Shown piece by piece: positions 1-64,000 of a DNA stretch of 64,000 bases. Origin of the DNA: Eggerthellaceae bacterium (GTDB taxonomy: Bacteria > Bacteroidota > Bacteroidia > Bacteroidales > Marinilabiliaceae); the NCBI GenBank assembly GCA_963631865.1, contig CAVGTO010000002.1, positions 7,054-71,053 on the forward strand. The letters are read 5' to 3'. The notes under the pieces were generated by a model. The model did no database searches. It worked only from the letters and a program-made list of their open reading frames with translations, and had not been told where the DNA came from. The translations under genes were made by a program, and so were the position numbers. Numbering within the stretch: the first letter of the stretch is position 1; every line of letters begins with the position of its first letter.

Positions 1-206
1 CGACCACAGGCAATGACCACACGATGGCTGAGGTCTGCACATTTCTGATAAACAGCCGCCGCCTTATTGATGTCATAAACAACGAAGGCAATGGCGAAAT
101 GACGGAAGAGGACAAAAGCAAGATCCGCTTCATTTGCGAAATATTCGCACAGCTCGGCATTGTGTACGAACCACTAAATAATGTCGTAGAAAAATATCTG
201 AAATAA
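1..206 (+). CDS. 3' end of a hypothetical protein gene entering from upstream of the window
   Basis: The frame of the 24..206 ORF stays open back to base 3. It ends 12 nt before the TerD-like gene on the same strand. No family recognised. Confidence 0.3.
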   Translation, partial: TTGNDHTMAEVCTFLINSRRLIDVINNEGNGEMTEEDKSKIRFICEIFAQLGIVYEPLNNVVEKYLK

Positions 207-218
207 AAACAATAAGAC

Positions 219-896
219 ATGAGTACATACAACTTCGCAAAAGAATCGCTGAAAAAAGGCGAGCAGTTCAACTTCAGCAAAGAAGCGGGACTGAACTACA
301 TCCGCGTAGACTTGACGTGGAAAGGAGGAGCAGACCTGGACGTTTGCGCATTCCTTGTGAATGATGACGGCATCCTGGCTCACAATGAGGACTTCGTATA
401 CTACAATTCTGATTACAGGTGGGCTCCGAAGTCGAATGAAAATCCTACGGAGGGACATGTCGAGCCGTTCAACATGTCTGTCCACCGTACAAAAAAGAAT
501 TGGAGGGCAAATACGGTACCCGTTTCCGTAGACAATTCGGTAATCGGGTCTCCCGACGAATTGGGTGAAGACGAGGGCGAGGACTGCAGCGAGACCATGC
601 ACTTGGTTTTGGACAGAGTTGGCAATGACATTCGTGCGATTGTATTTGGCTGCGCCATCTATCCGCATCCCGAGAATCCGCAGACATTCAGCTCTGTAGT
701 CGATCCTGCCATCGTCATATCGGACGAGGCGACAGGCAATGTGCTGTGTCGTTTCGACATCAAGGAGAAGTTCGGAGCCGAGACTGCTCTTGAGGCTGGA
801 CGCATCATGCTCAACGACGAAGGCGAGTGGGTCTTCGAGCCGATTGGAAAGGGCTACACTGGAGGTATGCCGACATTGGCTGATATCTACGCCTAA
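219..896 (+). CDS. TerD-domain (tellurium-resistance/stress family) protein
   Basis: 225-aa ORF with TerD hallmarks: 'LKKGEQFNFSK...IRVDLTW', 'DLDVCAFLV', the acidic segment 'GSPDELGEDEGED', and a C-terminal 'EWVFEPIGKGYTGG...LADIY'. It appears to carry an insertion of about 35 aa relative to canonical TerD of about 190 aa. Confidence 0.8.
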   Translation: MSTYNFAKESLKKGEQFNFSKEAGLNYIRVDLTWKGGADLDVCAFLVNDDGILAHNEDFVYYNSDYRWAPKSNENPTEGHVEPFNMSVHRTKKNWRANTVPVSVDNSVIGSPDELGEDEGEDCSETMHLVLDRVGNDIRAIVFGCAIYPHPENPQTFSSVVDPAIVISDEATGNVLCRFDIKEKFGAETALEAGRIMLNDEGEWVFEPIGKGYTGGMPTLADIYA

Positions 897-908
897 GCCA
901 TCGGAGGT

Positions 909-1613
909 ATGGCAGAAGAGAAAAAAGGGAAACGTACGCCATATAAATTTGACTTCGAGAAGCAGAAATCCTTCAAATACGACTTCCGAAAGGAAGAAGA
1001 TGAAGAAGAGACCGTTGCTGAATCTTCGGAGAAGAAAAAGAATGGCCACGGCGCGATAATAGCCATTGCAGCCGCTGTGGTTTGCGTAGGTATTGCCGTA
1101 TATGCGTGGAATAACTATCGTAGTAATGAGGTAGTTACCAAGGATACTACTAGCAATGCAGAAGTTGTCACCAGCAATGAAGACAAGCAGCAAATAGTCG
1201 AAGAAGAGACTACTCCAGCTGCTTTCGACGCCGCAGAGACTTCTTCTCAACCAAGCGACGTTGCAACTGCAAGTCAAAGTGACAATTCTTCAAATGTTAC
1301 GGAGGCTTCGTCATCTGTAAATTCTAACACCACAGAGGCGTACGGGAATGCGGCGAGCGCTGATAACGCAAACGCCGGAATTGACAAAAACCTGCAAAAG
1401 GCATCTGCAGAAAGCGGTATATCTGAGCTGAAATCAAAGGCTTCCCCAAAAGCCACAACGGCGATTGGCAAGTCTGACGTAGACAAGATGGCTTACCTTG
1501 TAATACGAGGAAACTATGGCAATGGTGAGCGTCGTAAAGCGTTATTGGGAGATAGTTATACAACCATCCAAAATCGCGTTAACGACCTTTACCGGGCAGG
1601 CGAGGTACATTAG
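909..1613 (+). CDS. Single-pass membrane protein with a low-complexity linker and a C-terminal Cpl-7/CW_7-like cell-wall-binding repeat
   Basis: Starts 13 nt after the TerD gene. Charged N-terminus, one TM helix (GAIIAIAAAVVCVGIAVYAW), an S/T/N/A-rich linker, and the tail 'VIRGNYGNGERRKALLGDSYTTIQNRVNDLY', which resembles the CW_7 repeat. Confidence 0.55.
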   Translation: MAEEKKGKRTPYKFDFEKQKSFKYDFRKEEDEEETVAESSEKKKNGHGAIIAIAAAVVCVGIAVYAWNNYRSNEVVTKDTTSNAEVVTSNEDKQQIVEEETTPAAFDAAETSSQPSDVATASQSDNSSNVTEASSSVNSNTTEAYGNAASADNANAGIDKNLQKASAESGISELKSKASPKATTAIGKSDVDKMAYLVIRGNYGNGERRKALLGDSYTTIQNRVNDLYRAGEVH

Positions 1614-1633
1614 TACCTTTGGCATAAATTTAT

Positions 1634-1682
1634 ATCTCCCCGAGGCTGGTATATTTATACCGAGTCTCGGGGAGATTTTTTT
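1634..1682 (+). terminator. Rho-independent terminator after the TerD/CW_7 pair
   Basis: Stem atctccccgag (1634-1644) pairs with ctcggggagat (1666-1676) and is followed by a T7 run. Confidence 0.6.
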
Positions 1683-1691
1683 GTGCGACCA

Positions 1692-1907
1692 TCAAAGTGA
1701 GGCTACCATCTTGGCGAGGAGGGCTCTCTGATGATTGCCTTCGGATCGGTCGGCAAGGAAATATACATCGCTCTCACCAAGGACGCGCTTAATGAGGGTT
1801 GACTTGCCAAGGCGACGTCGGCCGTAAACAACAGTAAGTGACGGCCTTTGCGCAATAATAGCTTTTTGGAGACGAGCAGTCTCGTCGATCCTGTCTACAA
1901 ACTCCAT
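1692..1907 (-). pseudogene. N-terminal fragment of an AAA+/DUF234-type ATP-binding protein
   Basis: The 71-aa ORF 'DETARLQKAIIAQRPSLTVVYGRRRLGKSTLIKR' parallels the N-terminus and Walker A of the intact 481-aa ATPase at 35645 ('ALEDCLESQRSELVVIYGRRRVGKTFLVRH'). It stops after about 70 codons. Confidence 0.6.
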
Positions 1908-2252
1908 TGGCTTCAGAATTATTATGCACCGCGAACATAATGTTTTGGGAGCATAATCACAATCCTATTTTCAGTTGACAATAGACTAATCCTCCGCCAC
2001 CTCCTGCCAGGCGGTGAGGCCCATACCGCGGTCGTCAAGCTCGATGGCGAGGCCAATGGGCTTGCAGTCGGAGTCAACAAAGGAAGCCAGGTAGTGATAA
2101 GCAAATTTGGATTTGTGGGTGTTGAGGAGCCTGGCGGGGGTGATGGATGTGGATTATACAAAGTATTAGTTTCTCAGGGGGTGCGATAACGTCGCATCAC
2201 AGCGTATGGGCATAAAAAAAGCGTCGGAGTCAAGAAGACTTCGACGCTGGAG

Positions 2253-2326
2253 TGATACCGGAGGGATTCGAACCCCCAATCTTCTGGGCCGTAACCAGAG
2301 GCATTATCCAATTGTGCTACGGTACC
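2253..2326 (-). tRNA. tRNA-Arg, anticodon ACG
   Basis: Folded by hand as a 74-nt cloverleaf. Acceptor GGTACCG/CGGTATC, anticodon stem TCTGG/CCAGA, loop TTACGGC (anticodon ACG), T arm GGGGG-TTCGAAT-CCCTC, discriminator A. CCA is not encoded. Confidence 0.9.
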
Positions 2327-2366
2327 AAACCTTTTGTTGCTCTCGGTGTTTTTCCCGATTGCGATG

Positions 2367-2374
2367 CAAAGGTA
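2367..2374 (-). promoter_or_regulatory. Candidate Bacteroidetes -7 box (TACCTTTG) for the tRNA
   Basis: The reverse complement of caaaggta matches TAnnTTTG, 41 nt upstream of the tRNA 5' end. No clear -33 TTTG. Confidence 0.3.
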
Positions 2375-2670
2375 GGTGTTTTTTTGGTTCGTTGTATCTC
2401 CTGGCGGTTATTTTTTTTGAGATTTTTATCCGAGGATTGAGAATAGATTCTGTTTTTGGTTGATAATATCGTGTCTATCAAGGGGATAGAGAGATTGTAA
2501 TTTTTGCGGGTAAGGGATTTTGGTTTACAAGCTTTGCCTAGGGGAAGGCTCGTTTTGTTCGCTTGCTCCCCTAGGCTACAAAGGCGCATGCCCTGCTCTG
2601 CATACACGATTCTGAACTTCGCAAGAATTCGTAGCACCTGGCACTACATATATAACCCCGCAGGCTTTCC

Positions 2671-2760
2671 CAGTTCTCAGCGCACAGTTAACAGTGCACA
2701 GTTTCAGGAGTTTTGAGATTTGACAGCATAAGCGACTGCAACTGCTAACTGTTAACTGGT
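2671..2760. repeat. Heptamer arrays: (CAGTTNN)x5 at 2671-2707 facing (NAACTGN)x4 at 2733-2760
   Basis: Direct reading gives cagttct cagcgca cagttaa cagtgca cagtttc ... cgactgc aactgct aactgtt aactggt. The second arm covers the last codons of the 2745..3233 gene. Confidence 0.85.
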
Positions 2761-3233
2761 GCCGATGTAAGGACTTGGATTTCGTCGTCGGACTGGGCGA
2801 GTTGGGAGTGGAGTTTGCCGCCGGGGCGGAAGTGGGCCAAGACGACTTTGGTGGCGTTAGAGATCATGTAGCGGTTGCGGCATTCGGCTTGGCCGTAGCA
2901 GTCGACCCACGGGAGGAGGAAGTCGGTGGTGGTTACGACGAGCAGGCGGGCTTCGCCAATGGCCTCGACGATGTACGTGGGCCAGAGTTTGGGATATGGT
3001 TTGTCGAGGACGAGAATGGTGGGGATGCGGCGTGCGAGGAGCTTCGCGAGGGCTTTCTGCTCAATTTTTTGGAGATTGCCGCAGAGGACGCAGTCGGTGG
3101 CCGGGTCAAGGGTCTCGATCCATTTTGTGACCTCCAGCTCGGCATTGGCGGGGGCGTTGCGCGACGAGAGGAATGCTATTTTTCGTTCGTGGGTCAACAG
3201 GTCGATGTTGCCTATGGGGACGGAGAGAGACAT
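2745..3233 (-). CDS. Small DprA/Smf-like Rossmann-fold protein (function uncertain)
   Basis: 162-aa ORF with an ATG start. 'IAFLSSRNAP...', 'CGNLQKIEQKALAKLL...IPTILVLDKPYP' and 'CRNRYMISNATKVVLAHFRPGG' loosely follow the DprA Rossmann-domain pattern. Confidence 0.45.
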   Translation of the reverse strand: MSLSVPIGNIDLLTHERKIAFLSSRNAPANAELEVTKWIETLDPATDCVLCGNLQKIEQKALAKLLARRIPTILVLDKPYPKLWPTYIVEAIGEARLLVVTTTDFLLPWVDCYGQAECRNRYMISNATKVVLAHFRPGGKLHSQLAQSDDEIQVLTSAPVNS

Positions 3234-3242
3234 ATCGGTTTA

Positions 3243-3356
3243 CAGTTAACAGTGCACAGTTATTTCCAGTAGCAGTGCACGGTTTGCAGTGCACGTTTTT
3301 TCTAGTTCTTTGTGCACTGCTCTTTTTTGTTTTCAGTGCACAGGTAACAGTTGGCG
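3243..3356 (+). repeat. Degenerate CAGTTNN/CAGTGCA heptamer array with an internal 9-bp inverted repeat
   Basis: cagttaa cagtgca cagttat ... gcagtgcac (3286-3294) pairs with gtgcactgc (3312-3320), followed by cagtgca caggtaa cagttgg. Confidence 0.7.
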
Positions 3357-3465
3357 TTTTTTATTTTGACCTGGCCGCGGGTGCTTCTGTTGGTTTAATG
3401 GGATAGGGAAGACGTAATGTACGTTTTACGATGGTGATAATGTATAGTTTCGGGAGGGATTTAAC

Positions 3466-4941
3466 TTAGTTCCCGATTAATGAGACGACATCACTTTCGG
3501 AGAAGGGGGCGGGAGCGGGGCTCACGTCGGGGATGTTGTAGGATTTGAGGCAAAGAAGGTCGTGCTCGGGGTCGGCTTGCGGGAGGGCGAAGGGACGGGA
3601 GGCGTGGCCTTGGGCATCGATGTGGGCTATGTAGACGCGGCCATATTGACCGTCGTGGCGTTTGGAGGCGAAGACGACCCAGCGGCTTGAGCTGGACCAC
3701 GTGTGGTAGGTCTCGGAGAGCGGAGAATTGAGGGGCGAGACGTCGGCCTCCTCACCCGTATGGAGGTCAATCATGCGGAAATCTGTCTCGCGGTGCCATA
3801 TGGGGAAAGTGCCGCTCTCGGAGGCCGAGAAAAGGAGGAAATGGCCGTCGGGGGAGACCTTTGGGAAACTGGCTGACATGCCATAACGGCTTGCGCTCCA
3901 AAGGGTATCGATGGGGCCAGCCCACTCACTGTCATTACGATTGAAGCCAACGCGGAGAATGGAGTAACGCAGGCAGGCGAGGCTATCGGGCAACGGGAGA
4001 GCCGGCGCCGAGCAGAAATAGACAGTATCGGCATTGGGCGAGAAACAGGGGAAAGTCTCGAGCGTGGAGTCGCCACTTACGAGGGGCGAGAGGATCATCT
4101 TGCCGCTGTCGAAATCGGCAATGCAGAGGTCGCTCTGAGCGTCGTAGACCTCCAAGCGGCGGCTGCCTTGGGAATGGAGGAGCGGGATTATCTCGTTGGT
4201 GGAGAAGACGCCGTAGTGGCCATCGGGACTTATGTCGCCATAGACGGCGCCGCCTTTCATATGCGGGTTGCGGAGATTGACTTTGCGGAGCTCATCCACA
4301 GCCCCACCCTGCCCACAAGAATGGAAGAGGAGACTAGCGCCGCCCTCGCCGCGGACGTGGAAAAGAGTAGTACGGCCGTCATGGCTATGGATATGGCAGT
4401 TCATACAGCGGCCACCGAGATTGCGGTTGTCGGCAAGGATGCGGGAGTTGAAAGACGTCATGTCCCGCTCCTCAATCTGAATGGCGTTCCAGACCTCGTA
4501 GCCGGGCTCGATGAGGCGGTAGGTGACGAAGGGGTCGAAAAGGTCGTCACTCACATCGAAAGAGAAAGTATCGCAGAGGAAGGATCCCGCACGGCGGTAA
4601 TAGAGAGTTACGCCGACATGATTGTCGGACGCGCCAGCCAAAATCTTGCGCCAAACGCCCTCATCGATAACCACCTTACGCCCACGACTAGCCACGCGGA
4701 GCGACCCGTCTCCAGTCGCAAAATCCGCGCAAACGGCATCGACGGAGTCGCAGGTGAGCATAAAGTTGAGCGGGGCGATGGAACGCGGGATGGTCACTCC
4801 GCGGTAGTCGGGGTAAATTTCGTCGGCAGAGAGGGGAACGATGGGATAACCGTCCCCTTCGGGGATGGGGGTGCAGGCTGCGAAAAGTGCGGCGCTGGCG
4901 ATTAGAGACGATAGGCGGGGATGGGTATTATTATTGGGCAT
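3466..4941 (-). CDS. Lipoprotein, copy 1: N-terminal domain, CxxCH motif and a PD40/TolB-like beta-propeller
   Basis: ORF 3466..4974 begins at a TTG. The ATG at 4941 gives the lipobox 'SLIASAALFAAC' and overlaps the upstream stop (TAATG). Motifs: PDYRGVTIP..APLNF, YRLIEPGYE, CMNCH, and SPDG-type blades (ISPDGHY, FSPNADT, VSPDGHF, WSSSSRWVVFAS). Confidence 0.8.
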   Translation of the reverse strand: MPNNNTHPRLSSLIASAALFAACTPIPEGDGYPIVPLSADEIYPDYRGVTIPRSIAPLNFMLTCDSVDAVCADFATGDGSLRVASRGRKVVIDEGVWRKILAGASDNHVGVTLYYRRAGSFLCDTFSFDVSDDLFDPFVTYRLIEPGYEVWNAIQIEERDMTSFNSRILADNRNLGGRCMNCHIHSHDGRTTLFHVRGEGGASLLFHSCGQGGAVDELRKVNLRNPHMKGGAVYGDISPDGHYGVFSTNEIIPLLHSQGSRRLEVYDAQSDLCIADFDSGKMILSPLVSGDSTLETFPCFSPNADTVYFCSAPALPLPDSLACLRYSILRVGFNRNDSEWAGPIDTLWSASRYGMSASFPKVSPDGHFLLFSASESGTFPIWHRETDFRMIDLHTGEEADVSPLNSPLSETYHTWSSSSRWVVFASKRHDGQYGRVYIAHIDAQGHASRPFALPQADPEHDLLCLKSYNIPDVSPAPAPFSESDVVSLIGN

Positions 4942-6488
4942 TATTTTTTGGAATGTAGTTGGCAGTAGAGCCAATAGGAGTGGGCGAAACTGCGTTTGAG
5001 GGCCGAGGCGTCGCGACGCTGCATGAGATCGTTGAAGCGGTCGAAATCGCGGACCACGTCGGAAGGCATCTCGATGCCCGCGAGTCGTGCACGGACCTCG
5101 GGCGGCGCGACGGTCGAGACAACCATCAGAGCCTCGGCGTAGGTGCGCGTCATGAGGCCATTGGCGTAGGCCAGGTAATCCTCGGCGAAATCCGCCATAG
5201 AGGTTTCCTGGAGATCGAGGGCGAGAAGGTATGTGCGCGCAAGGCCGTTGGAAGGATTGGCATCCAAGAGGTTGCGGAGCGAGCGGCGATAGTCGTCCGA
5301 AGCGCGGAGGGTGTCGCGGGAGGAGAGATAGGCACGCTTGTCGGCGAGCCAGGCGAGGTATGCGGCGCCACGGTTCTCGGGGCGGCAGGCATGGGCGAAT
5401 TTGGCATGGCGGAAAGTATGGCTGAGCATACCCAAGTATTTATCGGCCGCTTGCTCGTCGCCACGGATAATATTAATCTCGGCGAGGCGAATCACGTGGC
5501 GCGCGCAAGAGTGGTTGGGCGAGAAGATCATACCGAGGATTGTGGCGTGCTCGGCAAGGGTCATGTCGCCTATGGCATACCACACTTGGCCGGCGGCGGT
5601 GATGCTGAGGTAGTTGCCCGAGGGGGCCACGGGGAGGAAGAGTTGCGTCTGGGCGAGGTCGATATCGTCTATGGCGACGTCGGCCTTTTCGCGGAAGAGG
5701 TGGAGAGTGTATAGGCAATTGGCAATCTGCGTATTGCGGACACGAGGCGGGTAGTCGGCGGGCGAAAGCTTCTTGTTCCACCAAGTCTTGGTATCGACAC
5801 GGAGGATAGACTCGGAAGTGAGGTCGGGCCAGCCTAACCAGCATCCGCCAATGAAACCATGCCAAGGGGCTAGAAACATGGCCACGAGAGCCATTGCGGC
5901 AATGCGCCACCGACGGCGAGCCACCTCCGCGGCAATGATATACGCAAAAGCCACCACGCAGCCGTAGCCAACGGACGTGAGGCCCAAAACAACTATGGCG
6001 AAAGCCACCAAAGCCCTAACTCTCGGCCACTTAGAGACGGGATATAGATTGGCAAGGATGACGCCGAAGAGAAGCGACAGAGACGACGACAACGGATATT
6101 CGCCAACGCACTGGCGCCCCGCCTCCCAAATCATGACTGCCACGCCCGCGCCGAGCGCCACACGCCAATCGACCCACAGGCGACGGAGCCCATATGCCAC
6201 GAAACCGCCAAGCGCATAGAGCACGAAGACGACGATGACGGGTCCGCAGCCAACGTAGTAATAGAATTGCGTAAGGAAACCGCCCACGACGGCCGGCAGC
6301 CAGGCACGGGAGTCGTAGACCCCCTGGCTAAACATCTGACGGATGAAGTCGGACGAGGACAAAAAGAGTGAGAACTGCTCCCGGTGGTAGAAATGGTAGG
6401 GGTAGCAGAGCATGAAGAATATGAGGATTGCGGCGGCTACTGCGGCGCAAACAACTATCGAGACGATAAGATGACGTGTGGGACGCAT
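4941..6488 (-). CDS. Large polytopic membrane protein with a helical C-terminal half, copy 1 (DUF6057-like by recollection)
   Basis: ORF 4941..6518 starts at a TTG. The ATG at 6488 matches the N-terminal length of the paralogs. Shares 'GGFLTQFYYY' and the C-terminal helical region with the 6623 and 10530 genes. It is the most divergent of the three. Confidence 0.75.
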   Translation of the reverse strand: MRPTRHLIVSIVVCAAVAAAILIFFMLCYPYHFYHREQFSLFLSSSDFIRQMFSQGVYDSRAWLPAVVGGFLTQFYYYVGCGPVIVVFVLYALGGFVAYGLRRLWVDWRVALGAGVAVMIWEAGRQCVGEYPLSSSLSLLFGVILANLYPVSKWPRVRALVAFAIVVLGLTSVGYGCVVAFAYIIAAEVARRRWRIAAMALVAMFLAPWHGFIGGCWLGWPDLTSESILRVDTKTWWNKKLSPADYPPRVRNTQIANCLYTLHLFREKADVAIDDIDLAQTQLFLPVAPSGNYLSITAAGQVWYAIGDMTLAEHATILGMIFSPNHSCARHVIRLAEINIIRGDEQAADKYLGMLSHTFRHAKFAHACRPENRGAAYLAWLADKRAYLSSRDTLRASDDYRRSLRNLLDANPSNGLARTYLLALDLQETSMADFAEDYLAYANGLMTRTYAEALMVVSTVAPPEVRARLAGIEMPSDVVRDFDRFNDLMQRRDASALKRSFAHSYWLYCQLHSKK

Positions 6489-6527
6489 AACAAGGGCGAA
6501 TATATAAAATATCGGCAAACATTTTTA

Positions 6528-6535
6528 TATCTTTG
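6528..6535 (+). promoter_or_regulatory. Candidate -7 box TATCTTTG for the 6623-13755 operon
   Basis: Exact TAnnTTTG match in the intergenic region between the two divergently oriented cassettes. Confidence 0.4.
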
Positions 6536-6622
6536 CACATATTTTAAGACAGCGAAGATGTGAGCCACCCGTCAGCACTCACCCTTTCCGAGACGGTCTC
6601 GGCACACATACTAACAACACCG

Positions 6623-8440
6623 ATGCACACGACAACCGACAAGAAACATAGCATGCCCAGCATAGCCTGCGCGGCACTCACTTTTGCCGCTTCATTTGCC
6701 TTTTGGCTCTTCGTGCACCCGGAGGCCATGTCGTTCCACGAGCAATATACGATGTTCCTTTGCACATGGGACTTTGCAGCGCATAGGCTGGCAGTGGCCG
6801 GAGGGCTGGCTGAATACGTTGGAGAATTCATAACTCAATTTGCTTATTACCCGGCAGCAGGAGCTGCACTCATGGCCTTGCTCATGGTGGGGCTCGGGAG
6901 TGGCGTATGGGCCGTCATGCGGAAGATGGGGGCCAGAGAAGGGCACTGTTGGCTGAGCGTCTTGCCCGTGGCGTTGCTCATTGGCTATATGGGCGACGAG
7001 AATGTGGAGCCGGCTTTTGCCGTGGCGCTTACAGGCGGAATATGGATGGCGGCGGGATATGGACTATTGCAAGGTCGGTGGGCGCGGGTTTTTGGAGCTG
7101 GGATTGGGACATGCGTATGTTATTGGGCTTTGGGGCCGGTGGCATGGGCGTTCGCAGTGCTTTGCGGCGTTATTGACATGCGGCGCGGGGCTGGTGTTTG
7201 GGCCGGGCTTGTTGGATTGGTTTGCCTTAGCATCATTTTTTTCATTGCCTCAATTAGTTGGATGAGTCAGTATACGACACAGAACATCCTCTTGGGTCAC
7301 AACTATCATAATTTCCGGATGACGTGGCCCGCCATGCAATTTGTGGTTGAGGCGAGCATTGTAGTCGTGCCTGTGGTCGGCTCATTTTTACCATCAATAG
7401 AGAAGATTTGGGTATCAGCAATCGAAGGCGTCACAATATTCATACTCAGTTCGATATTCGCAATCACCTCATACGATGCGGACAAATACGCAGCCATAGC
7501 ATACGACAGCCTCGTGCGCGCCGAGAAATGGGACGAAATAATAGAACGGGCAACCAAGCGAGCCCCAAAGGACGCCACGAGCATGACGGCCGTTAACCTC
7601 GCCTTGGCCGAGCGCGGCGAACTATGCGAAAGGATGTTCGCCTACCCGCAGAAAGGCGCGGAGGGACTCATAGCTCCATCGCGGCGCGACCAGTTATCCG
7701 CCATAACATCCGCCGAAGCCCTTTTCCGCCTCGGGATGGTGAACGAGGCGCAACACTACTTCTTCGACTCACAGGAAGGCATAGTAGACTGCCACAAGAG
7801 CGCTCGCCTAAGCAAACGCATTGCCGAGACGCTCATAGTGAACGGACGGTACGAGATGGCGCGGAAATACCTACATCGGCTCAGCAAGACCCTTTTCTAC
7901 AGTCAGTGGGGCAAGAAAGCCGAATGGGCGATAAAGAGCGAAGCCACGGTTTGCGCGCACCCCACGTGGGGCCGACTGCGCACCTTAAGGTACAAAGACG
8001 GCTTCGTCTGGAACTACTACGCCATGGACAAGATGCTGGCCATACTCTACACGAGCAACACAGGCAACCGCATGGCGCTGGACTATTACATGGCCCAATG
8101 CCTCTTACGGCGCGACATTCAGAGAGTTTGGAAAGGCCTCGGGTGGGCAATAGCCGACTATGGGCGGGACAACATCCCGCGCCACATCCAAGAGGCCGTG
8201 GCATTGGCATGGATCCAGGGGCATAAGGATTTTGAGGGCGTACCCATAACTCTTTCTGAGAGCGTCGTCTCCGACCTTATGGAATATATGCGCATCTACA
8301 CAGCCAACGCATCCGACCCGCGCCTCGACACACAGCGGTGGCGAGCCACATACTGGCACTACCTGCTGCGCCAAAAGCCATCGGACGCCACAACGGGAGC
8401 CACGCAGAAATCAACCGCCAACGAAGAACAGACACGATGA
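6623..8440 (+). CDS. Large polytopic membrane protein with a helical C-terminal half, copy 2
   Basis: The ORF is open from a GTG at 6560. The ATG at 6623 gives an N-terminus the same length as copy 3. Motifs: 'HPEAMSFHEQYTMFL', 'YVGEFITQF', 'NLALAERGELCERMFAYPQ', 'LGMVNEAQ', 'GRYEMARKYL'. Confidence 0.8.
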   Translation: MHTTTDKKHSMPSIACAALTFAASFAFWLFVHPEAMSFHEQYTMFLCTWDFAAHRLAVAGGLAEYVGEFITQFAYYPAAGAALMALLMVGLGSGVWAVMRKMGAREGHCWLSVLPVALLIGYMGDENVEPAFAVALTGGIWMAAGYGLLQGRWARVFGAGIGTCVCYWALGPVAWAFAVLCGVIDMRRGAGVWAGLVGLVCLSIIFFIASISWMSQYTTQNILLGHNYHNFRMTWPAMQFVVEASIVVVPVVGSFLPSIEKIWVSAIEGVTIFILSSIFAITSYDADKYAAIAYDSLVRAEKWDEIIERATKRAPKDATSMTAVNLALAERGELCERMFAYPQKGAEGLIAPSRRDQLSAITSAEALFRLGMVNEAQHYFFDSQEGIVDCHKSARLSKRIAETLIVNGRYEMARKYLHRLSKTLFYSQWGKKAEWAIKSEATVCAHPTWGRLRTLRYKDGFVWNYYAMDKMLAILYTSNTGNRMALDYYMAQCLLRRDIQRVWKGLGWAIADYGRDNIPRHIQEAVALAWIQGHKDFEGVPITLSESVVSDLMEYMRIYTANASDPRLDTQRWRATYWHYLLRQKPSDATTGATQKSTANEEQTR

Positions 8441-9918
8441 AGAAGCAAGTCAAGACATCATACCGCCTAAGCGCACCCACGTGGATTGCGGCCCTCGCCA
8501 CTGCCCTCGCCACAGCGGCATGCGCCGACTCGCCAACAGCCACCACGCCCACCGACGGCCTCGCTCCACACATCTGGCCCGACTATGCGGACGTTACGAT
8601 ACCTGCCGCCACGGCACCCCTCAACTTCTGCGTGGACAGCGCAGAACAGGTCTTCGCAAGGGTGACAGGCGAGCGAGGAGGCGAGATAACGGCCAACGGG
8701 CAATATGCCGACTTCGACATCGACGAGTGGCACGAACTGACGACCCGCAATATGGGAGCCGACCTTACGGTATCCGTATCCACAAAACGGAACGGCAAAT
8801 GGATGCGCCACAACGACTTCACCATCCACGTAAGCGCCGACAGCCTTGGCGACTATGGGCTGACGTATCGCAAGATAGCCCCGGGATATGAGACCTACAG
8901 CGATATTGGAATATACCAGCGCGACATACACACCTTACGCGAGGAGGCCATAGTGGCATCGACGCTCGTGCCCGGCCAATGCATGTGCTGCCACACGGCC
9001 AACAGAGCCAACCCGCAGCAACTGACGCTCCACTTCCGCGGCCGGCATGCCGCCACGCTTATTCAGGTGGACGGAAACCGCAAATGGCTCACCACCAAGA
9101 CGGACAAGACGCTGTGCAACTGCATGTACCCCTACTGGCACCCGAGCGGCAACTATTGCGCCTACTCACTGAACAAAGTGAACCAAGTTTTCCTGACGGG
9201 GCACGAGAAGTTTATAGAAGTCTTCGACCGCGCATCGGACGCATGCGTGATGGACGTCAGGACGAACGAGCTCATCCTCTCGCCACTGCTCTCGACGGAG
9301 GACTACGAGACGTACCCCGTATTCTCGGCCGACGGACGCACGATGTACTATTGCTCGGCCAAGGCGGGCGAGAGAGAGCCACGTTACGACCTATGCGCCA
9401 TAAGTTTCGATGCGGACAAAGGGACCTTTGGCACCAAGGTGGACACCCTTATCCATGCTTCCGCCACGGGCAAAAGCATATCGCTGCCGCGCCCATCGTA
9501 CGACGGACGTTTCGTGATGTATTGCCTTGCGGACTACGGCTACTTCCCGATAGACCACCGGGAGGCAGACCTCTGGATATTGAACCTCAGCACGGGAGCG
9601 ACCTACCCCGCCGAAGCCGCCAACAGCGCGGACACCGAGAGTTTCCACAATTGGAGCTCAAACTCGCGGTGGGTGGTATTCTCCAGCCGACGGCATGACA
9701 GCATGACAAGCCTGGCCTACATAGCGCACGTAGACACGGCTGGGCACGTAGACAAACCCTTCCTCCTCCCGCAGCACAATCCGAGAGAGTTCTACCGTAC
9801 TTCGCTCCACTCGTTCAACACGCCGGACTTCACCACCGAGCCCGTCCGGATTGACCCGCGGGCCACGCAGGCCGAGGTGCTCAGCGACGAGCGGATACAA
9901 GTGACAGTCAGGGAATAG
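8437..9918 (+). CDS. Lipoprotein, copy 2: CxxCH motif and a PD40/TolB-like beta-propeller
   Basis: The ATG at 8437 overlaps the upstream TGA (ATGA). Lipobox 'ALATAAC'. Motifs: PDYADVTIP..APLNF, YRKIAPGYE, CMCCH, 'ESFHNWSSNSRWVVFSSRR'. Confidence 0.8.
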   Translation: MKKQVKTSYRLSAPTWIAALATALATAACADSPTATTPTDGLAPHIWPDYADVTIPAATAPLNFCVDSAEQVFARVTGERGGEITANGQYADFDIDEWHELTTRNMGADLTVSVSTKRNGKWMRHNDFTIHVSADSLGDYGLTYRKIAPGYETYSDIGIYQRDIHTLREEAIVASTLVPGQCMCCHTANRANPQQLTLHFRGRHAATLIQVDGNRKWLTTKTDKTLCNCMYPYWHPSGNYCAYSLNKVNQVFLTGHEKFIEVFDRASDACVMDVRTNELILSPLLSTEDYETYPVFSADGRTMYYCSAKAGEREPRYDLCAISFDADKGTFGTKVDTLIHASATGKSISLPRPSYDGRFVMYCLADYGYFPIDHREADLWILNLSTGATYPAEAANSADTESFHNWSSNSRWVVFSSRRHDSMTSLAYIAHVDTAGHVDKPFLLPQHNPREFYRTSLHSFNTPDFTTEPVRIDPRATQAEVLSDERIQVTVRE

Positions 9919-9954
9919 ATTTCAACTGAAAGCAAGAAAAAACAAAATCAAGAT

Positions 9955-10533
9955 ATGAAAAACGGAATTATAGCCCTTGCGGCATGCGCAATGGCACTCA
10001 CAGCATGCGACCAAACGCCGCTTTGCCACATCCACGGCACAGTGCCCTCTGAGAAATGGGACGGGCAATACGTATTCTTCGTGCCGCAATACGCCAAAGA
10101 CAGCATCGGAGTGGACTCCACCAAGATAACGGGTCACGAATTCACCTTCGAGACCACCAAGAAGGCCCTCTACGACGTACGCCTCAGCTGGCGCACACGC
10201 TACGGCATCCAGAACCTCCTCGTGGCCACCGAGCCGGGCCTTGTAGAGATAAGCCTGGACAGCATAAGCCACGGTGGCGGCGCCCCGCTGAACGACTCAC
10301 TGGAGGCGTGGAAGGAGCGCACGATGGCGTATAACGAGACATCGCACGCGTTGGCCGTGGCGTACCGCAACTTCTACGCGGCGGGCGACAGCATCATGGG
10401 CGACGCCGTGAAGGCACAGGCCAAAGCGGCCTACGAAAAGTATCGCGACGAAACTCTCCGCCTGGCCGAGAGCGTAGACGGCACACCATTGGAGATCTTC
10501 CTGCACCAGATATACGCGGCAAGAAAGAAATGA
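9955..10533 (+). CDS. Small lipoprotein, DUF4369-like N-terminal domain plus a helical tail
   Basis: 192 aa with lipobox 'ALTAC'. 'IHGTVPSEKWDGQYVFF...' resembles the DUF4369 beta-sandwich that usually precedes TlpA-type thioredoxins, but no thioredoxin CxxC is present. Its stop overlaps the next start (ATGA at 10530). Confidence 0.5.
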   Translation: MKNGIIALAACAMALTACDQTPLCHIHGTVPSEKWDGQYVFFVPQYAKDSIGVDSTKITGHEFTFETTKKALYDVRLSWRTRYGIQNLLVATEPGLVEISLDSISHGGGAPLNDSLEAWKERTMAYNETSHALAVAYRNFYAAGDSIMGDAVKAQAKAAYEKYRDETLRLAESVDGTPLEIFLHQIYAARKK

Positions 10534-12311
10534 CACAACAAAAGGCATGGCATGCGGCCCTGACGTCGGCATTCGGCGTCGGGGTATTCGCATTTTGGCG
10601 ATTGGCGCACCCCGAGGCACTATCGTGCGCCGAGGAGCTGCAGCTCTTCCTCTTTAGCGGCGACTACCTCACGGCACGGCTAGCCTACCCCGGCGGCCCG
10701 GCCACATACGTGGGCGAGTTTCTCACGCAGTTCTACAACCCTCTCACGCTCGGCGCCGTCATAGCAGCCCTGCTGATGGTGGTTGTCCAGCGGCTCACGT
10801 GGAAGTCTATGAAGGGCGTGCCCGAGGAGTTAGGGGAGAGAGGCGGAGAGGTGGCCTATGGGCTGTCGTTCGTCGTGCCGGCCTTATTGCTCGTCTTGAT
10901 GGGAGACGAGAGTATTTTGACGGGCCATATTGTCGAAGTGACATTAGGGCTTGGCGTTTGCTGCGCCTTCGCACGATATGGGACTTCGGATTTGCGCCGA
11001 GCGGTCATTTTGGGCATTGGTTTGCCCGTGACGTATTACCTTGGAGGATCGGCTGTTTACCTTGTCTTGGCATATGCCATAGTTTGGCGCATCGCCTCGC
11101 GGAAGAGGTTTGGGGCTTGGGACGCTATGTATCCCCTGGCCGTTTGCGAGATAGGGCTGTCGATATGGGTGGCGTCGCGTTTGGCGGCCTACCCTATCGA
11201 GAGGCTTGCCGTGGGCATTGGGAATTACCGTATGGCGGAGGTGCCTGTGGCGGTCGGATTGTCGATGCCCGCTGTAGGGCTCTTGGCCGCTTTGGCGGGA
11301 TTGAGAGTGATGAACGTCAGGCGGGTGTCGGGGCTCGGGATATTGGGTGTCATGCTGCTTTGCGTTGTCGGCACACGACTCTCTTACGACGAGTTCAAAT
11401 ATCGGGTGATGAAATATGACCTTTGCCTGCGCAAACGCGATTGGAAAGAGGCCATACGCATAGGCGAGAAATATGGAGCAAAATCACCACTAGAATTGGC
11501 ATCGATAAACTTCGCCCTTGCCATGCGCGGCGAGATGGCCGAGAGGATGTTCGAGTTCCCGCAAGTGAACAGCGAAGGACTATTGCCAGTCTTCAGCCGT
11601 GAAGTATTCTCGACAATGATGACGGGCGACATATATTTTGAACTAGGAATGGTGAACACGGCGCAGCGTTTCGCCTTCGAGGCACAAGAGGCCATACCTA
11701 ACCACCAGAAGAGCGGCCGACTGACGCGCCGCCTCGCCGAGGTGGCCATCGCCGACGGACATTACGCCCTAGCCCGGCGTTATCTCGGGGTGCTTAAGAA
11801 GACCTTCGCGTACCGTTCGTGGGCCCGACAGATGGAGGAACTTATCGCGGACGAGGCGCGGGTGAACGCCCATCCGCTTTTCAGCCGCCTGAGGCGGCAG
11901 CGAGTAAAGGAGGACTTTTTCTACAGTGACAGGGAGCTGGACCAGATGCTGGGCCTTCTCTTCAACCATGACAAGACGAACCGCTTGGCGGTGGACTACC
12001 TCTTGGCATGCGAACTGCTGACCAAGAACTTGCCTGCCTTCGTACGCTACGTGCCCCTGTTGGGACAGTTGCCGGACGGCGGCGGCATCCGCATTCCGAG
12101 GGCATATCAGGAGGCGCTGTGCATGGCGTGGGCGCAGAAACATACGAGTTTTGATGGCATGCCGTGGCGACTTGACGCGGAGGTCAAACAGTCGTTTGTT
12201 GACTTCGCACGGATTCACTCGGCCAATCAGAACGACGCGCGGCTCGGCGAGGGGCGCATTGGCAGCAGCTACTGGGCGTACTACACTCGTCAGCTAACAG
12301 TTAACAAGTAA
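10530..12311 (+). CDS. Large polytopic membrane protein with a helical C-terminal half, copy 3
   Basis: 593 aa. Motifs: 'HPEALSCAEELQLFLF', 'YVGEFLTQF', 'NFALAMRGEMAERMFEFPQ', 'LGMVNTAQ', 'GHYALARRYL'. The last codons (QLTVNK) lie in a heptamer array. Confidence 0.85.
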   Translation: MTQQKAWHAALTSAFGVGVFAFWRLAHPEALSCAEELQLFLFSGDYLTARLAYPGGPATYVGEFLTQFYNPLTLGAVIAALLMVVVQRLTWKSMKGVPEELGERGGEVAYGLSFVVPALLLVLMGDESILTGHIVEVTLGLGVCCAFARYGTSDLRRAVILGIGLPVTYYLGGSAVYLVLAYAIVWRIASRKRFGAWDAMYPLAVCEIGLSIWVASRLAAYPIERLAVGIGNYRMAEVPVAVGLSMPAVGLLAALAGLRVMNVRRVSGLGILGVMLLCVVGTRLSYDEFKYRVMKYDLCLRKRDWKEAIRIGEKYGAKSPLELASINFALAMRGEMAERMFEFPQVNSEGLLPVFSREVFSTMMTGDIYFELGMVNTAQRFAFEAQEAIPNHQKSGRLTRRLAEVAIADGHYALARRYLGVLKKTFAYRSWARQMEELIADEARVNAHPLFSRLRRQRVKEDFFYSDRELDQMLGLLFNHDKTNRLAVDYLLACELLTKNLPAFVRYVPLLGQLPDGGGIRIPRAYQEALCMAWAQKHTSFDGMPWRLDAEVKQSFVDFARIHSANQNDARLGEGRIGSSYWAYYTRQLTVNK

Positions 12312-12325
12312 CAGTTGACAGTTTA
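12291..12325 (+). repeat. (CAGTTNN)x5 heptamer array spanning the stop codon of the 10530 gene
   Basis: cagctaa cagttaa caagtaa cagttga cagttta. Confidence 0.85.
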
Positions 12326-12336
12326 CGAATAGAACC

Positions 12337-13755
12337 ATGCAAAAAGACATACTCTCCGCCACAGCCATTTTGGCGGCAACCATAATGTCATCTTGCGCCG
12401 AGAGGCCGACGGACGCACGGGAAATGGCCGCCGCACCCGAGATATGGCCGGACTATGCGGGCGTAACAATCCCGAAAGGCATAGCGCCGCTCAACTTCGC
12501 CATGGCCACGGACGACGCCACGGCGGTCTACGCCACAGCCACAAACGGCAAAGGCAATGAGATAACAGCCTCGGGCGAGGAAGCCGACTTCGACATCGAC
12601 GAGTGGCACAAGCTATTGGCGGATTGCGCAGGCGGCGACAGCATAATGGTAAAAGTCTCGGCGAAGTACGCCGACGGATGGAAGGCATACCGCCCATTCG
12701 CCATATACGTATCGGGCGACACGCTTGCCGACGGGGCATTGGCATACCGACGCATTGCCCCGGGATATGAAGTGTATAGCCATATGGGCATCTACGAGCG
12801 CGATTTGGCCACTTTCCGCGAGACTGCCATAATGGAGAACACGGAGGTGACAAACAGCTGCATAAACTGCCATACGTCGCGCCGCGGCAGCACGGGCGAC
12901 TACGTCTTCCACATCCGAGGCGAAAAGGGCGGCACTGTGGTATGCCACAACGGAAAGAAGAGGCTGGTCAACATGAAGCGACCCGAGACGATTGGCGCCA
13001 CGACGTACCCCGCATGGCATCCCGACGGGCGATATATGGCCTTCTCTGTTAACACCACCCGCCAATCGTTCCACCAGACGAGCGAGAAACGCTTGGAAGT
13101 CTTCGACGTGGCGAGCGACATGGTGGCCTACGATGCCGACGAGGACCGCATAATAACCACACCACTGCTCAACAGGACAGACAGTTGCTGGGAGACCTTC
13201 CCGTGCTTCAGCGCCGACGGGCGCACACTCTACTACTGCTCAGCGCGCCCGCAAGCCGTACCGGCCCACGTCACGGACATTCACTACATCCTGAACAGCA
13301 TCAGTTTCGACGCCACGGATGGGCAATTCGGGACAAAGATAGACACCGTATTGGACCTCAGCGAGCGAGGCCTCAGCATATCCCTACCCCGCACATCGCC
13401 AGACGGGCGATACCTAATGTTCACCGCCTGCAACTATGGCACCTTCCCCATTTGGCACCGCGAGGCGGACCTCTGGATAATGGACCTCAGGACAGGCGAG
13501 GCGAGGCCAATGGACGAGATAAACAGCGACGACACGGAGAGTTTCCATAATTGGAGCTCGGACTCGCGATGGGTGGTGTTCTCGAGCCGCCGCGGCGACG
13601 GGCTTTATACGCGGCTCTACCTGGCTCACGTCGATGCCAACGGGCATGCCTCGAAGCCGTTCCTCCTTCCGCAGGAGAGCCCCAAGAAGTTTTATCGGGA
13701 GATGATGGAGTCTTATAATGTGCCGGAGATGAAACAGTTAACAATTAACAGTTGA
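12337..13755 (+). CDS. Lipoprotein, copy 3: CxxCH motif and a PD40/TolB-like beta-propeller
   Basis: 472 aa with lipobox 'IMSSC'. Motifs: PDYAGVTIP..APLNF, YRRIAPGYE, CINCH, WHPDGRY / FSADGRT / TSPDGRY blades, 'ESFHNWSSDSRWVVFSSRR'. The last 7 codons (13735-13755) are a cagttaa caattaa cagttga array. Confidence 0.85.
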   Translation: MQKDILSATAILAATIMSSCAERPTDAREMAAAPEIWPDYAGVTIPKGIAPLNFAMATDDATAVYATATNGKGNEITASGEEADFDIDEWHKLLADCAGGDSIMVKVSAKYADGWKAYRPFAIYVSGDTLADGALAYRRIAPGYEVYSHMGIYERDLATFRETAIMENTEVTNSCINCHTSRRGSTGDYVFHIRGEKGGTVVCHNGKKRLVNMKRPETIGATTYPAWHPDGRYMAFSVNTTRQSFHQTSEKRLEVFDVASDMVAYDADEDRIITTPLLNRTDSCWETFPCFSADGRTLYYCSARPQAVPAHVTDIHYILNSISFDATDGQFGTKIDTVLDLSERGLSISLPRTSPDGRYLMFTACNYGTFPIWHREADLWIMDLRTGEARPMDEINSDDTESFHNWSSDSRWVVFSSRRGDGLYTRLYLAHVDANGHASKPFLLPQESPKKFYREMMESYNVPEMKQLTINS

Positions 13756-13785
13756 CGGGATTTTTGGCGTTTTTATTTACACCAC

Positions 13786-14589
13786 TTACCCCTTTTCCAT
13801 CGAGTCGTTGAAGGTTTCTATTTCGGAGACAAGGTTCTGGGCATGCTCCTTGAGCATGAAGATTTGGAAGGGGAGCATAGACTCCTCTTCGCGGGAATCT
13901 ATTAGGGCTTGGATATACTCGGCCTTGTCCTCCTTGCGGACTTTAGAGGGTACGAGATTGAATTCCATCTGGATGTAATTCATAATGAGGCGGGACATAC
14001 GGCCATTGCCATCGACCCAGGGATGAATGGCCACCAGTTTGTTGTGGGCATCGAAACTGAGCAGGTAAGCCTCCATCTCATCCGGGTTTTCAATCAATTT
14101 TTGCCTACGGATATTCATCTCATTGCAGAAATCAGACAAGTGGGACGGCACTTTCTGAAAGTTGAGATATGAGCGGCCACCAGCACCAGCCGTGACGTTA
14201 CAGAGTCGCAAATCACCCACCGAGGAGTCGAACTCGCCCATAGGCGTATTATATATGCTGCCTGTGTTTCGCATCACTATGGCCGCCAAACCTTTAAGCA
14301 TCTCTAAGGAGAAAGGCTTATGACTTGCGGCAAGAGATTTGGCACGTTGATAAGCATGCATAAGGTCGAGGTTCATAAGTTGCTCCACCATAGGTTTACC
14401 CTTGGCCGCAATGCCATCCTCGAAGAGGAGTTGGTTCTCAATTTCCGTAACAGTGGAGCCCTCGATTGCCGTGGAATGGGTAATAAGGGAGTAGAGGTAG
14501 AATTTCTGATAGTCAATCTGATCCGCTATACCTAAACGTTTATACTCCGCGAGAGCATCCCGCAGTTTGCCTATATATTCGCTTATCAT
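13786..14589 (-). CDS. Fic/DOC family protein (AMPylase-type)
   Basis: 267 aa with the canonical Fic motif 'HPWVDGNGRMSR'. Visibly more A/T-rich than the flanking genes. Confidence 0.85.
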   Translation of the reverse strand: MISEYIGKLRDALAEYKRLGIADQIDYQKFYLYSLITHSTAIEGSTVTEIENQLLFEDGIAAKGKPMVEQLMNLDLMHAYQRAKSLAASHKPFSLEMLKGLAAIVMRNTGSIYNTPMGEFDSSVGDLRLCNVTAGAGGRSYLNFQKVPSHLSDFCNEMNIRRQKLIENPDEMEAYLLSFDAHNKLVAIHPWVDGNGRMSRLIMNYIQMEFNLVPSKVRKEDKAEYIQALIDSREEESMLPFQIFMLKEHAQNLVSEIETFNDSMEKG

Positions 14590-14694
14590 ATCTGCCGCAA
14601 TTAATTTTTTACAGTCCGCGAAATAACATTGTTTTTTGGAAGTTCATAGAGCAAGAGACGATAAAGATTATACTCTAAATAATGAGCCGGGGAC

Positions 14695-14736
14695 TATGAA
14701 CTGTGAACAGAGAACTTCTAACCGCAAACTGAAAAA
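14695..14736 (-). repeat. Heptamer array, AACTG orientation on the + strand
   Basis: tatgaac tgtgaac agagaac ttctaac cgcaaac tgaaaaa. Confidence 0.7.
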
Positions 14737-14773
14737 AAGCCCCGGCGCCAAGCACGAGGGCAGGGCACCGGGG
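14732..14773 (-). terminator. Rho-independent terminator of the SusC/SusD/lipoprotein operon
   Basis: On the minus strand, CCCCGGTGCC - 14-nt loop - GGCGCCGGGG (one mismatch) followed by T7, 59 nt after the stop at 14832. Confidence 0.6.
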
Positions 14774-14831
14774 TCTCAAGTCAACTTATGTCTTATAAGT
14801 TGTTAGTCAGAATTTCGAGGGGGGAGGAGAT

Positions 14832-16340
14832 TTACTCCTTGACTTTGAACTGCCAGAAGGAAGCCTCGCTCCAGCTGCCGTAGTTCTCGAAGTCGCCACC
14901 GTCGGGGTAAACAAGTGTCATATGCTCGTTGTCGAGGTAAACGACCTCGTAGTCGGTAACGTACTTAGCCTCACCAGAGTGATCCTCTTTCCAGGCATTA
15001 ATCTCATAAGGCCAGAGGACAGAGTTCTCACCAGTTACGAGATGGCCGACAGCCCAATTCTCGGATGTGCGGGTGTTGTCGAAAGACCAAGTAGTTGTGT
15101 TGATGAGGTTGCCCTCGCCATCGTACTTTTTGAGTTCGCCGCCATCACTGAGGGTGAAGTAGGCATCGAAGCTCTCGTCGCCTTGGAGCTTGCCGCCAAC
15201 AGCGTTGACAACTTGATCAGCATCTCCGAAAGACGCATCGCCGCCTTGGGATATACCCCACCACTTGCCTGTACCTTGTGAGTAAAGCTCGGTGCCAGTT
15301 CCGGCCTTGTAGCCGATGTTGCCCCAGACGCAGCCGTCGGGAGCCTCGGTGTTCCAAGTCCACTTCTTCTCGGAGCCATCGACATTAGCGAGGCAACCAT
15401 CGTAATCCTCGGCCTTGAACTGCCAGAAAGCAGCCTCATCCCAGCCACCGAGGCCGGAGAAATTGCCGCCATCGGGGTAGACGAGAGTCATCTCAGACGG
15501 GGTGATGTAGACAACCTCATACTCGGTAACGTACTTGCCACCACCGTTCATCTCGAACGGCCAAAGGATAGAGTTCTCACCAGTCTTGAGGTGGTACTTA
15601 GCCCAATCGGTATTCTCGGTCTGCTCAACTACCTCGTAGGTGGTCTCGTTGAGCTTAGAGCCATTGCCGTCGTACTTCTCAATCATACCGTCTTCGGTGA
15701 AGACCATGTAGGCATCGAAACTTTCCTCGCCAGTGAGCTGGCCAGAAACAGAATGCTTAACCTGATCAGCCCATTCGGCCTCCTCTACGACGCCCCACCA
15801 TTGGCCATCGCCATTCTTCGCGAAGGTCTCGCCGTTGGTAGTGCCTCCGCCATATGCGAAGTTACCCCAGACGCGGCCATTGACAGCAGAAGTGTTCCAC
15901 TTGTAGGTCTTGCGGCCAGAGTTTGAGCAGAAGAGCTTCTCGGCAGTCGTGAGGTCTTGCTTAACGTAGACGTTGGCAGTCTTCTCGGCAACGATCTCAG
16001 TTCCGTCGGTATTGTAGAGTATGACGTAGAACTTCTGGTTGGGGTCCGAGCCACGGTTGGGCGCAATGGTGAAGGAGCCAGAAGCACCGAGGGCGAGGAC
16101 GTTCATGCTGCCATCGGACTTGAGGTTGTAGACCTTGACAATTTGGGCGGGGGAGGTGGTGTATGTGAAGTAATTGCCATCCTCGGCCGGGTTGCCGTCG
16201 GCGTCGGTCTGGGTGAAGGAGAAGGCTTGGGATACGGCTTCAGAGGTGGTCTGAATGGGGTCGAAAGTGCCGTCTTCCTCCACGGGATCGCAAGCGCAGA
16301 GGAGGCAAGCGGTCGCCAGTAAGATATAACGTTTCTTCAT
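14832..16340 (-). CDS. PUL-associated surface lipoprotein with two tandem domains of about 165 aa (putative glycan-binding, SusE/F-like role)
   Basis: Lipobox 'LLCAC'. Lies directly downstream of SusD. The internal duplication is visible ('KWNTSAVNGRVWGNF...WQFKAED' versus 'TWNTEAPDGCVWGNI...WQFKVKE'). Confidence 0.6.
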   Translation of the reverse strand: MKKRYILLATACLLCACDPVEEDGTFDPIQTTSEAVSQAFSFTQTDADGNPAEDGNYFTYTTSPAQIVKVYNLKSDGSMNVLALGASGSFTIAPNRGSDPNQKFYVILYNTDGTEIVAEKTANVYVKQDLTTAEKLFCSNSGRKTYKWNTSAVNGRVWGNFAYGGGTTNGETFAKNGDGQWWGVVEEAEWADQVKHSVSGQLTGEESFDAYMVFTEDGMIEKYDGNGSKLNETTYEVVEQTENTDWAKYHLKTGENSILWPFEMNGGGKYVTEYEVVYITPSEMTLVYPDGGNFSGLGGWDEAAFWQFKAEDYDGCLANVDGSEKKWTWNTEAPDGCVWGNIGYKAGTGTELYSQGTGKWWGISQGGDASFGDADQVVNAVGGKLQGDESFDAYFTLSDGGELKKYDGEGNLINTTTWSFDNTRTSENWAVGHLVTGENSVLWPYEINAWKEDHSGEAKYVTDYEVVYLDNEHMTLVYPDGGDFENYGSWSEASFWQFKVKE

Positions 16341-16439
16341 TTTTGAGTCTCTTTACGTTGAGTGGCGCGTGTGGCCGACGGGGTTATTGAGCCCCATCGG
16401 CTCACGCCACTAAATCTTTATGTTGGTAAAAACAGCCTC

Positions 16440-18347
16440 TTAGTTATAGATAGGAGCCGAGGTCATGAGGCACTCGGAACCGCTCCAACCGGGGTTCTGC
16501 TTGAGGACGCTCTCGTCGTCGACGATGTTGATCTGAGAGGTCGGGATGGGCCAGAAGCCGTCGGTATCGGCATAACGCTTAGCCCAAGAGCAAGAAGCGT
16601 GGTGCATTGTGGTCCAGTTGCCGGTGTAGTTGACGCGGGTGTTCTCCTTGCGGTTGAGGGTCTTGGCAGCGAGGCAGGTCTCTCCACCGTCCTTGCCAGA
16701 CCAACGACGGAGGTCGTTGAAGCGGAGACCCTCACAAGCGAACTCGAAGCGGCGCTCGTTCTGGATGTTGATGAGCGAGTAGCTCTCAGCAGGAAGGCCG
16801 GCGCGGGCGCGGACAGCGTTCATGCCATCTGCGTTGCCGGAGAGCTCGGAGTGCATAAGGAGGATGTCAGCGTAGCGCATGAGGACGAAGTCGGTGTAGT
16901 GGGAGCCCTGCATACAGTTACCTGTGAGAGGCGCAGCCGCACCACCATTCTCGAGGCGGTAGAAGTCCCAGAAGGTGTAAGGGCCGTCGGTAGTGCTAGA
17001 CCAGTTGGAAGAACTGTAGCCGGAGACGGGGGTCTTGATATCCTTGACGGTTACGGCAACAAGTTTCTTGTTATAAAGGCCGGCGTCCTCGGTGCAAGAT
17101 GTGGTGTAGGCGAACTTGGTGAGCTCGTTCTCGCAGTCGATGATGGTAGCGGCCTTACGGGGATCGGAGTCGCTCCAATCATCCCAAAGCTGAGCGTTGA
17201 CGGTGCCCTGGCCCCAGCCCTGAGCGTAGGGGAAGGTTTTCTCGCCGCCATTGACATTGCCACTGCCGTCCTCGTCGCAACGGAGAGAGACGTAGAGAGA
17301 AGACATGTTGCAGAAGCCCATGCCGGTGGTGCCGTTCCAAGAAGCGGTGTTGCCGTACTGGATTTGGAAGAGCTGCTCCTCGTTGCCGTTGCCGGCCCAA
17401 GTCTTGCCTGCGTCGTAGAGATCCTTTACGAACTCATAGGACTGGGCGGTGAACTTGTTGGAGTAGTCCCAAAGGAGACGGTAGTCCTCGACGAGGGCAT
17501 ACTGACCGCTGTTCTGGACGTCAGCGAGGATGTCGATGACGTTCTGCTTGGTGAGGGAAGTGCTCTCGACGCCCTGCTGCTCGGGGAGTGTAACTGCCTC
17601 GGGGTTGGCGGTGGCGAGTTCACCGACCTTCTTGTAGAATCCCTCGTAGAACATGTAGGCGCGGGCGAGGTAACCGCCTGCAGCACCCTTGGTGGCGTGG
17701 CCGTCGCCCTGGGTGGTGGAGCCGTAAGTCATGAGGTTATACGCGCTCATGAAGTCGGCGAGGATGTGGGGGTAGATAACCTCCTCGGCGCTCTGCTGGG
17801 GGCAAGGGTCGGGAGCCGCAGCAGTGTAGTATGCAGGGATGTCGCCCCACATCTGCGCGCCCCAGAGGTAGAAGAGACCGCGGAGGAAGTAAGCCTCGCC
17901 GAGGAGCTGCTTGCGCGTGGTCTCGTCGATGCTGTTCATAATGGACTCGTCGGTGTTGAGGATAGCGTTGGCGCGGGCGATGGCCACGTAGGTAACGTGC
18001 CAAGTGTTGTTGCTCGAGCTGGTAGAGGTGCCGAAGTAGTCGGTATTGGTGACCATGAGGTGACCGATAGCGTGGCACTCCGTATCGCCTGTACCGCCGC
18101 CGCCGTTGCAGTCGTCACTTGCGAGGATGTTGACGAAGAAGGGAGCGTTGAGAGGGTTATTGGAGATGGAGTTGAGACAGCCGTAGAGGGCAGCGAGCTC
18201 CTTGTTGAGGTCGGCTGCGGAGCCAGGGTAGTTACCCGAGTTGGCCTCCGTGTAGTTTTCGCTGTCGAGGAAGTCGTCGCACGACGAGAAAGAGAGTGCG
18301 AGCGACGCGGCGGCAGCCAGTGCTATAAATTTTTTCATAATTAGCAT
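16440..18347 (-). CDS. SusD/RagB family nutrient-binding outer-membrane lipoprotein
   Basis: Lipobox 'SFSSCDDFLD', typical SusD length and motifs, and a position 18 nt downstream of SusC. An alternative ATG lies at 18338. Confidence 0.85.
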   Translation of the reverse strand: MLIMKKFIALAAAASLALSFSSCDDFLDSENYTEANSGNYPGSAADLNKELAALYGCLNSISNNPLNAPFFVNILASDDCNGGGGTGDTECHAIGHLMVTNTDYFGTSTSSSNNTWHVTYVAIARANAILNTDESIMNSIDETTRKQLLGEAYFLRGLFYLWGAQMWGDIPAYYTAAAPDPCPQQSAEEVIYPHILADFMSAYNLMTYGSTTQGDGHATKGAAGGYLARAYMFYEGFYKKVGELATANPEAVTLPEQQGVESTSLTKQNVIDILADVQNSGQYALVEDYRLLWDYSNKFTAQSYEFVKDLYDAGKTWAGNGNEEQLFQIQYGNTASWNGTTGMGFCNMSSLYVSLRCDEDGSGNVNGGEKTFPYAQGWGQGTVNAQLWDDWSDSDPRKAATIIDCENELTKFAYTTSCTEDAGLYNKKLVAVTVKDIKTPVSGYSSSNWSSTTDGPYTFWDFYRLENGGAAAPLTGNCMQGSHYTDFVLMRYADILLMHSELSGNADGMNAVRARAGLPAESYSLINIQNERRFEFACEGLRFNDLRRWSGKDGGETCLAAKTLNRKENTRVNYTGNWTTMHHASCSWAKRYADTDGFWPIPTSQINIVDDESVLKQNPGWSGSECLMTSAPIYN

Positions 18348-18365
18348 CTAAAGGATTGGAGACAC

Positions 18366-21300
18366 TTAGAACTTGATGTTGACGCCGGCGATGTAGGTGC
18401 GAGCGGTAGGATAGAGGCCGAGATCGACACCCTTAGCCCAATCGTTTGTGCCACCAGAAGCACCGACCTCAGGATCGACACCGGTGTACTTGGTGAAGCA
18501 AGCTACGTTCTGAGCCTGGACATAGATGCGGAGCTGGCCGAATGGCGAGGACTTCCAGAGGTTCTTGGTGAAGTCGTAGCCGATGGTGATGTTCTGGATC
18601 TTGAAGAAGTCGGCGTCCTGCATATAGTTGGTAGAGACCCAGCTGTAGTTCTCGTTGCCGTAGCCGAGGCGGGGCTTGCTGTTGCTGGTGCCCTCACCGT
18701 GCCAACGGTCAAAGACATCCTTAGTGTAGTTGATGTAGGGGTTAGCGAGGAGTGCGGTGCGGTAGCACTGCATGATCTGATGACCGAAGGCGCCGCTGCC
18801 GCTAACGCTGAAGTCGAGACCCTTCCAGTCGAGGCCGAGGGTGACACCGAGAGTAACGTCGGGGTTCGGGTCGCCAATCTCGTGGCGGTCGTTGTCGAGG
18901 TCAATCTTGCCGTCGCCGTTCCAGTCGTCCCAGATACAGTCGCCAGGGCGAGCATTGTCGAGGACAGCCTTGCCAGCATTGCGAGCCTCATCGATCTGAG
19001 ACTGGTTCTGCCAGATGCCGCTGTAGCTCATGCCGCTGAAGTAGCCGATAGCGTGGCCCTTCTCGACGAGGGAGACGTAAGAAGAGTTCTGGAAGAGAGC
19101 CGAGCCGGTGCTATCGCCGATGCGGCCGGAAGCAGTGCCGAGCTTGGTAACCTCGTTCTTGTTGTAGGCAACGTTTACGCCGACATTGTAGTGGATGTCG
19201 CCCTTGGTATCGTTCCAAGTGAGGGCGACCTCAATACCCTTGTTATCGACATCGCCGCCGTTAATGTAGGCAGCCTCCTCATAACCGAAGACGTCCTGCG
19301 TGGGGGCCTGGACGAGCCAGTCCTTGGTGGTCTTCTTGTACCAGTCGAAGTTGAGGCCGAGGCGGCTGTCGAGGAAGCGAGCGTCGAAGCCGATGTTGAG
19401 CTGCTCAGATGTCTCCCACGTAACGTCGGGGTTAGGCTGGTTGCGGGCGTAAGCGCCGGTGGTGTAGTTGCCAGCGCCAGTGGTGTAGCCGTTGTCGGAA
19501 CTGAACTTATAGCCGTAGTCGGCGTAGTCGGAGGGCGAGAAGCCGATGTTGGAGAGGTAGACGTAGTTGTCGATATTACAGTTACCGTTCTGGCCCCAAG
19601 AAGCGCGGATCTTGAGGAAGTCGAGGACGCCAGTGGTATTCTGCATGAAATCCTCACTGGTCATGACCCAGCCGAGAGAAGCGGAGGGGAAGAAGCCCCA
19701 ACGGTTGCCGCGAGAGAAGTTGTTGGAAGCATCACCACGGACGATGAGGGTGGCGAGGTACTTCTCGTTGTAGTTGTAGTTGATACGGCCGAAGACAGAG
19801 GCGATGGTGCCCTGGCCCTCATTGGCGGTTCCGGTGACGCCGGTGACCTGGCTGAGGTCGTAGTTGGAGATGAGGTTGTAGTTGTAGCCGTTGAGGACGA
19901 GGGAGTTGATCTGGTCAGCGCCAGCCTGAGCTGTTGCGGTCATATCGGAGCTCCAGAGAGTCTTCTCGACAGACTGGCCTACGAGGATGTCGAAGTGGTT
20001 GCCAGCGAACTCAGGGACGACGTAAGAGAGGGTGTTCTCAACGTTGATGCTGGAGCTTGCGCCAGCAGCCTGATAGACGCTGTAGTTAGAGCCGGACTCG
20101 GTAGAGCTGGTGCTGTAGGGAAGGCCGGCGCGCTTGTTGGAGTATGCGGAGTAGCCGGTGTTGAACTGGCCGCGGTACTTGAGGTTCTTGATGAACTCGA
20201 CCTCGAGGAAGAAGGTAGCGCCTACGCCGAAGTCGCGGTTGCGGTTGATGGAGTTACGGCCGCCGTTGTAGAGAGTCTGGAGAGGGTTGGAGAAAATCAT
20301 GGAAGAGAAGCCAGCGCCGTTCTTCTCGTAAGAGACGAGGCTGCCGTCCTCGTTCCAAGCCGGAGTAAGAGGAGAGGCTGCGTATGCGTCGTGCATGACG
20401 TTCCAGTAACCATTGCCCTCGGAGAGGTCGTGGCTCTTATGATACCAGAAAGAGAGGTTCTCACCGATCTTGATGACGTCGCGGTTGTCCTTCTTGCTGC
20501 GATAGAGGACGTGGTCGGAGTTGATGCGACCACCGTATCGACGGTAGTTGGAGGCGTTGCTGCCACCCATGATACCATCCTGATCGGAGTAGTTGATCGA
20601 CATAGCGAACTTAGAGCGGTCGGAGCCGCCGGTAAGGCTGAAGGCGTGGCTCTGCTGGATGGCGTCCTTGTTTTGGAACTCCTTGAACCAGTCGGTGCCG
20701 TCCCAACCATTGTTGACCTTCTCGAGGATGTAGTCGGGGACCATTGAAGACCAGTCAACAGGGCTGCCGGTCTCGTTGAAGACGGCCTCGTTGACAACGT
20801 TCATATAGTCATGGGCGCCGAGGGTGGCGGGACGCTTGAGGGCGTTGGATACGCCTACATAGCCATCATACTGAGCAGTGACCTTGCCTTCCTTACCCTG
20901 CTTGGTGGTGACGAGGATGACGCCGTTGGCAGCGCGTGCACCGTAGATGGCGGCCGAGGCAGCGTCCTTGAGGACGTCGATGCTCTCGATATCGTTGGGG
21001 TTGAGGCCGTTGAGACCGTCGTTAGCGGTGCCGCTCTGGACGCCGTCGATGATAAGGAGAGGAGAAGAGGTGCCGATGGTACCAGCACCACGGATGTTGA
21101 CCTTGAAGCCCTTGCCAGGCTGCGCGGAGCTCTGGGTGATTGAGACGCCAGGAGAGACGGACTGCATGGCGGTGAGGGCGTTGGTGGTGTTCATCTTAGC
21201 GATCTCGTCGCCAGCCACCTGGACGGTAGCGCCAGTGACGAGTTTCTTCTTCTGGACACCGTAACCGACAACGACAACCTCGTCGAGGTCGGAAGCCTCG

Positions 21301-21629
21301 TCCTCCATGGTTACGTTGACGGGAGCGCCAGTGAAGGCAGCCTCCTGGCTCTTGAAGCCGAGGAAGGAGAACACGAGGGTGTTACCTTTCTCAGCCTGGA
21401 GGGAGTACTTACCATCGAAGTCGGTTACCGTACCGATGGTGGTACCCTTAACGACGACGGCAACGCCCGGGAGGGGTTGGCCATCGGCCTTTGAGACGAC
21501 CGTACCCGAGGCTGTCTGGGCCTGGGCGAAGGTCTGAGCCACCATGCCCTGCACGCACAGCAGCAAAGCAACGAGCCACGCCGTGAGGGCGAGCCTGCCA
21601 CTTGTAGAGATTCTCTGTTTGTTAATCAT
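18366..21629 (-). CDS. SusC/RagA family TonB-linked outer-membrane transporter
   Basis: 1087 aa. N-terminal carboxypeptidase-regulatory-like 'GTVVSKADGQPLPGVAVVVKGTTIGTVTDFDGKYSL', a plug domain, and a C-terminal beta-barrel ending '...IAGVNIKF'. No STN domain. Confidence 0.9.
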   Translation of the reverse strand: MINKQRISTSGRLALTAWLVALLLCVQGMVAQTFAQAQTASGTVVSKADGQPLPGVAVVVKGTTIGTVTDFDGKYSLQAEKGNTLVFSFLGFKSQEAAFTGAPVNVTMEDEASDLDEVVVVGYGVQKKKLVTGATVQVAGDEIAKMNTTNALTAMQSVSPGVSITQSSAQPGKGFKVNIRGAGTIGTSSPLLIIDGVQSGTANDGLNGLNPNDIESIDVLKDAASAAIYGARAANGVILVTTKQGKEGKVTAQYDGYVGVSNALKRPATLGAHDYMNVVNEAVFNETGSPVDWSSMVPDYILEKVNNGWDGTDWFKEFQNKDAIQQSHAFSLTGGSDRSKFAMSINYSDQDGIMGGSNASNYRRYGGRINSDHVLYRSKKDNRDVIKIGENLSFWYHKSHDLSEGNGYWNVMHDAYAASPLTPAWNEDGSLVSYEKNGAGFSSMIFSNPLQTLYNGGRNSINRNRDFGVGATFFLEVEFIKNLKYRGQFNTGYSAYSNKRAGLPYSTSSTESGSNYSVYQAAGASSSINVENTLSYVVPEFAGNHFDILVGQSVEKTLWSSDMTATAQAGADQINSLVLNGYNYNLISNYDLSQVTGVTGTANEGQGTIASVFGRINYNYNEKYLATLIVRGDASNNFSRGNRWGFFPSASLGWVMTSEDFMQNTTGVLDFLKIRASWGQNGNCNIDNYVYLSNIGFSPSDYADYGYKFSSDNGYTTGAGNYTTGAYARNQPNPDVTWETSEQLNIGFDARFLDSRLGLNFDWYKKTTKDWLVQAPTQDVFGYEEAAYINGGDVDNKGIEVALTWNDTKGDIHYNVGVNVAYNKNEVTKLGTASGRIGDSTGSALFQNSSYVSLVEKGHAIGYFSGMSYSGIWQNQSQIDEARNAGKAVLDNARPGDCIWDDWNGDGKIDLDNDRHEIGDPNPDVTLGVTLGLDWKGLDFSVSGSGAFGHQIMQCYRTALLANPYINYTKDVFDRWHGEGTSNSKPRLGYGNENYSWVSTNYMQDADFFKIQNITIGYDFTKNLWKSSPFGQLRIYVQAQNVACFTKYTGVDPEVGASGGTNDWAKGVDLGLYPTARTYIAGVNIKF

Positions 21630-22405
21630 AAGATCATTTATTGGTGTTGAGGAGTTCTCAAACGCGATTGTTAATTCTCGTTTTGAACCACAAGCAAAGT
21701 TCGCACTTGTTAATGTCTTTTAACGATACTATTTTTTCAGTTGATTGTATTATTTAAACATTTTAACGGTCTGAGTGGTGGACAAGAGTGGCGGAACGGG
21801 TTTCATATTTGGAGGAGGCTGACCTCGGGCGGCTCATGAGTCAGGTTTGAGAGGGACTGTTTTTGCTGTGTCTTGAGAGTGATTTGGGGTTTTATTGCCT
21901 AATCTTTGGCAGAGGTTGTTTTTTATTTCGCTGTTCGCGGAGTTCGTATCGCAAGAAACTTAGTCTTGGCGGGTGGATTATAACGCCGCACGACGGATTG
22001 TATAAATTTATCTTTTGTTCGTTTTTGTGGCGAACAGAAAGAGGAGTGGAGTACGATAATGGATTTGACATATATTTGCTTTTGGGCTATTCTTGTCGGG
22101 CTTCGGACGTATCGTTTTATTTACTTTGCGTTAATTTGTGGAAAATCTCATCAATGTGGAATTCGGATAGACGGGTGATTTGATCTCTATCGCCAGGTCA
22201 GAATCGACTTTCGGTGTACGCCCCTTAGATAGTACCCCCCCGAAATTATTTGACATTTTTTTACATTCTATTTTTTTCCGCACAGTTTTACGCAACCTCT
22301 TGTGATTTACAATGCATTAATACTGAAAAACCCGAACCGCCACTTCGGATTATTCGGAAATATCTGAAGTCGCTGTTAGGATTTTTCGGGAAATAGAGGC
22401 AAATG

Positions 22406-22799
22406 TTAAGATATGCAAAGCATATCAGTCAATTGCAGAAAGTAGTCGTTCGACCAAATATTTAGCTCATTAGGATTTCTGACAAAGGGAAGGACGTCGG
22501 CCTTAACTTGATTTATATCAGCAGAAGAGAGCCTAGCCCTCAACAAATCATGAATGCTCGAAATCAAAATTAACATTAGGCTCGACAAGAGAGAAATCCA
22601 TATCCTCCGAGAAGCGTTGAAGACCGTGGAATATGCGCAGGCACGTGCCGCCATAGAAAGCAGCCACATCAAAGAACCCACCATTGTAGAGGCCAGCAAG
22701 GATGACTTGCTGATTCACCTCGAAAATAGCATTTCTGCGCTGCTGCTCGGTTGTGAGCTCATACGCCGACAACATCTCGTCGTAAATCTCGTTCTTCAT
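22406..22799 (-). pseudogene. abiEii: Decayed AbiEii-type nucleotidyltransferase toxin (frameshifted, internally deleted)
   Basis: The 22548..22799 ORF carries the N-terminal 'FYGGTCLRIFHGLQRFSEDMDFS' motif and then stops. A second frame (22406..22699) carries a C-terminal-like tail. Together they make about 130 codons, against my recollection of about 250-300 for intact members. Confidence 0.55.
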
Positions 22800-23422
22800 T
22801 TTCTCAAATATTCAATTAAAGTCATTATAGAATTTGCCTTCTTTCCGACTGCCGCATACTTCTCAAAAACAGACACGTCCATCTTTAATAAATCAGATAC
22901 AGACATACGTATGTCATCTTCGAGATAACGCTCTACATCTCGGCGGTAACGCAAATTTACCTGTGGCGAAGAAGCTATGAGGTCGCACAAAGCCCTCTCT
23001 GGGGTGGCAATAAGGAAAGACACACCCTCACCTCGAGCAATAGACACGCCCACAGAGAAGGCGTCCCTCTCGACAGTCTTGTAATCGAACCTGCCGAGCG
23101 GAGTGTTAAAAGTCCGCGAATGCTTAATTGTCATTGACTGGACAGTGTAGACAGTCTCAGGGATAAGGCCATAGAACCTCAATGCGGAGGACATTGAGAC
23201 AAAAGACGGCGCATAAATATGATTAGCGATGAGTTCTGCCGATAGCACCGTGCCAGACTCGGCAGGCGACACCACATAGAGCCCTTTCTTGAGCCTGATG
23301 ACATCGCCATGCCGTTCAAGACTGCGCACCTTCTGATTTCCCGCCCGCACATCGGGGAAAAGCGACGCCAGCGCAGCGGTTGTGATAGGAACCTTTGATA
23401 TTTCCTTCAATGAATTCTCCAT
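22796..23422 (-). CDS. abiEi: AbiEi-type (type IV TA) antitoxin/transcriptional regulator
   Basis: 'LERHGDVIRLKKGLYV', 'HIYAPSFVSMSSALRFYGLIPE' and 'ATPERALCDL' are typical AbiEi features. The ATG at 23422 is preferred over the 23515 ORF start. The stop overlaps the toxin start (ATGA). Confidence 0.7.
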   Translation of the reverse strand: MENSLKEISKVPITTAALASLFPDVRAGNQKVRSLERHGDVIRLKKGLYVVSPAESGTVLSAELIANHIYAPSFVSMSSALRFYGLIPETVYTVQSMTIKHSRTFNTPLGRFDYKTVERDAFSVGVSIARGEGVSFLIATPERALCDLIASSPQVNLRYRRDVERYLEDDIRMSVSDLLKMDVSVFEKYAAVGKKANSIMTLIEYLRK

Positions 23423-23545
23423 ACGCGATAATAGCAAAATTTCGCACAGAAAAGCAACAATTACTTGCTTTTCTGTACGAAATCTGACTGCTTTTCGGTT
23501 GTCAGTGCCCTCCACCGCTACAGCTAGTCAAAAGTCCGCAGAAAA

Positions 23546-23596
23546 CGCCCGGGGCTCGCACCCCGGGCTAGCTTACCACGCCCGCGTTGGGGCGTC
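23546..23596 (+). repeat. GC-rich double-hairpin repeat, copy A
   Basis: cgCCCGGGGctcgcaCCCCGGGctagcttaccACGCCCgcgttgGGGCGTc. Related copies at 23681-23727 (inverted), 54075-54125 and 58133-58190, with a partial copy at 41243-41282. Confidence 0.7.
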
Positions 23597-23680
23597 ATCA
23601 CCCCGCAATCCAGAATTTGAGATGGAATTTTCAAAAAAACATCTCAAAATCTCATCTCAAAATACCGTCTCAAACCAACG

Positions 23681-23727
23681 AAGCCCCAAAGGGGTGTGGT
23701 AAGACAGCTAGGGGCGCAAGCCCATGG
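23681..23727 (-). repeat. GC-rich repeat, copy B (inverted relative to copy A)
   Basis: The reverse complement reads gccatgggcttgcgcccctagctgtcttaccacacccctttggggctt, close to copy D's cttaccacgcccctttggggcttcgtt. Confidence 0.65.
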
Positions 23728-23765
23728 CTATTGCAAGTCAAAAGTTCCCCACAAAAAATAGCAGA

Positions 23766-23814
23766 CAACTGCACTAGACTGTGAACTGTAAACTGCTAAC
23801 TGTGAACTGAAAAG
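23766..23814 (-). repeat. Heptamer array (7 units, AACTG orientation)
   Basis: caactgc actagac tgtgaac tgtaaac tgctaac tgtgaac tgaaaag. Confidence 0.8.
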
Positions 23815-23845
23815 CCCCCCGACACCAATAAAGGTGTCGAGGGGC
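23810..23845 (-). terminator. Rho-independent terminator of frdCAB
   Basis: On the minus strand, GCCCCTCGACACC-tttatt-GGTGTCGGGGGGC followed by TTTTC. Lies about 90 nt after the frdB stop. Confidence 0.6.
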
Positions 23846-23893
23846 TTTAAAGATATTCAAGGGCAGATCAAGACGTCAGCAGGCGGAAGCGCC

Positions 23894-23921
23894 TAAACTG
23901 CGGACTGTGAACTGCGGGCTG
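23894..23921 (-). repeat. Short heptamer array just downstream (about 10 nt) of the frdB stop
   Basis: taaactg cggactg tgaactg cgggctg. Confidence 0.6.
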
Positions 23922-23932
23922 AGAGCCAGATA

Positions 23933-24688
23933 TTAGTCCTTCAGCTTAGCCTTGAGGAACTCGCGGTTGAGGCGAGCGATGTTGGCGATAGAGACGCCCT
24001 TAGGGCACTCAGCCTCGCATGCGCCGGTGTTGGTGCAGTTGCCGAAGCCGAGCTCGTCCATCTTGGCAACCATAGCCTTGGCGCGGCGAGCAGCCTCTAC
24101 TCGGCCCTGGGGAAGGAGAGCGAACTGGCTGACCTTGGCAGAGACGAAGAGCATAGCCGAACCGTTCTTGCAGGCAGCAGCGCAAGCGCCACAGCCGATG
24201 CACTGAGCGGCATCCATAGCCTTGTCGGCAGCCTCCTTAGAAATGGGGAGCGCGTTGGCATCCTGAGCTGCGCCGCAACGGATTGAGGTGTAGCCACCAG
24301 CCTGCATGATCTTATCGTAAGCAGAGCGGTCGACCATGAGGTCGCGGATGACGGGGAAGCCTGCAGAGCGCCACGGCTCGATGGTGATGGTGTCGCCATC
24401 GTTGAAGGTGCGCATGTGGAGCTGGCAAGTGGTGGTCTTGGCGTTGACACCGTGTGGGTGGCCATTGATGTAGAGCGAGCACATGCCACAGATACCCTCG
24501 CGGCAGTCGTGGTCAAAGACGACGGGCTCCTCGTGCTTGGCGACGAGCTTCTCGTTGAGGGTGTCGAGCATCTCGAGGAACGACATGTTGACGGAGATGC
24601 CAGGCATATCGTAGGTCTCGAAGTGGCCCTTCTCCTTAGGTCCTCTCTGACGCCAGACCTTGAGCGTGATATTTATAGTCTTATCCAT
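23933..24688 (-). CDS. frdB: Fumarate reductase / succinate dehydrogenase iron-sulfur subunit
   Basis: 251 aa. 2Fe-2S '[10 protein letters not shown]' and ferredoxin-type '[11 protein letters not shown]' and '[12 protein letters not shown]' clusters. Confidence 0.95.
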
Positions 24689-24712
24689 TGGAATCGATGA
24701 TCGGTAAAGGGG

Positions 24713-26659
24713 TTAGTTCTTGTAGTTACGGGTCTTACGCTCGGTCTCCTCGTAGGTGAGGTCCTCCTTGAGCATCTCAGGGTCCTGATCCTCACCCATG
24801 TAGTGCCAGCAGGCAGCGTAGCTGAACTTGTCGTCGTGGCGGAGTGCCTCGCCGTCCTCAGTCTGATGCTCCTCGCGGAAGTGGCCGCCACAGCTCTCCT
24901 CGCGGTTGAGCGCGTCGATGGCGATGAGGTAACCGATGTCGATGAAGTCGGAGAGGCGGAGAGCCTTCTCGAGCTCCGTGTTGAGGTCGTCGGCCTTACC
25001 GGGGACGTAGACGTTGCTCCAGAACTCCTTCTTGATATCCTTGATGAGACCGAGAGCCTTGGTGAGGCCCTCCTTGGTGCGACCCATACCGACGTACTCC
25101 CACATGACGTGGCCGAGCTCCTTGTGGATGGAGTCAACAGAGCGCTTGCCCTGGATAGCCATGATCTTTGCGATCTTCTCCTTGACACCCTTCTCAGCCT
25201 CGTCGAACTCGGGGGCGGTGGTGGGGATGCGCGGAACCTGGATCTGGTCTGCGAGATAGTTCTGGATGGTGTACGGGAGGACGAAGTAACCGTCGGCGAG
25301 ACCCTGCATGAGGGCGGAAGCGCCGAGGCGGTTAGCGCCGTGATCCGAGAAGTTAGCCTCGCCGAGGCAGAAGAGGCCAGGGATAGAGGTCTGGAGCTCG
25401 TAGTCTACCCAGATGCCGCCCATGGTGTAGTGGATGGCGGGGAAGATCATCATAGGAGTCTTGTAAGGATTCTGAGCCATGATCTTCTCATACATCTCGA
25501 AGAGGTTGCCGTAACGCTCGCGGACGCGGTCCTCGCCAAGGCGCTGGATGGCGTACTTGAAGTCGAGGAAGACAGCGAGACCGGTCTCGTTTACGCCGAA
25601 GCCAGCGTCACAACGCTCCTTAGCGGCACGCGAAGCCACGTCACGGGGGACGAGGTTACCGAAGGCCGGGTAGCGGCGCTCGAGGTAGAAGTCGCGATCC
25701 TCGTCGGGGATGTCGTTGGCGGTCTTCTTGCCAGCGCGGATGGCCTCAGCGTCCTCCTTCTTCTTGGGGACCCAGATGCGGCCGTCGTTGCGGAGAGACT
25801 CCGACATGAGGGTCAGCTTGGACTGGATGTCGCCGTGGACAGGGATACAGGTCGGGTGGATCTGGCAGTAGCAGGGGTTAGCGAAGTAAGCGCCCTTGCG
25901 GTAGATCTGCATGGCTGCCGAGCCATTGGAACCCATGGCGTTGGTGGAGAGGAAATAGGTGTTGCCGTAACCGCCGGTTGCGATGACGACGGCATGGCCG
26001 AAGTAACGCTCAATCTCGCCGGTGATGAGGTTGCGGACGATGATACCGCGTGCGCGGCCCTCGATGATGACGACGTCGAGCATCTCACGACGAGAGTACA
26101 TCTTGACGGTGCCGTTCTTGATCTCCTTGCAGAGCGAAGAGTAAGCGCCGAGGAGGAGCTGCTGACCGGTCTGGCCGCGGGCGTAGAACGTACGGCTTAC
26201 CTGCGCGCCACCGAATGAACGGTTGGCGAGGAGACCGCCGTACTCACGTGCGAAGGGCACACCCTGAGCGACGCACTGGTCGATGATATTGTTAGACACC
26301 TCGGCGAGGCGGTAGACGTTAGCCTCACGAGCGCGGTAGTCGCCGCCCTTGATGGTGTCGTAGTAGAGGCGATATACAGAGTCGCCGTCGTTCTGGTAGT
26401 TCTTGGCGGCGTTGATGCCACCCTGCGCAGCGATGGAGTGAGCGCGGCGGGGGCTATCCTGGATGCAGAAGTTGAGGACGTTGAAGCCCATCTCGCCGAG
26501 GGTAGATGCGGCTGACGCGCCTGCGAGACCGGTACCTACGACGATGATGTCGAGCTTACGCTTGTTGGCGGGGTTGACGAGTTTCTGGTGAGCCTTGTAG
26601 TTAGTCCACTTCTGCGCCAACGGACCCTGAGGGATCTTGGAATCTATAGTGTTTGCCAT
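24713..26659 (-). CDS. frdA: Fumarate reductase / succinate dehydrogenase flavoprotein subunit
   Basis: 648 aa. FAD fold '[15 protein letters not shown]', '[14 protein letters not shown]', 'HYTMGG'. Confidence 0.95.
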
Positions 26660-26723
26660 GATGTTCTAATGGAAAAGTCAAATGGTTGTTGTTTCCTGAT
26701 GAAAGCTAAGTCGCAAGAGAGAC

Positions 26724-27452
26724 TTACATGCCGCAGCCACCGCAGCAAGCGCCGGCAGCAGCCTCGCAGCAACCGCCGCAGAGGGGGAAGATGTGGCAAG
26801 CGTAGCCGAGGACTACGAGGGCGAAGCCGACGCAGACGATGGTAGCGTACCAAACGGCGACAGTCTTCCAACGAGAGAGCCAAATCTCATTGTTCCAACC
26901 GAGGGTCTGAAGCATGCTCCAGAAACCGTGGGTGAGGTGGAACCAGATGGCGACGATCCAAACGACGTAGCCGATAGCAACGGGCCACTGGCCGAGGTAG
27001 TAAGCCACCCAAGCAGCACCATCAGCAGCACCGATGGGGTACTGAACCCCAGCGAGCTCAGCGAGCATCATGTGGCTCCAGAAATGGTAGAGGTGGAGAG
27101 CTATGCCGAGGACGACGATGATGCCGAGGACGAGCATGTTCTGGCTGGACCACTCGACGCCCTTGGGAGCGTCGACTACGGCGTAGCGGTCGTTGCCACG
27201 CGCGCGGCGGTTCTGGACCGTGAGGATGAAAGCGTAAACGATGTGGATGAGGAAACCTACGGCGAGGACGGCGGTGCCGGCGAGGGCATACCAGTTGGTG
27301 CCGAGGAACTCACATACGGCGTTGTAAGCCGATGCGGAGAATGCAGCCACAAGGTTCATGCTCATATGGAAGAGAAGGAAGAGCACGAGCAGGATGCCCG
27401 AGACGCTCATAATCAACTTCTTTCCAATGGACGATTGGAAGATACAGCTCAT
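26724..27452 (-). CDS. frdC: Fumarate reductase / succinate dehydrogenase cytochrome b subunit, with an unusual Cys-rich C-terminal tail
   Basis: 242 aa, five hydrophobic helices, His-containing 'LFLLFHMSMN' and 'ALHLYHFWSH'. First gene of a CAB-order operon. The tail is 'LCGGCCEAAAGACCGGCGM'. Confidence 0.85.
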   Translation of the reverse strand: MSCIFQSSIGKKLIMSVSGILLVLFLLFHMSMNLVAAFSASAYNAVCEFLGTNWYALAGTAVLAVGFLIHIVYAFILTVQNRRARGNDRYAVVDAPKGVEWSSQNMLVLGIIVVLGIALHLYHFWSHMMLAELAGVQYPIGAADGAAWVAYYLGQWPVAIGYVVWIVAIWFHLTHGFWSMLQTLGWNNEIWLSRWKTVAVWYATIVCVGFALVVLGYACHIFPLCGGCCEAAAGACCGGCGM

Positions 27453-27537
27453 AAATGATTGTTTGTAATTATGTAATATTTATAGGTTTGCTTTTGAAAG
27501 GAGGCGTGGCTGAGCACGTCCGTAGGATTTTTACACA

Positions 27538-27545
27538 CAAAAGTA
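27538..27545 (-). promoter_or_regulatory. Candidate -7 box TACTTTTG upstream of frdC
   Basis: The reverse complement of caaaagta matches TAnnTTTG, about 86 nt upstream of the frdC ATG. No clear -33. Confidence 0.3.
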
Positions 27546-27610
27546 AAATAAGGTTGTGAAAGGCGGGAATGAATTAAAGAAAAATTTCTTTATTTAAAGT
27601 TAGTCTAATG

Positions 27611-27696
27611 CAGAGCACGGTCCGCAGTGCGCAATACAGTGCTCAGTTCACAGTTAGCAGTTCACAGTTAGCAGTTGGCAATTGGCAGTTGGCAAT
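27611..27696 (+). repeat. Long heptamer array, about 12 units of CAGTTNN
   Basis: cagagca cggtccg cagtgcg caataca gtgctca gttcaca gttagca gttcaca gttagca gttggca attggca gttggca. Confidence 0.85.
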
Positions 27697-27801
27697 ATCT
27701 CCTGTCGTAGTCGTCGGTTATTAAACATAGACTTTAACCGCAGATTTTTTTTGGGGGGGAGCAACAGTGAATTGAGCTCTATGAACTGCAAACTGATAGA
27801 A

Positions 27802-27889
27802 GTTTGCCTATGTTTTAGGACAAATCGTGGCTCGTTTGCCTATGTTTTGTGACAAAAACGGAGCGATTTTGCCTATGTTTTGTGACAAA
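27802..27889 (+). repeat. Three direct repeats of a 23-bp unit (period 32-33 bp) upstream of the AAA ATPase gene
   Basis: gtttgcctatgttttaggacaaa (27802-27824), gtttgcctatgttttgtgacaaa (27834-27856) and ttttgcctatgttttgtgacaaa (27867-27889). Units 2 and 3 contain the palindrome TTGTgACAA; unit 1 has a degenerate version (taggacaa). Confidence 0.85.
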
Positions 27890-27893
27890 CAGC

Positions 27894-27901
27894 TATATTT
27901 G
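27894..27901 (+). promoter_or_regulatory. Candidate -7 box TATATTTG, with TTTG at 27868-27871 as the -33
   Basis: Exact TAnnTTTG match 27 nt before the ATG at 27928. The -33-like TTTG lies inside the third direct repeat, with a 22-nt spacer. Confidence 0.45.
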
Positions 27902-27927
27902 TGCCGCTTCAAAAAGCTGATATTCAG

Positions 27928-29271
27928 ATGATAGAAAGGCAGATAATAAACGAACTACGCCAATGGGCCGTAAAGGAAGGCAGGAAACCCCTTGTCCTAC
28001 GCGGAGCTAGGCAGGTCGGGAAGACCACCCTCGTGGACCAATTTGGCAAAGAATTCGACACCTACATAAAACTCAACCTTGAGCTCAGCGCAGACTCGGC
28101 AATCTTCGTCAAGACAGACGACGTGTCGCTGATAATGGACTACATCTCCGCCCGCGAGAAAATTATCCTATCTCCAGAAAAACGCACCCTCCTCTTCATA
28201 GATGAGATACAGAACGAGCCTCGTGCCGTGGCCCTCTTGCGCTACTTCTACGAAAAGATGCCTTGGCTCCACGTGATAGCCGCGGGCTCACGCCTGCAGA
28301 CCCTCATCAAGCAAAAAGTCTCCTTCCCAGTCGGCCGTGTCGAGTATCTGGCCCTCAGACCGTGCTCATTTACAGAATACCTCGACGCCATGGGCGAGGC
28401 GAGACTCAAAGACATGGTATGCAGTGCGGACGTCAGCCCGATATTCCACGAAATGCTGATGTCCTACTTCAACCGCTACGCCCTCGTTGGCGGCATGCCA
28501 GAGGCCTTGGCGGACTATTCCATCCACAAAGATGTTGCCCGCCTCGCCCCAATATATCGTTCCCTCCTCGACGGATATAATGAGGATATAGAAAAATATG
28601 CCATAACGGACAACCAAGCGCGAGTAATCCGCCATCTGCTCACGCACGGATGGGCCGAAGCGGGGCAAACCATCACTTTCAACCGCTTCGGAGGCAGCAA
28701 CTACACCAGCCGCGAAGTTCACGAAGCACTGGAAGTCATGCAGAAAGCTTTCCTCCTCAACCTCGACTACCCCGTATGCGCCACCAAGGCTCCGGCTCAA
28801 CCCGCCATAAACCGCTCGCCCAAACTCATCTGGGTGGACACTGGCCTCATGAACTTCTCTGTAGACATCCAAACAGAGTATCTCCAAAATACGTCACTCC
28901 TCGACATCTGGAAAGGGCACGCAGCCGAACAGATTGTGGCTCAAGAACTCCGCATAGTTCTCGACCGTAACTACCGCAACGAGCAATACTTCTGGGTGCG
29001 CGACAAGAACGGTTCAAGCGCCGAAGTGGACTTCGTATGGCAACACAGCACGAAAATCATCCCCATCGAGGTCAAATCTGGAGCCAATGCGCACCTTCGT
29101 TCGCTCCACTCCTTCATGTCTCTCCCCGACGCGCCCGACATAGGCATCCGAATCTGGCCCAGCGAGTTCCGGACCGACGACCTCACAACAACATCCGGCC
29201 ACTCCTTCCGCCTCCTCTCCCTACCATTCTACCTCGTTGGGCAGATAGACAAAATTGTAGCAAGGCAATAA
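27928..29271 (+). CDS. AAA+ ATPase with a DUF4143-type C-terminal domain
   Basis: Walker A 'GARQVGKTT', Walker B-like 'LLFIDEIQ', and C-terminal 'EVDFVWQHSTKIIPIEVKSG'. The ORF-track start at 27901 is a GTG inside the promoter box, so the ATG at 27928 is preferred. Confidence 0.8.
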   Translation: MIERQIINELRQWAVKEGRKPLVLRGARQVGKTTLVDQFGKEFDTYIKLNLELSADSAIFVKTDDVSLIMDYISAREKIILSPEKRTLLFIDEIQNEPRAVALLRYFYEKMPWLHVIAAGSRLQTLIKQKVSFPVGRVEYLALRPCSFTEYLDAMGEARLKDMVCSADVSPIFHEMLMSYFNRYALVGGMPEALADYSIHKDVARLAPIYRSLLDGYNEDIEKYAITDNQARVIRHLLTHGWAEAGQTITFNRFGGSNYTSREVHEALEVMQKAFLLNLDYPVCATKAPAQPAINRSPKLIWVDTGLMNFSVDIQTEYLQNTSLLDIWKGHAAEQIVAQELRIVLDRNYRNEQYFWVRDKNGSSAEVDFVWQHSTKIIPIEVKSGANAHLRSLHSFMSLPDAPDIGIRIWPSEFRTDDLTTTSGHSFRLLSLPFYLVGQIDKIVARQ

Positions 29272-29287
29272 GACGGAAAAAAGAGGC

Positions 29288-29295
29288 TATATTTG
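29288..29295 (+). promoter_or_regulatory. Candidate -7 box TATATTTG for the FKBP gene
   Basis: Exact TAnnTTTG match 25 nt before the ATG at 29320. The ORF-track start at 29293 is a TTG inside this box. Confidence 0.4.
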
Positions 29296-29319
29296 CATAA
29301 AAAGAAAACAAGGATCCCA

Positions 29320-29727
29320 ATGACCCGCAAAGAATACATCAAGGCCAACCACCAGTGGCTCGCCGACAAAGCCAAGGAGGAAGGCGTCTCCAAACTCGCG
29401 CCCGGCACCTACTACAAGGTCCTCGCCACGGGCGACGTCTCTCGACCATCCCCCAACGCAGCCAGCATCGTCACCGTCCACTATACCGGCCGGACCATAG
29501 ACGGCAACGTCTTCGACGACAGCCGCGCAACCCCCGACGCACCTCCCGTGGCGCTCCGCCTCCGCGAACTCATCGACGGTTGGCAAGACGCCCTCGTCCA
29601 GATGCACCCGGGCGATAAGTGGGAACTCTACCTCGCCGCCGAGGCCGCATATGGCGACGCCTCGCTCCCCGGAATCCGCGGCGGCTCGACTCTAATCTTC
29701 GAGATCGAGCTCTGCGGAATAGCCTAA
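29320..29727 (+). CDS. FKBP-type peptidyl-prolyl cis-trans isomerase
   Basis: 'VTVHYTGRTIDGNVFDDS', 'LIDGWQDALVQMHPGDKWELYL' and 'GGSTLIFEIEL' are classical FKBP motifs. Confidence 0.85.
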   Translation: MTRKEYIKANHQWLADKAKEEGVSKLAPGTYYKVLATGDVSRPSPNAASIVTVHYTGRTIDGNVFDDSRATPDAPPVALRLRELIDGWQDALVQMHPGDKWELYLAAEAAYGDASLPGIRGGSTLIFEIELCGIA

Positions 29728-29728
29728 C

Positions 29729-29770
29729 CAGTTAACAGTGCACAGTTCGCAGTGCTCAGTGCACAGTTTA
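29729..29770 (+). repeat. (CAGTNNN)x6 heptamer array starting 2 nt after the FKBP stop
   Basis: cagttaa cagtgca cagttcg cagtgct cagtgca cagttta. Confidence 0.85.
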
Positions 29771-29885
29771 TGCAGCTTTCAGGTGGCTTATTTCCCATCA
29801 CGAAAGTTTTTAATGCTTTGCTTCGTAGGACTGCGTCAACTTTATTGGAATTCACTTCCGAAACTTCAATCACACAAGATATAGG

Positions 29886-30602
29886 ATGAACATAGCGCTT
29901 CTCATTGCAGGAGGTTCGGGCAACCGCATGGGACAAGACATTCCCAAGCAATTCATGCACGTGGACGACTGCCCGATCATCATCCACACAATGCTCTGCT
30001 TCCAGCGCCACCCCGACGTGGACGCCATTGCCGTGGTCTGCCTCAAGGGATGGGAGACCGTCTTGCAATCCTACGCCAACCAGTTCAACGTCACCAAACT
30101 CAAGTGGATCTTCCCCGGCGGCTCATGCGGACAGGAGAGCATCCACAACGGCATCTACGGTCTCCACGAAGCCGGGTGCGAAGACACGGACATAGTAATG
30201 GTACACGACGGCGTGCGCCCCCTACTCGAACAAGAAGTAATCTCTAACAACATAGCCACCTACAAGGCCTACGGCAACGCCATAACCAGCATCGTCTGCC
30301 GCGAAGCCATCCTCGAGAGTGAGGACGGACTCTCGTCAGAGGTCAGCATCCCGCGCGATAAGCTCATCCGCACCCAGACGCCGCAAACATTCTCGCTCGG
30401 CGACATGCTCCGCCTACATGAGGAAGCTCAGCGCCGCGGCATCCTAAACTCCGTCTCCACCTGCACCCTCGTGGCCGAGCTCAAGTTCTGCACCCTCTAC
30501 ATCGCCCCGGGCTCCGAGAAGAACATCAAGGTGACCACCACCGAGGACATCGAGATCCTCAAAGCCCTCATGCACACCAAGAAAGACTCATGGCTGAAGT
30601 AA
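29886..30602 (+). CDS. IspD/TarI-family cytidylyltransferase (probable CDP-alditol synthase)
   Basis: 'LLIAGGSGNRMG...PKQF', 'VMVHDGVRPL', 'RTQTPQTF'. Confidence 0.8.
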   Translation: MNIALLIAGGSGNRMGQDIPKQFMHVDDCPIIIHTMLCFQRHPDVDAIAVVCLKGWETVLQSYANQFNVTKLKWIFPGGSCGQESIHNGIYGLHEAGCEDTDIVMVHDGVRPLLEQEVISNNIATYKAYGNAITSIVCREAILESEDGLSSEVSIPRDKLIRTQTPQTFSLGDMLRLHEEAQRRGILNSVSTCTLVAELKFCTLYIAPGSEKNIKVTTTEDIEILKALMHTKKDSWLK

Positions 30603-31567
30603 AAAGGCGAATCCTCGTGACCGGCGCCACGGGCCTCATCGGCTCCAGCATAGCCGAGCAACTCCTCGCCGCCGGCGACAGCGAAGTCTACGCCGCCGGA
30701 CGAGACGAGAGCCACGCCCGAGAACGGTTTACCGACTCATGGGAGAACCCTCTCTTCCATTTCGTGAAATATGACGTCCGCACGCCCCTCGACTCCGACA
30801 TACTCTTCGACTACATCATCCACTGCGCCAGTGAAGCCTGCCCCGCAGCCTTCGCCACCGACCCCGTGGGCGTCATGATGGCCAACATCGACGGCCTCCG
30901 CCTCCTCCTGGAATACGGCCGCACGCACGCCATGCGCCGCCTTGTCTACGTCTCCAGCGGCGAAGTATATGGCGAGCCGACAGCCAAGGGCGCGGACACG
31001 GTATGGAAAGAGGACGAGAGCGGATACGTGGACCCCATGACCCCCCGCTCATGCTACCCCTCCGCCAAGCGAGCCTCCGAGACCCTCTGCGCCGCCTACG
31101 CCGCACAGTTCGGCACGGACGTGGTTGTGGCCCGCCCATGCCACACCTATGGCCCAAACTTCTCGCCCCGCGACAACCGCGCCTTCGTACAATTCCTCCT
31201 CAAGGCCACCGCCGGCGAGGACATTGTGCTCAAGAGCCGCGGCGAGCAATTCCGCTCATGGCTCTACGTCGAGGACTGCGCCCGCGCCATCCTCACCATC
31301 ATGGAGAAAGGCAAGAGCGGCGAGGCATATAACGTGGCCGACGAGACTCAATGCGTCTCCATCCGCGACTTCGCACAGTCCATTGCCGACATCTGCGGCG
31401 TAAGCCTGACATTCGACCTCCCCACGGCCAACGAGGCCAAAGGCTTCTCCAGCGTCAGCCGCACCGTATACTGCACCGACAAACTCCGCGCCCTCGGCTG
31501 GGCACCTCAATACACCCTCGCCACGGGTCTCGCGGCAACCATCAGCAAGATAAAAAGCTCAAAATGA
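30590..31567 (+). CDS. Extended SDR (NAD-dependent epimerase/dehydratase/reductase family)
   Basis: 'ILVTGATGLIGSS' (GxxGxxG) and 'YPSAKRASE' (YxxxK). Overlaps the upstream gene by 13 nt. Confidence 0.8.
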   Translation: MAEVKRRILVTGATGLIGSSIAEQLLAAGDSEVYAAGRDESHARERFTDSWENPLFHFVKYDVRTPLDSDILFDYIIHCASEACPAAFATDPVGVMMANIDGLRLLLEYGRTHAMRRLVYVSSGEVYGEPTAKGADTVWKEDESGYVDPMTPRSCYPSAKRASETLCAAYAAQFGTDVVVARPCHTYGPNFSPRDNRAFVQFLLKATAGEDIVLKSRGEQFRSWLYVEDCARAILTIMEKGKSGEAYNVADETQCVSIRDFAQSIADICGVSLTFDLPTANEAKGFSSVSRTVYCTDKLRALGWAPQYTLATGLAATISKIKSSK

Positions 31568-32406
31568 GAGAACTGACGCTCAAAGAGTTGCAACACCGAA
31601 GCCTCGAAATCCTCCTGGATATCCACGACTTCTGCGTGCAGAACAACATACGCTACACCCTCACGGGCGGCACCCTCCTCGGCGCCATCCGCCACAAGGG
31701 TTTCATCCCATGGGACGACGACATCGACATCGACATGCCGCGTGAGGACTACGAGCGTTTCTTCAGCACCTACAAGAGCGACAAATATACACTCATCTCC
31801 ACCAGCCTCGGCAACAGCTACATGTTCTACGGCCGCGTGGTGGACCATGAGAAAACTTGCGCCAAATCCTGGCGCCCCATAGGCACAACCGACGACATCG
31901 GCGTGTGGATAGACATCTTCCCCCTCGACCACGTCCCCGACTCCGATGCCGACTTCGCCACAGCCGCCGCAGAGATGCGCAAGTTCCACGAGCTCGCCCA
32001 CAGCAAACGCTTCGCCATGGGCCACTTCGCGGACTACAGCCTCCGCCACCCCGGCAGTCACCTCCAACTGGCGTGGGCCAAGCTCACCACGGCAAATAAG
32101 GACATGCTGGACATCGTAAGGCGTGCCACGGACTTCTGCCGCAACCCCGAATGGGCCTCTTCGCATCACATTGGCGTCATAAGCTGCATAGTAAACCTGG
32201 GGAAAGAGCACATCCCCGTCGAGGCCTTCAGCGAATATATCGATGTGGATTTCGAGGGCCATAAGCTCAAGGCCATAAAAGGCTACGACACCCTACTCAC
32301 CAAATATTACGGCGACTACATGACTCCCCCGCCTCCCGAGAAACGCGTTCCCTGCCACTCCGACCACCATTTCTATTGGCGCGAGGGCTTTGAGCCAAAA
32401 GAGTAA
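31564..32406 (+). CDS. LicD-family phosphotransferase
   Basis: 'GGTLLGAIRHKGFIPWDDDIDIDMPREDY' is the LicD signature. The ATG at 31564 overlaps the SDR stop (ATGA). The upstream part of ORF 31351.. is out-of-context read-through. Confidence 0.8.
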   Translation: MRELTLKELQHRSLEILLDIHDFCVQNNIRYTLTGGTLLGAIRHKGFIPWDDDIDIDMPREDYERFFSTYKSDKYTLISTSLGNSYMFYGRVVDHEKTCAKSWRPIGTTDDIGVWIDIFPLDHVPDSDADFATAAAEMRKFHELAHSKRFAMGHFADYSLRHPGSHLQLAWAKLTTANKDMLDIVRRATDFCRNPEWASSHHIGVISCIVNLGKEHIPVEAFSEYIDVDFEGHKLKAIKGYDTLLTKYYGDYMTPPPPEKRVPCHSDHHFYWREGFEPKE

Positions 32407-33856
32407 CAAGTTTGTGGGCAGCATAAAGGAAGACACTGCGCGCGGCGTCAAGTGGAGCCTCGTGGAGCGCGTGGCCGTCCAGGGCATTCAGTTCGTCCTG
32501 GGCTTCATCCTCGCGCGCCTGCTCTCGCCGTCGGATTATGGCGTGGTGGGCATGATGGCCGTCTTCATTGCCATCTCCGAGAATATCGTGGACAGCGGTT
32601 TCTCCAAGGCGCTCATCCGCAAGTTGGATCGCACGGAGACGGACTTCTCCACGGCGTTCTACTTCAACATCGTCGTTGGCCTTGTCTGCTATGGCATACT
32701 TTTCTTCGCGTCACCCGCCATAGCCTCGTTTTTCAATACGCCAGTGCTCGAAGACCTCGCCAAGGTCATGGCTCTGAGCCTCTTCGTAAACTCACTGTCC
32801 GTTGTTCAGGTGGCACGGCTCACCATAGCAGTCGATTTTAAGAGTCAGGCTAAGGCCTCGGCATCGGCGGCTCTCGTGTCCGGATTTGTGGGCGTCGGGA
32901 TGGCATACGCCGGTTGGGGAGTGTGGGCATTGGCTTGGCAGAGCGTAGCCAAGTCGGTTATCAACACCGTGGTGATATGGGTTGTGGCACGTTGGCGACC
33001 AAGGGCGCATTTCTCTTGGCAATCTTTCCGAAACCTCTTCGGCTACGGCAGTAAACTCCTCGCCGCCTCTATCATCAATACCATCCACGGGCAACTGACA
33101 ACCCTCGCCATAGGCAAATTCTACACGCCCTCCGACCTCGGCAACTACACCCGAGGCCAGCAGTTCGCCACCCTGCCCAACTATCAGATTGTCTCCGTTC
33201 TCCAGCGCGTCACGTTCCCAATCCTCGCCCGCTTGCAGGACGACCGCCCCGCACTCATCGGAGCCTACCGCAAATATATCCGCACGTCGTCCCTGGCCAT
33301 CATGTTCCTGACGCTCATCCTCGTAGCCCTCGCGCGCCCCGTGGTGATGCTCTTGCTGACGGAGAAATGGGTGGGCGCCGTGCCATATCTGCAGGTCTTC
33401 GCCTTCGCCATAATGTTCGACCACGTAAACCAGATAAACATGAACCTGCTCCAGATAAGCGGGCGGACGGACGTATATCTGCGGACGGAGGTTATTAAGA
33501 AAGTCATATCGTTCCTGATGCTCGTGGCCGCCATACCTTTCGGCGTCATGGCCATATGCGTCTCGCGCGTGGCATATTGCCAAGTTGCCGTGGCCATCAA
33601 TACCAATGTCACCGGCCGATATTACGGACTCGGCTACCGGGAGCAACTGTCGGACATCCTGCCATATCTCATTATGTCCGCCCTTTGCTGCGCACCGGCC
33701 TTCGCGCTTAGTGAGTTTTGCGACATCTGGATTTTGGATATCGCCGTGGGCGGACTGGTGGCCGTCATATCGCTCGTCCTCACGCTCCACGTCCGTCGGG
33801 ACTCGGTATACGTGGAGTTCATAGAGCCATACGTCAAAAAGATTTTTCGCAAATGA
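32390..33856 (+). CDS. Wzx-type polysaccharide/oligosaccharide flippase (MOP superfamily)
   Basis: About 12 predicted TM helices and an N-terminal 'GVKWSLVERVAVQGIQFVLGFILARLLSPSDYG'. The start is uncertain (TTG 32390 or GTG 32414). Confidence 0.75.
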   Translation: MSQKSNKFVGSIKEDTARGVKWSLVERVAVQGIQFVLGFILARLLSPSDYGVVGMMAVFIAISENIVDSGFSKALIRKLDRTETDFSTAFYFNIVVGLVCYGILFFASPAIASFFNTPVLEDLAKVMALSLFVNSLSVVQVARLTIAVDFKSQAKASASAALVSGFVGVGMAYAGWGVWALAWQSVAKSVINTVVIWVVARWRPRAHFSWQSFRNLFGYGSKLLAASIINTIHGQLTTLAIGKFYTPSDLGNYTRGQQFATLPNYQIVSVLQRVTFPILARLQDDRPALIGAYRKYIRTSSLAIMFLTLILVALARPVVMLLLTEKWVGAVPYLQVFAFAIMFDHVNQINMNLLQISGRTDVYLRTEVIKKVISFLMLVAAIPFGVMAICVSRVAYCQVAVAINTNVTGRYYGLGYREQLSDILPYLIMSALCCAPAFALSEFCDIWILDIAVGGLVAVISLVLTLHVRRDSVYVEFIEPYVKKIFRK

Positions 33857-35106
33857 GCCTACCCGTCAGTCTTCTCAGCCACTTTACGGACAATAAGATA
33901 ACACGAGCCATAAGCCACGCCATAGGCTACCGCCGTTACCAAAGAACGCATGACGAGGCGGCACTTACCGATGCCCTTCGCACAAAAAAGGAGATTCGCG
34001 TGGCCTTCCTCCTCGGCAGCCTCACGGCATGGAAGACGGAGAACCTCTACCTCGCCATGGTAGAGAACCCGCGCTTCACCCCCCTCATTGCCATAACGCC
34101 CAGCCTTGATGCCGAGGATGCAGACGGGCTGCGCCAATATCTGCGTGGCAAGGGATACCCCTTTGTCGAATTGGGCTTTGGGGACAAGGGAGTGTGGCGT
34201 TCGCTGGCAGCGGATATCATTCTCTATCAGAAACCCTACTCTTACTTCGTAGAGCGCGGATGCTTCGCCTATTGGCGGAACGCGGATAAACTCTCGGCCT
34301 ACGTGCCATACGCTTTCAACACGGCCATAGCCAGCTGGAGCCTCGACTCCCCACTCTTCCGCGACGCATGGAAAGTGTTCTTCGAGAACTCGATGTGCGC
34401 AAGTGAGGCAGCCAAGGCAATGCGCAACGGCGGCAGCAACATCGCCATTACCGGCATGCCTATCCAAGACCAGCTCATGACTCCCGCCGCCGAACTCCCT
34501 GACCCGTGGAAGCCTATGCCCCACCCCGCCAAACGCATCATCTACGCGCCCCACCACAGCATAGAGGACGACGGCGGCCTCAACTTCTCGACCTTCCTAA
34601 CCCTCGGAGAACCAATGCTCCGCATGGCCCACAAATACGCCGACCGCGTGCAATTCGCCTTCAAGCCCCACCCGCTCCTCAGCGCAAAGTTGGAAAAGCT
34701 GTGGGGTGCAGAGCGCACCGACGCATATTACCGCGAATGGGAGACCTTGCCCAACAGCCAGTTCGAGAACGGCAAATACGACGGCCTCTTTGCCCACTCC
34801 GACGCCATGATACATGACTGCAGCTCCTTCACCATAGAGTATCACTACACCCGCCGCCCGGCGCTCTACCTCGTCAAGGAGGGGCGCAACTCGTCCGTCT
34901 CCAACAGTTTCTACCGCATGGCCTTTGACTTGCATTACAAGGCCACGACGGAAGCCGAGATTGAGCACTTTATCGAGAGCGTAGTCCTCGGCGGCGACGA
35001 CCCCCTACGCCCCGCCCGCGACAAGTTCTACGCAGAGCAACTCGTGCCCCCGGGGAGCCGCACCGCTTGCGAAAACATTATGCTACAGTTGGCGGGAAAC
35101 AGTTAG
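33853..35106 (+). CDS. CDP-glycerol/CDP-alditol glycerophosphotransferase (TagB/TagF family)
   Basis: 'KRIIYAPHH...', 'FKPHPLL', 'DAMIHDCSSFTIEY'. The ATG at 33853 overlaps the flippase stop (ATGA). Confidence 0.75.
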   Translation: MSLPVSLLSHFTDNKITRAISHAIGYRRYQRTHDEAALTDALRTKKEIRVAFLLGSLTAWKTENLYLAMVENPRFTPLIAITPSLDAEDADGLRQYLRGKGYPFVELGFGDKGVWRSLAADIILYQKPYSYFVERGCFAYWRNADKLSAYVPYAFNTAIASWSLDSPLFRDAWKVFFENSMCASEAAKAMRNGGSNIAITGMPIQDQLMTPAAELPDPWKPMPHPAKRIIYAPHHSIEDDGGLNFSTFLTLGEPMLRMAHKYADRVQFAFKPHPLLSAKLEKLWGAERTDAYYREWETLPNSQFENGKYDGLFAHSDAMIHDCSSFTIEYHYTRRPALYLVKEGRNSSVSNSFYRMAFDLHYKATTEAEIEHFIESVVLGGDDPLRPARDKFYAEQLVPPGSRTACENIMLQLAGNS

Positions 35107-35376
35107 CTGGAATCCTTTTCAGATAACGGCACTACCCAAAAGTCAGAAATCACTACCCAAAAGAGCCAACTCACTACCCAAAAGGACGAGACCACTACCC
35201 AAAAGAGAATTATAGAGTACCTCAGAAACAATCCGAAAGCGACAAGAGTGGAAGTGGCTACGGCACTTGGCGACATCACAGAAGATGGAGTCAAATTCGT
35301 AATAAGCCAACTCCGCCAGAAAGGTCTGCTAGTGCGCATAGGCGGTCGCAAAACTGGCGAGTGGAAAGTGCTCTAA
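35107..35376 (+). pseudogene. Orphan C-terminal fragment of a Schlafen/AlbA_2-type ATP-binding regulator (TTQK repeats plus a winged helix)
   Basis: An ATG-less open frame 'GTTQKSEITTQKSQLTTQKDETTTQKRIIEYLRNNPKATRVEVATALGDITEDGVKFVISQLRQKGLLVRIGGRKTGEWKVL*'. The ORF track shows only a spurious antisense ORF (35103..35351). Confidence 0.55.
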
Positions 35377-35402
35377 TACCTTCCAAAATCGAACAAAAAT
35401 AT

Positions 35403-35452
35403 CAGTTAGTGCCGCAACTCGAATAACGAGTTGCGGCACTAACTGTCTTTTT
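35403..35452 (+). terminator. Strong Rho-independent terminator (perfect 19-bp stem)
   Basis: cagttagtgccgcaactcg-aataa-cgagttgcggcactaactg followed by tcttttt. Confidence 0.7.
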
Positions 35453-35513
35453 GGGGTCGATAATGCCCAAACTCAATCACGAGTTCGGGCATTAAGTGGG
35501 TATATGGGGGCAC

Positions 35514-35602
35514 TTTTGGAAGGGAATGGAAATTATTAGTCGCCAAAATCGGTATAAAATGACGGTTTTTGGAAGGTAATAAAGATTATTAGTCGCCAAA
35601 AT
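35514..35602 (+). repeat. Two 36-bp direct repeats (period 53 bp) upstream of the second ATPase gene
   Basis: ttttggaagggaatggaaattattagtcgccaaaat versus ttttggaaggtaataaagattattagtcgccaaaat (32/36 identical). A third partial copy, tttttggaaagaaataagc, lies at 35619-35637. Confidence 0.8.
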
Positions 35603-35616
35603 TGAATGTATTTTAC

Positions 35617-35624
35617 TATTTTTG
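35617..35624 (+). promoter_or_regulatory. Candidate -7 box TATTTTTG
   Basis: Exact TAnnTTTG match 21 nt before the ATG at 35645. Confidence 0.4.
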
Positions 35625-35644
35625 GAAAGAAATAAGCTTTAAAT

Positions 35645-37090
35645 ATGGAAAACATCATAGGCAGAAAGGCTGAATGTCAAGCCCTTGAGGATTGTTTAGA
35701 ATCCCAAAGATCCGAGCTTGTAGTAATTTACGGTCGCCGACGCGTAGGCAAAACATTCCTCGTACGTCATTTCTTCAAAGACCAATACGACTTCATGTTC
35801 GTAGGCAAGCGAGGAATGAACCGAGAACAGCAGCTTGGCCAATTCGGGTTGGCACTACGAAAATATTCCGGTATACCCATAGACATACATTTCAAAACTT
35901 GGATTGACGCATTCAATGCTCTTGCTTCCGTTTTGGAAGCGTCGCCTAAAAAAGGTAAAAAGGTGATTTTTCTCGATGAAATGCCATGGATGGACACACA
36001 CAGATCGGATTTCGTCGTAGCCATAGAGGATTTTTGGAATAGCTGGGCCAATATGCGAGACGACATAATGCTCGTTGCGTGCGGCTCTGCCACATCTTGG
36101 ATGGTAGACAAAATAATGCACAATCAAGGTGGCCTGTTCAATCGCGTCACTAAGCGCATATTTCTACATCCTTTCCGTTTATGCGAGGTGGAGGAGTACT
36201 TGAAATCCCACAATATTCGTTGGGACAGGTATCAAATACTTCAATGCTATATGATTTTTGGCGGGGTACCATATTACCTCTCTCTGCTCAACAAGCGACT
36301 ATCCCTTGCCGGCAATGTCGACGAACTCTTTTTCTCGGGCACCGACGCCCCTATGAGATTGGAGTATGGAGAATTATACTCTTCGCTATTCCGTTTCCCT
36401 GAGAATTATCTTGCCGTAGTAAAAGTTCTTGCGAGCCGCCGAAACGGATTCACTCGACAAGAATTATCAGCAAAAACCAAACTAACAGGAGCATCGCTCA
36501 CAAAAGTTCTTCAAGACCTTGAGCAAAGCGACTTCATATTTTCGCGTCGACAATACGGAGTTGCCAAAAGCAATCTTATCTACCGACTGAAAGACTTCTA
36601 TTCCTTCTTCTACTTCAAGTTTGTAGATGGAAGCGACGTGAACAGCGAACATCTATGGTCGCAACTTATGTCAACCCCAAGCGCACGCTCGTGGATGGGT
36701 TTCAGTTTTGAGCTTCTTTGCCTGCTTCACATTGAAGAGATAAAGTGGTCTCTAAGGATTGACGCAATAATAACAGATGCTACCAGTTGGCGGACCGCGC
36801 CCGAGAATGGCTCGCATGGAGCCCAAATAGACCTTGTAATTGACCGAGCCGACAGAACAATCGACCTCTGCGAAATAAAGTTCTCTACGGCCCCCTACGT
36901 CATCGACGAGGCCTACGCCATGCAACTCCGAGAACGCATGGCGCTCTTCCGCAGCAAGACCAAGACGCGCCACGCCCTCCGCACCGTTTTCATCTCCCCA
37001 TTCGGGGTCCTGCAAAACATGTACTCCAGCGTCGTGGACCAGGAGGTAAAGGTCGACGGACTATTTACTCAGTTAGCAGTTAGCAGTTGA
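35645..37090 (+). CDS. AAA+ ATP-binding protein (archaeal-ATPase/DUF234-like)
   Basis: Walker A 'YGRRRVGKTF' and Walker B 'VIFLDEMPWM'. 481 aa, A/T-richer than the neighbours. The C-terminus (QLAVSS) is encoded by a heptamer array. Confidence 0.8.
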   Translation: MENIIGRKAECQALEDCLESQRSELVVIYGRRRVGKTFLVRHFFKDQYDFMFVGKRGMNREQQLGQFGLALRKYSGIPIDIHFKTWIDAFNALASVLEASPKKGKKVIFLDEMPWMDTHRSDFVVAIEDFWNSWANMRDDIMLVACGSATSWMVDKIMHNQGGLFNRVTKRIFLHPFRLCEVEEYLKSHNIRWDRYQILQCYMIFGGVPYYLSLLNKRLSLAGNVDELFFSGTDAPMRLEYGELYSSLFRFPENYLAVVKVLASRRNGFTRQELSAKTKLTGASLTKVLQDLEQSDFIFSRRQYGVAKSNLIYRLKDFYSFFYFKFVDGSDVNSEHLWSQLMSTPSARSWMGFSFELLCLLHIEEIKWSLRIDAIITDATSWRTAPENGSHGAQIDLVIDRADRTIDLCEIKFSTAPYVIDEAYAMQLRERMALFRSKTKTRHALRTVFISPFGVLQNMYSSVVDQEVKVDGLFTQLAVSS

Positions 37091-37290
37091 TATTCAGTTC
37101 ACAGTGCTCAGTTCTCAGTTCACAGTTGCTATCCAGTTCTCAGTGCTCAGTTGCCTGTGTTATCCGACTGTGAACAGCAGACAGAGAACTATTAACAGTA
37201 AACCGTAAACTGGACAGAACCGCCAACTGCCAACTGTGAACCGTGAACTGTGAACTGAGAACTGAGCAGAACAGAGAACTGTGAACTGAA
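37070..37290. repeat. Largest heptamer structure: a CAGTTNN arm of about 12 units (37070-37155) facing an NNAACTG arm of about 18 units (37165-37290)
   Basis: cagttag cagttag cagttga ... tcagttg / ...ccaactg ccaactg tgaaccg tgaactg tgaactg agaactg... lies between two convergent genes. Confidence 0.85.
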
Positions 37291-37330
37291 AAAGCGCGCC
37301 TCCTGAGAAACTTCGGGAGGCGCGCTTTTT
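37288..37330. terminator. Bidirectional Rho-independent terminator
   Basis: aaaaa-GCGCGCCTCC-tgagaaacttcg-GGAGGCGCGC-ttttt, between the convergent genes at 35645(+) and 37456(-). Confidence 0.75.
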
Positions 37331-37455
37331 CAGTTTATAAATTCCAGTCTACATTGCCGCCGTCCGCGGCGGGGGGGGTGCTTCCCCGTCGGCGGAGCGT
37401 TGGCAATTGGACTGTAATCAGGCTACAGGGATGTGTAGTTTGTCAGCTTTGGGGC

Positions 37456-40400
37456 TTACTTCTTGAGCTGAAGCTTGCCGCCGCTGATGTAGAGGCCACG
37501 TGCGGGCTGAGCAATCTTGCGGCCTGCGAGGTCGTAGATGTCGCCGTTGGCAGCGTCGAAAGTTACATTGTGGATGGCCATGCTGCCGGTCACAGTGTAG
37601 GTGAGGGTGAAGGCGGGAACAACCTGGTCGTAGTCGTAGTTGAGAGCGCCCTCACGGACTTCGAAGGTGTACTCGCCAGCCTCTGCGGTCTCGTAGAAGA
37701 TGTAGAGGTTAGGATCAGACCAATCGTCGGAGTAATCGATTCTAGCAGTACCGACCTCAACGCCGTCCTTCTTGACAACAACAGCGGTCTCATCAGTAGC
37801 ATCGGCGGAAGCCACATCAACGTAGTTGGTAATCTGGAAGCCGATATTAGAGATAGTCTCTACAGTGCTACCGTCTGCGGGGGTTGCCTCAATTTCGGGA
37901 GTCTCAGCAGCGGGCTCAGTGAAGTCGTAGCCGAGGTAGATGGCCTCGCTGTTGTAGGTGCCGTTGGCATCCTCGATAGAGCCTGCGGCAATCTGTACGC
38001 CGAACCTACCCATTACGTAGTAGTAGTCTACCGCATCGCTGAGGGCGATGGTGACGACATTATCGGCTGCGGAGAGGGTGCCGGTTACGCCGTATGCGCC
38101 ATAGACGTTGACGGTTGCGTTCTCAGTGACGCTTACGGGCTCGCTGAAGGTGAGGTTGATGGTCTGGAGGGCCTCAAGCTCGCTGCCGTCGGCAGGATCA
38201 GCGGTGTAGCTGAACTCCTTAGAGACGGTGCCAATGGTATAGGTAAGAGTAGCGGCAGCGCTTTCCTCACCATCATTAATAGAGATTACGCCCTTCGGGA
38301 ACTCGAAGGTGTAGACACCAGCCTTGGTGTACTCCTTTGAGGGATAGAGATAGAGGTGAGATAAGTCTTCGTCAGCATAATTAATCTCGGGATCGAGGCT
38401 CTCGACGAGAACGCCATTCCTCTTGACAGACACCTTGCCACTAGCTGCCATAACATCCTCAATAGGATTGCCCTCCTCATCGTTGAAGTAGAAGAGGATC
38501 TCGCTGATGCTGGTAACGGTAGAGCCGTCTGCGGGCTCAGCCACGAGAGTTGCGGTAGAAGCGGGCTTTACGAGAGTATAGCTGAGGTAGATGTCGCCAT
38601 TCTCAAAGCCAGAAGCATTATAGAAGATGCCCTCTGGAATCTGGATGTTGAGATTGCCGGTGATGTCACCAGCTGTGAGCTCCTTGCTGAGGGTGATGGT
38701 GGCGGTGTTGGTCACAGAGTCGAACTCGACAGTGCCAGTTACGCGGCGTGCGCCATATACGTAGACAACGGGATCGTCAACCATAGATACGGCCTTGTCG
38801 AACTTGACCTTGATGGTCTGGATGGTCTCGAGAGTCTCGTCGTCCTCAGAAGGGGTAGCTACGCAAGAGAAGTCGGCGTTGCCGCTGACGGAGAAGGGAA
38901 CGGTTACCTCAGAGTCGTTGAAACCAGAGTCCAGACCGTCGCCATAGCTGAAGGTGCCGTACTGGAATACGATATAGTACTCACCAGCCTTGACGATAGG
39001 ATCGGCGAAGGTGACGGTGAAGCCCTGGCCGTTTCCGTCCTTATCCTTAGCAATGGCGGGGTGGGTAATCTTGGCAGCCTTGACAACGTCTGCGTCAGCC
39101 TTGGTGGTGAAGCTGTCGGAGCCATTGGTCCAGGTGGAGGACTCGGCAGCGTCGTACTCAGACTTGAGGATGGCGTAGACAATGGGGTCCGCGTACTCCT
39201 CGTTGTCGTAAGAGAAGCCAGAGTTGTAGCTTACGGCGTCGGAGCTTGCGTCGCTCTTCGGGAGGAACTCGACGGTAGCGAGCTTATCGACGGTAGAGCC
39301 TGCGCGAGGATTGGTGAGGAAGTCGTAGCCCTTGCAAGAAGAGCAGAAGGTGTAGTTGAACTCACCGCCAACGTAGTAGTTGCCATACTTGCCGTTGGTG
39401 GAGACGAACTGCTCGTTGCCTACGGCTGCGGCATCAATGGTGAGAGTGTACTCGTGGCCATCCGCAAATTCGGAGGAGAAGGCGAGAGTAGAGAAGCCAG
39501 CGTTTGCTACGGTGAACTCGCAAGCCTTGCCAGTGGTTTCGTCGGTGAGGACGCACTTAGAAGCGTCGGCCACGGAGACAGCCTCGCTGAAGGTGATGGC
39601 GAGAGACTTGGGAACCTCGTAGGTGAGACCAGTCTTGGGGTTATTCTTTACGAGAGTGATATCGGAGAGGAGCTCGTCGCCAGGGTTGAACTTGGCGGAG
39701 ACAGTGTGCTCCTTGCCGTCGATGGCAACCACGCCGCCAAGAGATACGCGGACATTCTTGCCAGCCTTGACGTCGTCGGAGACCTTGAAGAAGTAAGAGA
39801 TAGCATTAGAGCCCTCAGTCTCGTCCTCCTTGCTGGTGAACTCGGTGATGGACTCGGTCTTCTTCTCGTCGTTCTGAGTCTGGTAAGAGATCTCGACGGA
39901 GGTGAAGGTGATGGCGGTCTTCTCGGAGAGGTAGAGCTCAATCTCGTTGCTGGTAAGGGTAGAGCCGTTGGCAGGTGTGAACTCGTATGCCAAGTCGGTG
40001 GTCATATCCTTAAACTCAGGATGGTAAGTGATGTAGGTCTTGCTGCTGTACGAAGGCTGGGTGCCATCGGCCATGAGCACGTTGTAGAGCGAGAGATTGA
40101 TGTAGGTGTACTTGGGCTCGTAGAGGATGCCGGTGAAATCGACAATGAGCTTGTTGCCGTCGATAGTAACCCTGTCATAAGCGCCATCGGCCTTGCCGAA
40201 GCTGTACTGGACGTTGTCGTCCGTGCCACCCTGATAGCCAAAGAGGAGGGATACTTGCGCAGTCTGACCTTCTGCGTAGGTCATAAGATCGCGGGTATAC
40301 TCAACGGTAAGGATACCGCCCTTGTCACCACTTACCCAGTAGCTACGGAAACCTTCATTCATCCAAGCGTCAACCTCGTCGGTGTTGGCGATAGTTGCGG

Positions 40401-41160
40401 GAGTCGCGGGGATGGTGAAGTTGAGGGTAAGTTTGCCATCGCCATTGTAGAGGTTTTCTTTGCTATCCTTTACGTTGGTGAAAGATACGGAAACCTTGTC
40501 ACCCTCCTTAGCGGGGTTCTCGGCAAGATTCATGATGCTGTCTACGACAGACTGAGTCTTGACGATGAGGGAAGAGCTACCAGTGTGAACCTCAATCTCC
40601 TTAGAGACGGAGCCCCAAGTGAAGACAGCGTACTTGTCGGAAGAAGGCTTCTTGGTAAACTCCACCTCAAGCTGCTTGCTTGCGGAGATTGCGCCACCAT
40701 CTTTGCCCTCGTTGCCACCGAAAGTGATGGCCTTGACCTCGAAGGTGTTGCTCTCTTCGACAGCGATAAAACGCATAGTTCCGAGAGATGGATTAGCTAC
40801 AATGTAGTAGATATCACCTGCCTCCAAGCTAATCTGACGACGGCTGTTATAGTAAACCTCATTCTCGTCGGTATAACTCTCAAACATGAACTCGGTCTTA
40901 TCGTTTACCTGATTGTCGGCAGTTGTTTCAGACGAAGAATAAAAAGAGATGTCTCCGTTGTAGTAATAGATCTTCAGGAGAGTGGACTTCGATGCGGTGA
41001 CAGACAGCGTTGTAGTGGTCTTCACCTCATACTTGGTATTGAGCTCGAGAGCCGCCACATCATCTGCGGCCTTGGCGGCCGTGACAGTGCAGACGACGAG
41101 CATCAGCGCGAGCCAAAGACGCTTGGCCAACGCGGCAAAAGATGTAGATGCTTTTGTCAT
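37456..41160 (-). CDS. 1234-aa secreted multi-Ig-like-domain surface protein with a T9SS C-terminal sorting domain
   Basis: Signal peptide 'LALMLVVCTVTAAKA'. Repeated 'P(A/S)DGS.(V/L)..(I/L)..I...F' Ig-like (SbsA/Big_5-type) modules. Tail 'IYDLAGRKIAQPARGLYISGGKLQLKK'. Confidence 0.8.
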   Translation of the reverse strand: MTKASTSFAALAKRLWLALMLVVCTVTAAKAADDVAALELNTKYEVKTTTTLSVTASKSTLLKIYYYNGDISFYSSSETTADNQVNDKTEFMFESYTDENEVYYNSRRQISLEAGDIYYIVANPSLGTMRFIAVEESNTFEVKAITFGGNEGKDGGAISASKQLEVEFTKKPSSDKYAVFTWGSVSKEIEVHTGSSSLIVKTQSVVDSIMNLAENPAKEGDKVSVSFTNVKDSKENLYNGDGKLTLNFTIPATPATIANTDEVDAWMNEGFRSYWVSGDKGGILTVEYTRDLMTYAEGQTAQVSLLFGYQGGTDDNVQYSFGKADGAYDRVTIDGNKLIVDFTGILYEPKYTYINLSLYNVLMADGTQPSYSSKTYITYHPEFKDMTTDLAYEFTPANGSTLTSNEIELYLSEKTAITFTSVEISYQTQNDEKKTESITEFTSKEDETEGSNAISYFFKVSDDVKAGKNVRVSLGGVVAIDGKEHTVSAKFNPGDELLSDITLVKNNPKTGLTYEVPKSLAITFSEAVSVADASKCVLTDETTGKACEFTVANAGFSTLAFSSEFADGHEYTLTIDAAAVGNEQFVSTNGKYGNYYVGGEFNYTFCSSCKGYDFLTNPRAGSTVDKLATVEFLPKSDASSDAVSYNSGFSYDNEEYADPIVYAILKSEYDAAESSTWTNGSDSFTTKADADVVKAAKITHPAIAKDKDGNGQGFTVTFADPIVKAGEYYIVFQYGTFSYGDGLDSGFNDSEVTVPFSVSGNADFSCVATPSEDDETLETIQTIKVKFDKAVSMVDDPVVYVYGARRVTGTVEFDSVTNTATITLSKELTAGDITGNLNIQIPEGIFYNASGFENGDIYLSYTLVKPASTATLVAEPADGSTVTSISEILFYFNDEEGNPIEDVMAASGKVSVKRNGVLVESLDPEINYADEDLSHLYLYPSKEYTKAGVYTFEFPKGVISINDGEESAAATLTYTIGTVSKEFSYTADPADGSELEALQTINLTFSEPVSVTENATVNVYGAYGVTGTLSAADNVVTIALSDAVDYYYVMGRFGVQIAAGSIEDANGTYNSEAIYLGYDFTEPAAETPEIEATPADGSTVETISNIGFQITNYVDVASADATDETAVVVKKDGVEVGTARIDYSDDWSDPNLYIFYETAEAGEYTFEVREGALNYDYDQVVPAFTLTYTVTGSMAIHNVTFDAANGDIYDLAGRKIAQPARGLYISGGKLQLKK

Positions 41161-41294
41161 AGTTTTTATAGAGGATTGATTAAATGCTAATTTTTTCAGT
41201 CCACAGTTACGGAGTAACTGCGACTGCGTTTTTGCCTAGGGAACGTGTTCGTACCCTCCCTGGGCTGAAGCCCGGGGGTACACATACCACTTTT

Positions 41295-41390
41295 CAGTTA
41301 GCAGTTCACAGTTACTAGTATTTGGAGATGTTTTTTCTGCCCAATTTCCCACGGTCGGGGCCACCGTAACTGTGAACTGAGAACTGAGAA
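41295..41390. repeat. Inverted pair of short heptamer arrays
   Basis: cagttag cagttca cagttac (41295-41315) and gtaactg tgaactg agaactg (41366-41386). The second abuts the stop at 41397. Confidence 0.75.
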
Positions 41391-41396
41391 AAGATG

Positions 41397-44300
41397 TTAC
41401 TTGTTAACTGACAGGAGTTTGCCGCCGACAACGTAGAGACCGCGGGGGAGAGAAGAGATCTGCTCGGCGGTGGCGTTGCGGAAGAGAAGGACACCGTCGA
41501 GGGAGTAGACGTCGGTGTTGGCGATCTTGTCGGCACTTATCTCGTCGAGGGCGTCGGAGTCGTCCGCGTCATCGTAGCCCGGGCTGTTGGCCGGGAACTT
41601 GGCGACGACGGAGTTGATGAGAGCCTCGGTGTTGCCGTCGAAGATCATGACGACAATCTTGCCGTGCCTTGACTTAGATACCTGGTCGGGATATGAGAAG
41701 CTGATATCGATGGTGTTCTCGTCGCCCGCCGTGAGACTGGAGGGGAAACCGAGACCCGTCTGACCAGAGAATGAGCTGCCGACAACGGCCTTCACAATAT
41801 CGTTGTGGTAGACACCCGTGGCGGTAGCCATTGCGTACTTGCCGCCCTTGCCGAACTCACCAAAGATGGACTCGGACATATTGTAGCAGTTGTTGTACTG
41901 GTACGAGCGTATGCTGTCCTCGAGGATAACGACGAGAGTGCTGAGATACTGATTAGTAAGGTTGATGGCGCTCTTGACGTTCACCTTGAAGCTGAGGTAG
42001 TTGGTGGACTCGTTGTATGTGAAGTCGTCAACAGCCACGTCGATGTCGGCGGGCACCTCAAGCTCGGCCCTTACGTAGTCCTCCCAAAGAGGCTCGGCGG
42101 GATAAGAGAATGTGTAGAGACCGTCATCTCCCTGAGTCATAGGCGAAGAGATGACGCCATCGCGCTGGACGATGCCAGAGGGAGCCGCACTGAGGCCGAG
42201 GGCCGAAGCGTAGCTTGAAGAGATAGAGCCGCCAAGCTGGTCGCCCGTGTAGGCATGGATGGAGATGGGGATAAAGTTCTCGCCAAAGAGTTTCTCAAGA
42301 TTCTCAATGCCAAGGATACCCATCGGGCAGTTCATACAGGTATTGCCAGTGAACTCCTCGAGGACTACCCGCTTGGTGGGTGCGAAGGCCAAGTTCTTGA
42401 TTGAGCTCTTGGTGGCGTCGGAGTAATCGTCGAGCTGCACCTTGACATAGAAGGTGTTGGAGACACCCACGGTCAGTGGCAGCGGGGCTGGGAACTCGAA
42501 GGCGAACTTGTCGCCCTTGACGAGAGCGAGGTCGCTCTGGCTGACAGTGGAGATGGCATTGCCCTCGGCATCCTGGAGAGTGAGGGTGATGGAGGAGTAG
42601 GTAACGTCATCAGCATTGATGGTGACGGAGCCGGCAATGGTGATATCCTTCTGGTCTACAACGGACTGAGCGTTAGAGAGAGAGAGGAGATACTTGAGGT
42701 TGCGCATCACGAGGATGTTGTCCACAAACATTGCGCTCTGATCCTCATTGTTGTTCCAGAAGCCGATGTAGATCTTCTTGCCAGCGTAGGCAGAGAGGTC
42801 GATATTATAATGTGTCCAGTCGCCCGAGAGAGTCTCGGAGCCCTGACCCATGGTGAGGGTGTACTCGGTAATGTCGCCTTCGGTCTTCATCTTGGCCACG
42901 GTGGCGGAGTCGAGAGTATTGATGTTCTCCTCGCATACCCAGATGACAATCTTCAGTACGTCCTCGTAGTCCTTCTCACTGCCGTAGCTCTGAGCGTCGA
43001 ACGAGAGGTAGCAACTATTGTCGGGGATAGTGAGCTGCGGGGTCACCATCCAGTCATCGCTCTGCCCCTCGGGCTCGTACATGGAGTGCGAAGCTGCGCA
43101 GTAGTCGGAGCTGCTGCTGCTCTCGCGGATTGAGAAGTTCCACGGCTGATTGTCGGCGTCGAACTCCCAGTTCTGCATGGCTGAGGTCGGAGTGTTGTGG
43201 TCTCCCTCGTAACGCATGAGGTTGTTGAGGGCGTTGGAGATGGAAGAGAAATCCTCGGAGAAGATGGTGGCGTCGTCGGAAGATACCTGACGCTCGTAGG
43301 TGCCATTGTAATTAATGGTGATCTCCCCGTTGGCACTGGTCTTCTCGCCAGCGGCATTGTTGAGCGAGCCAGCCTCGAGGACTATGCGATACTGAGTACC
43401 AGCGTAGAGATACTGGGTAGAGGACGGGTAGAGAGCCACGAGAGTATCGCTGACCACAACGTTGAGAGAGGAGATAGAGGTCAACTTGTCGCTATCGACC
43501 TGATAGAGAGTAGCCTTGGCAGCGGAAGTCACGGTCACCTTGGTGTCCATGGTGAGGATGGTGTAGACCGAGCCATTGTCCAGTCGGGCAACGTCGGAGC
43601 CATCAGCGGGGTAGACGCTCTTGGCAGTAACGGGGGCTGCCGTACGACCCTTGTAAGAGACCACAATCTCGTCGTTGGTCTTATTCTGGTCGTTGGTGAT
43701 GGCTATGGAGCCAGCGGGAATCACAACCTTATATGCCTCGCCATTGTCCATTGCCGTAGAACGGAAAGTAACGACAACGGACTTGGAGTCGGTGCTGGAG
43801 ACAGCGAGACCGATAGACGAGCGGACAACATTGCCGTCCTTGTCGATAATCTGCGCAGCAGTCTTGTCTGCGAGGATGGTAATATCGTAGTCGAAGGTGA
43901 AAGTCACGGAGCTAATAGCAGCGAACTCAGTGCCATCGGCGGGCGATACGGTGTAAGACGAGAGGAGGTTGACGCCCTCGCAAGCCTCAGAGAGCGACTC
44001 GGGGAGGGTGACGACGTAGCTGTCGGCATAAGGGTAGACCATGGAGGCGATCACACTGCCGTTGGTCGACATATTGTATGGCGTACCAGTATTGCTGTAC
44101 TCGGTATAGGTCTCGAAGTCAATACCATAACGGAGTGTGCAGAGAGTGGAGAACGGATACCAGATATTGTTGTGGAGTACCTGGAACTCGCGCGAAGGAG
44201 AAGTGGTAGGGCTGCAGGTGAGGACGTTGCCGTCGTTGTCTACTCCCGACACCATACGGTCGTTCTCCTCGGAAGAAGAAGAGACGTAGGTATACTCGCC

Positions 44301-45200
44301 AGCCTCGATGTCGTAGAGGACGGGGAAAACCTCATCGTCGTTGGTGCGGATAGACGCGGCTGCGTATTTGCCGTTGGGGCTGATGATGGGCTCCGAGTCG
44401 AGCTGGAGGAAATTGGTTACGCCCTTGCCGAACTTGACATACGTGCCGTTCTGGCGATCGTAGATGAAGCCTGTGGGCTGGACGGACTGGTCGCCATAGA
44501 TTACGATATATCGAGCGTCGGAAGACATCGACATATAGGTCTCGAAGTGGCAACCGCTCTCAGTGGTCATCAAGGGAGTGCCCGAGAGAGAGATGAGTTT
44601 GCCCGTCGAGAGATCCCAAAGGACGCCATACGAAGGCGATGTGTACGCGCTGGAGCCTTTGTAAGTCACCGAGCCACAAGCATATTTGCCGTCGGGAGTG
44701 ACGGTGGACGCGAAGCCGTAGGATACGGTGAGCGTGTCGCTGCCCGTAAGAGCCTTGGTGAAAGTGGCATCAGGCATGTCGAGTGCATGCCATTTCTTTT
44801 CGGAGGCTACCCAATAGGCGGGCGTGCCGGTGTACTCGCCAGCGTCTTCGCTGAAAGTGCCGCTTATGGCACCTACGACGATATTGCCGTCGTCGGTAAC
44901 GTCGCCCACGTGGTAGAGGCCAATGGCATCCTCAGCGCCGAGGAGGTCATCGTCCTTATCGTAGATAGCTTGCTTGGCTCCCGTGGTGAGGTTGACGAGC
45001 CAAACGTTGGCGTTGGCGCAAGTCTCGTTGCTGGCGGGCTGAGCGAGGAGCCACGTACCGTTGTCAGAGATATTGGCAACGATACTCTGGTCGCCCAGGT
45101 TCACCTTGTAGAAGGTCGGCTTGGTGGTGTTTGTCGATGCTGCCTGAGCCGAGAGGGCCGTGGCGCATGCCAAGACGACGGAGGTTAATAGGTTCTTCAT
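41397..45200 (-). CDS. Secreted protein of about 1267 aa: propeller-like N-terminal region, Ig-like domains, choice-of-anchor-J/cleaved-adhesin-like domain, Omp28-like thioredoxin-fold module and T9SS CTD
   Basis: The ATG at 45200 gives the signal peptide 'MKNLLTSVVLACATALSAQA'. 'VVLEEFTGNTCMNCPMG' is paralogous to the 49794 gene. Tail 'VYSLDGVLLFRN...PRGLYVVGGKLLSVNK'. Confidence 0.8.
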   Translation of the reverse strand: MKNLLTSVVLACATALSAQAASTNTTKPTFYKVNLGDQSIVANISDNGTWLLAQPASNETCANANVWLVNLTTGAKQAIYDKDDDLLGAEDAIGLYHVGDVTDDGNIVVGAISGTFSEDAGEYTGTPAYWVASEKKWHALDMPDATFTKALTGSDTLTVSYGFASTVTPDGKYACGSVTYKGSSAYTSPSYGVLWDLSTGKLISLSGTPLMTTESGCHFETYMSMSSDARYIVIYGDQSVQPTGFIYDRQNGTYVKFGKGVTNFLQLDSEPIISPNGKYAAASIRTNDDEVFPVLYDIEAGEYTYVSSSSEENDRMVSGVDNDGNVLTCSPTTSPSREFQVLHNNIWYPFSTLCTLRYGIDFETYTEYSNTGTPYNMSTNGSVIASMVYPYADSYVVTLPESLSEACEGVNLLSSYTVSPADGTEFAAISSVTFTFDYDITILADKTAAQIIDKDGNVVRSSIGLAVSSTDSKSVVVTFRSTAMDNGEAYKVVIPAGSIAITNDQNKTNDEIVVSYKGRTAAPVTAKSVYPADGSDVARLDNGSVYTILTMDTKVTVTSAAKATLYQVDSDKLTSISSLNVVVSDTLVALYPSSTQYLYAGTQYRIVLEAGSLNNAAGEKTSANGEITINYNGTYERQVSSDDATIFSEDFSSISNALNNLMRYEGDHNTPTSAMQNWEFDADNQPWNFSIRESSSSSDYCAASHSMYEPEGQSDDWMVTPQLTIPDNSCYLSFDAQSYGSEKDYEDVLKIVIWVCEENINTLDSATVAKMKTEGDITEYTLTMGQGSETLSGDWTHYNIDLSAYAGKKIYIGFWNNNEDQSAMFVDNILVMRNLKYLLSLSNAQSVVDQKDITIAGSVTINADDVTYSSITLTLQDAEGNAISTVSQSDLALVKGDKFAFEFPAPLPLTVGVSNTFYVKVQLDDYSDATKSSIKNLAFAPTKRVVLEEFTGNTCMNCPMGILGIENLEKLFGENFIPISIHAYTGDQLGGSISSSYASALGLSAAPSGIVQRDGVISSPMTQGDDGLYTFSYPAEPLWEDYVRAELEVPADIDVAVDDFTYNESTNYLSFKVNVKSAINLTNQYLSTLVVILEDSIRSYQYNNCYNMSESIFGEFGKGGKYAMATATGVYHNDIVKAVVGSSFSGQTGLGFPSSLTAGDENTIDISFSYPDQVSKSRHGKIVVMIFDGNTEALINSVVAKFPANSPGYDDADDSDALDEISADKIANTDVYSLDGVLLFRNATAEQISSLPRGLYVVGGKLLSVNK

Positions 45201-45240
45201 GTAATTTATGGAGAGAACAGTTTGTATGGGGAGGGGAATT

Positions 45241-45903
45241 TTAGCGGACGAGAGCGCGGCTGGTGCGCTTGGTGCCATCGGTGAGGTAATCCACGCTGAT
45301 TACGAAACCACGGAAGTTACCCTCGACCTTTGCGCCGGTGAGGGAATAGTACTCGGTCTTTACGATGTCCTCGGCAGTTACCTCGGGGAGAGCCGATGCG
45401 TTTGTGGTATAGGTTACAGTAAGGGTCTTGCCCTCAATAACGTTCGAGCCGGCCTTGTCGCTGGAGATGATGATGGTGTACTTAACCACAGCCTCGCCGC
45501 TCTTGCTGGCGAAGAACCACTCGTCGGCAAGAGACTGAGCCGCGATGCTCTGGTAAGAACCATTGGCGGGAGAGTAATATGTTCCAAGTGCGCTATTGAG
45601 GCTGCAAGTGCCAAAGCAGCACTGGAAAGCTCCATTATCCATCGAGAGGACCTCATATTTGATGCTCACCCATGAGCGGCCACTCTCAGTATTGCTCTTT
45701 ACGGAAATGCCGGAGGTAATATACTCATCGCCAGTAAGTTCGTTGCTCACAAGCGTTTTGCCTACATAGGTAGAGCCGTCCTCAAGAACGGAGACTACGT
45801 TTTCATTCTCATCGAGGACTACGAAAGAGGCGTCGTCGGCCGTCTGTGCTGATATCTGCGCTGCGCAGAAGATGGAGGCTAAAAAGAGTAGTGTTTTCTT
45901 CAT
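45241..45903 (-). CDS. Small secreted protein with a possible T9SS CTD
   Basis: The ATG at 45903 gives 'MKKTLLFLASIFCAAQISAQ'. C-terminal 'EYYSLTGAKVEGNFRGFVISVDY...'. No family recognised. Confidence 0.6.
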   Translation of the reverse strand: MKKTLLFLASIFCAAQISAQTADDASFVVLDENENVVSVLEDGSTYVGKTLVSNELTGDEYITSGISVKSNTESGRSWVSIKYEVLSMDNGAFQCCFGTCSLNSALGTYYSPANGSYQSIAAQSLADEWFFASKSGEAVVKYTIIISSDKAGSNVIEGKTLTVTYTTNASALPEVTAEDIVKTEYYSLTGAKVEGNFRGFVISVDYLTDGTKRTSRALVR

Positions 45904-46140
45904 ACTTATACTTTGTTGCAATTTTAGTAATTACTATTGAAAATTAGGGGGTCAATCCGTAAAAATGGTTATCATTTATCATTTCGACCCCCTTTTTCTG
46001 AGCGTTTTTTCTTTTGCTCCACTGATTTCGCGGATTACACTGTCCTTTTTTGAGTTGCAAGCTATGCTTGCAACTGATCTCGCTCCGCTCTAATGGGATT
46101 TTCACGGAACAGGGGTGTAACCTCAGATTTCAGTGGAGAG

Positions 46141-47667
46141 CTATTTCACGGTTTTCAACTTGCCGCCAATGACGTATATACCGGGGCGGAGTTTGGTGGG
46201 GTTGGCAATCCTTCGACCGTCGAGTGTATAGACTTCGGCGGGGAAGGTTGAGTCTCCGTCGGCTTTAATCTCCTCAATCGCAGTCTGCTCTGGGGCTTTG
46301 TAGTCGAACGAGGCGATGCCGTCCTCGGCCACTTGCATATTGAGAAGCTGGATGTTGAGAAACTTCGAGCCGTCCGTGTTGGCGTAGTTGGTGGTGGCGG
46401 CGGGCGACGTAGTGTTGGTCAGGCTGTTGTTGACCGTGCCGTCGGACGCCGTATAGGGATAGAGGTCGCCACGTACGTCGTCCTCGGTGCGCTCCCATGA
46501 GTTGTCGGCAGCTACAACGGAGTAACGTTGGTTGGTGGTGTTGACGTTGTTGGCCGTCCAAGCCTCCGCGCTGTAATCAACGTGGGTAATGAGGATACCC
46601 GAGGTGTAGAGACCGGCGTCGGTGCCCGTCTGGCTACGGTTCTCGATGAGGTAGAACTCATCCGTGTGGCCGGGATTGCGGATAATGTACGCATCGCCAC
46701 CCTCCGAGAGGGGCTTGAGATCCGTCACCATAAGGTCCTCACTTCCGAGCTCCACGGGAGTCAACCATCCGCACATCCAACGCTCGAGGGCTGTATAGCC
46801 GGCGGGCTTGAAGCTGTCGCCGAGGTAGTTGCCCATGTTCATCGTGTCCCATACGTAGGTGCCGTACTTGAGCGTCGTCTGACCGATGCCCGTGCCCTTG
46901 TCATACGTGTCCGGCAGGCCAAAGCAATGCGAGAACTCATGGCAGATGGTGCCAATGCCGTCGCGCTTACCGCCCTCACCGAGTTCGCAGCTGCAGGCGT
47001 AGGTGTCGATGGTCACGCCATTCATAGAGAACGCCGCATGCGACGAGCCCACGCCGCTCAGCTTGCCCTCCTGGGGCCAGATGAGATTGGAGTTCGAACC
47101 ATCGGTGTTCTGGCCCTGGCCGGCGTAGAGCACGAAGACCTGGTCGGCATATCCGTCGCCGTCCCAATCGTAGGGCGTGAAGTCCTTCATCTTGCCCTGT
47201 CGCTTGGCTTTGTTGCAGGCGGCGTAGATCATATCGCCGAGGTTGTCGTCGGATGCCGTGCCGCTGGCGTCGTTGCCGTAGTAGGTATAGTTATTGTCGA
47301 GTTCGTAGGGACCAACGACGTCGAACGTCAACTTGAAAACGCCTCGGCTCTGAGCCAAGAAGTAGTCGTAGACGCTCTGCGTGAAGCCCGTGGCCTCGTC
47401 CTGAAATCCCTCTTCGTTGGCCACGCGGGTGTAGAAGTTGCGGACGTTGGCGAGGCGCGTATCGTCGTCGGTCGACGCGCCCGTGGGGTCGGTGAACTTC
47501 ACGGCGGGCACACTGCTCTCTTCGTCAGCTCCCACGTACTCGGGGAACTCCACAAGGATAATCAGTCCCTTGTGCTCACCCTCGAAAGGCGTCTCTGGGG
47601 CTTGGGCCGCGGCGGTGGTGCTGAGCAGCGCAACCGCCGCGGCAACTGTGAACTGTGAACTGTGCAC
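46141..47667 (-). CDS. M6 (immune-inhibitor-A-like) zinc metalloprotease with a T9SS CTD
   Basis: 'GTICHEFSHCFGLPDTYD' (HExxH) and tail 'VYTLDGRRIANPTKLRPGIYVIGGKLKTVK'. The only upstream start is a GTG at 47667, inside a heptamer array. Confidence 0.75.
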   Translation of the reverse strand: MHSSQFTVAAAVALLSTTAAAQAPETPFEGEHKGLIILVEFPEYVGADEESSVPAVKFTDPTGASTDDDTRLANVRNFYTRVANEEGFQDEATGFTQSVYDYFLAQSRGVFKLTFDVVGPYELDNNYTYYGNDASGTASDDNLGDMIYAACNKAKRQGKMKDFTPYDWDGDGYADQVFVLYAGQGQNTDGSNSNLIWPQEGKLSGVGSSHAAFSMNGVTIDTYACSCELGEGGKRDGIGTICHEFSHCFGLPDTYDKGTGIGQTTLKYGTYVWDTMNMGNYLGDSFKPAGYTALERWMCGWLTPVELGSEDLMVTDLKPLSEGGDAYIIRNPGHTDEFYLIENRSQTGTDAGLYTSGILITHVDYSAEAWTANNVNTTNQRYSVVAADNSWERTEDDVRGDLYPYTASDGTVNNSLTNTTSPAATTNYANTDGSKFLNIQLLNMQVAEDGIASFDYKAPEQTAIEEIKADGDSTFPAEVYTLDGRRIANPTKLRPGIYVIGGKLKTVK

Positions 47668-47677
47668 TGTGGACTAT
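47643..47677 (-). repeat. Heptamer array spanning one gene's stop and the next gene's start
   Basis: caactgt gaactgt gaactgt gcactgt ggactat. It covers the TAG at 47674-47676 and the first 8 codons of the M6 protease (HSSQFTV). Confidence 0.8.
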
Positions 47678-49794
47678 TTGACTATCACCTTGCGAGTCTT
47701 GCCGCTCTTGAAGCGGACAATCTTGAGGCCGCGGGTGGGGTTGGTAATGATGCGTCCGTCGAGGGAATATACGGCCTCGACTTCGTCGGAACTGAGCTCA
47801 ACGTTCGAGATGGCATCGCTGTCGGCGGTCGTGCCACCCACGTTGCACATGTTGGCGTTGGTAACCCATGCGTCGCGGACGGAGGTGTTGAAGACGTTCT
47901 GCTTCTGAGTCTCGCTATAAGAATAGGTTATGGGACGAGAGATGGCTGCCACGATGCGCAGACGGCCAGCCGGTCCGAGGGTCTGGGCGTTCTCATGCTC
48001 AGTGGTGTAAGTCTTCTCATACTTGCCACCGTCGAAGGTGAGCGCATCGCCGAGGGGCTCTGAAAGAATTGCGCGGAGGACGTTGTAGTGGCGGTAGGCA
48101 CTCTGAGTACTTGAAGATGTACCATCCTCATTCATCGCCAACTGTGCCGACCTCACACGGTCCTCTGTAAGGTAGACGGTAAGAACGGCGTCGCCCATTA
48201 CGGCATCGATATTGGATACTGCGTCGCCAAAGACCTTGACAGAGATGGTCTGGCCATCCTCAGCCACGGAAGTCTCGATATTGACAGTGGCGAAGGCTGG
48301 GTAATCGGCATTCGAGGCGTCGATGAGCGAGCTGAAGTTCTTGGCTGCGGCTGCCTTATAGGTGTCGGAGTATGCGGCAGAGATGGCAATAGTGCCATAG
48401 CTGTTGACGTCGTCGGTGTAGTAGTATCGGTTCATGGCAGCCGAGGGGATGCCATAGACGGAGAAAGCCATGATATTCTGCGAAGCGGCGAGGTAAAGCT
48501 CGTCGTCACCCGAAGAGAGGTTGCAGTGGAAAGCCACGGGCGCGATGTCGTTGCGGAGGCTCTGGAGCTCGGTGAGGACGTTGTCGCCATAAGGGCCGTA
48601 GGCCGACTGCGTGGAGGTGTAGTACTCATAGAGCTGCTTCTGGCGCTTGAGGGCCTCGGTGTAAAGAACTGTGGTGGAGGCCACTGCGTCGTCCAGTCTG
48701 AGGTCGGTCTCGGTAGGCTCTGCGCCATTGATTTCCTTGACGTAGGCCGTGAGGTAAGGAGTGCTGCCTGCAGCGAGATCGCCCACAGTAGCGGGGATAT
48801 CGATCTGCTGCGAGATGATGCAAGTCTGGTCGATAGCGTGGGGGTAAGAGAGCTCGGCAATGTCGGTGTCGCCCAAGCGGATGGCGAAGGTGGCGTTGTT
48901 GACAGTGCCGGCGTAAGGCTCACAGTAGAAAGATACGCTGGCCTTGCCGCCAAGCTGTACGTAGCGCGGAGCCGTCATGTCGAAGAGCTTGAGGTCGGCG
49001 GTGGTGAAGCCGCCTTCCTTCTCGACAATGCACTGTACGGCGAGGTTGCCATAGGTGTCGCCGAGGTCGTTCCATGCCGCGGTCTCACCGCTGAACGAGC
49101 CATAGACATAGAGGTCGTTGTATGGCATGGTGATGTACTTGCCAATGGGGTATGTGCCGGAAGTGACGGTGCACTCAATGCCGATCATGAAGCCGACAAC
49201 GCCATCAGTGGTCGTGCGGTCGATATTGATCTCGTAAGGCGTGGTGAGCTCGATGGTGTTCCAACCTACGTTGTTGGTGCCGGTGAGGCTGATGGCGGGC
49301 TCGGAGGCAATAACGCCACTGCCGTTTACCTCATAGAGGAAAGGCTTAACGTCCGAAGCACCTTCAGCAGTGAGAGCGTAACGGATGGCTACAATCTTGC
49401 CACCGTTGAACTTGACGGCATCGGCGGTAGAGATAAGGTTGGCAATCTTCCACGTGCCGGCATCGAAACCGAGCCCCTCGTCGGAGCCACAGACATCGTC
49501 CGTGCGGTATGTACCCATAATTGCCTGATTGGCGGCGAGAGCCTTGAGCGACTTATTTGTTGCGGAAGACTTGACGTTTGACTTAGCAAGGGGAGATACG
49601 GAAGCGAAGCCCTCGGCATCCACGACGTCGAAGTTCTCGACGGGGCGAACCGCCTGAGCCTTGCGGGCCATGGTGAGCGAGCGCACAGCCTGCGAGCTTA
49701 CCACCTCAGAGGGCAGAGACTGACCCTGGGCGGCAGCGTCATAAGAGAAAATGCCAGCAAGAGCGGCACAGAAAGTGAGTAAAGTATATTTCAT
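47674..49794 (-). CDS. 706-aa secreted protein with a degenerate Omp28-like module and a T9SS CTD
   Basis: Signal peptide. 'VYLTEDRVRSAQL...YRHYNVLRAIL' parallels 'VWITEDNVTSWQL...YIHNHVFRTAL' of the 49794 gene, but the CxxC position is lost. Tail 'VYSLDGRIITNPTRGLKIVRFKSG'. Confidence 0.75.
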   Translation of the reverse strand: MKYTLLTFCAALAGIFSYDAAAQGQSLPSEVVSSQAVRSLTMARKAQAVRPVENFDVVDAEGFASVSPLAKSNVKSSATNKSLKALAANQAIMGTYRTDDVCGSDEGLGFDAGTWKIANLISTADAVKFNGGKIVAIRYALTAEGASDVKPFLYEVNGSGVIASEPAISLTGTNNVGWNTIELTTPYEINIDRTTTDGVVGFMIGIECTVTSGTYPIGKYITMPYNDLYVYGSFSGETAAWNDLGDTYGNLAVQCIVEKEGGFTTADLKLFDMTAPRYVQLGGKASVSFYCEPYAGTVNNATFAIRLGDTDIAELSYPHAIDQTCIISQQIDIPATVGDLAAGSTPYLTAYVKEINGAEPTETDLRLDDAVASTTVLYTEALKRQKQLYEYYTSTQSAYGPYGDNVLTELQSLRNDIAPVAFHCNLSSGDDELYLAASQNIMAFSVYGIPSAAMNRYYYTDDVNSYGTIAISAAYSDTYKAAAAKNFSSLIDASNADYPAFATVNIETSVAEDGQTISVKVFGDAVSNIDAVMGDAVLTVYLTEDRVRSAQLAMNEDGTSSSTQSAYRHYNVLRAILSEPLGDALTFDGGKYEKTYTTEHENAQTLGPAGRLRIVAAISRPITYSYSETQKQNVFNTSVRDAWVTNANMCNVGGTTADSDAISNVELSSDEVEAVYSLDGRIITNPTRGLKIVRFKSGKTRKVIVK

Positions 49795-50618
49795 CAGTTG
49801 TTGATTTTTTTAGAGATAACTTGGACAACGCCATCGCCATTGGCAACGAAGATTACGGCCGATAGATTATCGGTAGCCCATTCGCTTTCCGAATCGACTT
49901 CAGAAAGATCGAGAGTATAAGTTGCCGTGCCTTCTTCATTGGCCTCGACAGAGATATTGTCGCCGTCAAGAGCCGAGAGCGCCGTGCGGAAGACGTGATT
50001 ATGAATGTACTCCGTGTCCGTCTTGCCGCCCGGGAGGAGCTGCCAACTCGTGACGTTGTCCTCAGTAATCCAAACATTAAGTTTGGCGTCGGAATAGGCT
50101 TGCGAAGAACCGAAGTTTACGCTTATGGTGATGTTGTTCGCGAGGTTGGCGGCCTCAGTCGTCGCACTCAGCGAAATGGAGCTCTCGCGCTGGAGGGCGT
50201 CGCGGACCTCGGTGGCCCACTCGGCCGTGTTGTAGGAGGCCGCGCCGCGGTTGATGGTGGCGCATGGCTGAGCCTCAATTCCGCGGTTGTCGTAGTAATA
50301 GTTGCCGGTCTCGGTGGTCAGGGGGTATAGAGTGCCCTTGGTGTTGCGTCCGAAGGGACCGCTGTAGAGCCCCACGGCGATTACGTTGTCGTGGCCATAG
50401 GTCTCTTGGAGTTCGGCAATGATGGTGGAGGCCGCTGGGCAATTGATGCAACTCTGACCCGTGAAATCCTCAATGAGGACATGGCCCGAGACGCTGGCGG
50501 GTGCCACGTAGATAAGGCGGTCATCCTCGTCCACCTTGTCGCACGACGTCAAGCTCCATGCCGAGGCAGCCGCAACGGCCGCGCCGAGGAGGTTGATGTA
50601 TGTCTTGTTGTTCTTCAT
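49794..50618 (-). CDS. Omp28-related outer-membrane lipoprotein (thioredoxin-like fold)
   Basis: Lipobox 'SLTSC' and 'LIEDFTGQSCINCPAAS'. The stop overlaps the next start (TGATG). Confidence 0.7.
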   Translation of the reverse strand: MKNNKTYINLLGAAVAAASAWSLTSCDKVDEDDRLIYVAPASVSGHVLIEDFTGQSCINCPAASTIIAELQETYGHDNVIAVGLYSGPFGRNTKGTLYPLTTETGNYYYDNRGIEAQPCATINRGAASYNTAEWATEVRDALQRESSISLSATTEAANLANNITISVNFGSSQAYSDAKLNVWITEDNVTSWQLLPGGKTDTEYIHNHVFRTALSALDGDNISVEANEEGTATYTLDLSEVDSESEWATDNLSAVIFVANGDGVVQVISKKINN

Positions 50619-50639
50619 ATTGTGGAAGTGGACTGAGGT

Positions 50640-52313
50640 TTAGAAGTTGAAGTTGTATGATATGTTGACGCCACGGCTTGCGGGCACCCATCGGCAGACG
50701 CCGCCCGAGCAGTTGTAACCCGCTCGCGTGCGGCTGTAGCCAGCCTGGATTCGGTGGGCGCCGGTGTTGAAAGTCACGGCACCGTTGTAGTAGTGGAGGT
50801 TGGTCTCGCCGGAGTTGTACATATCGGAGACGGTGAACATCCAGTGCGGGAGGAGCGACACTTCCAGGAGACCCTGGAGCCAATTGCCCTCATCATCGTG
50901 CGTATTGAGGTACTGGAGTTCGAGACGGGTGGTGAGTTTCTTGGTTATGCGCGCCTTGGTGTCGAGGACTATGATGTTGGAGTGAATCATGCCGCCATGA
51001 CCCTCGACGATGGTCTTGTTGTAATACTGGTTCATATACATAGCGTTGAGGGTCACGGCCTTGGAGAGGCGTTTGCTCAGCTGGATGTTGATGTCCTGGT
51101 AATACTTGGTGTCGCCCATTTTCCAGAAAGCGCTGCCCTGGCCATTGGAGCCGATGGCGGCTGTGGCGTCGTCGTCGCGGTCGAGGGAACGGATATGGCT
51201 GGCGTTGACCTTGATGTTGGTGCCGTATTTGCCGCCCAGAGCCGAGCCTCGGCGGAAGTTATAGCCCGCCTCGGCTTGGAAGGCCCATTCGCCGTCGGGG
51301 TGTGTGGCGTATGGGTAGAGTGCCGCGAGGGCGTAGGTGTGGTCCATAGCAAAGGCCGGCAGGTGGTTGATGAACGAGCTGGTGCCCGTCTGGCTGCGGC
51401 GGCTGCGGAAACTCATGTAGTCACTTCGCTTAGCCTGGAGGAGGATGCTCATGCCGCTCTGCGAATAGGTGGCGGAGAGCATGGCCACAGAACCACGGCG
51501 GTAGATGTAACCATTATCGGCCGAAGGGTCCTCGCTCTTCATGGCATACTCGGCAAGGATGCCCAAGCCATTGCGCTGGAAGTTAGCACGCACGTCGAAA
51601 GCGTTGACAAACTCAGGCATATGGAGGCGGTGCGTGGCATCGACCATCACCACGTCCTCCTTCTCATACTTATTGACCCACGATGCGCCAATGGTGAGCA
51701 CTCCCCCACCCTCGCCCAGCGCCGGAATCCACTCCTCAAGACCAAGCTCAAGGTCGGCACCCGAGACAAGTCCCTTGTTGAGATGCCAATACCTGCGCTG
51801 GCGGCCCGACAAGAGCTTGAACGACACGCCCCTGACGGGCTTGATGGTCAGGCGGCCACCGAGCAACATATTGTCCACGCCCAGGCTGCGCTCCTCGTAC
51901 GTGCGGAAGATGAAGCCCGAACCGAACTGGTCGTAGAAATTGCCGGCCGTGAGGTCCCATTTATCGAAGTGGAGCTTGGCGTAGTAATACGGGATGCCCC
52001 ACCCCTTGAAGTCGGCCTCGTAGCCCGGGAGCGGGAACTTGAGGAACGAGAAACGGAAACCGGCGTCGACGATCTTGGTCATGAGGTTGACGTCGGCGTA
52101 GGTGTTGGTCTGCGCCCAGTCGTCGGTCTTGGCTGTGCCAATCTTCTCGTCGTCCTGCGGGATGAGGATGTCGCTCATGACGCTGCCCGTCAGGATAATA
52201 GGGTTCTCGGGCATAACGGACATTGCCTCGTCCTGCGCCTGGGCCAGGGCCGAGGAGCAAGCGAGGGCAGTGAGCGCCGCCGTGCGGAAAAGGTTATTGT
52301 GGGTCAAGTTCAT
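50640..52313 (-). CDS. Predicted outer-membrane beta-barrel protein (DUF6029-like by recollection)
   Basis: Signal peptide 'ALACSSALAQA', alternating-hydrophobicity strands throughout, and a terminal aromatic '...ISYNFNF'. Confidence 0.55.
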   Translation of the reverse strand: MNLTHNNLFRTAALTALACSSALAQAQDEAMSVMPENPIILTGSVMSDILIPQDDEKIGTAKTDDWAQTNTYADVNLMTKIVDAGFRFSFLKFPLPGYEADFKGWGIPYYYAKLHFDKWDLTAGNFYDQFGSGFIFRTYEERSLGVDNMLLGGRLTIKPVRGVSFKLLSGRQRRYWHLNKGLVSGADLELGLEEWIPALGEGGGVLTIGASWVNKYEKEDVVMVDATHRLHMPEFVNAFDVRANFQRNGLGILAEYAMKSEDPSADNGYIYRRGSVAMLSATYSQSGMSILLQAKRSDYMSFRSRRSQTGTSSFINHLPAFAMDHTYALAALYPYATHPDGEWAFQAEAGYNFRRGSALGGKYGTNIKVNASHIRSLDRDDDATAAIGSNGQGSAFWKMGDTKYYQDINIQLSKRLSKAVTLNAMYMNQYYNKTIVEGHGGMIHSNIIVLDTKARITKKLTTRLELQYLNTHDDEGNWLQGLLEVSLLPHWMFTVSDMYNSGETNLHYYNGAVTFNTGAHRIQAGYSRTRAGYNCSGGVCRWVPASRGVNISYNFNF

Positions 52314-52317
52314 ACGG

Positions 52318-52803
52318 TTACTTGGTCAGTTCACGGACTTTCTCGATGAGCTCGTCCTCATCGCCGTCGATATATCCGTTGTGCTTGTAGACGATGACGC
52401 CCTTGCCATCCACGATGATGGTGAAGGGGACCATCTGTGCACCCAGCGCGCGCTTGAAGTCGCTGTTGGTGTCGAGGAGCACCTCATAGGGCCAAGCGTG
52501 GTTATCCACGAGGGGCTTAACTTTCTTGACGTTCTGCGCCTGGTCAATGGATACGGCAATGAGGGAGACGCCTGTCTCGGCCTGCCAGTCCTCATAAACG
52601 TCGGCAATGGCGGTGAGCTCGCGGATGCAGGGCTTGCACCATGTGGCGAAGAAGTCGATGATGACGGGTTTGCCGTCCTTGGCAAGGTCGGCCGTGTTGA
52701 TGGTCTTGCCCTCGATGGTCTTGAGGGTGACGGATGGGATTTGCGCCTCGGCAGCCACGTTGGCTACAAGGGCAAGAAGAAGTGTGAGGAGGATATGCTT
52801 CAT
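52318..52803 (-). CDS. TlpA/ResA-like periplasmic thiol:disulfide oxidoreductase
   Basis: 'IDFFATWCKPCIREL' is a thioredoxin CxxC. The ATG at 52803 gives the signal peptide 'MKHILLTLLLALVANVAAEA'. The ORF-track start at 52854 is a TTG inside a heptamer array. Confidence 0.8.
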   Translation of the reverse strand: MKHILLTLLLALVANVAAEAQIPSVTLKTIEGKTINTADLAKDGKPVIIDFFATWCKPCIRELTAIADVYEDWQAETGVSLIAVSIDQAQNVKKVKPLVDNHAWPYEVLLDTNSDFKRALGAQMVPFTIIVDGKGVIVYKHNGYIDGDEDELIEKVRELTK

Positions 52804-52809
52804 ACTTTT

Positions 52810-52858
52810 CAATTTACAATTGACAATGGACTGTTGACAATTGACAGTTGACAATTAC
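52810..52858 (+). repeat. (CAATTNN/CAGTTNN)x7 array
   Basis: caattta caattga caatgga ctgttga caattga cagttga caattac. Confidence 0.8.
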
Positions 52859-52948
52859 GTGAACCCCGCTGGCGAGGTGTGAGCTCAATGTTAAGTGGGG
52901 GTAATTAATTTGCAGACGATAATCAAGAAATAGCGTCGGCACTCTCCG

Positions 52949-53000
52949 CAACTGTGAACTGTGAACCGTGAACTGTTCAGCAACTGCTAACTGTTAACTA
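52949..53000 (-). repeat. Heptamer array (AACTG orientation) abutting the stop at 52998, inverted relative to 52810-52858
   Basis: caactgt gaactgt gaaccgt gaactgt tcagcaa ctgctaa ctgttaa cta. Confidence 0.8.
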
Positions 53001-54032
53001 TTTAGTCAGTTTCGGGTTCTCCATAATTACGGGGAACTGGGTGTTCCTATCGATGGAGCCGGAGGTCGTGGTGGCGATGGCGAAAGCCGCGAAGGTCGTG
53101 GTCTTGCTGCCGGAAGTGTAGGCAGAGCCCGCGAAGGTGGCGGAGATGTTGCCCTCGGCGTCGGTAACGACGGGTGCCGACACCTTGCCCGTGGCGGCTG
53201 CCGAGATGGATACCTGGTAGTTCTTGTCGGTGAAGACGATGAAGGCCGTCTTATCGTTATAGGTGCCAATCTGCTGACCGCTCTGGAGCGTCAGGGCGTA
53301 GTTGGTGGCGTCGAACTGCACCGGGAGGGTAAGATCGTACTTCTGGAGGTAGAGGCCCGAAGTGCTGAGGGTGACCTTGGTCGTGAGGTCCATCTCGTAG
53401 TCGATGTCGTAGTAGGTGAGCGTATATTCGCCCGCCACGTCCTTGGCGAACTCGAATTGCGATACGAAGACCTTGTCGGTGTAGGCGCCTGCGGCAACCT
53501 CTACGTAGCCCACGCGGCGGCTGCCGGTTGCGTTGGCCGAGATGGAGAGGTTGACCTTGCCATTTGCCACGGTGGCCTCAATCCAATCGGGAGTGGAGGC
53601 TATGGTCACCTCGCGTGTGGACTGCACGGAAAAGGATGCCGTAGCTGCCGCGTCGGACGAGAGGATGATGTCGTCGTTGTCCACCACAAATATGAGGCCA
53701 AGCTGAGAGATATTGACCACAATGGAATCCTGCTCGGCTTTCTTCACCACCAGGATGGCGTTGCGGCTCTGAGGGTCGTCGTTGTCCTGAGCCGTGAAAG
53801 ATACGGTCTCGCCACTCACCGTGAGGCTGAGCCACTCGGAGTGGTTGGTATAGGCCGAGGCAATTGGCGCGTCGATGGTTACGTGACCCGAGGCGTTGGC
53901 AGCCTCAAGGCTCGTCGTGGCGCTCTTGACGGTGATGGTGGTCTCGGGGGCCGCCATGTCCGTGCAGTCGTCTTCGCAGGCTGAGAAAGCCAGCGCCGCT
54001 GCGACTAATGCTGCTATGGTTGTTTGTTTCAT
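52998..54032 (-). CDS. Lipoprotein with two BACON-like domains (PUL accessory protein)
   Basis: Lipobox 'LAFSAC'. 'HSEWLSLTVSGETVSFTAQDNDDPQSRNAILVV' and 'TPDWIEATVANGKVNLSISANATGSRRVGYVEV' fit the BACON pattern. Confidence 0.5.
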   Translation of the reverse strand: MKQTTIAALVAAALAFSACEDDCTDMAAPETTITVKSATTSLEAANASGHVTIDAPIASAYTNHSEWLSLTVSGETVSFTAQDNDDPQSRNAILVVKKAEQDSIVVNISQLGLIFVVDNDDIILSSDAAATASFSVQSTREVTIASTPDWIEATVANGKVNLSISANATGSRRVGYVEVAAGAYTDKVFVSQFEFAKDVAGEYTLTYYDIDYEMDLTTKVTLSTSGLYLQKYDLTLPVQFDATNYALTLQSGQQIGTYNDKTAFIVFTDKNYQVSISAAATGKVSAPVVTDAEGNISATFAGSAYTSGSKTTTFAAFAIATTTSGSIDRNTQFPVIMENPKLTK

Positions 54033-54074
54033 AATTATCTGTTGGAGAAATTCCCCAATTTTTATGTATGCACA

Positions 54075-54125
54075 TACCCCGGGGCTCGCACCCCGGGCTC
54101 GCTTACCGCACCCTTACAGGGCTTC
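54075..54125 (+). repeat. GC-rich double-hairpin repeat, copy C
   Basis: taCCCCGGGGctcgcaCCCCGGGctcgcttaccgcacccttacagggcttc. It overlaps the last codons of the 54114 gene. Confidence 0.65.
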
Positions 54126-55451
54126 AAATGTCTTGAAGCTCGGTATCTGGTTCATCATGACGTACGAGTCGTCCTGTACAATGAGGTTGCCGCTATTGTC
54201 GCAGGCAAGGAAGAGCATCGAGTTGACCTCATACTTGCCGCCGCCGTCCCAACCGAACTTGCCACCCGTCTCGGATGTCATCTCCATGGTGAGCGAACCC
54301 GAGAGGTTGAAGTAGTAATATCCGTTGCTGAGCTGCGAAGGGATCATCATAAGGTAACCGTACTCGCCCGTCGGGTCTACGCAATACTGCGCGGGGAAAG
54401 ACATGTAGCCGGTAGTCTTGTCATACTCGCAATACATATGATATTCCAGCACGCCCTCGGTGGTCGAGATGGAGATTACGCAACTGTCGCGGACGGCCTC
54501 GGTCATGCGCACGGCCTCGGCTTTGCTCATCTCCAAGAGGATGGATATATCAGTGCCCGAGTAGTTGACCGTTCCGAGCCACTGGCCAACCCATGAGTCG
54601 TAGCTCATAATGTCGCCCGTAGTGGTGCCCGCGAGGGTCACATTGCCCGAAGTGAAAGTCTTGCTATCCTTGGCATAAGCGAAGGACGAGATCTCCTGAC
54701 CGCCGACATATACGGGAGCCTGGAGCTCGATGCCGCTCGGAGTGAGGATATAAGCGCGCTCCATGGTTGAGTCGGAGGTCGCAATGGCGAGGCGACGGGT
54801 CTGCACGTCAATCTCGGCAGTGCCGGCAGTGGCACCCGTCGAAGTCACGTTATACGCGTAAGGCATGGCGTCGGTTATCTCCTTAATGCCAGCGAGATAG
54901 TCAACCCACTTGGTCGATGCGTCCATTGGCACCATGGTCATCTTATTGCCCCACTTCTTGCCCTTGAGGACAATCTTGTCCGCCGAGTAGCTCATGACGA
55001 TGAACTCATAGTCACCCTGGTCACCATCGACGTCGCTCTGATAAGGCTGCGCGAAGTAATGAATGATGTCGTTGGCCGTATTGAAGGTCAAGACGGGACC
55101 CATGTCATGCTCAATGTCGTAGCTCGACGAGCAGACAGTTTCGGGGGTCGTAACGGAGATATAGGGCGAGAAGAGGTCTCCCGACACGCTCACCTTGCCC
55201 TTGTCGTTGAAACTGAGGAGGAAAGTGAAGCCGCCGGCATAATCCTCGCCATAGTAGTATGAGAGGCGCCAGCCATTCTCGGCCGAGGTGAGGATCTCAC
55301 GGATGTCGGCCTCAGCCTGCTCGGCGCGCTCGGCAGCCGATACGCCGTCGAAGTAGTCGGTATCGTCGTGGAGGCACGAGGTCAGCGATGTCGCGGAGAG
55401 CGACACGAGTGCGGCCGCCATGCCAAGATATTTGAGGTTTCGCATATTCAT
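54114..55451 (-). CDS. DUF4302-like lipoprotein (PUL accessory, function unknown)
   Basis: Lipobox 'SLTSC' and N-terminal helical 'SAAERAEQAEADIREILTSAENGWRLSYYYG'. The family name is from recollection. Confidence 0.5.
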   Translation of the reverse strand: MNMRNLKYLGMAAALVSLSATSLTSCLHDDTDYFDGVSAAERAEQAEADIREILTSAENGWRLSYYYGEDYAGGFTFLLSFNDKGKVSVSGDLFSPYISVTTPETVCSSSYDIEHDMGPVLTFNTANDIIHYFAQPYQSDVDGDQGDYEFIVMSYSADKIVLKGKKWGNKMTMVPMDASTKWVDYLAGIKEITDAMPYAYNVTSTGATAGTAEIDVQTRRLAIATSDSTMERAYILTPSGIELQAPVYVGGQEISSFAYAKDSKTFTSGNVTLAGTTTGDIMSYDSWVGQWLGTVNYSGTDISILLEMSKAEAVRMTEAVRDSCVISISTTEGVLEYHMYCEYDKTTGYMSFPAQYCVDPTGEYGYLMMIPSQLSNGYYYFNLSGSLTMEMTSETGGKFGWDGGGKYEVNSMLFLACDNSGNLIVQDDSYVMMNQIPSFKTFEAL

Positions 55452-55479
55452 CTAAGAGAGAGAAAGTGCTCTGATTTTT

Positions 55480-56385
55480 TTACTTGAGGGTCTCGAGGTC
55501 CAGTCGGTCGAGCTCGTCGGCGCGGTGAAGCACGGCGTCGCGGAGGGCGTCGATGTCGAGGTTCCAATAGTCCTGCATATAAGTGCGGATGATGGAGAGC
55601 TTCTGCTCAATGGCCTGACGCGCAGTGATATTCTCGGTCAGGACGTTGTCGCCAGCCTCCTCAAGTATGCTCTCCCACGTCTCGGGAGTCTCGGTGACGT
55701 AGTAGGCCATCATCTCCGCGAAGTCCTCACGCGCCTCGCTCATGGCGTAGCCCGAGACGAAGCCCTTCTTGTGGGCGTCGGAGTCCTCGATGTCGTACCA
55801 GTCGCCGGATACGTACTCGGAGGTCGTAATCTTGTCAAACTGGCTGTCGTAGGGCTTCTTCTGGTTGAGGATGTGGGTGAACTCGTGGTGCATGGTGTGG
55901 AAGTAATACGAGTTGAGCATCGTATAGTCCTGGAGCATGCTCTCAGTGAGGGAGTTAACCATATAGAGCGTCACCTTATAGCCGCCCTCGGCAGTACCGA
56001 GCACGAAGGTGCCCGTGGTGTTGTAGGCGGGCGAACCAATGAGGTGGATCACGCGCGGCACGTTGCTCTTGACGAAGTCCGGACCGACGACCTCGGCGTA
56101 GGCATCCAACCAGAGGTATTTGATGATGATGCAGAGCTTGGCGCTCTTGGCCGAATCGGCGGGCGTGAGGTTGTAGCTCATGTCGCTCTCGATATCCTCC
56201 ATCTTATACTTTACCTCGATGTTATAGGGGTAAGTGTAGTTCTCGAGGAGCCACTGGTCGAACGCGTCACGCTCGGGCGCGTCCGTGGAATAGATGGTCT
56301 CGCCATCCGGCTCGTCGTTGTCGCACGAGGCCAGCGACAGGCAGGCTGCCGCGGCCGCGAGGAATATGTATATGTATTTCTTCAT
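55480..56385 (-). CDS. Substrate-import-associated zinc metallohydrolase lipoprotein
   Basis: Lipobox 'SLASC' and 'FHTMHHEFTHILNQ' (HExxH). Lies immediately downstream of SusD. ATG at 56385 (the track start at 56391 is a GTG). Confidence 0.7.
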   Translation of the reverse strand: MKKYIYIFLAAAAACLSLASCDNDEPDGETIYSTDAPERDAFDQWLLENYTYPYNIEVKYKMEDIESDMSYNLTPADSAKSAKLCIIIKYLWLDAYAEVVGPDFVKSNVPRVIHLIGSPAYNTTGTFVLGTAEGGYKVTLYMVNSLTESMLQDYTMLNSYYFHTMHHEFTHILNQKKPYDSQFDKITTSEYVSGDWYDIEDSDAHKKGFVSGYAMSEAREDFAEMMAYYVTETPETWESILEEAGDNVLTENITARQAIEQKLSIIRTYMQDYWNLDIDALRDAVLHRADELDRLDLETLK

Positions 56386-56399
56386 AATCACTTTACGTC

Positions 56400-57962
56400 T
56401 TATCTCGGGTTTGCCGTCATGCCTGCGGAGAGGACGTCCTGCGGGAGCTGGATGGCCAGACGCGGGTCGCGAGCCTCCATGGTGTCGGTGACCTCAGACA
56501 CGGAAGTCTCGTTGGCAAGGGTTCGGCGATACATCGTTATGCCATATCGCTTGACGTCCTGGAGGCGGAGGCCCTCATGGAGGCCAACAATGCGGCGGAG
56601 GTGGAGGATGCACTGAAGAAGTGGCTCCTCGGTGGTCGACTCGATGGCGAAAGGAGCGTTGAAACGCTTCTTGGGCGAGCCGGATGTGGCTGTGTAATAA
56701 GGGACGCTCTCGGTGTAGAACGATACGATCTTATCGAGAGTCAGGGTTACACCAGTGGAGGAGAAAGCCGAGAGCTCGGAATTGATGTCGGCCACGGCCT
56801 CGTCATACTTACCCTGGCGTGCATAAGCCTCGGCGCGCTCCAGGAGGAGGAGGTCGGAACTGAAGACGGCATACTCGGTATGCGCGTAGCCGATGCCAGA
56901 CTGGATGTCGGTGTACTCGAAGGCGTGGGGTATCTTACGGAAGATATACTTAGAGAGAGCCGAGTTATACCAGACGGTGTAGTTGAAGACGTCGTCGGAC
57001 GTGCCCCATGGGCCGGGCGACTGGAGGGTCTCGAGCTTCGAGATGAGCTGTCCGTGGGCATACTTGGCACCTACGTTATACGGTCCGCTGATGGCTCCCC
57101 ACTGCGAGTAGACAGTCGTCAGGAGGAGGTTGGCCGTGACGTTCGAGTTGATGAAGGCGTTAGGCTGGACGTTGCCGTTGGCCGAAAGCTCGTTCATGGC
57201 CGCCCAGTCGCGGAGCATGGCCTCGGGGTTGGTGCCGAGGACTCGCGTGGCGTAGGTGACGGCCTTGTCCATCTTGCCATAGTAGAGGTAGAAACGCGCT
57301 GCGAAGGCTGCCGCCGACGAGGGCGTGAAGTGGAACTTCGGATGGTCGTATGAGTTGCCGACGAGGCTGATGCCCTCTGTGATGTCGGCGTCGATGTGAG
57401 CGTAGAGCTCGGCGAGAGTTCCGCGCTCATATTGCTCACCCACGTTCTCCTCAGGCTGCTCGGGATATGGGAGGCCGAGGTCGGTAGAGGCCGTGCTCTC
57501 GTCATACGCCATGCAGAAGACGTTTGCCATCTGGAACATTGCGAAGGCGCGGCACAGGAGGGCCTCACCCTTTTGCTCGGCGTAGTCGCTCTGGTCGTCG
57601 AGGCTGTTGATGTACTTGAGGGCCTCGTTGGCTGTGCCCACGGCGGAGTAGCCCGCCTGCCAGATTCGCTGGGGAGTCTCGTTGTCGCTGGTCTCGGTGA
57701 TGTCCTCCCAACGGAAGGCCTGACCTTGGAACTTGGTATACTCCGTCCAGCCGGTGCCGACGATGTTGTCGGTATTGTCAGAATACATCTCGAGGAGATA
57801 CGCCGGATGGATCTGCGGATACGCCGAGACGAGCAGACGGCTCACCTCCGAGGCGTTCTTGAGCTCCATTCGGTTGTCGGGCAACTCGTCGAGGTAGTCG
57901 TTGCACGCCGTCATGGCGAGCGCCATGGCCGCGGCTGCTGCTATGTATGTTGCTTGTTTCAT
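56400..57962 (-). CDS. SusD/RagB family lipoprotein
   Basis: Lipobox 'AMTACNDYLDELPDNR', 520 aa, TPR-like N-terminal half. Confidence 0.85.
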   Translation of the reverse strand: MKQATYIAAAAAMALAMTACNDYLDELPDNRMELKNASEVSRLLVSAYPQIHPAYLLEMYSDNTDNIVGTGWTEYTKFQGQAFRWEDITETSDNETPQRIWQAGYSAVGTANEALKYINSLDDQSDYAEQKGEALLCRAFAMFQMANVFCMAYDESTASTDLGLPYPEQPEENVGEQYERGTLAELYAHIDADITEGISLVGNSYDHPKFHFTPSSAAAFAARFYLYYGKMDKAVTYATRVLGTNPEAMLRDWAAMNELSANGNVQPNAFINSNVTANLLLTTVYSQWGAISGPYNVGAKYAHGQLISKLETLQSPGPWGTSDDVFNYTVWYNSALSKYIFRKIPHAFEYTDIQSGIGYAHTEYAVFSSDLLLLERAEAYARQGKYDEAVADINSELSAFSSTGVTLTLDKIVSFYTESVPYYTATSGSPKKRFNAPFAIESTTEEPLLQCILHLRRIVGLHEGLRLQDVKRYGITMYRRTLANETSVSEVTDTMEARDPRLAIQLPQDVLSAGMTANPR

Positions 57963-58022
57963 TATTTACTTCTTTTCTTGTTCTACGCCAGGGGGGGGGA
58001 CCCCGCCGATGTCACCCCTTTT

Positions 58023-58050
58023 CAGTTCACAGTTAGCAGTTCACAGTTAC
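58023..58050 (+). repeat. (CAGTTNN)x4 array in the SusC-SusD spacer
   Basis: cagttca cagttag cagttca cagttac. Confidence 0.8.
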
Positions 58051-58132
58051 TGGAACTTTGAGAGATAATCTGAGGCTAAATCCCAAGGTTAGCATAACTG
58101 TTAGTTACTTACGGGGAAAATTCCAGTTAGGG

Positions 58133-58190
58133 ACGCCCGGGCTCGCGCCGCCGGGCTAACTTACCACGCCCCTTTGGGGCTTCGTTACCT
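58133..58190 (+). repeat. GC-rich double-hairpin repeat, copy D
   Basis: cgcccgggctcgcgccgccgggctaacttaccacgcccctttggggcttcgttacc. Confidence 0.65.
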
Positions 58191-58229
58191 CGCCTACAGT
58201 CTTTTAAAGTTACATAGGGGAAAAAACGG

Positions 58230-58264
58230 CAACTGTGAACTGTGCACTGAGCACTGTTAACTGC
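58230..58264 (-). repeat. Heptamer array (AACTG orientation) ending 1 nt before the SusC stop, inverted relative to 58023-58050
   Basis: caactgt gaactgt gcactga gcactgt taactgc. Confidence 0.8.
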
Positions 58265-58265
58265 T

Positions 58266-61200
58266 TTAGAGTCCCACCTTGAGGGTCAGAGTGAACTGCT
58301 TAGGCATAGGAGAGGCGACACCGCCGGCGTTCATAAACTCGGGGTCCTGACCGTTGAGCTTCTTATCCGCATAGATAAGGAAGAGGTTGGTGGCCTGGAG
58401 CTTGAGCTGAATCTTCTCCACCGGGGTATCCTCAAACCACCTCTTGGGGCAGTCGTAGGCAAGGGAGATCTCCTTCATGCGGATGAAGTCGCCCTTGGCG
58501 ATGCGCTCCGTGGAGTAGTTGTAGGCGTTGTAGGCGTAGCGAATCTGGCTGTTGTTCTTATACTGACGGTAGCTGACAATGGCGGGAACGTTAGTCTTGT
58601 CCTCGTCGCCAGGGTTGACCCAACGGTTACGGAAGACACCCGTCATTGAGGTCATGTCGGTATAAGATGCCGCGAAGACAGGGTCAAGGCGAACGACATT
58701 GCCAAAGGCGTATGTCATGAAGATGTTGAGGCTGAAGCCCTTATACGAGAACGTATTGGTGAGCGAACCGTTGATTGTCGGGTCCGTCGGGCCCTCATAC
58801 TTGAGGTAGTCGGTCTTGTCGCGCTCCTGGAAGTTGATGTCGTAGACGGTCTCGACCTTGTTCTCGTTGATGAAGCGCGGCATACCGTCCTCCGTCAGTC
58901 CTACGAAAGGAATGGAGAAGAGCGCGCGCACAGGGTAACCCTTCATGGCGAAGCCCGAGCCAGCCACCATGTCTATCACGCGGCCCTGGTTGTAGAGGTC
59001 AGTAATCTCGGTCTCGTTGTGCGAGAAGACGAGGCTCGTGCCCCACGAGAAGTCGCCGCGCTTGATGTTGGTGGATGAGATAGAGACCTCCTGGCCCCAG
59101 CTCTTCATCTTACCCTGGTTGGCGTAGCGGATAATCTCGCCGCCGACACCCTGGGTGGCCACGGGCACAATCTCGTCGAAGTTGCGACGGGTGTAGACAT
59201 CGAAGGTCACGTTGACGCGGTCGTTGAGGATTCCGGCGTCGAAACCGAAGTTGAACTCGTTCTTCTTCTCATAGGTGAGGCCCGCGTCGGCAAGACTCTC
59301 GACCTGGATGCCGGACTCGCGGTCCGACGAGAAGGGACGGTAGGGATTGTAGCTGCGGAGGATGGCCGTCGAGCTCGAGTAGTCGGCGCTCGGGGGAGTA
59401 CCCGTAAGGCTATACGAAGCGCGGAGCGTCAAGTGAGAGAGGGGAGCCCAGTTCTCGAAGAAATCCTCCTCATGGGCGTTCCAGCTGGCCGAGACGTTCC
59501 ACGTTGGCATCCAACGGGCGTTGGAGTTCTTGCCAAGCTGGTTAGAACCCTCGTAACGGTAGGTGCCGTTGACGACGTACTTGCCTTTGAAGGAATAAGT
59601 GGCGTTGGCATAGAAGGCCACGCTGCGCGAATTGGTGTTCGAGAGGGTGTAGTAGTCAGAATTCTCCTCCACGAGTTTCTTGAAATAGGTGTACTCGAAG
59701 TAGGGAATCTCGCCACTCTCATACTGCATGCCCCAGCCGTTGAACCAAGTGCGGGTGCGCTTGATACCCGTGGTCTCGAGACCTGCGAAGAGGTTTACGA
59801 TATGGGTGTTGGCAAAGGTGTTGTTGTACTGGCCGGTGACGCGGAAATCGACGTCAGTCATGCGGTTGTCGGTGCGCTGGTAGATGCCGCCCTCGGGGAG
59901 GACGGAGATGGGGAGCGCGTAAGCGTCATCGGGGTCGGTGTAGAGGAGCACGTTGGCGTCGCGGATGATGAGGTTGTCCATGGCGCGGTAGGCGAGAGCC
60001 TGGTTGCTGTTGTCCTTAATCTTGTGCTCCTGGGTCGTGGCACTGTATTTGAGGGCGCCGAGGACAGCGAACTCGAGGCCGTTGATGGGTTTGTAGCGCA
60101 CTTCGCCTTGGAACTTGACGTCGGCCACGTTGAGGTCGATATAGTTGTTCGAGAGCTCGTTGAAGATATTGAACTTGGCGTAGTTGGCGTGGTAATAGGT
60201 GTCGGGGTCGAGGGTGCGGCTGGTGTTCAACGCGTAGGAGTACGGGTTGATGTCGAAGTCGCGCTTGACCTCGCCGGATACCACGTCGACATCCTGGCCA
60301 ATGGTGCCCGGCGCGCTCTGCTTACGGTAGGCGGCTGAGCCTATGCCGTTGAAGGTGAGGCCGTCCAGGATATGGTGCGTGACGTTGAAGTTGGCCGTGA
60401 AACGCTTGACGTCGCTATCGAGATACCAACCCGGGTCCACCATGGCGGAGAGAGACGCGTAGTAGTTGCTCTTCTCTGTGCCGCCGCTCATGGATATTGA
60501 GTGGTTCTGCATGACGGCGAGGGAGAAGAGCTCCTTGAACCAGTTGGTGTTGCGTCGCTCGGCCTGCTGGAGGTATGCGTTGCGCGCCTCCTGAGTGTTC
60601 TGGAGGGCGAAGAGGCCGGTCTTGCTGTCGTATGTGTTGATGAGCTCATACATCTTGCCATAGACGCCGTAGTCCGAGCCGTTGAGGACGTCGGAGAGGT
60701 TCAGCCAGCCTTTCTGCTCCATCTCCTTATAGATGCCCATCTGCTCCTGCGAGTTGAGGATGTCGAAGTTGCGGTATGAAGGGATGAGGCGGGTGGTGAA
60801 CTCGCCGTTGTAGCTGAAGTGCGCCTGGCCGGCCTTGCCCTTCTTGGTAGTCACGACAATGACGCCAGCCATGGCCCTCGCGCCATAGATAGATGTCGCC
60901 GAACCATCCTTAAGGATCTGGAAACTCTCGATATCGTCCGAGTTGAGGCCCGCGATGGCCGAGCTGATAAGGGTCTCGGCATCGCCCGAGCTGAGATCGT
61001 CGGCCGATACGTCGGACACGTCTTCCATAATCACGCCGTCCACAACCCACAGCGGCTTGGAGCTGCCATAGATAGACGTAGCGCCACGGACGCGAATCTT
61101 AGGAGCCGAGCCGAAAGTGCCGCTGACGTTCTGCACCGACACGCCGGCCGCCTTGCCCTCGAGCGAGCGGCTGATGTCCGCCACGCCGCTGAGCTTGGTG

Positions 61201-61586
61201 TTCTCTGCGTCGAGTTTGCTGGTGGCGCCGGTGAAGAGGCGGCGGTCAGTCTTCTGGAGACCGGTGACGACGACTTCCTCGAGGGCCACGCCTGCGGTCA
61301 TGACAATCTTCATGTCCTTGGCGGGCGAGAGGGTCTGCGTGTCCATGCCCAAATAAGATACTTGAATTTTGGAGCCTGCCGGCACCTGGAGGCTGAAGAG
61401 GCCGTCGAAGTCCGTTACCGTGCCCGTGGTGGTGCCCTCTACGATGACCGCCGCGCCGATTATTGGCTGGCCGTCATCCTTGGCTATAACCACACCCGAA
61501 GCCGTGACCTCGCTTTGCGCCATAGTCGAGACCGCTGTCAGGACCATGGCCACGAACATAGCCACACGCTTAGTGACTGTTCGCAC
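58266..61586 (-). CDS. SusC/RagA family TonB-linked outer-membrane transporter
   Basis: 'GVVIAKDDGQPIIGAAVIVEGTTTGTVTDFDGLFSL' and a barrel ending 'TLKVGL'. The ORF is open to a GTG at 61658. The GTG at 61586 (MRTVTKRVAMFVAMVLTAVSTMAQ) or the ATG at 61559 gives a sensible signal peptide. Confidence 0.85.
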   Translation of the reverse strand: MRTVTKRVAMFVAMVLTAVSTMAQSEVTASGVVIAKDDGQPIIGAAVIVEGTTTGTVTDFDGLFSLQVPAGSKIQVSYLGMDTQTLSPAKDMKIVMTAGVALEEVVVTGLQKTDRRLFTGATSKLDAENTKLSGVADISRSLEGKAAGVSVQNVSGTFGSAPKIRVRGATSIYGSSKPLWVVDGVIMEDVSDVSADDLSSGDAETLISSAIAGLNSDDIESFQILKDGSATSIYGARAMAGVIVVTTKKGKAGQAHFSYNGEFTTRLIPSYRNFDILNSQEQMGIYKEMEQKGWLNLSDVLNGSDYGVYGKMYELINTYDSKTGLFALQNTQEARNAYLQQAERRNTNWFKELFSLAVMQNHSISMSGGTEKSNYYASLSAMVDPGWYLDSDVKRFTANFNVTHHILDGLTFNGIGSAAYRKQSAPGTIGQDVDVVSGEVKRDFDINPYSYALNTSRTLDPDTYYHANYAKFNIFNELSNNYIDLNVADVKFQGEVRYKPINGLEFAVLGALKYSATTQEHKIKDNSNQALAYRAMDNLIIRDANVLLYTDPDDAYALPISVLPEGGIYQRTDNRMTDVDFRVTGQYNNTFANTHIVNLFAGLETTGIKRTRTWFNGWGMQYESGEIPYFEYTYFKKLVEENSDYYTLSNTNSRSVAFYANATYSFKGKYVVNGTYRYEGSNQLGKNSNARWMPTWNVSASWNAHEEDFFENWAPLSHLTLRASYSLTGTPPSADYSSSTAILRSYNPYRPFSSDRESGIQVESLADAGLTYEKKNEFNFGFDAGILNDRVNVTFDVYTRRNFDEIVPVATQGVGGEIIRYANQGKMKSWGQEVSISSTNIKRGDFSWGTSLVFSHNETEITDLYNQGRVIDMVAGSGFAMKGYPVRALFSIPFVGLTEDGMPRFINENKVETVYDINFQERDKTDYLKYEGPTDPTINGSLTNTFSYKGFSLNIFMTYAFGNVVRLDPVFAASYTDMTSMTGVFRNRWVNPGDEDKTNVPAIVSYRQYKNNSQIRYAYNAYNYSTERIAKGDFIRMKEISLAYDCPKRWFEDTPVEKIQLKLQATNLFLIYADKKLNGQDPEFMNAGGVASPMPKQFTLTLKVGL

Positions 61587-61717
61587 ACAATGGAGATAGA
61601 GTGACAAGTAGGATAAGTTTTTCACTAGGTTTGTTTCCAATGGAGAAAAAATCAACACTCGATTACGTAATATGAATATATCTTAACGAATTCGTACCAA
61701 GTATTGCATTTTTGCTC

Positions 61718-61725
61718 CAAAACTA
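61718..61725 (-). promoter_or_regulatory. Candidate -7 box TAGTTTTG upstream of the second SusC
   Basis: The reverse complement of caaaacta matches TAnnTTTG, in the A/T-rich 500-bp spacer. Confidence 0.35.
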
Positions 61726-62072
61726 TGGACTACAAGTTAATTTCCCAAGAAAGCAGATGCATAAATATGTATTATTAACATCTGTCGCGCCATTATGACA
61801 CGCCACTCCACGCTGTTCGCTGTATTTCAATATAAGTTTGCCATCGTTTGCACACCACGAACACCACACCCGCTTTTAACTTTTAGTCCACTTCGCACGT
61901 TTTCTTCAACCCCCACTTTGCATTTTTATGCCTTTATGAGCCAAATGGACGTGCTTGTTGTATTTGGGAATTTTAACAAAAAGGGCCTGAATGACTTTTT
62001 TACCACAAGGGTTGGATTACTTCCGGCAATCTTCGACAATTCAAAACAAACCTTATCCCCCAATCCCCCCCA

Positions 62073-62111
62073 CAAAAAAATCCCCCCGCGGCCACAAAAA
62101 ACCGCAGGGGG
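62073..62111 (-). terminator. Rho-independent terminator after the BspA-like gene
   Basis: On the minus strand, CCCCCTGCGG-ttttttgtgg-CCGCGGGGGG followed by ATTTTTTT. Confidence 0.6.
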
Positions 62112-62126
62112 CTAAATCATTCTCCC

Positions 62127-62164
62127 GCTAACTGTTAACCGCTAACTGTTAACTGAAAACTAAC
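62127..62164 (-). repeat. Heptamer array abutting the stop at 62165
   Basis: gctaact gttaacc gctaact gttaact gaaaact aac. Confidence 0.8.
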
Positions 62165-64000
62165 TTATTTGCTGAGCGTCAACTTAGAGACGCCGCCCTT
62201 CCTGACAATCACCATGCCCTTGCAGGGCGCCGCCATCTTGCGGCCCATAAGGTCATAGTACTCTTCAGAGCCGGAAACCTCGCCGACATCCATACGGTCA
62301 ATGGCGGTAGCCGAGCCCGAAGCCTTGTACGTCAAGTAGCCCGTGGTGCAGTTCGCCATAGTCTTGTCGTTCTTATTATCATCGCTGTAGCCAGATAGGC
62401 CCTCGCAAGAATCGAACATACCCTCAGAATTCTCAACGGCATCAGTAACAAAAGTCTTTGATACCTCTATCCTGGCGAGAGCTTTGTCGTCCCAGAACAT
62501 ATCAGACATATCGGTAACCTTGCCAGTGTCGAACGTCGAGAGGTCCAAAGCCGTCAGGCTATTGCACCGAGCGAACATACGCTCCATAGTCGTGACCTCA
62601 GAGGTATTCAGGTATTCAAGCCCCTTAATTGTCGTGAGGTTCTCAAATTCGTAGAACCACCTGTAGCACGATGTCGGGAGAGCCTCGCTGAACGCCTCGT
62701 CGAACTTGACGGTCGTAATCTCATCGCTGTAATTCTCCCAAAGAGGATAAGTCTCACCCGTGTTGAGCGAGAATGCCGTATTAGCGGAAGCCAGACGGTC
62801 GGCAACCGCGGAGTAGTGGAAGGTCAGTACAGCGTTCTTCTGATCGAACTCCACCCAAGGCATCTTGCTCGCCAAGAACTCGTCTTTCTTATTCTTGTCT
62901 ACAAGGTAGCCCTCGAAGTTCGCGTAGTTGTGGTCCGTCTTTTCTTCGTCGTAAGTTATTGCGCCCACAATGCTATAGCACCGTTCGAACATGTCATCTC
63001 CTTCAATTACTGCCGTGGTCACGAATTTGTCCGACGCATAGACCACAGTTAGAAGTGCGTCATATGCGAACATATCACTCATATCCTCAACCTTTGCGGT
63101 GTTGAAGCTCGAAAGGTCGAGAGTCGAGAAGGCACTCTCCGCAAACATATCCGTCATCAAGGTGACGTTCTCGGTGTTGAAACTCGTGAGATCCAGGTTC
63201 TTGAGGTTCTCGCAAGCTGCAAACATTCCCTCGAAAGACGTGCACTTGGAAGTATCGAAATTCGAAAGGTCGAGCTCCTTCACGCCGCAATACTGGAACA
63301 TTCCGTACATTCCATACCTTCCGGCGACATTCGAGGTGTTGAAACTCGAGAGGTCTATCTTCTCAAGCTTCGGAGTGTTCATGAACATACCACACATCGA
63401 GACAGCCTTCTCGGTATTAAATTTCGAGAGGTCGAGTTCCTTGAGAGCATTGCAATAATAGAACATGGCGTAGAAACTCTTCACATTCTTAGTGTCGAAG
63501 CTCGAAAGGTCGAGGGTCTCTAGCACCGCGCAGCGTTTGAACATTTCGCCCATATTGACTACGCTCGGAGTCCCAAATCCCTTAAGATTGAGATCCGTCA
63601 AAGCGTAGCAATAGTTGAACATATCACTCATATCCGTCACGCTGGTGTTCGCAAGCCCCGAAAGGTTGAGCGACTCGAGTTTTTCGCAGCTGGCGAACAT
63701 ATAATTCATCGAGAGCACGTTCTCCGTATTGTGGCCCGAGAAGTCGAGTTTAGTGAGGGATGAGCAACGATAGAACATATCCCTCATATCTTTCACCTCC
63801 GAGGTGTTGAGATATTCAAGTCCCTCAATGGTCGTCAGATTAGCGGCATTGTTGAACCAATTATAGCATGTAGTAGGCCGAGCATCGGCAAAGTTCTCGT
63901 CGAACTTGACGGTCGTAACCGAGTACATCACGCCGATCCACGGTTGGGACTCCGACTCAGGCACCTGATATTCAATTCCTAACTCGTCATCCTGCACCGT
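62165..64000 (-). CDS. BspA-type leucine-rich-repeat surface protein with a T9SS CTD (5' end outside the window)
   Basis: Many 'L.L..F.T..V..M..MF..C..L' repeats of about 23 aa in two blocks. Tail 'YYDLMGRKMAAPCKGMVIVRKGGVSKLTLSK'. The frame is open to base 64000. Confidence 0.8.
   Translation of the reverse strand, partial: TVQDDELGIEYQVPESESQPWIGVMYSVTTVKFDENFADARPTTCYNWFNNAANLTTIEGLEYLNTSEVKDMRDMFYRCSSLTKLDFSGHNTENVLSMNYMFASCEKLESLNLSGLANTSVTDMSDMFNYCYALTDLNLKGFGTPSVVNMGEMFKRCAVLETLDLSSFDTKNVKSFYAMFYYCNALKELDLSKFNTEKAVSMCGMFMNTPKLEKIDLSSFNTSNVAGRYGMYGMFQYCGVKELDLSNFDTSKCTSFEGMFAACENLKNLDLTSFNTENVTLMTDMFAESAFSTLDLSSFNTAKVEDMSDMFAYDALLTVVYASDKFVTTAVIEGDDMFERCYSIVGAITYDEEKTDHNYANFEGYLVDKNKKDEFLASKMPWVEFDQKNAVLTFHYSAVADRLASANTAFSLNTGETYPLWENYSDEITTVKFDEAFSEALPTSCYRWFYEFENLTTIKGLEYLNTSEVTTMERMFARCNSLTALDLSTFDTGKVTDMSDMFWDDKALARIEVSKTFVTDAVENSEGMFDSCEGLSGYSDDNKNDKTMANCTTGYLTYKASGSATAIDRMDVGEVSGSEEYYDLMGRKMAAPCKGMVIVRKGGVSKLTLSK

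Follow-up and report, generated by a model that had tools for sequence, protein, structure and literature searches.

CAGTT-type heptanucleotide arrays in a Bacteroidales genome: a proposed recent, species-specific burst of a described bacterial repeat class

The tandem arrays of the form (CAGTTNN)n in the 64-kb stretch of DNA analysed here (the window) are a recent, species-specific burst of a bacterial repeat class that is described and still unexplained, not a new kind of element. They lie at or a few nucleotides past stop codons with CAGTTNN in the sense of the gene just finished, and the gene that follows is frequently preceded by an inverted partner, NNAACTG(AAAAG). They are best read as slippage-prone, REP/BIME-like intergenic repeats, transcribed as 3'-UTR or intercistronic hairpins. 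We put at a little under one half (about 0.45) the probability that CAGTT-type heptanucleotide repeats have recently proliferated in this species as an intergenic family resembling REP/BIME or Correia elements, with a simple-sequence unit.

Results

The arrays are real, periodic and non-random, as the sequence-only reading that preceded this analysis had held. TRF assigned 33 of 56 rows a period of 7, 14 or 21, all but one short row being of the CAGTT/AACTG type. The pattern CAGTTNNCAGTTNNCAGTT, i.e. (CAGTTNN)x3, was matched 40 times with at most one mismatch in the 64-kb window, against 0.01 matches expected from shuffles, and the distance from one CAGTT motif to the next on the same strand is 7 nt in 32 cases and 14 nt in 14, other values within 30 nt being rare. 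Such head-to-tail 7-nt units in excess of chance make the arrays heptanucleotide repeats, and their concentration in non-coding DNA (4.2 CAGTT per kb in intergenic vs 0.9 in coding sequence of the window) makes them intergenic ones. The approximately 25 arrays are confined almost wholly to the non-coding 15% of the window, and coding overlap is limited to the last seven codons of a gene at most (Table 1).

The units repeat strictly every 7 nt, five positions forming a conserved core and two being free. CAGTTCA, CAGTTAG, CAGTGCA/T, CAGTTGG and CAGTTGC dominate, CAGTTAA is also among them, and a single core (CAGTT/CAGTG) stands behind essentially every period-7 array in the window. Each position listed earlier holds an array or a degenerate array. 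Of the 3 to 18 units formerly given per array, the minimum of three stood and the upper figure did not: uninterrupted runs comprise 3-8 units and the longest composites (37070-37154 and 37185-37288) about 12-15. The array ends recur, with CAGTTGC or CAGTTAC as terminal unit and CTTTT as 5' flank. Composite modules are common to distant loci: 37071-37120 agrees with 52950-52999 in 82% of 50 nt, the 4-nt linker being identical, and a 31-nt match reaches 97%. The arrays are not an assembly artefact, a concern raised at the outset: the same ones recur in an NCBI MAG (99.4% identity) and an ENA contig (97%), which were assembled independently. The window itself comes from a Bacteroidales MAG, gut or rumen-type.

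Table 1. CAGTT-type arrays and an associated terminator in the window
Position	Strand	Feature	Context
2671..2705	+	array arm CAGTTCT CAGCGCA CAGTTAA CAGTGCA CAGTTTC	inverted partner of 2738-2758
2738..2758	-	sense array CAGTTAA CAGTTAG CAGTTGC	over last codons and stop of gene 2745-3233(-), encoding its tail ...PVNS*
3236..3354	+	three degenerate arrays: 3236-3263, 3266-3299, 3334-3354	AACTG-type in sense of gene 2745-3233(-), ending 3 nt upstream of its start codon
12291..12325	+	sense array CAGCTAA CAGTTAA CAAGTAA CAGTTGA CAGTTTA	contains stop of DUF6057 gene 10530-12311 (tail QLTVNK*)
13735..13755	+	sense array	last 6 codons and stop of PD40 gene 12337-13755 (QLTINS*); one unit longer in 97% strain (QLTVNN*)
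14697..14731	-	degenerate sense array	downstream of gene 14832-16340(-), right after T-tract of canonical terminator
23775..23809	-	sense array	right after T-tract of sdhB terminator; distal end is breakpoint of 1.66-kb strain-specific insertion
23894..23914	-	sense array	19 nt past sdhB stop (23933)
27611..27692	+	longest uninterrupted array, 8 units after degenerate CAGTGC units	upstream of sdhC in a divergent spacer; 97% strain has one unit fewer
27777..27795	-	short inverted partner of 27611-27692	
29729..29770	+	sense array, 6 units	starts 2 nt after stop of FKBP gene; one unit shorter in 97% strain
35086..35109	+	weak array CAGTTGG ... CAGTTAG	covers stop of gene 33718-35106 (tail QLAGNS*); limit of synteny with 97% strain
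35403..35445	.	bidirectional terminator, a perfect palindrome of 19 bp	one unit, CAGTTAG ... CTAACTG, forms the base of the stem
37070..37154	+	composite sense array, 3-, 5- and 3-unit blocks with 4-nt linkers	first block holds stop of gene 35645-37090 (tail QLAVSS*); predicted hairpin with 37185-37288, -84.6 kcal/mol, z = -5.3
37185..37288	-	composite inverted partner of 37070-37154	sense for convergent gene 37456-41160(-)
41197..41236	.	mini inverted pair CAGTCCA CAGTTAC gga GTAACTG CGACTG	upstream of start of gene 37456-41160(-)
41288..41315	+	arm with CTTTT in front	inverted partner of 41366-41386
41366..41411	-	sense units CAGTTAA CAAGTAA ... CAGTTCT CAGTTCA CAGTTAC	at/after stop of gene 41397-45278(-)
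47642..47669	-	unpaired sense array	5 nt past stop of gene 47674-49794(-)
52810..52858	+	CAATTGA/CAGTTGA arm	in gene sense ends ...AAATTGAAAAGT directly before ATG of AhpC-like gene
52948..53000	-	composite sense array, 3 units, 4-nt linker, 4 units	holds BACON gene stop (TAG); same architecture as 37070-37129
58023..58050	+	arm with CTTTT in front	susC-susD spacer; partner of 58229-58263
58229..58263	-	sense array	starts 2 nt after susC stop; marks start of ~245-nt insertion that a relative whose SusD is 91% identical lacks
62128..62162	-	sense array	3 nt past stop of gene 62165-63997(-), followed by canonical terminator 62111-62082

Gene 3' ends followed by a spacer of at least 30 nt numbered 25 by script (about 21 after correction for truncated gene starts), and a sense-oriented array was present at 13 of them, 11 of these arrays overlapping the stop codon or starting no more than 25 nt from it. 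Where most operons had been proposed, the figure is about 60% of gene ends with a spacer. The orientation noted earlier for arrays abutting or overlapping stops was borne out: in 13 of 15 cases the array closest to a gene 3' end has CAGTT in gene sense, and in the other two it is antisense (binomial p = 0.007; window). AACTG-sense arrays ending 2-5 nt before start codons (3236-3263, 52810-52858, also cyanobacterial loci) are a minority in the window, the dominant site being after the stop in CAGTT orientation. At 120 genome loci from other phyla, ORFs ending at an array did so 60 times in sense and 18 times in antisense (p = 2e-6), and the corresponding counts in viral contigs were 54 and 30; the gap between stop and array was mostly 0-6 nt in the sample of other phyla. 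In the window as in these phyla, array polarity tracks gene direction, not replication direction, and stop polarity was absent in two of three control heptamer families.

Inverted partners, already noted at many arrays, were confirmed 30-180 nt away, and the window has six CAGTT-first inverted pairs, which fold into long imperfect hairpins. Merged over all material, CAGTT-first pairs outnumber the reverse by 42 to 5 (p = 2e-8), and there were none in the control heptamer families. Both the stop-to-CAGTT polarity and the CAGTT-first pair rule held in the other phyla sampled, and neither was found stated in the accessible parts of the literature on related repeats. Predicted hairpin energies range from -38 to -85 kcal/mol with z-scores of -1.9 to -5.3, the latter being modest (about -2) in two of four folds, and the sequence after the 3' arm is AAAAG, without a U-tract. 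The sequences between paired arms (30-178 nt) are unrelated among copies, only the arms forming repeat families. Since comparison of the arms in the window showed local pairs to match each other no better than arms taken from separate loci do, there is no sign of selection on pairing. Stems form from inverted pairs of arrays, single arrays not being palindromes. Polarity is just as marked at the many arrays without a partner, which a hairpin model leaves unexplained.

The arrays also proved lineage-specific and variable in length, the two points for which a comparison with relatives had been proposed. Strains at 97-99% identity retain them and differ by whole 7-nt units, such indels affecting three of about eight arrays comparable between 97% strains (13735, 27637, 29729). 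No array was found in 127 kb from sister species (SdhB 86-93%, SusD 91% identical) or in 669 kb from 80 other Bacteroidales loci, and sister species at about 91-93% protein identity had no period-7 arrays of any kind. CAGTT-type arrays are present in scattered phyla outside these Bacteroidales, so that their occurrence is sporadic. The relatives have the same operon with tight spacers of 21-40 nt: the susC-susD spacer measures 303 nt here vs 40, 21 or 51 nt in relatives, and the BACON-AhpC spacer 194 nt vs 26 or 16 nt. Between filled and empty sites, homology stops exactly at the stop codon; the empty sites contain no proto-repeat, and about 250 nt with two inverted arrays replaces the whole spacer here. 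No flanking direct repeat indicative of a target-site duplication was found at the filled susC-susD and BACON-AhpC sites in comparison with the empty locus L294. The retention of arrays among strains, together with their absence and the tight spacers in sister species, marks them as recent insertions. That they act as conserved regulators is unlikely, given that sister species have the same operon without arrays.

Discussion

The sequence-only reading was not aware of any such element in the literature, but tandem heptanucleotide repeats in intergenic DNA are already a described class (PMC4679880, PMC4692102, 10.1101/309039). TAACTGA repeats (reverse complement of TCAGTTA) occur in Beggiatoaceae, Cyanobacteria and five Bacteroidetes (MacGregor 2015, PMC4679880) and share with the arrays the head-to-tail 7-nt units with the same AACTG/CAGTT core, the intergenic location, the patchy distribution across lineages, the 7-nt indels between close strains and AACTG-oriented arrays immediately upstream of start codons. 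However, the exact unit is scarce here (2 TAACTGA and 3 TCAGTTA in 64 kb), only the 5-nt core being common, and TAACTGA repeats lie mostly before starts in AACTG orientation, whereas the arrays lie chiefly after stops in CAGTT orientation. Inverted pairs are common in the window, whereas the TAACTGA paper gives a single indirect repeat, in BOGUAY (PMC4679880), and the hosts there are marine Beggiatoaceae, Cyanobacteria and a few Bacteroidetes instead of a gut or rumen-type Bacteroidales. By exact unit and by position, the arrays thus fall outside the TAACTGA repeats sensu MacGregor 2015. Cyanobacterial STRR (short tandemly repeated repetitive sequences) and heptameric SSRs, as far as the accessible parts of their descriptions go (Rehm 2015, PMC4692102; 10.1101/309039), are likewise intergenic tandem heptamers with lineage-specific units, an array length that varies between relatives and some inverted pairs, e.g. 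GGGAATC in Xanthomonas. Their units differ from those found here and are G-rich and quadruplex-forming in Xanthomonas and Nostoc, and neither gene-relative polarity nor abutment on stop codons was found reported for them in those parts.

Like REP/BIME and Correia elements, the arrays are extragenic, sit at 3' ends or between cistrons and have inverted pairs. REP/BIME in enterobacteria and Correia/CREE in Neisseria are abundant at such sites, with inverted pairs that fold into RNA stems and a copy number that is lineage-specific; they stabilise upstream mRNA or are cut by RNase III, and are rearrangement hot spots. Each is a palindrome of unique sequence, some 35-150 nt long, and has a transposase of its own or an inferred one (RAYT; TA duplication for Correia). 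The arrays, in contrast, consist of simple sequence in which the number of units varies; their loops are unrelated, no target duplication is visible, no mobilising enzyme is known for them, and the window's genes include no transposase, RAYT or other mobilising gene. Assignment to classical MITEs was rejected: terminal inverted repeats are present in the form of the six pairs, but the loops are unrelated among copies and no target-site duplication is evident at the two sites compared. No array matched an Rfam family at gathering score, the only matches in the window being tRNA-Arg.

New copies would arise when pre-formed array modules are copied or inserted into spacers, and the arrays would then grow and shrink through replication slippage. 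Copies that close the upstream reading frame within about six codons may be the only ones that persist, leaving an A-rich leader for the downstream gene. Given their location between stop and terminator or between cistrons, the arrays are probably transcribed, in which case paired arrays would form imperfect RNA stems of 20-60 bp. Most likely, the stems would uncouple neighbouring cistrons, either as barriers to 3' exonucleases or as sites of RNase III-type processing, and any benefit to the cell is presumably secondary to the spread of the arrays.

That the arrays are plain slippage microsatellites, grown in place with no copying mechanism, reader or function, is a possibility, if a somewhat unlikely one. 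The heptamer is, on Mrazek's hypothesis, the unit length most prone to polymerase slippage, and polarity would then be a mere filter for the orientation tolerated beside stops and starts. The 7-nt steps between strains and the thriving of sister species without arrays are in line with this. As far as the accessible parts of the sources show, many bacteria also have heptamer SSRs in excess, and arbitrary array cores are common (Mrazek 2007, as summarised in PMC4679880 and PMC4692102; SPADE survey, 10.1101/309039). However, essentially all period-7 arrays of the window share one core, and their absence from close sister species means that polymerase bias alone does not create arrays. Growth in place also accords poorly with the replacement of whole spacers at sites without a proto-repeat, with modules sharing identical linkers at distant loci, and with a pair polarity of 42 vs 5 set against control families without pairs and mostly without stop polarity. 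We consider it unlikely that the arrays are multivalent platforms whose reader, a protein that binds single-stranded nucleic acid and covers about 7 nt (e.g. of the cold-shock-domain, S1-like OB-fold or RRM type), would act on mRNA, at CAGUU repeats of the 3' UTR and AACUG repeats of the 5' leader, and control translation termination/initiation or RNA stability. Such control might be of most importance to phyla that seldom use Shine-Dalgarno sequences. The unit design and the AACTG-sense arrays close to start codons, here and at cyanobacterial loci, speak for a platform, and polarity by gene direction argues for reading at the RNA level or co-transcriptionally. A precedent exists in B. subtilis CspB, which occupies heptamer repeats with one protein per heptamer, and Csp or S1 were proposed by MacGregor as readers of TAACTGA repeats (PMC4679880). 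Against this, no conserved regulon depends on the arrays, since the same operons lack them in sister species; no candidate protein was found, and the set of units differs in each lineage. Heptamer arrays with unrelated cores are, moreover, about as common in viral contigs (45-69 stretches vs 90), and the 7-nt period therefore needs no CAGTT-specific reader.

A role at the DNA level, as recombination or integration hot spots bordering accessory DNA or as binding sites of nucleoid or replication proteins, appears improbable. Two of three strain-specific rearrangements in the 23 kb compared have an array at the breakpoint, namely an AbiEii-containing insertion of 1.66 kb that ends inside array 23775-23809 and the end of synteny at the array over the stop at 35107, and a role in rearrangement was proposed by MacGregor, with long arrays in G. 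forsetii and M. aeruginosa (PMC4679880). Nevertheless, gene ends are natural breakpoints with or without arrays, and most arrays lie inside conserved operons without rearrangement; a double-stranded site needs no fixed orientation to the neighbouring gene, and a 7-bp spacing sets successive sites on different faces of the helix. The suggestion that the arrays or their hairpins are transcription terminators or attenuators is very unlikely to hold, although their position at 3' ends, the stable predicted stems and the unit at the stem base of the true bidirectional terminator (35403-35445) are compatible with it. The stem-loops lie downstream of genes like those of intrinsic terminators, but the stems are long, imperfect and not GC-rich, and AAAAG follows them in place of a U-tract. 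Canonical hairpin-plus-U terminators, located by a consensus scan, stand as separate features beside several arrays, a distinction already drawn from the sequence, and arrays are found between the stop and such a terminator or directly after its T-tract (62165, sdhB, 14832). Unpaired arrays have no stem, and termination at the intra-operonic susC-susD and BACON-AhpC pairs would silence genes that relatives co-transcribe.

A further, unlikely case is that of a distinct, cross-phylum class of polar intergenic elements written or read by putative dedicated machinery. Its architecture would be stop codon or terminator T-tract, (CAGTTNN)n, loop, (NNAACTG)n, A-run and start codon, and candidates for the machinery would be a horizontally transferable array-copying enzyme or a protein that binds single strands and covers 7 nt. 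If such machinery existed, it would explain both the roughly thousand copies extrapolated for one species, with none in its sisters, and the polarity rules shared by Cyanobacteria, Acidobacteriota and Bacteroidota.

Results

Tandem Repeats Finder returned 56 repeat rows for the window, 33 of them with a period of 7, 14 or 21, and all of these except one short row had an AACTG/CAGTT consensus. Allowing at most one mismatch, CAGTTNNCAGTTNNCAGTT matched 40 times in the window as compared with 0.01 matches expected from dinucleotide-preserving shuffles, and same-strand CAGTT-to-CAGTT spacings were 7 nt (n = 32) or 14 nt (n = 14), other distances up to 30 nt being rare. The (CAGTTNN)n arrays are therefore real, and every position listed for them in the sequence-only reading carries an array or a degenerate array. 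Our scan of the window yielded 27 arrays, approximately one per 2.5 kb. According to a codon-usage-based gene map seeded with Pfam-supported ORFs, 14.6% of the window is non-coding, with a CAGTT density of 4.2 per kb in comparison to 0.9 per kb in genic DNA. An assembly artefact was ruled out because the NCBI MAG GCA_963653095.1 (99.4% identity) and an ENA metagenome contig (97%) carry the same arrays, which makes three assemblies in all. The host is a Bacteroidales bacterium with a G+C content of about 55%, whose closest named relatives by SdhB (about 82%) are Dysgonomonas, Coprobacter and Paludibacter; the window contains SusC/SusD pairs as well as BACON, Omp28 and DUF6057 genes.

Approximately 21 gene 3' ends in the window have 30 nt or more of spacer behind them. 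At 13 of these there is an array reading CAGTTNN on the gene strand (sense), and 11 of these 13 arrays overlap the stop codon or start within 25 nt of it. The orientation claimed for arrays at stop codons was borne out, with 13 sense and two antisense instances among the nearest arrays (p = 0.007). This holds for plus- and minus-strand genes inside a single region where GC skew is positive throughout; since the arrays flip with gene direction, their polarity follows transcription rather than replication, and a replication-strand cause was rejected. Units nearest the stop are mainly CAGTTAA, CAGTTAG or CAGTTGA, those in the interior CAGTTCA or CAGTGCN, and the final unit is CAGTTGC in seven arrays and CAGTTAC in three; CTTTT precedes the arrays that are not placed after a stop. 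A composite layout recurs at two loci far apart (see table). By running into coding sequence, the arrays append variable tails of 4-6 residues (QLTVNS-like) to unrelated proteins, namely QLTINS*, QLTVNK*, QLAVSS*, PVNS* and QLAGNS*. A universal three-frame stop module does not hold as a general rule, since of 11 stop-abutting arrays only five close all three frames when read in sense and four when read in antisense, and since CAGTTAT, the commonest cyanobacterial unit, has no sense stop. Tc1/IS630-like termini (CAGT, TA target) were likewise discarded, as the array flanks are not TA.

An inverted partner lies 30-180 nt beyond six of the arrays in the window. On the sense strand, the stop and (CAGTTNN)n are then followed by a loop, by (NNAACTG)n, in most cases by AAAAG, and by the next gene; for two pairs, 3-5 nt separate the end of the AACTG-sense array from the following start codon. 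As had been proposed, such pairs form long imperfect stems on folding (see table for four of them). Arms taken from different loci are no less complementary to each other than true neighbours (82-97%), which argues against selection on arm complementarity, and the loops are unrelated among the copies in the window, with no conserved sequence between the arms. Many arrays are unpaired, yet polar all the same. No U-tract was found 3' of the array hairpins in the window folds, and the canonical hairpin-plus-T terminators located at several arrays are separate features, in agreement with the distinction drawn from sequence alone. Two inverted pairs fall within an operon that is single and tight in relatives, where termination would be harmful. 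No Rfam family matched the arrays. The M6 peptidase gene is followed by a hairpin (CAGTTGCAAGC ata GCTTGCAACTC, then AAAAAAGG on the sense strand) in which stem and A-run have the same order as in the array pairs, but which includes only one CAGTTGC unit.

Features of the window, with positions (strand in brackets) and properties
Feature	Position	Properties
Canonical terminator	62111-62082	downstream of the array after the gene ending at 62165
Canonical terminator		between the two arrays 3' of sdhB
Canonical terminator		immediately before array 14697-14731
Perfect bidirectional terminator	35403-35445	one CAGTTAG/CTAACTG unit at stem base
Folded pair	41280-41400	-38.6 kcal/mol, z = -3.6
Folded pair	52800-53005	-51.5 kcal/mol, z = -2.0
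Folded pair	58015-58270	-80.2 kcal/mol, z = -1.9
Folded pair	37060-37300	-84.6 kcal/mol, z = -5.3
Composite arrays	37070-37129, 52948-53000	three units, 4-nt linker, four to five units
Hairpin 3' of M6 peptidase gene	46050-46085(-)	
GC-rich double hairpin	58136-58181(+), 23548-23594(+), 23682-23727(-), 54078-54113	
Strain-specific segment	22119-23784	1.66 kb; one end within array 23775-23809
AbiEii toxin fragment	22548-22799	in the segment
13-bp tandem repeat	23631-23674	in the segment
AAA_14/DUF4143 ATPase gene	27901-29271	
33-bp tandem repeat	27801-27889	2.7 copies, upstream of the AAA_14/DUF4143 gene
21-bp tandem repeat	35130-35206	CACTACCCAAAAG..., 3.7 copies, strain-variable region upstream of the ATPase_2/AAA_16 gene
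ATPase_2/AAA_16 gene	35645-37090	
DUF6057 + PD40 pair 1	4941-6518 with 3466-4974	
DUF6057 + PD40 pair 2	6560-8440 with 8338-9918	
DUF6057 + PD40 pair 3	10530-12311 with 12337-13755	only pair with arrays at stops
Gene with weak DprA-like match	2745-3233(-)	162-aa protein

Related genomes had been named as a check on lineage specificity. CAGTT arrays were absent from 80 Bacteroidales loci (669 kb) retrieved via SdhB at 73-81% identity, where the same criterion gives 22 arrays in the 64-kb window. The nine-gene susC operon (susC, susD, Peptidase_Mx1, DUF4302, BACON, AhpC, DUF6029, Omp28, Omp28) is syntenic in contigs with SusD 91%, 73% and 68% identical; these have no arrays in the operon, their spacers are tight, and their alignment to the window ends precisely at the stop codon. 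The susC-susD spacer measures 303 nt in the window vs 40, 21 and 51 nt in the relatives, and the BACON-AhpC spacer 194 nt vs 26 and 16 nt. Conservation at orthologous sites was thus rejected, relatives having no arrays after sdhB or in the susC operon. Seven loci of sister species (127 kb, SdhB 86-93%, G+C 0.49-0.58) were also free of CAGTT arrays, and Tandem Repeats Finder detected no heptamer arrays of any kind there. Given their absence from the sisters, the arrays arose after the host species parted from them, and this comparison excludes conserved regulatory elements. Of the gene-end spacers open to them, the arrays have come to occupy more than half.

Length variability was found at three of approximately eight arrays comparable with the 97% strain, each differing by exactly one 7-nt unit; indels in array-flanking DNA are few. 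One of the three changes gives a PD40 protein a different C-terminus. Arrays coincide with the breakpoints of two strain-specific rearrangements, an AbiEii-containing insertion at 23784 and a loss of synteny at 35107. The segment ending at the former site is missing from strains L001 (the 97% strain) and L003 and also contains a 239-aa ORF without Pfam match. The window and locus L002 contain the AAA_14/DUF4143 gene, which L001 lacks; a homologue likewise upstream of sdhC occurs in one sister-species locus (L462) and not in another (L461), and this recurrence at the equivalent site suggests a site-specific mobile or defence gene. In place of the ATPase_2/AAA_16 gene, the 97% strain carries a SLFN_AlbA_2/HATPase_c_4 gene.

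A wider search with an exact five-unit pattern in a species-representative genome collection gave at least 120 stretches, and among the matches listed were about 50 from Cyanobacteria, 25 from Bacteroidota, 22 from Acidobacteriota and 13 from Planctomycetota, in addition to Parabeggiatoa, Verrucomicrobiota and others; the preferred units differ lineage by lineage. In a crude ORF-based test on the genome loci among these matches, ORFs ended at sense arrays in 60 and at antisense arrays in 18 cases (p = 2e-6; Cyanobacteria 29 vs 4, Acidobacteriota 16 vs 6, Bacteroidota 7 vs 1), with stop-to-array gaps of mostly 0-6 nt. Before starts, arrays of the listed genome loci were AACTG-sense in 37 and CAGTT-sense in 16 cases, and neighbouring inverted pairs overall were CAGTT-first in 42 and AACTG-first in five cases (p = 2e-8). 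The polarity rules of CAGTT after stops, AACTG before starts and CAGTT-first pairs hold across the other phyla sampled.

Viral contigs contained the CAGTT pattern in 90 stretches (ORF ends: sense 54 vs antisense 30) and the control cores GACTT, CTTGA and ATGCT in 53, 69 and 45. Arbitrary-core five-unit arrays occur in 45-69 viral contigs each (L298-L460), giant-virus MAGs included. With control cores nearly as common, wide occurrence alone proves nothing, and a universal CAGTT-specific factor cannot be deduced from phylogenetic breadth. None of the three control families in the viral contigs formed inverted pairs and two of the three lacked stop polarity, the CTTGA arrays being sense in 17 vs 7 cases after ORF ends, so only pairing and polarity are specific to CAGTT relative to the control cores.

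Discussion

The observation of the sequence-only reading is confirmed, including the arrays, their orientation, their pairing and their distinctness from terminators; its interpretation is partly supported, the supposition that no element of this form had been described not being upheld. In many bacteria, no long simple-sequence repeats are as over-represented as heptamers, and polymerase slippage has been put forward to explain this (Mrazek 2007, as related in PMC4679880 and PMC4692102). A survey of 7,006 genomes presents tandem heptamers as the most abundant intergenic periodic repeat in prokaryotes and, where it addresses their function, sees "no clear clue" (10.1101/309039). MacGregor described TAACTGA repeats, the reverse complement of TCAGTTA, in Beggiatoaceae, 15 Cyanobacteria and five Bacteroidetes, with 7-nt indels between strains and, in Beggiatoaceae, a location mostly directly upstream of start codons (PMC4679880). 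G-rich heptamers of Xanthomonas and Nostoc likewise form inverted pairs (PMC4692102). The window arrays match the core of the TAACTGA repeats but differ in their unit set, exact TAACTGA being nearly absent, and they differ from the known class in their dominant position and their frequent pairing. Given these reports, they are a variant of a repeat class that is known but unexplained, and the host lineage is new for this class.

We tentatively favour, with a probability of about 0.45, a family of proliferating intergenic repeats that forms RNA stems, comparable to REP/BIME or Correia elements. Slippage-prone copies would persist where the upstream frame closes fast and the next gene keeps an A-rich leader, and paired copies, if they are transcribed as we infer, would fold into long stems that block exonucleases or serve as sites of processing between cistrons. 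The data show where the arrays lie, their polarity and pairing, unit slippage, a recent gain and the lack of terminator features; how copies are made, whether they are transcribed and what they do to RNA are matters of inference. Weak points are the lack of a visible mobilising gene in the window and of a target duplication at the filled vs empty susC-susD and BACON-AhpC sites, as well as the unrelated loops, the lack of excess complementarity between true partners and the unpaired polar arrays. A classical MITE is ruled out by the absent target duplication and the absent conserved interior.

Pure slippage in situ without function, to which the one-unit changes would correspond, appears unlikely; the polarity rules constrain any model because neither pure slippage nor pure double-stranded-DNA accounts predict them. 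Rated slightly lower is the use of the arrays as a platform by a protein that binds single strands with a 7-nt footprint. DNA-level recombination sites, suggested by the two rearrangement breakpoints and subject to the same constraint by polarity, are improbable, and least probable of all are terminators, a role raised earlier, since the hairpins lack a U-tract and canonical terminators are separate.

An array-saturated Bacteroidales species and array-free sisters with equivalent operons provide a clean natural experiment, in which genome comparison could name the gene making or using the arrays, and a transcript comparison between array-bearing and array-free orthologous operons would be a direct measure of what the arrays do. 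The value of the system lies in this contrast and in polarity rules that every heptamer-repeat model must meet; in practice, such arrays fragment assemblies and displace the gene ends called in MAGs.

A second dispersed intergenic repeat, the GC-rich double hairpin, gave full-model but sub-gathering matches to Rfam Acido-Lenti-1 (RF01687; 30.6, 20.2 and 17.5 bits vs 37, best E = 2.6e-5). The strain-specific insertion 3' of sdhB contains two copies, a third is located in the loop that the array hairpin forms between susC and susD, and the fourth adjoins the stop of the DUF4302 gene. A link to the arrays was dismissed, as 18 acidobacterial and Lentisphaeria loci showed no such element next to their arrays. 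Between 3466 and 13755, three paralogous pairs each join a DUF6057 protein gene to an adjacent PD40 beta-propeller gene. Arrays flank the gene whose DprA-like match is weak (DNA_processg_A, E = 6e-4, below cut-off), one 3 nt upstream of its start and one over its stop.

Follow-up and report, generated by a model that had tools for sequence, protein, structure and literature searches.

Three gene pairs, each encoding a polytopic DUF6057 membrane protein (M) and a β-propeller lipoprotein (L), lie in the window, by which the whole 64,000-nucleotide stretch of DNA analysed is meant, and the M-L unit recurs across Bacteroidales in the same gene order. It is tentatively proposed, as a plausible reading held with limited confidence, that each M docks its cognate, cofactor-bearing L at the inner membrane and that the pair serves a glycan-uptake locus in an accessory role. 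The genes and motifs concerned are as follows.

3466-4941, minus strand: L1, lipoprotein (lipid Cys23) with an N-terminal domain and a PD40 β-propeller, the type-1 partner
4393-4407: haem-type motif CMNCH of L1
4941-6488, minus strand: M1, DUF6057 membrane protein, 515 aa, the shortest and most divergent type
6489-6622: divergent spacer of 134 bp between cassette 1 and the M2-L2-DUF4369-M3-L3 operon
6528-6535, plus strand: Bacteroidetes-type -7 box TATCTTTG inside the 134-bp spacer; suggestive by position alone, as its count across the whole window is not above chance
6623-8440, plus strand: M2, DUF6057 membrane protein, 605 aa
8437-9918, plus strand: L2, lipoprotein (lipid Cys29), PD40 propeller
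8980-8994: haem-type motif CMCCH of L2
9955-10533, plus strand: DUF4369-like small lipoprotein, 192 aa
10530-12311, plus strand: M3, DUF6057 membrane protein, 593 aa
10530-11384: predicted N-terminal domain of M3 with nine transmembrane (TM) helices
11385-12308: predicted periplasmic helical-repeat domain of M3
12337-13755, plus strand: L3, lipoprotein (lipid Cys20), N-terminal domain and PD40 propeller
12859-12873: haem-type motif CINCH of L3
14832-16340, minus strand: c3, lipoprotein with no Pfam match and two internal repeats
16440-18347, minus strand: SusD-like lipoprotein
18366-21629, minus strand: SusC-like TonB-dependent transporter

All six M and L reading frames are present as the sequence-only reading had described them, and so are their junctions: the stop of M1 overlaps the start of L1 (TAATG at 4941), the stop of M2 overlaps the start of L2 (ATGA at 8437), M3 and L3 are separated by 25 nt (12311/12337), and the spacer given as about 130 bp measures 134 bp. 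The stop of the DUF4369-like gene, which that reading had passed over together with the SusC/SusD/c3 operon, also overlaps the start of M3 (ATGA). The description of the locus as a triplicated cassette holds as far as the three pairs go, but not as a local triplication: the L proteins are 34-49% identical to one another, M2 and M3 35%, and M1 only 23-26% to either of them. At 23-49% identity the cassettes are, on the evidence of their sequences, ancient paralogues rather than products of a recent duplication.

The pairing was followed in 160 loci from other Bacteroidales, 80 of them genome loci seeded with M and 80 metagenome loci seeded with L. In the M-seeded set, virtually every M gene with room behind it has an L gene next on its strand; in the L-seeded set, tblastn places M directly upstream of 109 of the 116 testable L genes, and for two of the seven seemingly orphan L genes a divergent M was revealed by HMM. 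With either seed, about 97% of testable cases have M and then L as overlapping or near-abutting reading frames. Most loci carry two or three copies. Conserved adjacency and variable copy number, which the sequence-only reading had proposed to look for across Bacteroidota, are borne out in this order. The partners are also matched by type (M1 with L1 in 32 of 39 pairs, M2 with L2 in 32 of 32), and each of the three paralogue types is an orthologous group of ancient origin. Over 145 pairs, the matrix of distances among M proteins correlates with that among L proteins at r=0.946, compared with values averaging 0.14 and reaching at most 0.30 once partners are shuffled inside each locus, although a common duplication history may by itself yield the same correlation. 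Finally, two cluster members on separate contigs (857 and 888 aa) are natural in-frame fusions, in which a truncated M C-domain is joined directly to the mature N-terminus of L. Co-diversification, the same predicted compartment and the natural fusion are all compatible with M docking on, or acting on, L.

The SusC, SusD and c3 genes at 14832-21629 on the minus strand and the cassettes form one larger conserved locus. A c3 homologue follows SusD in 31 of 32 loci and precedes M or DUF4369 in 31 of 44, and the order SusD-c3-M/DUF4369 spans loci of Prevotella, Bacteroides and Tannerella as well as loci labelled Marinilabiliaceae. Homologues of the DUF4369-like gene, in turn, stand directly upstream of M in 48 of 55 occurrences, most often of an M3-type gene (36). 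Elsewhere SusC and SusD share the direction of the cassettes, for example in locus L011. Searching flanks of 6 kb revealed c3 at 44 of 80 loci and SusD at 32 of 80; SusC/SusD neighbours are present in only 44 of 80, and the link is therefore frequent but not shown to be obligatory. The acidic stretch that follows the lipid-bearing Cys of c3 (CDPVEEDG) makes it probable that this lipoprotein is surface-exposed. The nearest solved relatives of the SusC-like transporter are the SusC homologues in PDB 8aa4 and 5t3r, which we take to be the SusCs of dextran and levan utilisation.

This setting is that of a Sus-like polysaccharide utilisation locus (PUL): in many genomes the cassettes keep synteny with a SusC/SusD pair and with c3, the probable surface lipoprotein, and some cassette loci continue directly into GH26, GH130, MFS_2 and epimerase genes. 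This downstream operon, which the sequence-only reading had not noticed, immediately follows the cassettes in the same orientation in five Bacteroides and Parabacteroides loci. The window's own locus contains no regulator and no recognised CAZyme, and M is its only kind of inner-membrane protein. In contrast to the familiar parts of such loci, M and L are neither CAZymes nor HTCS/ECF regulators nor MFS transporters, nor any other recognised PUL component. What is new is the M-L unit itself, whereas its genomic setting is of a familiar PUL kind. Bacteroides loci that encode a TonB-dependent transporter together with a propeller lipoprotein include BtuB-BtuG for vitamin B12 and XusABC for xenosiderophores, the latter also with an inner-membrane protein (PMC10434189). 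The likeness drawn is one of gene content. The transporters that BtuG and XusB cover as lids on the cell surface are not of the SusC type, whereas L has no signature of surface export and its partner is an inner-membrane protein instead of a barrel.

The assignment of M to DUF6057 is confirmed by Pfam (PF19529), which is matched by M1, M2 and M3 with E-values of 4e-84 to 1e-146 and with 283.9, 472.9 and 490.3 bits, respectively, against a gathering score of 29.8. Nine TM helices are predicted, with a cytoplasmic N-terminus and a periplasmic C-domain of about 300 residues built of helical repeats; the M3 model (AlphaFold2, pLDDT 92.8) and weak TPR matches agree with the TPR-like C-terminal half noticed earlier. 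The positive-inside rule is satisfied over 148 M sequences, with about 6.0 Lys/Arg in some 27 cytoplasmic loop residues versus 3.1 in some 73 periplasmic ones. The best-conserved part of M is the acidic periplasmic loop that follows TM1 (EL1; 4.45 Asp/Glu per sequence), whose mean column conservation is 0.62 versus 0.34 in the remaining TM region; its Glu35 is present in 140 of the 148 sequences. M1 lacks the GDE(N) loop motif.

PD40 repeats were found by Pfam in L1, L2 and L3, whose Sec-type signal peptides end at the lipobox Cys of FAAC, TAAC and MSSC, respectively. The acidic surface-export stretch seen in c3 is missing, and judging from these signals L most probably stays periplasmic. L consists of a small N-terminal domain and a propeller of about six PD40 blades (L3 AlphaFold2 model, pLDDT 89.4). 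The N-terminal domain matches nothing in Pfam up to E<=10 and hence not TolB_N, while Foldseek ranks TolB proteins as the structures closest to L (E about 1e-13, TM-score only about 0.5). The earlier assignment to PD40/TolB-like propeller lipoproteins therefore stands, as a likeness of fold: L and TolB share an N-terminal domain, a propeller of about six blades and a periplasmic location, but L is lipidated, carries an invariant CxxCH, lies outside the tol-pal operon and occurs as multiple paralogues.

The CxxCH motif, which had been noticed in the three L proteins of the window, occurs in every one of 148 paired L proteins and of 73 full-length representatives, the latter taken from 919 clusters. 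In addition, Tyr137, Arg138, Arg155, Arg194, Tyr224, Glu254, Glu286 and His404 are at least 97% conserved in all three paralogue types. We read the C-x-N-C-H segment and the invariant Arg, Tyr, Glu and His as a putative cofactor site, which would hold covalent haem c or else a metal centre. In periplasmic proteins exported by Sec, an invariant CxxCH is classically taken as the mark of haem c. In the AlphaFold model the CINCHTS segment (residues 175-181, pLDDT about 78) forms a β-strand paired with the H192-x-R194 strand; such a placement is atypical, because haem c sites are usually found in a helical turn.

Taken together, the proposal is that the periplasmic domain and EL1 of each M bind that M's own L, so that an enzyme-like propeller carrying a cofactor would be kept at the surface of the inner membrane. 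The unit would be an accessory to glycan uptake by the locus that also encodes SusC, SusD and the probably surface-exposed c3. Its site of action would be the periplasm and its target the imported substrate, which it may convert by membrane-linked redox chemistry. The two or three paralogous pairs could differ in specificity or be subunits of a single assembly.

A somewhat unlikely alternative, which shares the architecture and context of the docking proposal, is that L acts on glycans, or binds them, without redox chemistry. CxxCH and a further His would then make up either a disulfide or a metal site with a structural or catalytic role, and M would be a plain inner-membrane dock. The modelled β-strand at CxxCH, paired with the H192-x-R194 strand, agrees with this reading, and on this model the Cys and His residues of L could bind metal or make a disulfide. 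The additional Cys301, which is about 90% conserved, and the glycan-utilisation surroundings point in the same direction, and the β-propeller is a common fold among glycan-active enzymes. However, no CAZy-type propeller likeness appears among the top Foldseek matches, and the invariant C-x-x-C-H belongs to a periplasmic, Sec-exported protein of an order reported to have CcsBA: nrfAH and ccsA/ccsB (system II cytochrome c maturation) are described in Bacteroides, and nrfAH also in Prevotella and Porphyromonas (PMC10434189).

A bolder form of the preferred docking proposal, and an unlikely one, regards M-L as an unrecognised envelope machine of anaerobic gut Bacteroidales. A monohaem c-type cytochrome would sit in the centre of the propeller lipoprotein, held by an inner-membrane protein with a new TM fold, and would carry out quinone-coupled redox chemistry on oligosaccharides imported by SusC/SusD. 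Neither conserved His or Cys nor other obvious redox or quinone-site residues were found in M. If true, the redox reading would add an oxidative or reductive step of glycan utilisation beyond the CAZy framework.

The putative haem also leads to the question of whether each M is devoted to maturing, or holding, its own L. The TPR-like domain of M would keep the apo-propeller unfolded and offer its CxxCH to the general CcsBA haem lyase, much as CcmI and NrfG serve certain apocytochromes. Dedicated cytochrome maturation genes beside the gene of their substrate are an established pattern, exemplified by NrfEFG and NrfI. In gene arrangement M may be likened to CcmI, NrfG, NrfEFG and NrfI/CcsA1 of W. 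succinogenes, in that a gene for a membrane-anchored periplasmic TPR domain stands beside one for a CxxCH protein. The strict 1:1 adjacency and co-diversification of the pairs fit such a role, and a CxxCH in a propeller blade would presumably suit a haem lyase poorly. On the other hand, two TM helices suffice for CcmI, whereas the nine TM helices and the highly conserved EL1 of M suggest a role beyond that of an anchor. Unlike apocytochrome c chaperones and haem lyases, M has no conserved His or Trp-rich (WWD) motif for haem handling, and the haem on L is itself putative; the explanation is decidedly unlikely.

Improbable, too, is a binding-protein-dependent secondary transporter comparable with TRAP and TTT systems, in which L would take the substrate imported by SusC/SusD and pass it to M as the permease. 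The tie of the locus to a SusC/SusD importer and the 1:1, co-diversifying pairs would suit it, as would the fact that the window's locus has neither an ATPase nor an MFS gene beside M. Against it, M shows no likeness in fold or sequence to any solved transporter, and its TM helices have few conserved polar residues. The invariant residues of L are common to all three types, which suits a cofactor better than varying ligands. The Bacteroides and Parabacteroides loci, moreover, have their own MFS_2 sugar symporter directly downstream, and M therefore need not be a permease.

The sequence-only reading had compared M with GT-C glycosyltransferases and O-antigen-ligase-like enzymes, and in that case M would be a transferase using lipid-linked donors (as in TMTC/PMT proteins or O-antigen ligases with TPR) that modifies L or a glycan presented by L. 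The catalytic Asp/Glu of GT-C enzymes sits in the first extracytoplasmic loop. Like the GT-C proteins with TPR repeats (TMTC, PMT_2+TPR, DUF2723/TMEM260), M combines a polytopic N-domain with an extracytoplasmic TPR-like domain and has a conserved acidic residue, Glu35, in its first extracytoplasmic loop; this residue, which sits in a long loop with short interfacial helices, is compatible with the idea but not specific to it. Similarity of fold or profile, however, was not detected. Foldseek returns nothing from the PDB at E<=1e-3 for the confident M3 model; its 50 best hits are nearly all proteins with TPR or other helical repeats, and none is a GT-C enzyme such as PglB, ArnT, PMT or ALG6. 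The TM-domain profile finds no PDB sequence by hmmsearch, hhalign of the TM-domain alignment against E. coli ArnT (a single template sequence) gives a probability of 0.03% and an E-value of 0.94, and Pfam returns DUF6057 alone for M even at E<=10. Most GT-C enzymes have more than nine TM helices, the number predicted for M. A confident model with no PDB neighbour at that threshold leaves the GT-C idea unsupported and very doubtful, and, on the same modelling, the membrane domain of M appears to have a fold missing from the PDB.

It is highly improbable that the pair is an envelope tether of the Tol-Pal kind, in which L would be the counterpart of TolB, and M its membrane partner, and which would serve envelope integrity or outer-membrane processes rather than nutrition, since the TolB structural matches of L and its weak matches to TIGR02800 and to the T9SS protein PorE are outweighed by TM-scores near 0.5, by scores far under the family cut-offs (18-36 bits versus 343 for TIGR02800), by the lipid anchor and CxxCH that TolB lacks, by neighbours that are DUF6057, DUF4369, SusC/SusD and c3 with no tolQRA or pal nearby, and by two or three paralogous copies per locus in glycan-utilisation settings.

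What, then, does the proposed docking of a cofactor-bearing L by M mean for these bacteria? Hundreds of Bacteroidales species carry the M-L module, among them Segatella copri, Prevotella, Bacteroides, Parabacteroides and Tannerella. Pfam, NCBIfam, PADLOC, the PDB and the searchable literature yielded no characterised function for M or L, in agreement with what had been stated before; DUF6057 is given no function by Pfam and no mention of it was found in the searchable literature, and no anti-phage defence family of PADLOC matched any of the eight proteins tested at E<=0.01. Both proteins are without a characterised function or a solved relative, though they usually occur as two or three co-evolving copies in nutrient-uptake loci. 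The lead is testable where genetics should be feasible, for instance in strains of Bacteroides or Segatella copri available in culture. Should L prove to be a haem or metal enzyme that M tethers to the inner membrane, a new class of component would be added to PUL biology, and an unexpected periplasmic cofactor protein to the inventory of fermentative gut anaerobes.

The six reading frames of the sequence-only reading were all found at the coordinates it gave, and they form three cassettes, each consisting of a gene for a DUF6057 membrane protein (M1, M2, M3) and a gene for its partner, a CxxCH-containing PD40 propeller lipoprotein (L1, L2, L3):

3466-4941, minus strand: L1, Pfam PD40 repeat only
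4941-6488, minus strand: M1, Pfam DUF6057 (E 4e-84)
6623-8440, plus strand: M2, Pfam DUF6057 (E 2e-141)
8437-9918, plus strand: L2, Pfam PD40 repeat only
9955-10533, plus strand: DUF4369-like lipoprotein, 192 aa, between cassettes 2 and 3
10530-12311, plus strand: M3, Pfam DUF6057 (E 1e-146)
12337-13755, plus strand: L3, Pfam PD40 repeat only

The DUF6057 and PD40 signatures suspected in M and L are thus present in every copy, and each of L1, L2 and L3 contains CxxCH and a signal peptide with a terminal lipobox cysteine. The couplings described earlier are also borne out (TAATG overlap at 4941, ATGA overlap at 8437, the 25-nt gap and a divergent spacer of 134 bp). Because the DUF4369-like gene, which the sequence-only reading had overlooked, separates cassette 2 from cassette 3 and overlaps the start of M3 with its stop codon (ATGA), M2-L2-DUF4369-M3-L3 is one tightly packed operon. 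Inside the divergent spacer there is a Bacteroidetes-type -7 box (TAnnTTTG) at 6528-6535 on the plus strand, the only plus-strand TAnnTTTG within 3466-13755; a scan for sigma-70 promoters and terminators, whose model does not cover Bacteroidetes promoters, gave counts close to the shuffled expectation. What did not stand is triplication as a recent local event. The lipoproteins share 34-49% identity, M2 and M3 share 35%, and M1 is 23-26% identical to M2 and M3; identities of 23-49% among types that recur as orthologues across families rule out a recent origin, and the cassettes are, to judge from their sequences, an old paralogous array.

Whether the two families are always adjacent, and in how many copies, was followed across Bacteroidota. 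Species-representative genomes were scanned with the M alignment, giving at least 396 confirmed relatives, and the best 80 loci were analysed (Prevotella, Segatella copri, Bacteroides, Parabacteroides, Tannerella, Mediterranea and uncultured Bacteroidales). In these 80 loci an L in the same orientation follows essentially every M with downstream room, and two or three cassettes are present in most; the exact layout of the window recurs in four of them (L002, L004, L006 and L014), and M2> M3> <M1 is the commonest layout among multi-cassette loci. De novo clustering of their ORFs gave 169 M genes and 173 L genes, with a DUF4369-like gene in 54 loci, c3 (the lipoprotein gene adjoining SusD) in 44 and SusD in 32. 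In the reverse test, on 80 L-seeded metagenome loci, M lies directly upstream of 109 of the 116 testable L genes, and two of the seven apparent orphans have a divergent upstream M detected by HMM. A fourth, more divergent DUF6057 type was observed upstream of L genes (L096, 2-1840; L136, 82-1875); it is recognised by the family HMM (E about 1e-27 to 1e-32) and was missed by tblastn with the three window paralogues.

Distances among M proteins track those among their L partners (r=0.946 between the two matrices, 145 pairs); with partners shuffled within a locus, r averages 0.14 and reaches at most 0.30. L1 is the partner of M1 in 32 of 39 cases, and L2 that of M2 in all 32, and by sequence the three types of the window behave as orthologous groups. 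The distance correlation and the type-consistent pairing together show that the pairs were duplicated as units, without reassortment. Such co-diversification is compatible with a physical M-L interaction, although it falls short of proof.

The cassettes 2-3 operon converges on a SusC/SusD locus located downstream of it, which the sequence-only reading had likewise overlooked:

13786-14589, minus strand: Fic/DOC-family gene, between L3 and the c3-SusD-SusC operon
14832-16340, minus strand: c3 lipoprotein, 502 aa, with an acidic post-Cys stretch and two internal repeats
16440-18347, minus strand: SusD-like lipoprotein
18366-21629, minus strand: SusC-like transporter
22548-23515, minus strand: two overlapping ORFs of 83 and 239 aa, upstream of SusC

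The closest PDB relatives of this SusC are the SusC homologues in 8aa4 and 5t3r, which we take to be dextran- and levan-utilisation transporters. Upstream of SusC there are only short ORFs and the 239-aa ORF, which, as the one of the overlapping pair that was scanned, has no Pfam match; no regulator, whether sigma/anti-sigma or HTCS, is encoded there. The Fic/DOC-family gene looks like a local insertion, since none of the 80 related genome loci carries an equivalent. In those loci c3 follows SusD in 31 of 32 cases, and M or DUF4369 follows c3 in 31 of 44, in several families. In 48 of 55 cases the DUF4369-like gene immediately precedes an M, mostly of the M3 type; the median distance between the two is 1 nt. 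In five Bacteroides/Parabacteroides loci, same-strand genes for GH26, GH130, an MFS_2 sugar symporter and a 2-epimerase-family protein directly follow the array, and GH26 is within a few kb of it in eight loci. A protein of 340-420 aa with a C-terminal RidA/L-PSP domain (for example L016, 1151-2407, and L044, 12746-13765, besides 14 other loci) occurs 16 times, and in 13 of these its gene immediately precedes M or DUF4369-M in the same orientation; these loci are labelled Bacteroides, Segatella and Prevotella, the window has no such gene, and the protein may be an optional fourth component.

The remainder of the window contains the following features:

909-1613, plus strand: CW_7-repeat protein, beside tRNA-Arg
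2252-2326, minus strand: tRNA-Arg(ACG)
2745-3233, minus strand: weak DprA-like fragment, beside tRNA-Arg
23933-27452, minus strand: fumarate reductase / succinate dehydrogenase operon (Fe-S subunit, flavoprotein, membrane subunit)
29886-35106, plus strand: teichoic-acid-like or phospho-glycan gene set
37456-45278, minus strand: two very large adjacent ORFs, 1234 aa and 1293 aa
46141-52313, minus strand: M6-like metallopeptidase, two Omp28-domain proteins and a DUF6029 protein
52998-61658, minus strand: second SusC/SusD locus, then Peptidase_Mx1, DUF4302 and a BACON-domain protein

The GC content falls to 0.48 in 1-3400, which may be what is left of an integrated element beside cassette 1; the CW_7-repeat protein may be cell-wall-binding or lysin-like. 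The 242-aa membrane subunit of the fumarate reductase / succinate dehydrogenase operon has no Pfam match. The set at 29886-35106 encodes an IspD-type cytidylyltransferase, an NAD-dependent epimerase/dehydratase-family protein, LicD, a Wzx-type flippase (Polysacc_synt_3) and a CDP-glycerol glycerophosphotransferase-like protein, a chemistry unusual for a Bacteroidales surface glycan. Of the two very large ORFs, that of 1234 aa has Big_5 and CopC domains and that of 1293 aa has no Pfam match at E<=1e-5. The cluster with DUF6029 (E 3e-182) is another uncharacterised Bacteroidetes envelope set, and the second SusC/SusD locus is separate and Sus-like, its accessory genes including a putative zinc metallopeptidase (Peptidase_Mx1) and no recognised CAZyme. 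No riboswitch offers a clue to the ligand, the tRNA being the sole RNA feature found in the window, and no defence-system signature was found, so membership of such a system was rejected.

The confident AlphaFold2 model of M3 (pLDDT 92.8, pTM 0.90) is all-helical: the part up to residue 285 consists of about nine long, hydrophobic helices, and about sixteen helices in hairpins come after it. Loop composition in 148 M sequences is as the positive-inside rule demands of a 9-TM protein with N-in, C-out topology, which would place both EL1 (the long acidic loop after TM1) and the C-terminal domain in the periplasm. Conservation along M is highest in EL1, which contains the motifs 'LSYQEQYQLFLF...PGGLADYIAEFLTQFYY' and 4.45 acidic residues per sequence. 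Q67, G75 and G173 are near-universal, as are N327, G373, R397, L422, W431, N484 and Y490 in the periplasmic domain. M as a CcsA/CcmF-like haem lyase was rejected, as its TM domain has no conserved His or Trp-rich motif.

Constraint is stronger on L than on M. The L3 model, also confident (pLDDT 89.4), comprises a small N-terminal domain and a PD40 propeller of six blades, as counted from its strand pattern. The best structural matches of L are TolB proteins (E about 1e-13, TM about 0.5), with the propellers of S9 peptidases next; phmmer/profile searches of solved structures gave only TolB (E about 0.015), and NCBIfam only far-sub-threshold propeller matches (TolB, PorE, Dpp5, lasso-peptide isopeptidase). 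The Pfam labels PF26549/PF26550 were discarded as a specific L family, being only weak Tricorn_N/Tricorn_2nd propeller matches. CxxCH, usually C-(V/M/I)-N-C-H, is present in 148 of 148 paired L proteins. The family defined by the N-terminal module and first blade comprises 919 representative clusters at E<=1e-3, and the 73 full-length proteins among its 150 best-scoring representatives all have the motif. Y137, R138, R155, R194, Y224, E254, E286 and H404 are at least 97% conserved across all L paralogue types, and this identity of invariant residues favours a shared cofactor or catalytic site over differing ligand pockets.

According to the published rule, surface export in Bacteroidetes goes with an acidic run after the lipid cysteine; L, unlike c3, has no such run and therefore probably faces the periplasm. 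In a natural in-frame M-L fusion from Logan assemblies (P0359/P0391; one cluster of two members, each with its own contig recorded), a DUF6057 protein truncated at profile position 421 of 569 continues into an L-type propeller protein from the mature N-terminus of the latter, and as a sequence it is consistent with M and L parts sharing a compartment. For Bacteroidales, attaching haem c to L looks feasible: PMC10434189 reports ccsA/ccsB for Bacteroides and nrfAH for Bacteroides, Prevotella and Porphyromonas. In the L3 model CxxCH is placed, at lower confidence, in a beta-strand, which would make a metal or disulfide site a live alternative. If M docks L, the choice between haem c and a metal or disulfide site is roughly even.

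Other roles for the pair have to be weighed. M as a dedicated maturation factor, resembling CcmI/NrfG, is doubtful. That M-L is a binding-protein-dependent transporter is unlikely, since the Bacteroides loci have a separate symporter, which disfavours M as a permease. The sequence-only reading had likened M to GT-C glycosyltransferases and O-antigen ligases, and this likeness found no support: the M3 model has no Foldseek match in the PDB at E<=1e-3, its weak top matches being almost all TPR or other helical-repeat proteins, DUF6057 is the only Pfam match at E<=10, NCBIfam gives none, PDB sequence/profile searches return noise only (NIPA2, E 4), and hhalign against E. coli ArnT gives 0.03% probability. 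On these results GT-C or O-antigen-ligase membership was rejected, the membrane domain of M has no detectable solved relative, and a GT-C-like transferase is very unlikely. A Tol-Pal-like tether is highly improbable.

Databases list both families, M as DUF6057 and L under generic annotations such as 'PD40 domain-containing' or 'TolB family' protein, and neither is characterised; a literature search found no mention of DUF6057/PF19529 and no description of the M-L pair. As the unit could be assigned to no characterised system, its setting in a polysaccharide-utilisation locus excepted, we rate it, with its function inferred, as new in kind. On the periplasmic side of the inner membrane, each M would hold its cognate L, an enzyme-like protein carrying a cofactor, and the M-L envelope unit would be an accessory of a SusC/SusD-type glycan-uptake locus. 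Taken whole, this is the reading with most support, yet a tentative one, a serious possibility somewhat short of probable.

Follow-up and report, generated by a model that had tools for sequence, protein, structure and literature searches.

The 64-kb window, that is, the whole stretch of DNA that was analysed, comes from a gut-type Bacteroidales bacterium and contains three paralogous genes (A, B and C) encoding propeller lipoproteins, whose overall identity is 33-39% in the alignment of the three open reading frames (ORFs). Paralog A (positions 3466-4941, minus strand), a beta-sandwich plus PD40 propeller lipoprotein, was recognised from its ORF and translation, a PD40 match (E = 3.8e-8) and its alignment with B and C; its likely start codon is ATG at 4941, and the ORF as called mechanically extends to a TTG at 4974. 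Paralog B (8437-9918, plus strand; N-terminus MKKQ) was assigned from its ORF, the paralog alignment and PD40, and an identical 493-aa protein is recorded in public assemblies; paralog C (12337-13755, plus strand; 472 aa) rests on a PD40 match (E = 9.7e-18) and an AlphaFold model. The three proteins all exceed the Pfam cut-off for PD40 (PF07676; 33.5-64.1 bits versus 20.9), and Pfam and NCBIfam searches of the lipoproteins gave PD40 and sub-threshold propeller families only. As the initial annotation had claimed, the three are lipoproteins: each carries an N-terminal, lipoprotein-type export signal with a terminal Cys, and the lipobox Cys is kept in 90-97% of the family. This family comprises approximately 495 clusters at 50% identity (E < 1e-30), often with three copies per genome; its members are labelled in databases only as "TolB family" or "PD40 domain" proteins, and no description of the family, nor of its pairing or fusion with DUF6057 (see below), was found in the literature searched.

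Each of the three propeller genes is located directly downstream of a gene encoding a DUF6057 membrane protein: the partner of A (4941-6518, minus strand; PF19529 E = 4.5e-84), whose stop overlaps the start ATG of A by 1 nt (TAATG); the partner of B (6560-8440, plus strand; E = 2.7e-141), which shares an ATGA overlap with B and may begin at either the GTG at 6560 or the ATG at 6647; and the partner of C (10530-12311, plus strand; E = 1.3e-146). The PF19529 matches are full-length (283.8, 472.7 and 490.3 bits versus a Pfam cut-off of 29.8), and DUF6057 was the only family detected in the partner genes with Pfam and NCBIfam. The operon also includes a gene encoding a 192-aa DUF4369 lipoprotein (9955-10533, plus strand; PF14289 E = 2.9e-6), whose end overlaps the start of the DUF6057 gene that follows it (ATGA). 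In the window, the genes around the propeller genes encode DUF6057, DUF4369, Fic and SusC/D proteins. Further genes that recurred as neighbours among 160 loci were SusC/SusD pairs and a small number of uncharacterised lipoproteins; such genes are widespread in Bacteroidota and not informative here.

The propeller and DUF6057 genes are adjacent in nearly all of the 160 loci, divergent DUF6057-like genes included, and in four cases (P0157, P0167, P0194, P0221) both proteins are fused in a single ORF. The stop/start overlaps, the near-universal adjacency and these fusions together tie the propeller to DUF6057. In the fusions the propeller follows the DUF6057 C-terminus, an end that the charge pattern puts outside. 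The AlphaFold model of the third DUF6057 protein (pLDDT 92) shows approximately nine transmembrane helices and a TPR-like domain, and TPR proteins were the only ones among the matches listed by Foldseek against the PDB. Neither CcsBA nor a GT-C glycosyltransferase was among those matches; a GT-C-type transferase had been considered for DUF6057 and was discarded as unsupported. The invariant residues of DUF6057 (F40, Q67, G75, D297, W305, R397, R401 and others) include no His or Cys, and a search for the WWD motif gave no match; on these grounds the roles of dedicated haem lyase and of quinol dehydrogenase were rejected for DUF6057, which is not a haem lyase and does not act as a redox partner. 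This obligate partner was absent from the initial annotation.

The three lipoproteins share a CxxCH motif: CMNCH in A (4393-4407, minus strand), CMCCH in B (8980-8994, plus strand) and CINCH in C (12859-12873, plus strand; Cys175, Asn177, Cys178 and His179). It is followed by FHVRG in A (4348-4362, minus strand), LHFRG in B (9028-9042, plus strand) and FHIRG in C (12907-12921, plus strand; His192 and Arg194), at coordinates that were verified; this second element contains an invariant Arg and, two residues before it, the variable position called here residue 192. In the numbering of paralog A, C190, C193, H194, H206, R208 and G209 are invariant across the three paralogs. The alignment agrees with the initial annotation both in placing the motif in the same column block in all three proteins and in locating it between the "YR.I.PGYE" and "FH.RG" elements. 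Among the six-frame ORFs of at least 100 codons in the window, CxxCH occurs four times, in the three paralogs and in one antisense frame.

Since the three genes are paralogs, family-wide conservation is the real test of the motif. CxxCH was found in 126/126 close homologues; in 145/150 cluster representatives (of the five without it, two are fragments); in all full-length genes of 80 genomic loci (156/156) and 80 metagenomic loci (90/90), 246/246 overall, with exactly one CxxCH per full-length gene; and in 411 of the 414 non-identical relatives of the merged alignment, at identities down to approximately 33%. The column counts in this alignment (paralog C numbering) were 411 for C175, 412 for C178, 411 for H179, 401 for N177 and 411 for Arg194. 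The near-invariance in orthologues and paralogs that the initial annotation had proposed to look for is therefore present (411/414; 246/246). Residue 192 behaves differently: most members carry His there, Tyr prevails among the A-type proteins and Gln occurs in some of the B-type; in all, 34 of the 414 members have Tyr (22) or Gln (12) at this position and retain CxxCH. It is highly improbable that these residues are purely structural, with no cofactor, the likeness to the haem signature being a chance match held by packing. The absence of direct cofactor evidence is all that speaks for this explanation; against it, three polar or reactive residues are conserved almost absolutely at 33% overall identity, and only 0.0013 CxxCH motifs per 500 residues are expected by chance from the composition of real genes.

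Three full-length members have no CxxCH, and each of them also lacks N177, R194 and Y224. Their mutual identity is only 33-36% and they are closer to motif-bearing members, indicating that the three losses were independent; that the same five or six residues disappeared together each time is a further argument against a purely structural role. The joint loss of CxxCH, Asn177, Arg194 and Tyr224 points to one cofactor pocket and, as judged from the alignment, is more readily explained by such a pocket than by a metal site with four ligands; Arg and Tyr would be suited to contact haem propionates or to line a pocket, whereas a zinc site needs neither. His192 was discarded as an obligatory sixth ligand or zinc ligand, given the Tyr or Gln of the 34 members, and with it a Cys2His2 zinc site, for which it was the only nearby candidate for the fourth ligand.

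The AlphaFold model of paralog C (pLDDT 89, pTM 0.88) consists of a beta-sandwich (residues 27-125) and a propeller (134-466) of approximately six blades, a number derived from the order of the modelled strands. The initial annotation had looked to structure prediction for a haem pocket, and here its reading found no help: the CINCH segment (residues 175-181) is modelled as a regular beta-strand paired with residues 189-194, with a local pLDDT of approximately 78-85, and no cytochrome fold was detected. Haem-c sites normally have a helical-turn geometry. Cys i and i+3 lie on opposite faces of a strand, an arrangement that excludes the binding of one haem by both, provided that the apo-model is locally correct. 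Searches for a cytochrome domain gave nothing above threshold in Pfam (Cytochrome_C7, E = 0.24, 11.7 bits versus a cut-off of 24.8) and nothing in NCBIfam; Foldseek of the paralog C model against the PDB gave generic propellers only, the best of the S9-peptidase type; and the full protein matched nothing significantly in the PDB by sequence. A profile built from the motif region gave 11 PDB matches, none of them significant (E 0.13-8), of which 10 were c-type cytochromes with motif contexts such as KKCINCH and SSCLNCH; this speaks weakly for a haem site.

The modelled geometry is an argument for a non-haem metal site (Zn, Fe or Cu) or a Cys/His catalytic site on a beta-hairpin, in which the CxxCH spacing would be a coincidence, an explanation that we regard as rather unlikely. 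In the model, Cys175, Asn177 and His179 would be on one strand face beside residue 192 and Arg194, the strands 175-181 and 189-194 being adjacent with moderate model confidence. The undetected cytochrome fold or domain is also in its favour, as are the other well-kept histidines of the merged alignment (H228, H246, H374 and H404; 84-93%), which recall histidine-rich propeller metal centres, and the finding that no gene for cytochrome c maturation (System I or II, ccsBA/resBC included) is encoded in the 64-kb window or next to the module in the 160 loci. A thioredoxin-type reductase and another cytochrome c were likewise absent from these stretches, and no redox partner was found in the 160 loci. 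Several observations argue in the other direction: Cys178 would lie on the opposite face from Cys175 and His179, although it is just as invariant (412/414); a Cys2His2 site wants four fixed ligands, and residue 192 is not fixed; and the co-lost Arg194 and Tyr224 are not metal ligands. Moreover, an exported CxxCH protein in a System II lineage would be exposed to haem attachment.

The motif might also be a redox-active CxxC dithiol/disulfide involved in periplasmic thiol-disulfide exchange, perhaps related to the DUF4369 gene, although we consider this improbable. CxxC is a classic redox motif, and DUF4369 in Bacteroidota is usually N-terminal of thioredoxin-like domains; in addition to the gene in the operon, homologous ORFs were detected 26 times in 80 genomic loci, mostly in the same position of the cluster. 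However, the DUF4369 protein in the window has no thioredoxin domain, the gene was detected in none of the 80 metagenomic loci, in which the motif is nevertheless retained, and the lipoproteins themselves have no thioredoxin fold, their motif being modelled in a propeller strand. A dithiol would also fail to account for the invariant His that immediately follows the second Cys and for the coupling of Asn177, Arg194 and Tyr224 to the motif.

We read the CxxCH motif, with modest confidence, as a functional cofactor site, most likely for a single covalently bound haem c. The conserved second Cys and adjacent His, as seen in the alignments, are exactly what thioether bonds and an axial ligand need, and the propeller proteins are predicted to be exported to the periplasm, the compartment of haem attachment. 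The form CxNCH is also present in cytochrome f (CANCH). The lineage, moreover, is able to make c-type cytochromes: among related genera, Bacteroides thetaiotaomicron, Porphyromonas gingivalis and Prevotella intermedia possess nrfAH together with the System II genes ccsA/ccsB, the first of these species having additional copies of ccsBA (PMC10434189). The initial proposal of a haem c is thus strengthened by the invariance of the motif, the export and the coupled loss, and weakened by the failure to detect a cytochrome domain or fold, by the beta-strand model, by the variability of residue 192 and by the lack of maturation genes in the window and next to the module in the 160 loci.

According to the mechanism that we propose, the lipoprotein would be exported by Sec and then lipidated at the lipobox Cys, after which a periplasmic System II (CcsBA) synthase would join haem to Cys175 and Cys178, and His179 would become the proximal iron ligand. 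The site would lie at the junction of the first blade and the inner strand of the second blade of the approximately six-bladed PD40 propeller, and the opposite side of the pocket would be formed by Asn177, Arg194, Tyr224 and residue 192. The replacement of residue 192 by Tyr or Gln means that no invariant sixth ligand was identified, and its dependence on the paralog class suggests that the distal side is probably open or weakly ligated, which would be more in keeping with an enzyme or a sensor than with simple electron transfer. The propeller and the DUF6057 inner-membrane protein would constitute a fixed 1:1 module, in which DUF6057 presumably keeps the propeller close to the membrane by means of its periplasmic TPR-like domain; having no invariant His or Cys, DUF6057 would supply neither electrons nor haem. 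Taken as a whole, we tentatively suggest, as a possibility rather than an expectation, that these proteins form an unrecognised family of c-type cytochromes, with a probably five-coordinate haem in a PD40 blade and an obligate DUF6057 inner-membrane module, acting as periplasmic enzymes or sensors and present as one to three ancient paralogs in gut, rumen and environmental Bacteroidales.

Bacteroidales such as Prevotella, Segatella and Bacteroides dominate gut and rumen communities and need an external supply of haem; their c-type cytochromes are believed to be very few, with NrfAH as the main one. If haem c is bound, a widespread periplasmic haemoprotein would be added to their physiology, DUF6057 would gain its first functional handle, the extra ccsBA copies kept by B. 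thetaiotaomicron could be explained, and a new route to a haem site within a beta-propeller would be revealed. If there is no haem, the family would still be of use, as a documented case in which predicting cytochromes from the motif gives a false positive.

Compared with known systems, DUF6057 resembles CcsBA/ResBC in being a polytopic membrane protein, CcsBA/ResBC acting on periplasmic CxxCH proteins, and in some bacteria certain cytochromes have synthases of their own; it differs from CcsBA/ResBC in having neither the Trp-rich WWD motif nor invariant histidines, and in a fold search whose listed matches were all TPR proteins. The lipoproteins resemble TolB in their periplasmic PD40-type propeller of approximately six blades. 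The initial annotation had argued against a Tol-Pal-like role, and rightly so: the TIGR02800 scores were 18.4, 19.8 and 36.1 bits versus a cut-off of 343.15, and there are no tol/pal neighbours. TolB has its own N-domain, in contrast to the beta-sandwich, lipoprotein signal and CxxCH found here, and its genomic context is tolQRA-pal, whereas the propeller family adjoins DUF6057 genes. PorE of type IX secretion (NF052230) was likewise not matched (18-20 bits versus a cut-off of 600).

Cytochrome f, cytochrome P460 and cytochrome c'-beta have a single CxxCH haem in a mostly beta scaffold. In two of them, P460 and c'-beta, the haem is five-coordinate and binds ligands, which is also what we propose for the propeller family, and the CANCH of cytochrome f is of the same CxNCH form; all three, however, are beta-sandwiches that have no partner of the DUF6057 type, and no sequence or fold similarity to the propeller family was detectable.

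Haem c is combined with a beta-propeller in cytochrome cd1 (NirS), in quinohaemoprotein alcohol and amine dehydrogenases and in hydrazine synthase, in which the propeller is the substrate site and the haem is close by. The family described here shares with this group a periplasmic propeller and a CxxCH motif (the haem c being putative here), and the alpha subunit of quinohaemoprotein amine dehydrogenase (1jmx) has the same CxxCH-x12-H-x-R spacing, in a match that is not significant (E approximately 1.3). A second cofactor (d1 haem, PQQ) and an electron-transfer partner are not evident in the propeller family. The architecture called unusual in the initial annotation is consequently not new as a combination of haem c and beta-propeller; what does appear unusual is that, whereas the haem c of the known propeller haemoproteins is in a separate, mostly helical cytochrome domain recognised by domain models, the motif is here embedded within the propeller itself, in the strands of its first blade.

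The three paralogous PD40-propeller lipoproteins of the window, A (3466-4941, minus strand), B (8437-9918, plus strand) and C (12337-13755, plus strand), are 33-39% identical to one another in a three-protein alignment, and all carry an N-terminal signal peptide ending in a lipobox cysteine and PD40 repeats over the Pfam cut-off. Translation gives CMNCH (A), CMCCH (B) and CINCH (C) where the initial annotation had placed a CxxCH motif in each protein; its assignment of the motifs to a single alignment position also holds, since they form a single block of columns, preceded by 'YR.I.PGYE' and followed by 'FH.RG'. Open frames 100 codons or longer, taken from all six frames of the window, hold four CxxCH instances in total, these three and one in an antisense frame; the number expected from composition is 0.0013 per 500 residues.

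As A, B and C are paralogs, the real test of the motif is its conservation across the family. Exactly one CxxCH was present in each of the 126 homologues with identities of 49% or more, in 145 of the 150 best-ranked cluster representatives (33-50% identity; 495 clusters scored below E=1e-30), and in every full-length gene from 80 genomic loci (156/156) and from 80 metagenomic loci selected with divergent queries (90/90). In the merged alignment of 414 non-identical members, the proposed invariance proved nearly complete: Cys175 (411/414; numbering of paralog C), Cys178 (412), His179 (411) and Asn177 (401), together with Arg138 (414), Arg194 (411) and Tyr224 (406). The 'FH.RG' histidine, His192, is kept in just 376 of the 414 members; Tyr takes its place in 22, mainly A-type paralogs, and Gln in 12, mainly B-type ones.

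The five exceptions among the 150 representatives are two fragments and three full-length proteins (P0225, P0248, P0281) which keep the rest of the propeller. The latter share 33-36% identity with one another and each is nearer to motif-bearing members, indicating that the three losses were independent. Asn177, His179, Arg194 and Tyr224 are also gone in each of them; CxxCH, Asn177, Arg194 and Tyr224 behave as a single functional unit, and the three proteins may be cofactor-free 'pseudo' members. A purely structural role of the CxxCH residues is hard to square with such coordinated independent losses, and is considered very improbable.

Covalent haem c is the most likely occupant of the CxxCH site, at slightly better than even odds. 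It would explain why the two cysteines and the histidine next to them are invariant together, and also the coupled Arg and Tyr, as propionate or pocket contacts; the export signal of the lipoproteins fits. Residue 192 (H/Y/Q) shares a strand face with the invariant Arg194, and its variability speaks for a distal pocket and against a fixed sixth ligand; the haem would then be five-coordinate or weakly ligated, a state typical of haem in enzymes or sensors. The lineage is able to produce c-type cytochromes: nrfAH occurs with ccsA/ccsB in B. thetaiotaomicron, which has additional ccsBA copies, and in P. gingivalis and Prevotella intermedia (PMC10434189).

AlphaFold2, run on a 63-sequence alignment, gave a confident model of paralog C (pLDDT 89, pTM 0.88): a beta-sandwich (27-125) followed by a propeller (134-466) of about six predicted blades, as read from strand order. 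In the model, CINCH (175-179) closes the first four-stranded sheet as its final strand and FHIRG (191-195) forms the strand that follows; local confidence is lower there (78-85). This strand conformation speaks against haem, as Cys i, Cys i+3 and His i+4 could not then bind a single haem; this conflict would be void if the apo-model were locally wrong, which the confidence dip allows. The hairpin could instead carry a non-haem metal site or a catalytic one; this reading agrees with the model, but leaves Cys178, the variable residue 192 and the co-lost Arg and Tyr unexplained, and we regard it as rather unlikely. Also against haem, no cytochrome domain was detected in the propeller lipoproteins, and no maturation or partner genes were found near the module. 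Foldseek of the paralog C model against the PDB returned generic propellers (e.g. acylaminoacyl- and prolyl-peptidases; TM-scores of at most 0.41) and no cytochrome; sequence and profile searches found no solved relative there. Ten of the 11 PDB matches of a motif-region profile were c-type cytochromes, with E-values (0.13-8.3) below significance. Residues 8-53 of quinohaemoprotein amine dehydrogenase (PDB 1jmx chain A) aligned, not significantly (domain E ~1.3), with residues 170-213 of paralog C. The first of its haem sites, CMGCH-x12-HQR, and CINCH-x12-HIR in paralog C have the same CxxCH-x12-H-x-R spacing. Among the attributes of c-type cytochromes, the motif and export were found, and the fold or domain was not.

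A DUF6057 (PF19529) membrane protein gene (D1, D2, D3) precedes each of A, B and C. The stop/start overlaps at D1/A (TAATG, 4939-4943), D2/B (ATGA, 8437-8440) and DUF4369/D3 (ATGA, 10530-10533) suggest translational coupling, and define an operon D2-B-DUF4369-D3-C plus a divergent D1-A pair. This layout is also present in loci L004-L007, which contain the closest relatives found (64-67% identical). Genome records titled Clostridium sp. CAG:343 (L006), Bifidobacteriaceae (L007), Subdoligranulum (L052) and Lachnospiraceae (L075) carry this Bacteroidales-type cluster at 47-64% protein identity, and are therefore probably mislabelled or contaminated bins. The DUF6057-then-propeller pair occurs in nearly all 160 loci, usually in one to three copies; BLAST missed DUF6057 in seven, and the upstream gene, read in three of these, encodes a divergent polytopic membrane protein (504-618 aa) with the overall look of DUF6057. 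Four single-ORF DUF6057 membrane/TPR-CxxCH propeller fusions (P0157, 857 aa; P0167, 994 aa; P0194, 860 aa; P0221, 787 aa) have lost the lipoprotein signal; they serve as a natural 'Rosetta stone' pointing to a physical complex, and put both parts on one membrane side. The DUF6057 model (pLDDT 92) has about nine membrane helices and a TPR-like domain (288-592), and Foldseek matched it to TPR proteins only (all E 3.5e-3 or weaker). According to sequence and modelled helices, loops 2, 4, 6 and 8 are Arg/Lys-rich and loops 1 and 3 acidic, which puts the N-terminus inside and makes the TPR domain periplasmic; the fusions to an exported protein agree with this. With neither a WWD motif nor any invariant His or Cys, DUF6057 is ruled out as haem lyase and as haem- or quinone-based redox partner. 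The module is described as a candidate c-type haem site embedded in a propeller and paired with an obligate membrane partner.

The operon also encodes a 192-aa DUF4369 lipoprotein (9955-10533, plus strand), with 26 homologous ORFs in the 80 genomic loci. DUF4369 usually precedes thioredoxin-like domains, and a redox CxxC is suggested solely by the motif and this neighbour; the window protein, however, has no thioredoxin-like domain and the gene was not detected in the 80 more divergent metagenomic loci, making this role quite improbable.

Module neighbourhoods show only SusC/SusD pairs, uncharacterised lipoproteins and a mannan-utilisation operon (Bacteroides hominis). Immediately downstream of the propeller gene, L056 (9435-10565) and nine further loci (e.g. 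L051, 9465-10592), Bacteroides hominis included, encode a 353-376-aa protein, which has a C-terminal RidA/L-PSP domain in L056 (homologues in 10/80 genomic loci). In the window, a Fic/DOC family gene (13786-14589, minus strand) lies directly downstream of paralog C, as in the identical Logan contig L001. A 502-aa lipoprotein (14832-16340, minus strand) beside SusD (16440-18347) and SusC (18366-21629), without Pfam match and with homologues in 12/80 genomic loci, shows a clear internal duplication (two ~170-aa copies ending '...EA.FWQFK'). Other genes encode: a TerD-domain protein, then a protein with a low-complexity Ser/Ala-rich middle and a C-terminal CW_7 repeat (219-1613, plus strand); iron-sulfur and flavoprotein subunits of fumarate reductase/succinate dehydrogenase (23933-26659, minus strand), typical of anaerobic respiration in Bacteroidales, with no cytochrome c genes nearby and unannotated ORFs (22796-23515, 26724-27452) possibly part of the set; IspD-like cytidylyltransferase, epimerase/dehydratase, LicD, polysaccharide flippase-type and CDP-glycerol glycerophosphotransferase-like proteins (29886-35106, plus strand), which look like a teichoic-acid-like or phosphocholine surface-glycan locus; and two very large proteins (37456-45278, minus strand) of 1233 aa (Big_5 and CopC-like domains) and 1292 aa (no Pfam match).

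Database labels of the family are 'TolB family', 'PD40 domain-containing' or hypothetical, and the literature search returned no paper on DUF6057 and none on CXXCH together with PD40. The three proteins are not TolB: TolB scores are 18-36 bits against a cut-off of 343, the N-domain differs and there are no tol or pal genes. PorE identity was likewise rejected. By analogy, the functionally nearest known proteins would be the propeller haemoproteins (NirS, quinohaemoprotein dehydrogenases, hydrazine synthase) and the beta-rich c-cytochromes (cytochrome f, with CANCH; P460; c'-beta). To our knowledge, the haem of all of these sits in a separate recognisable domain or sandwich fold, never in a propeller blade.
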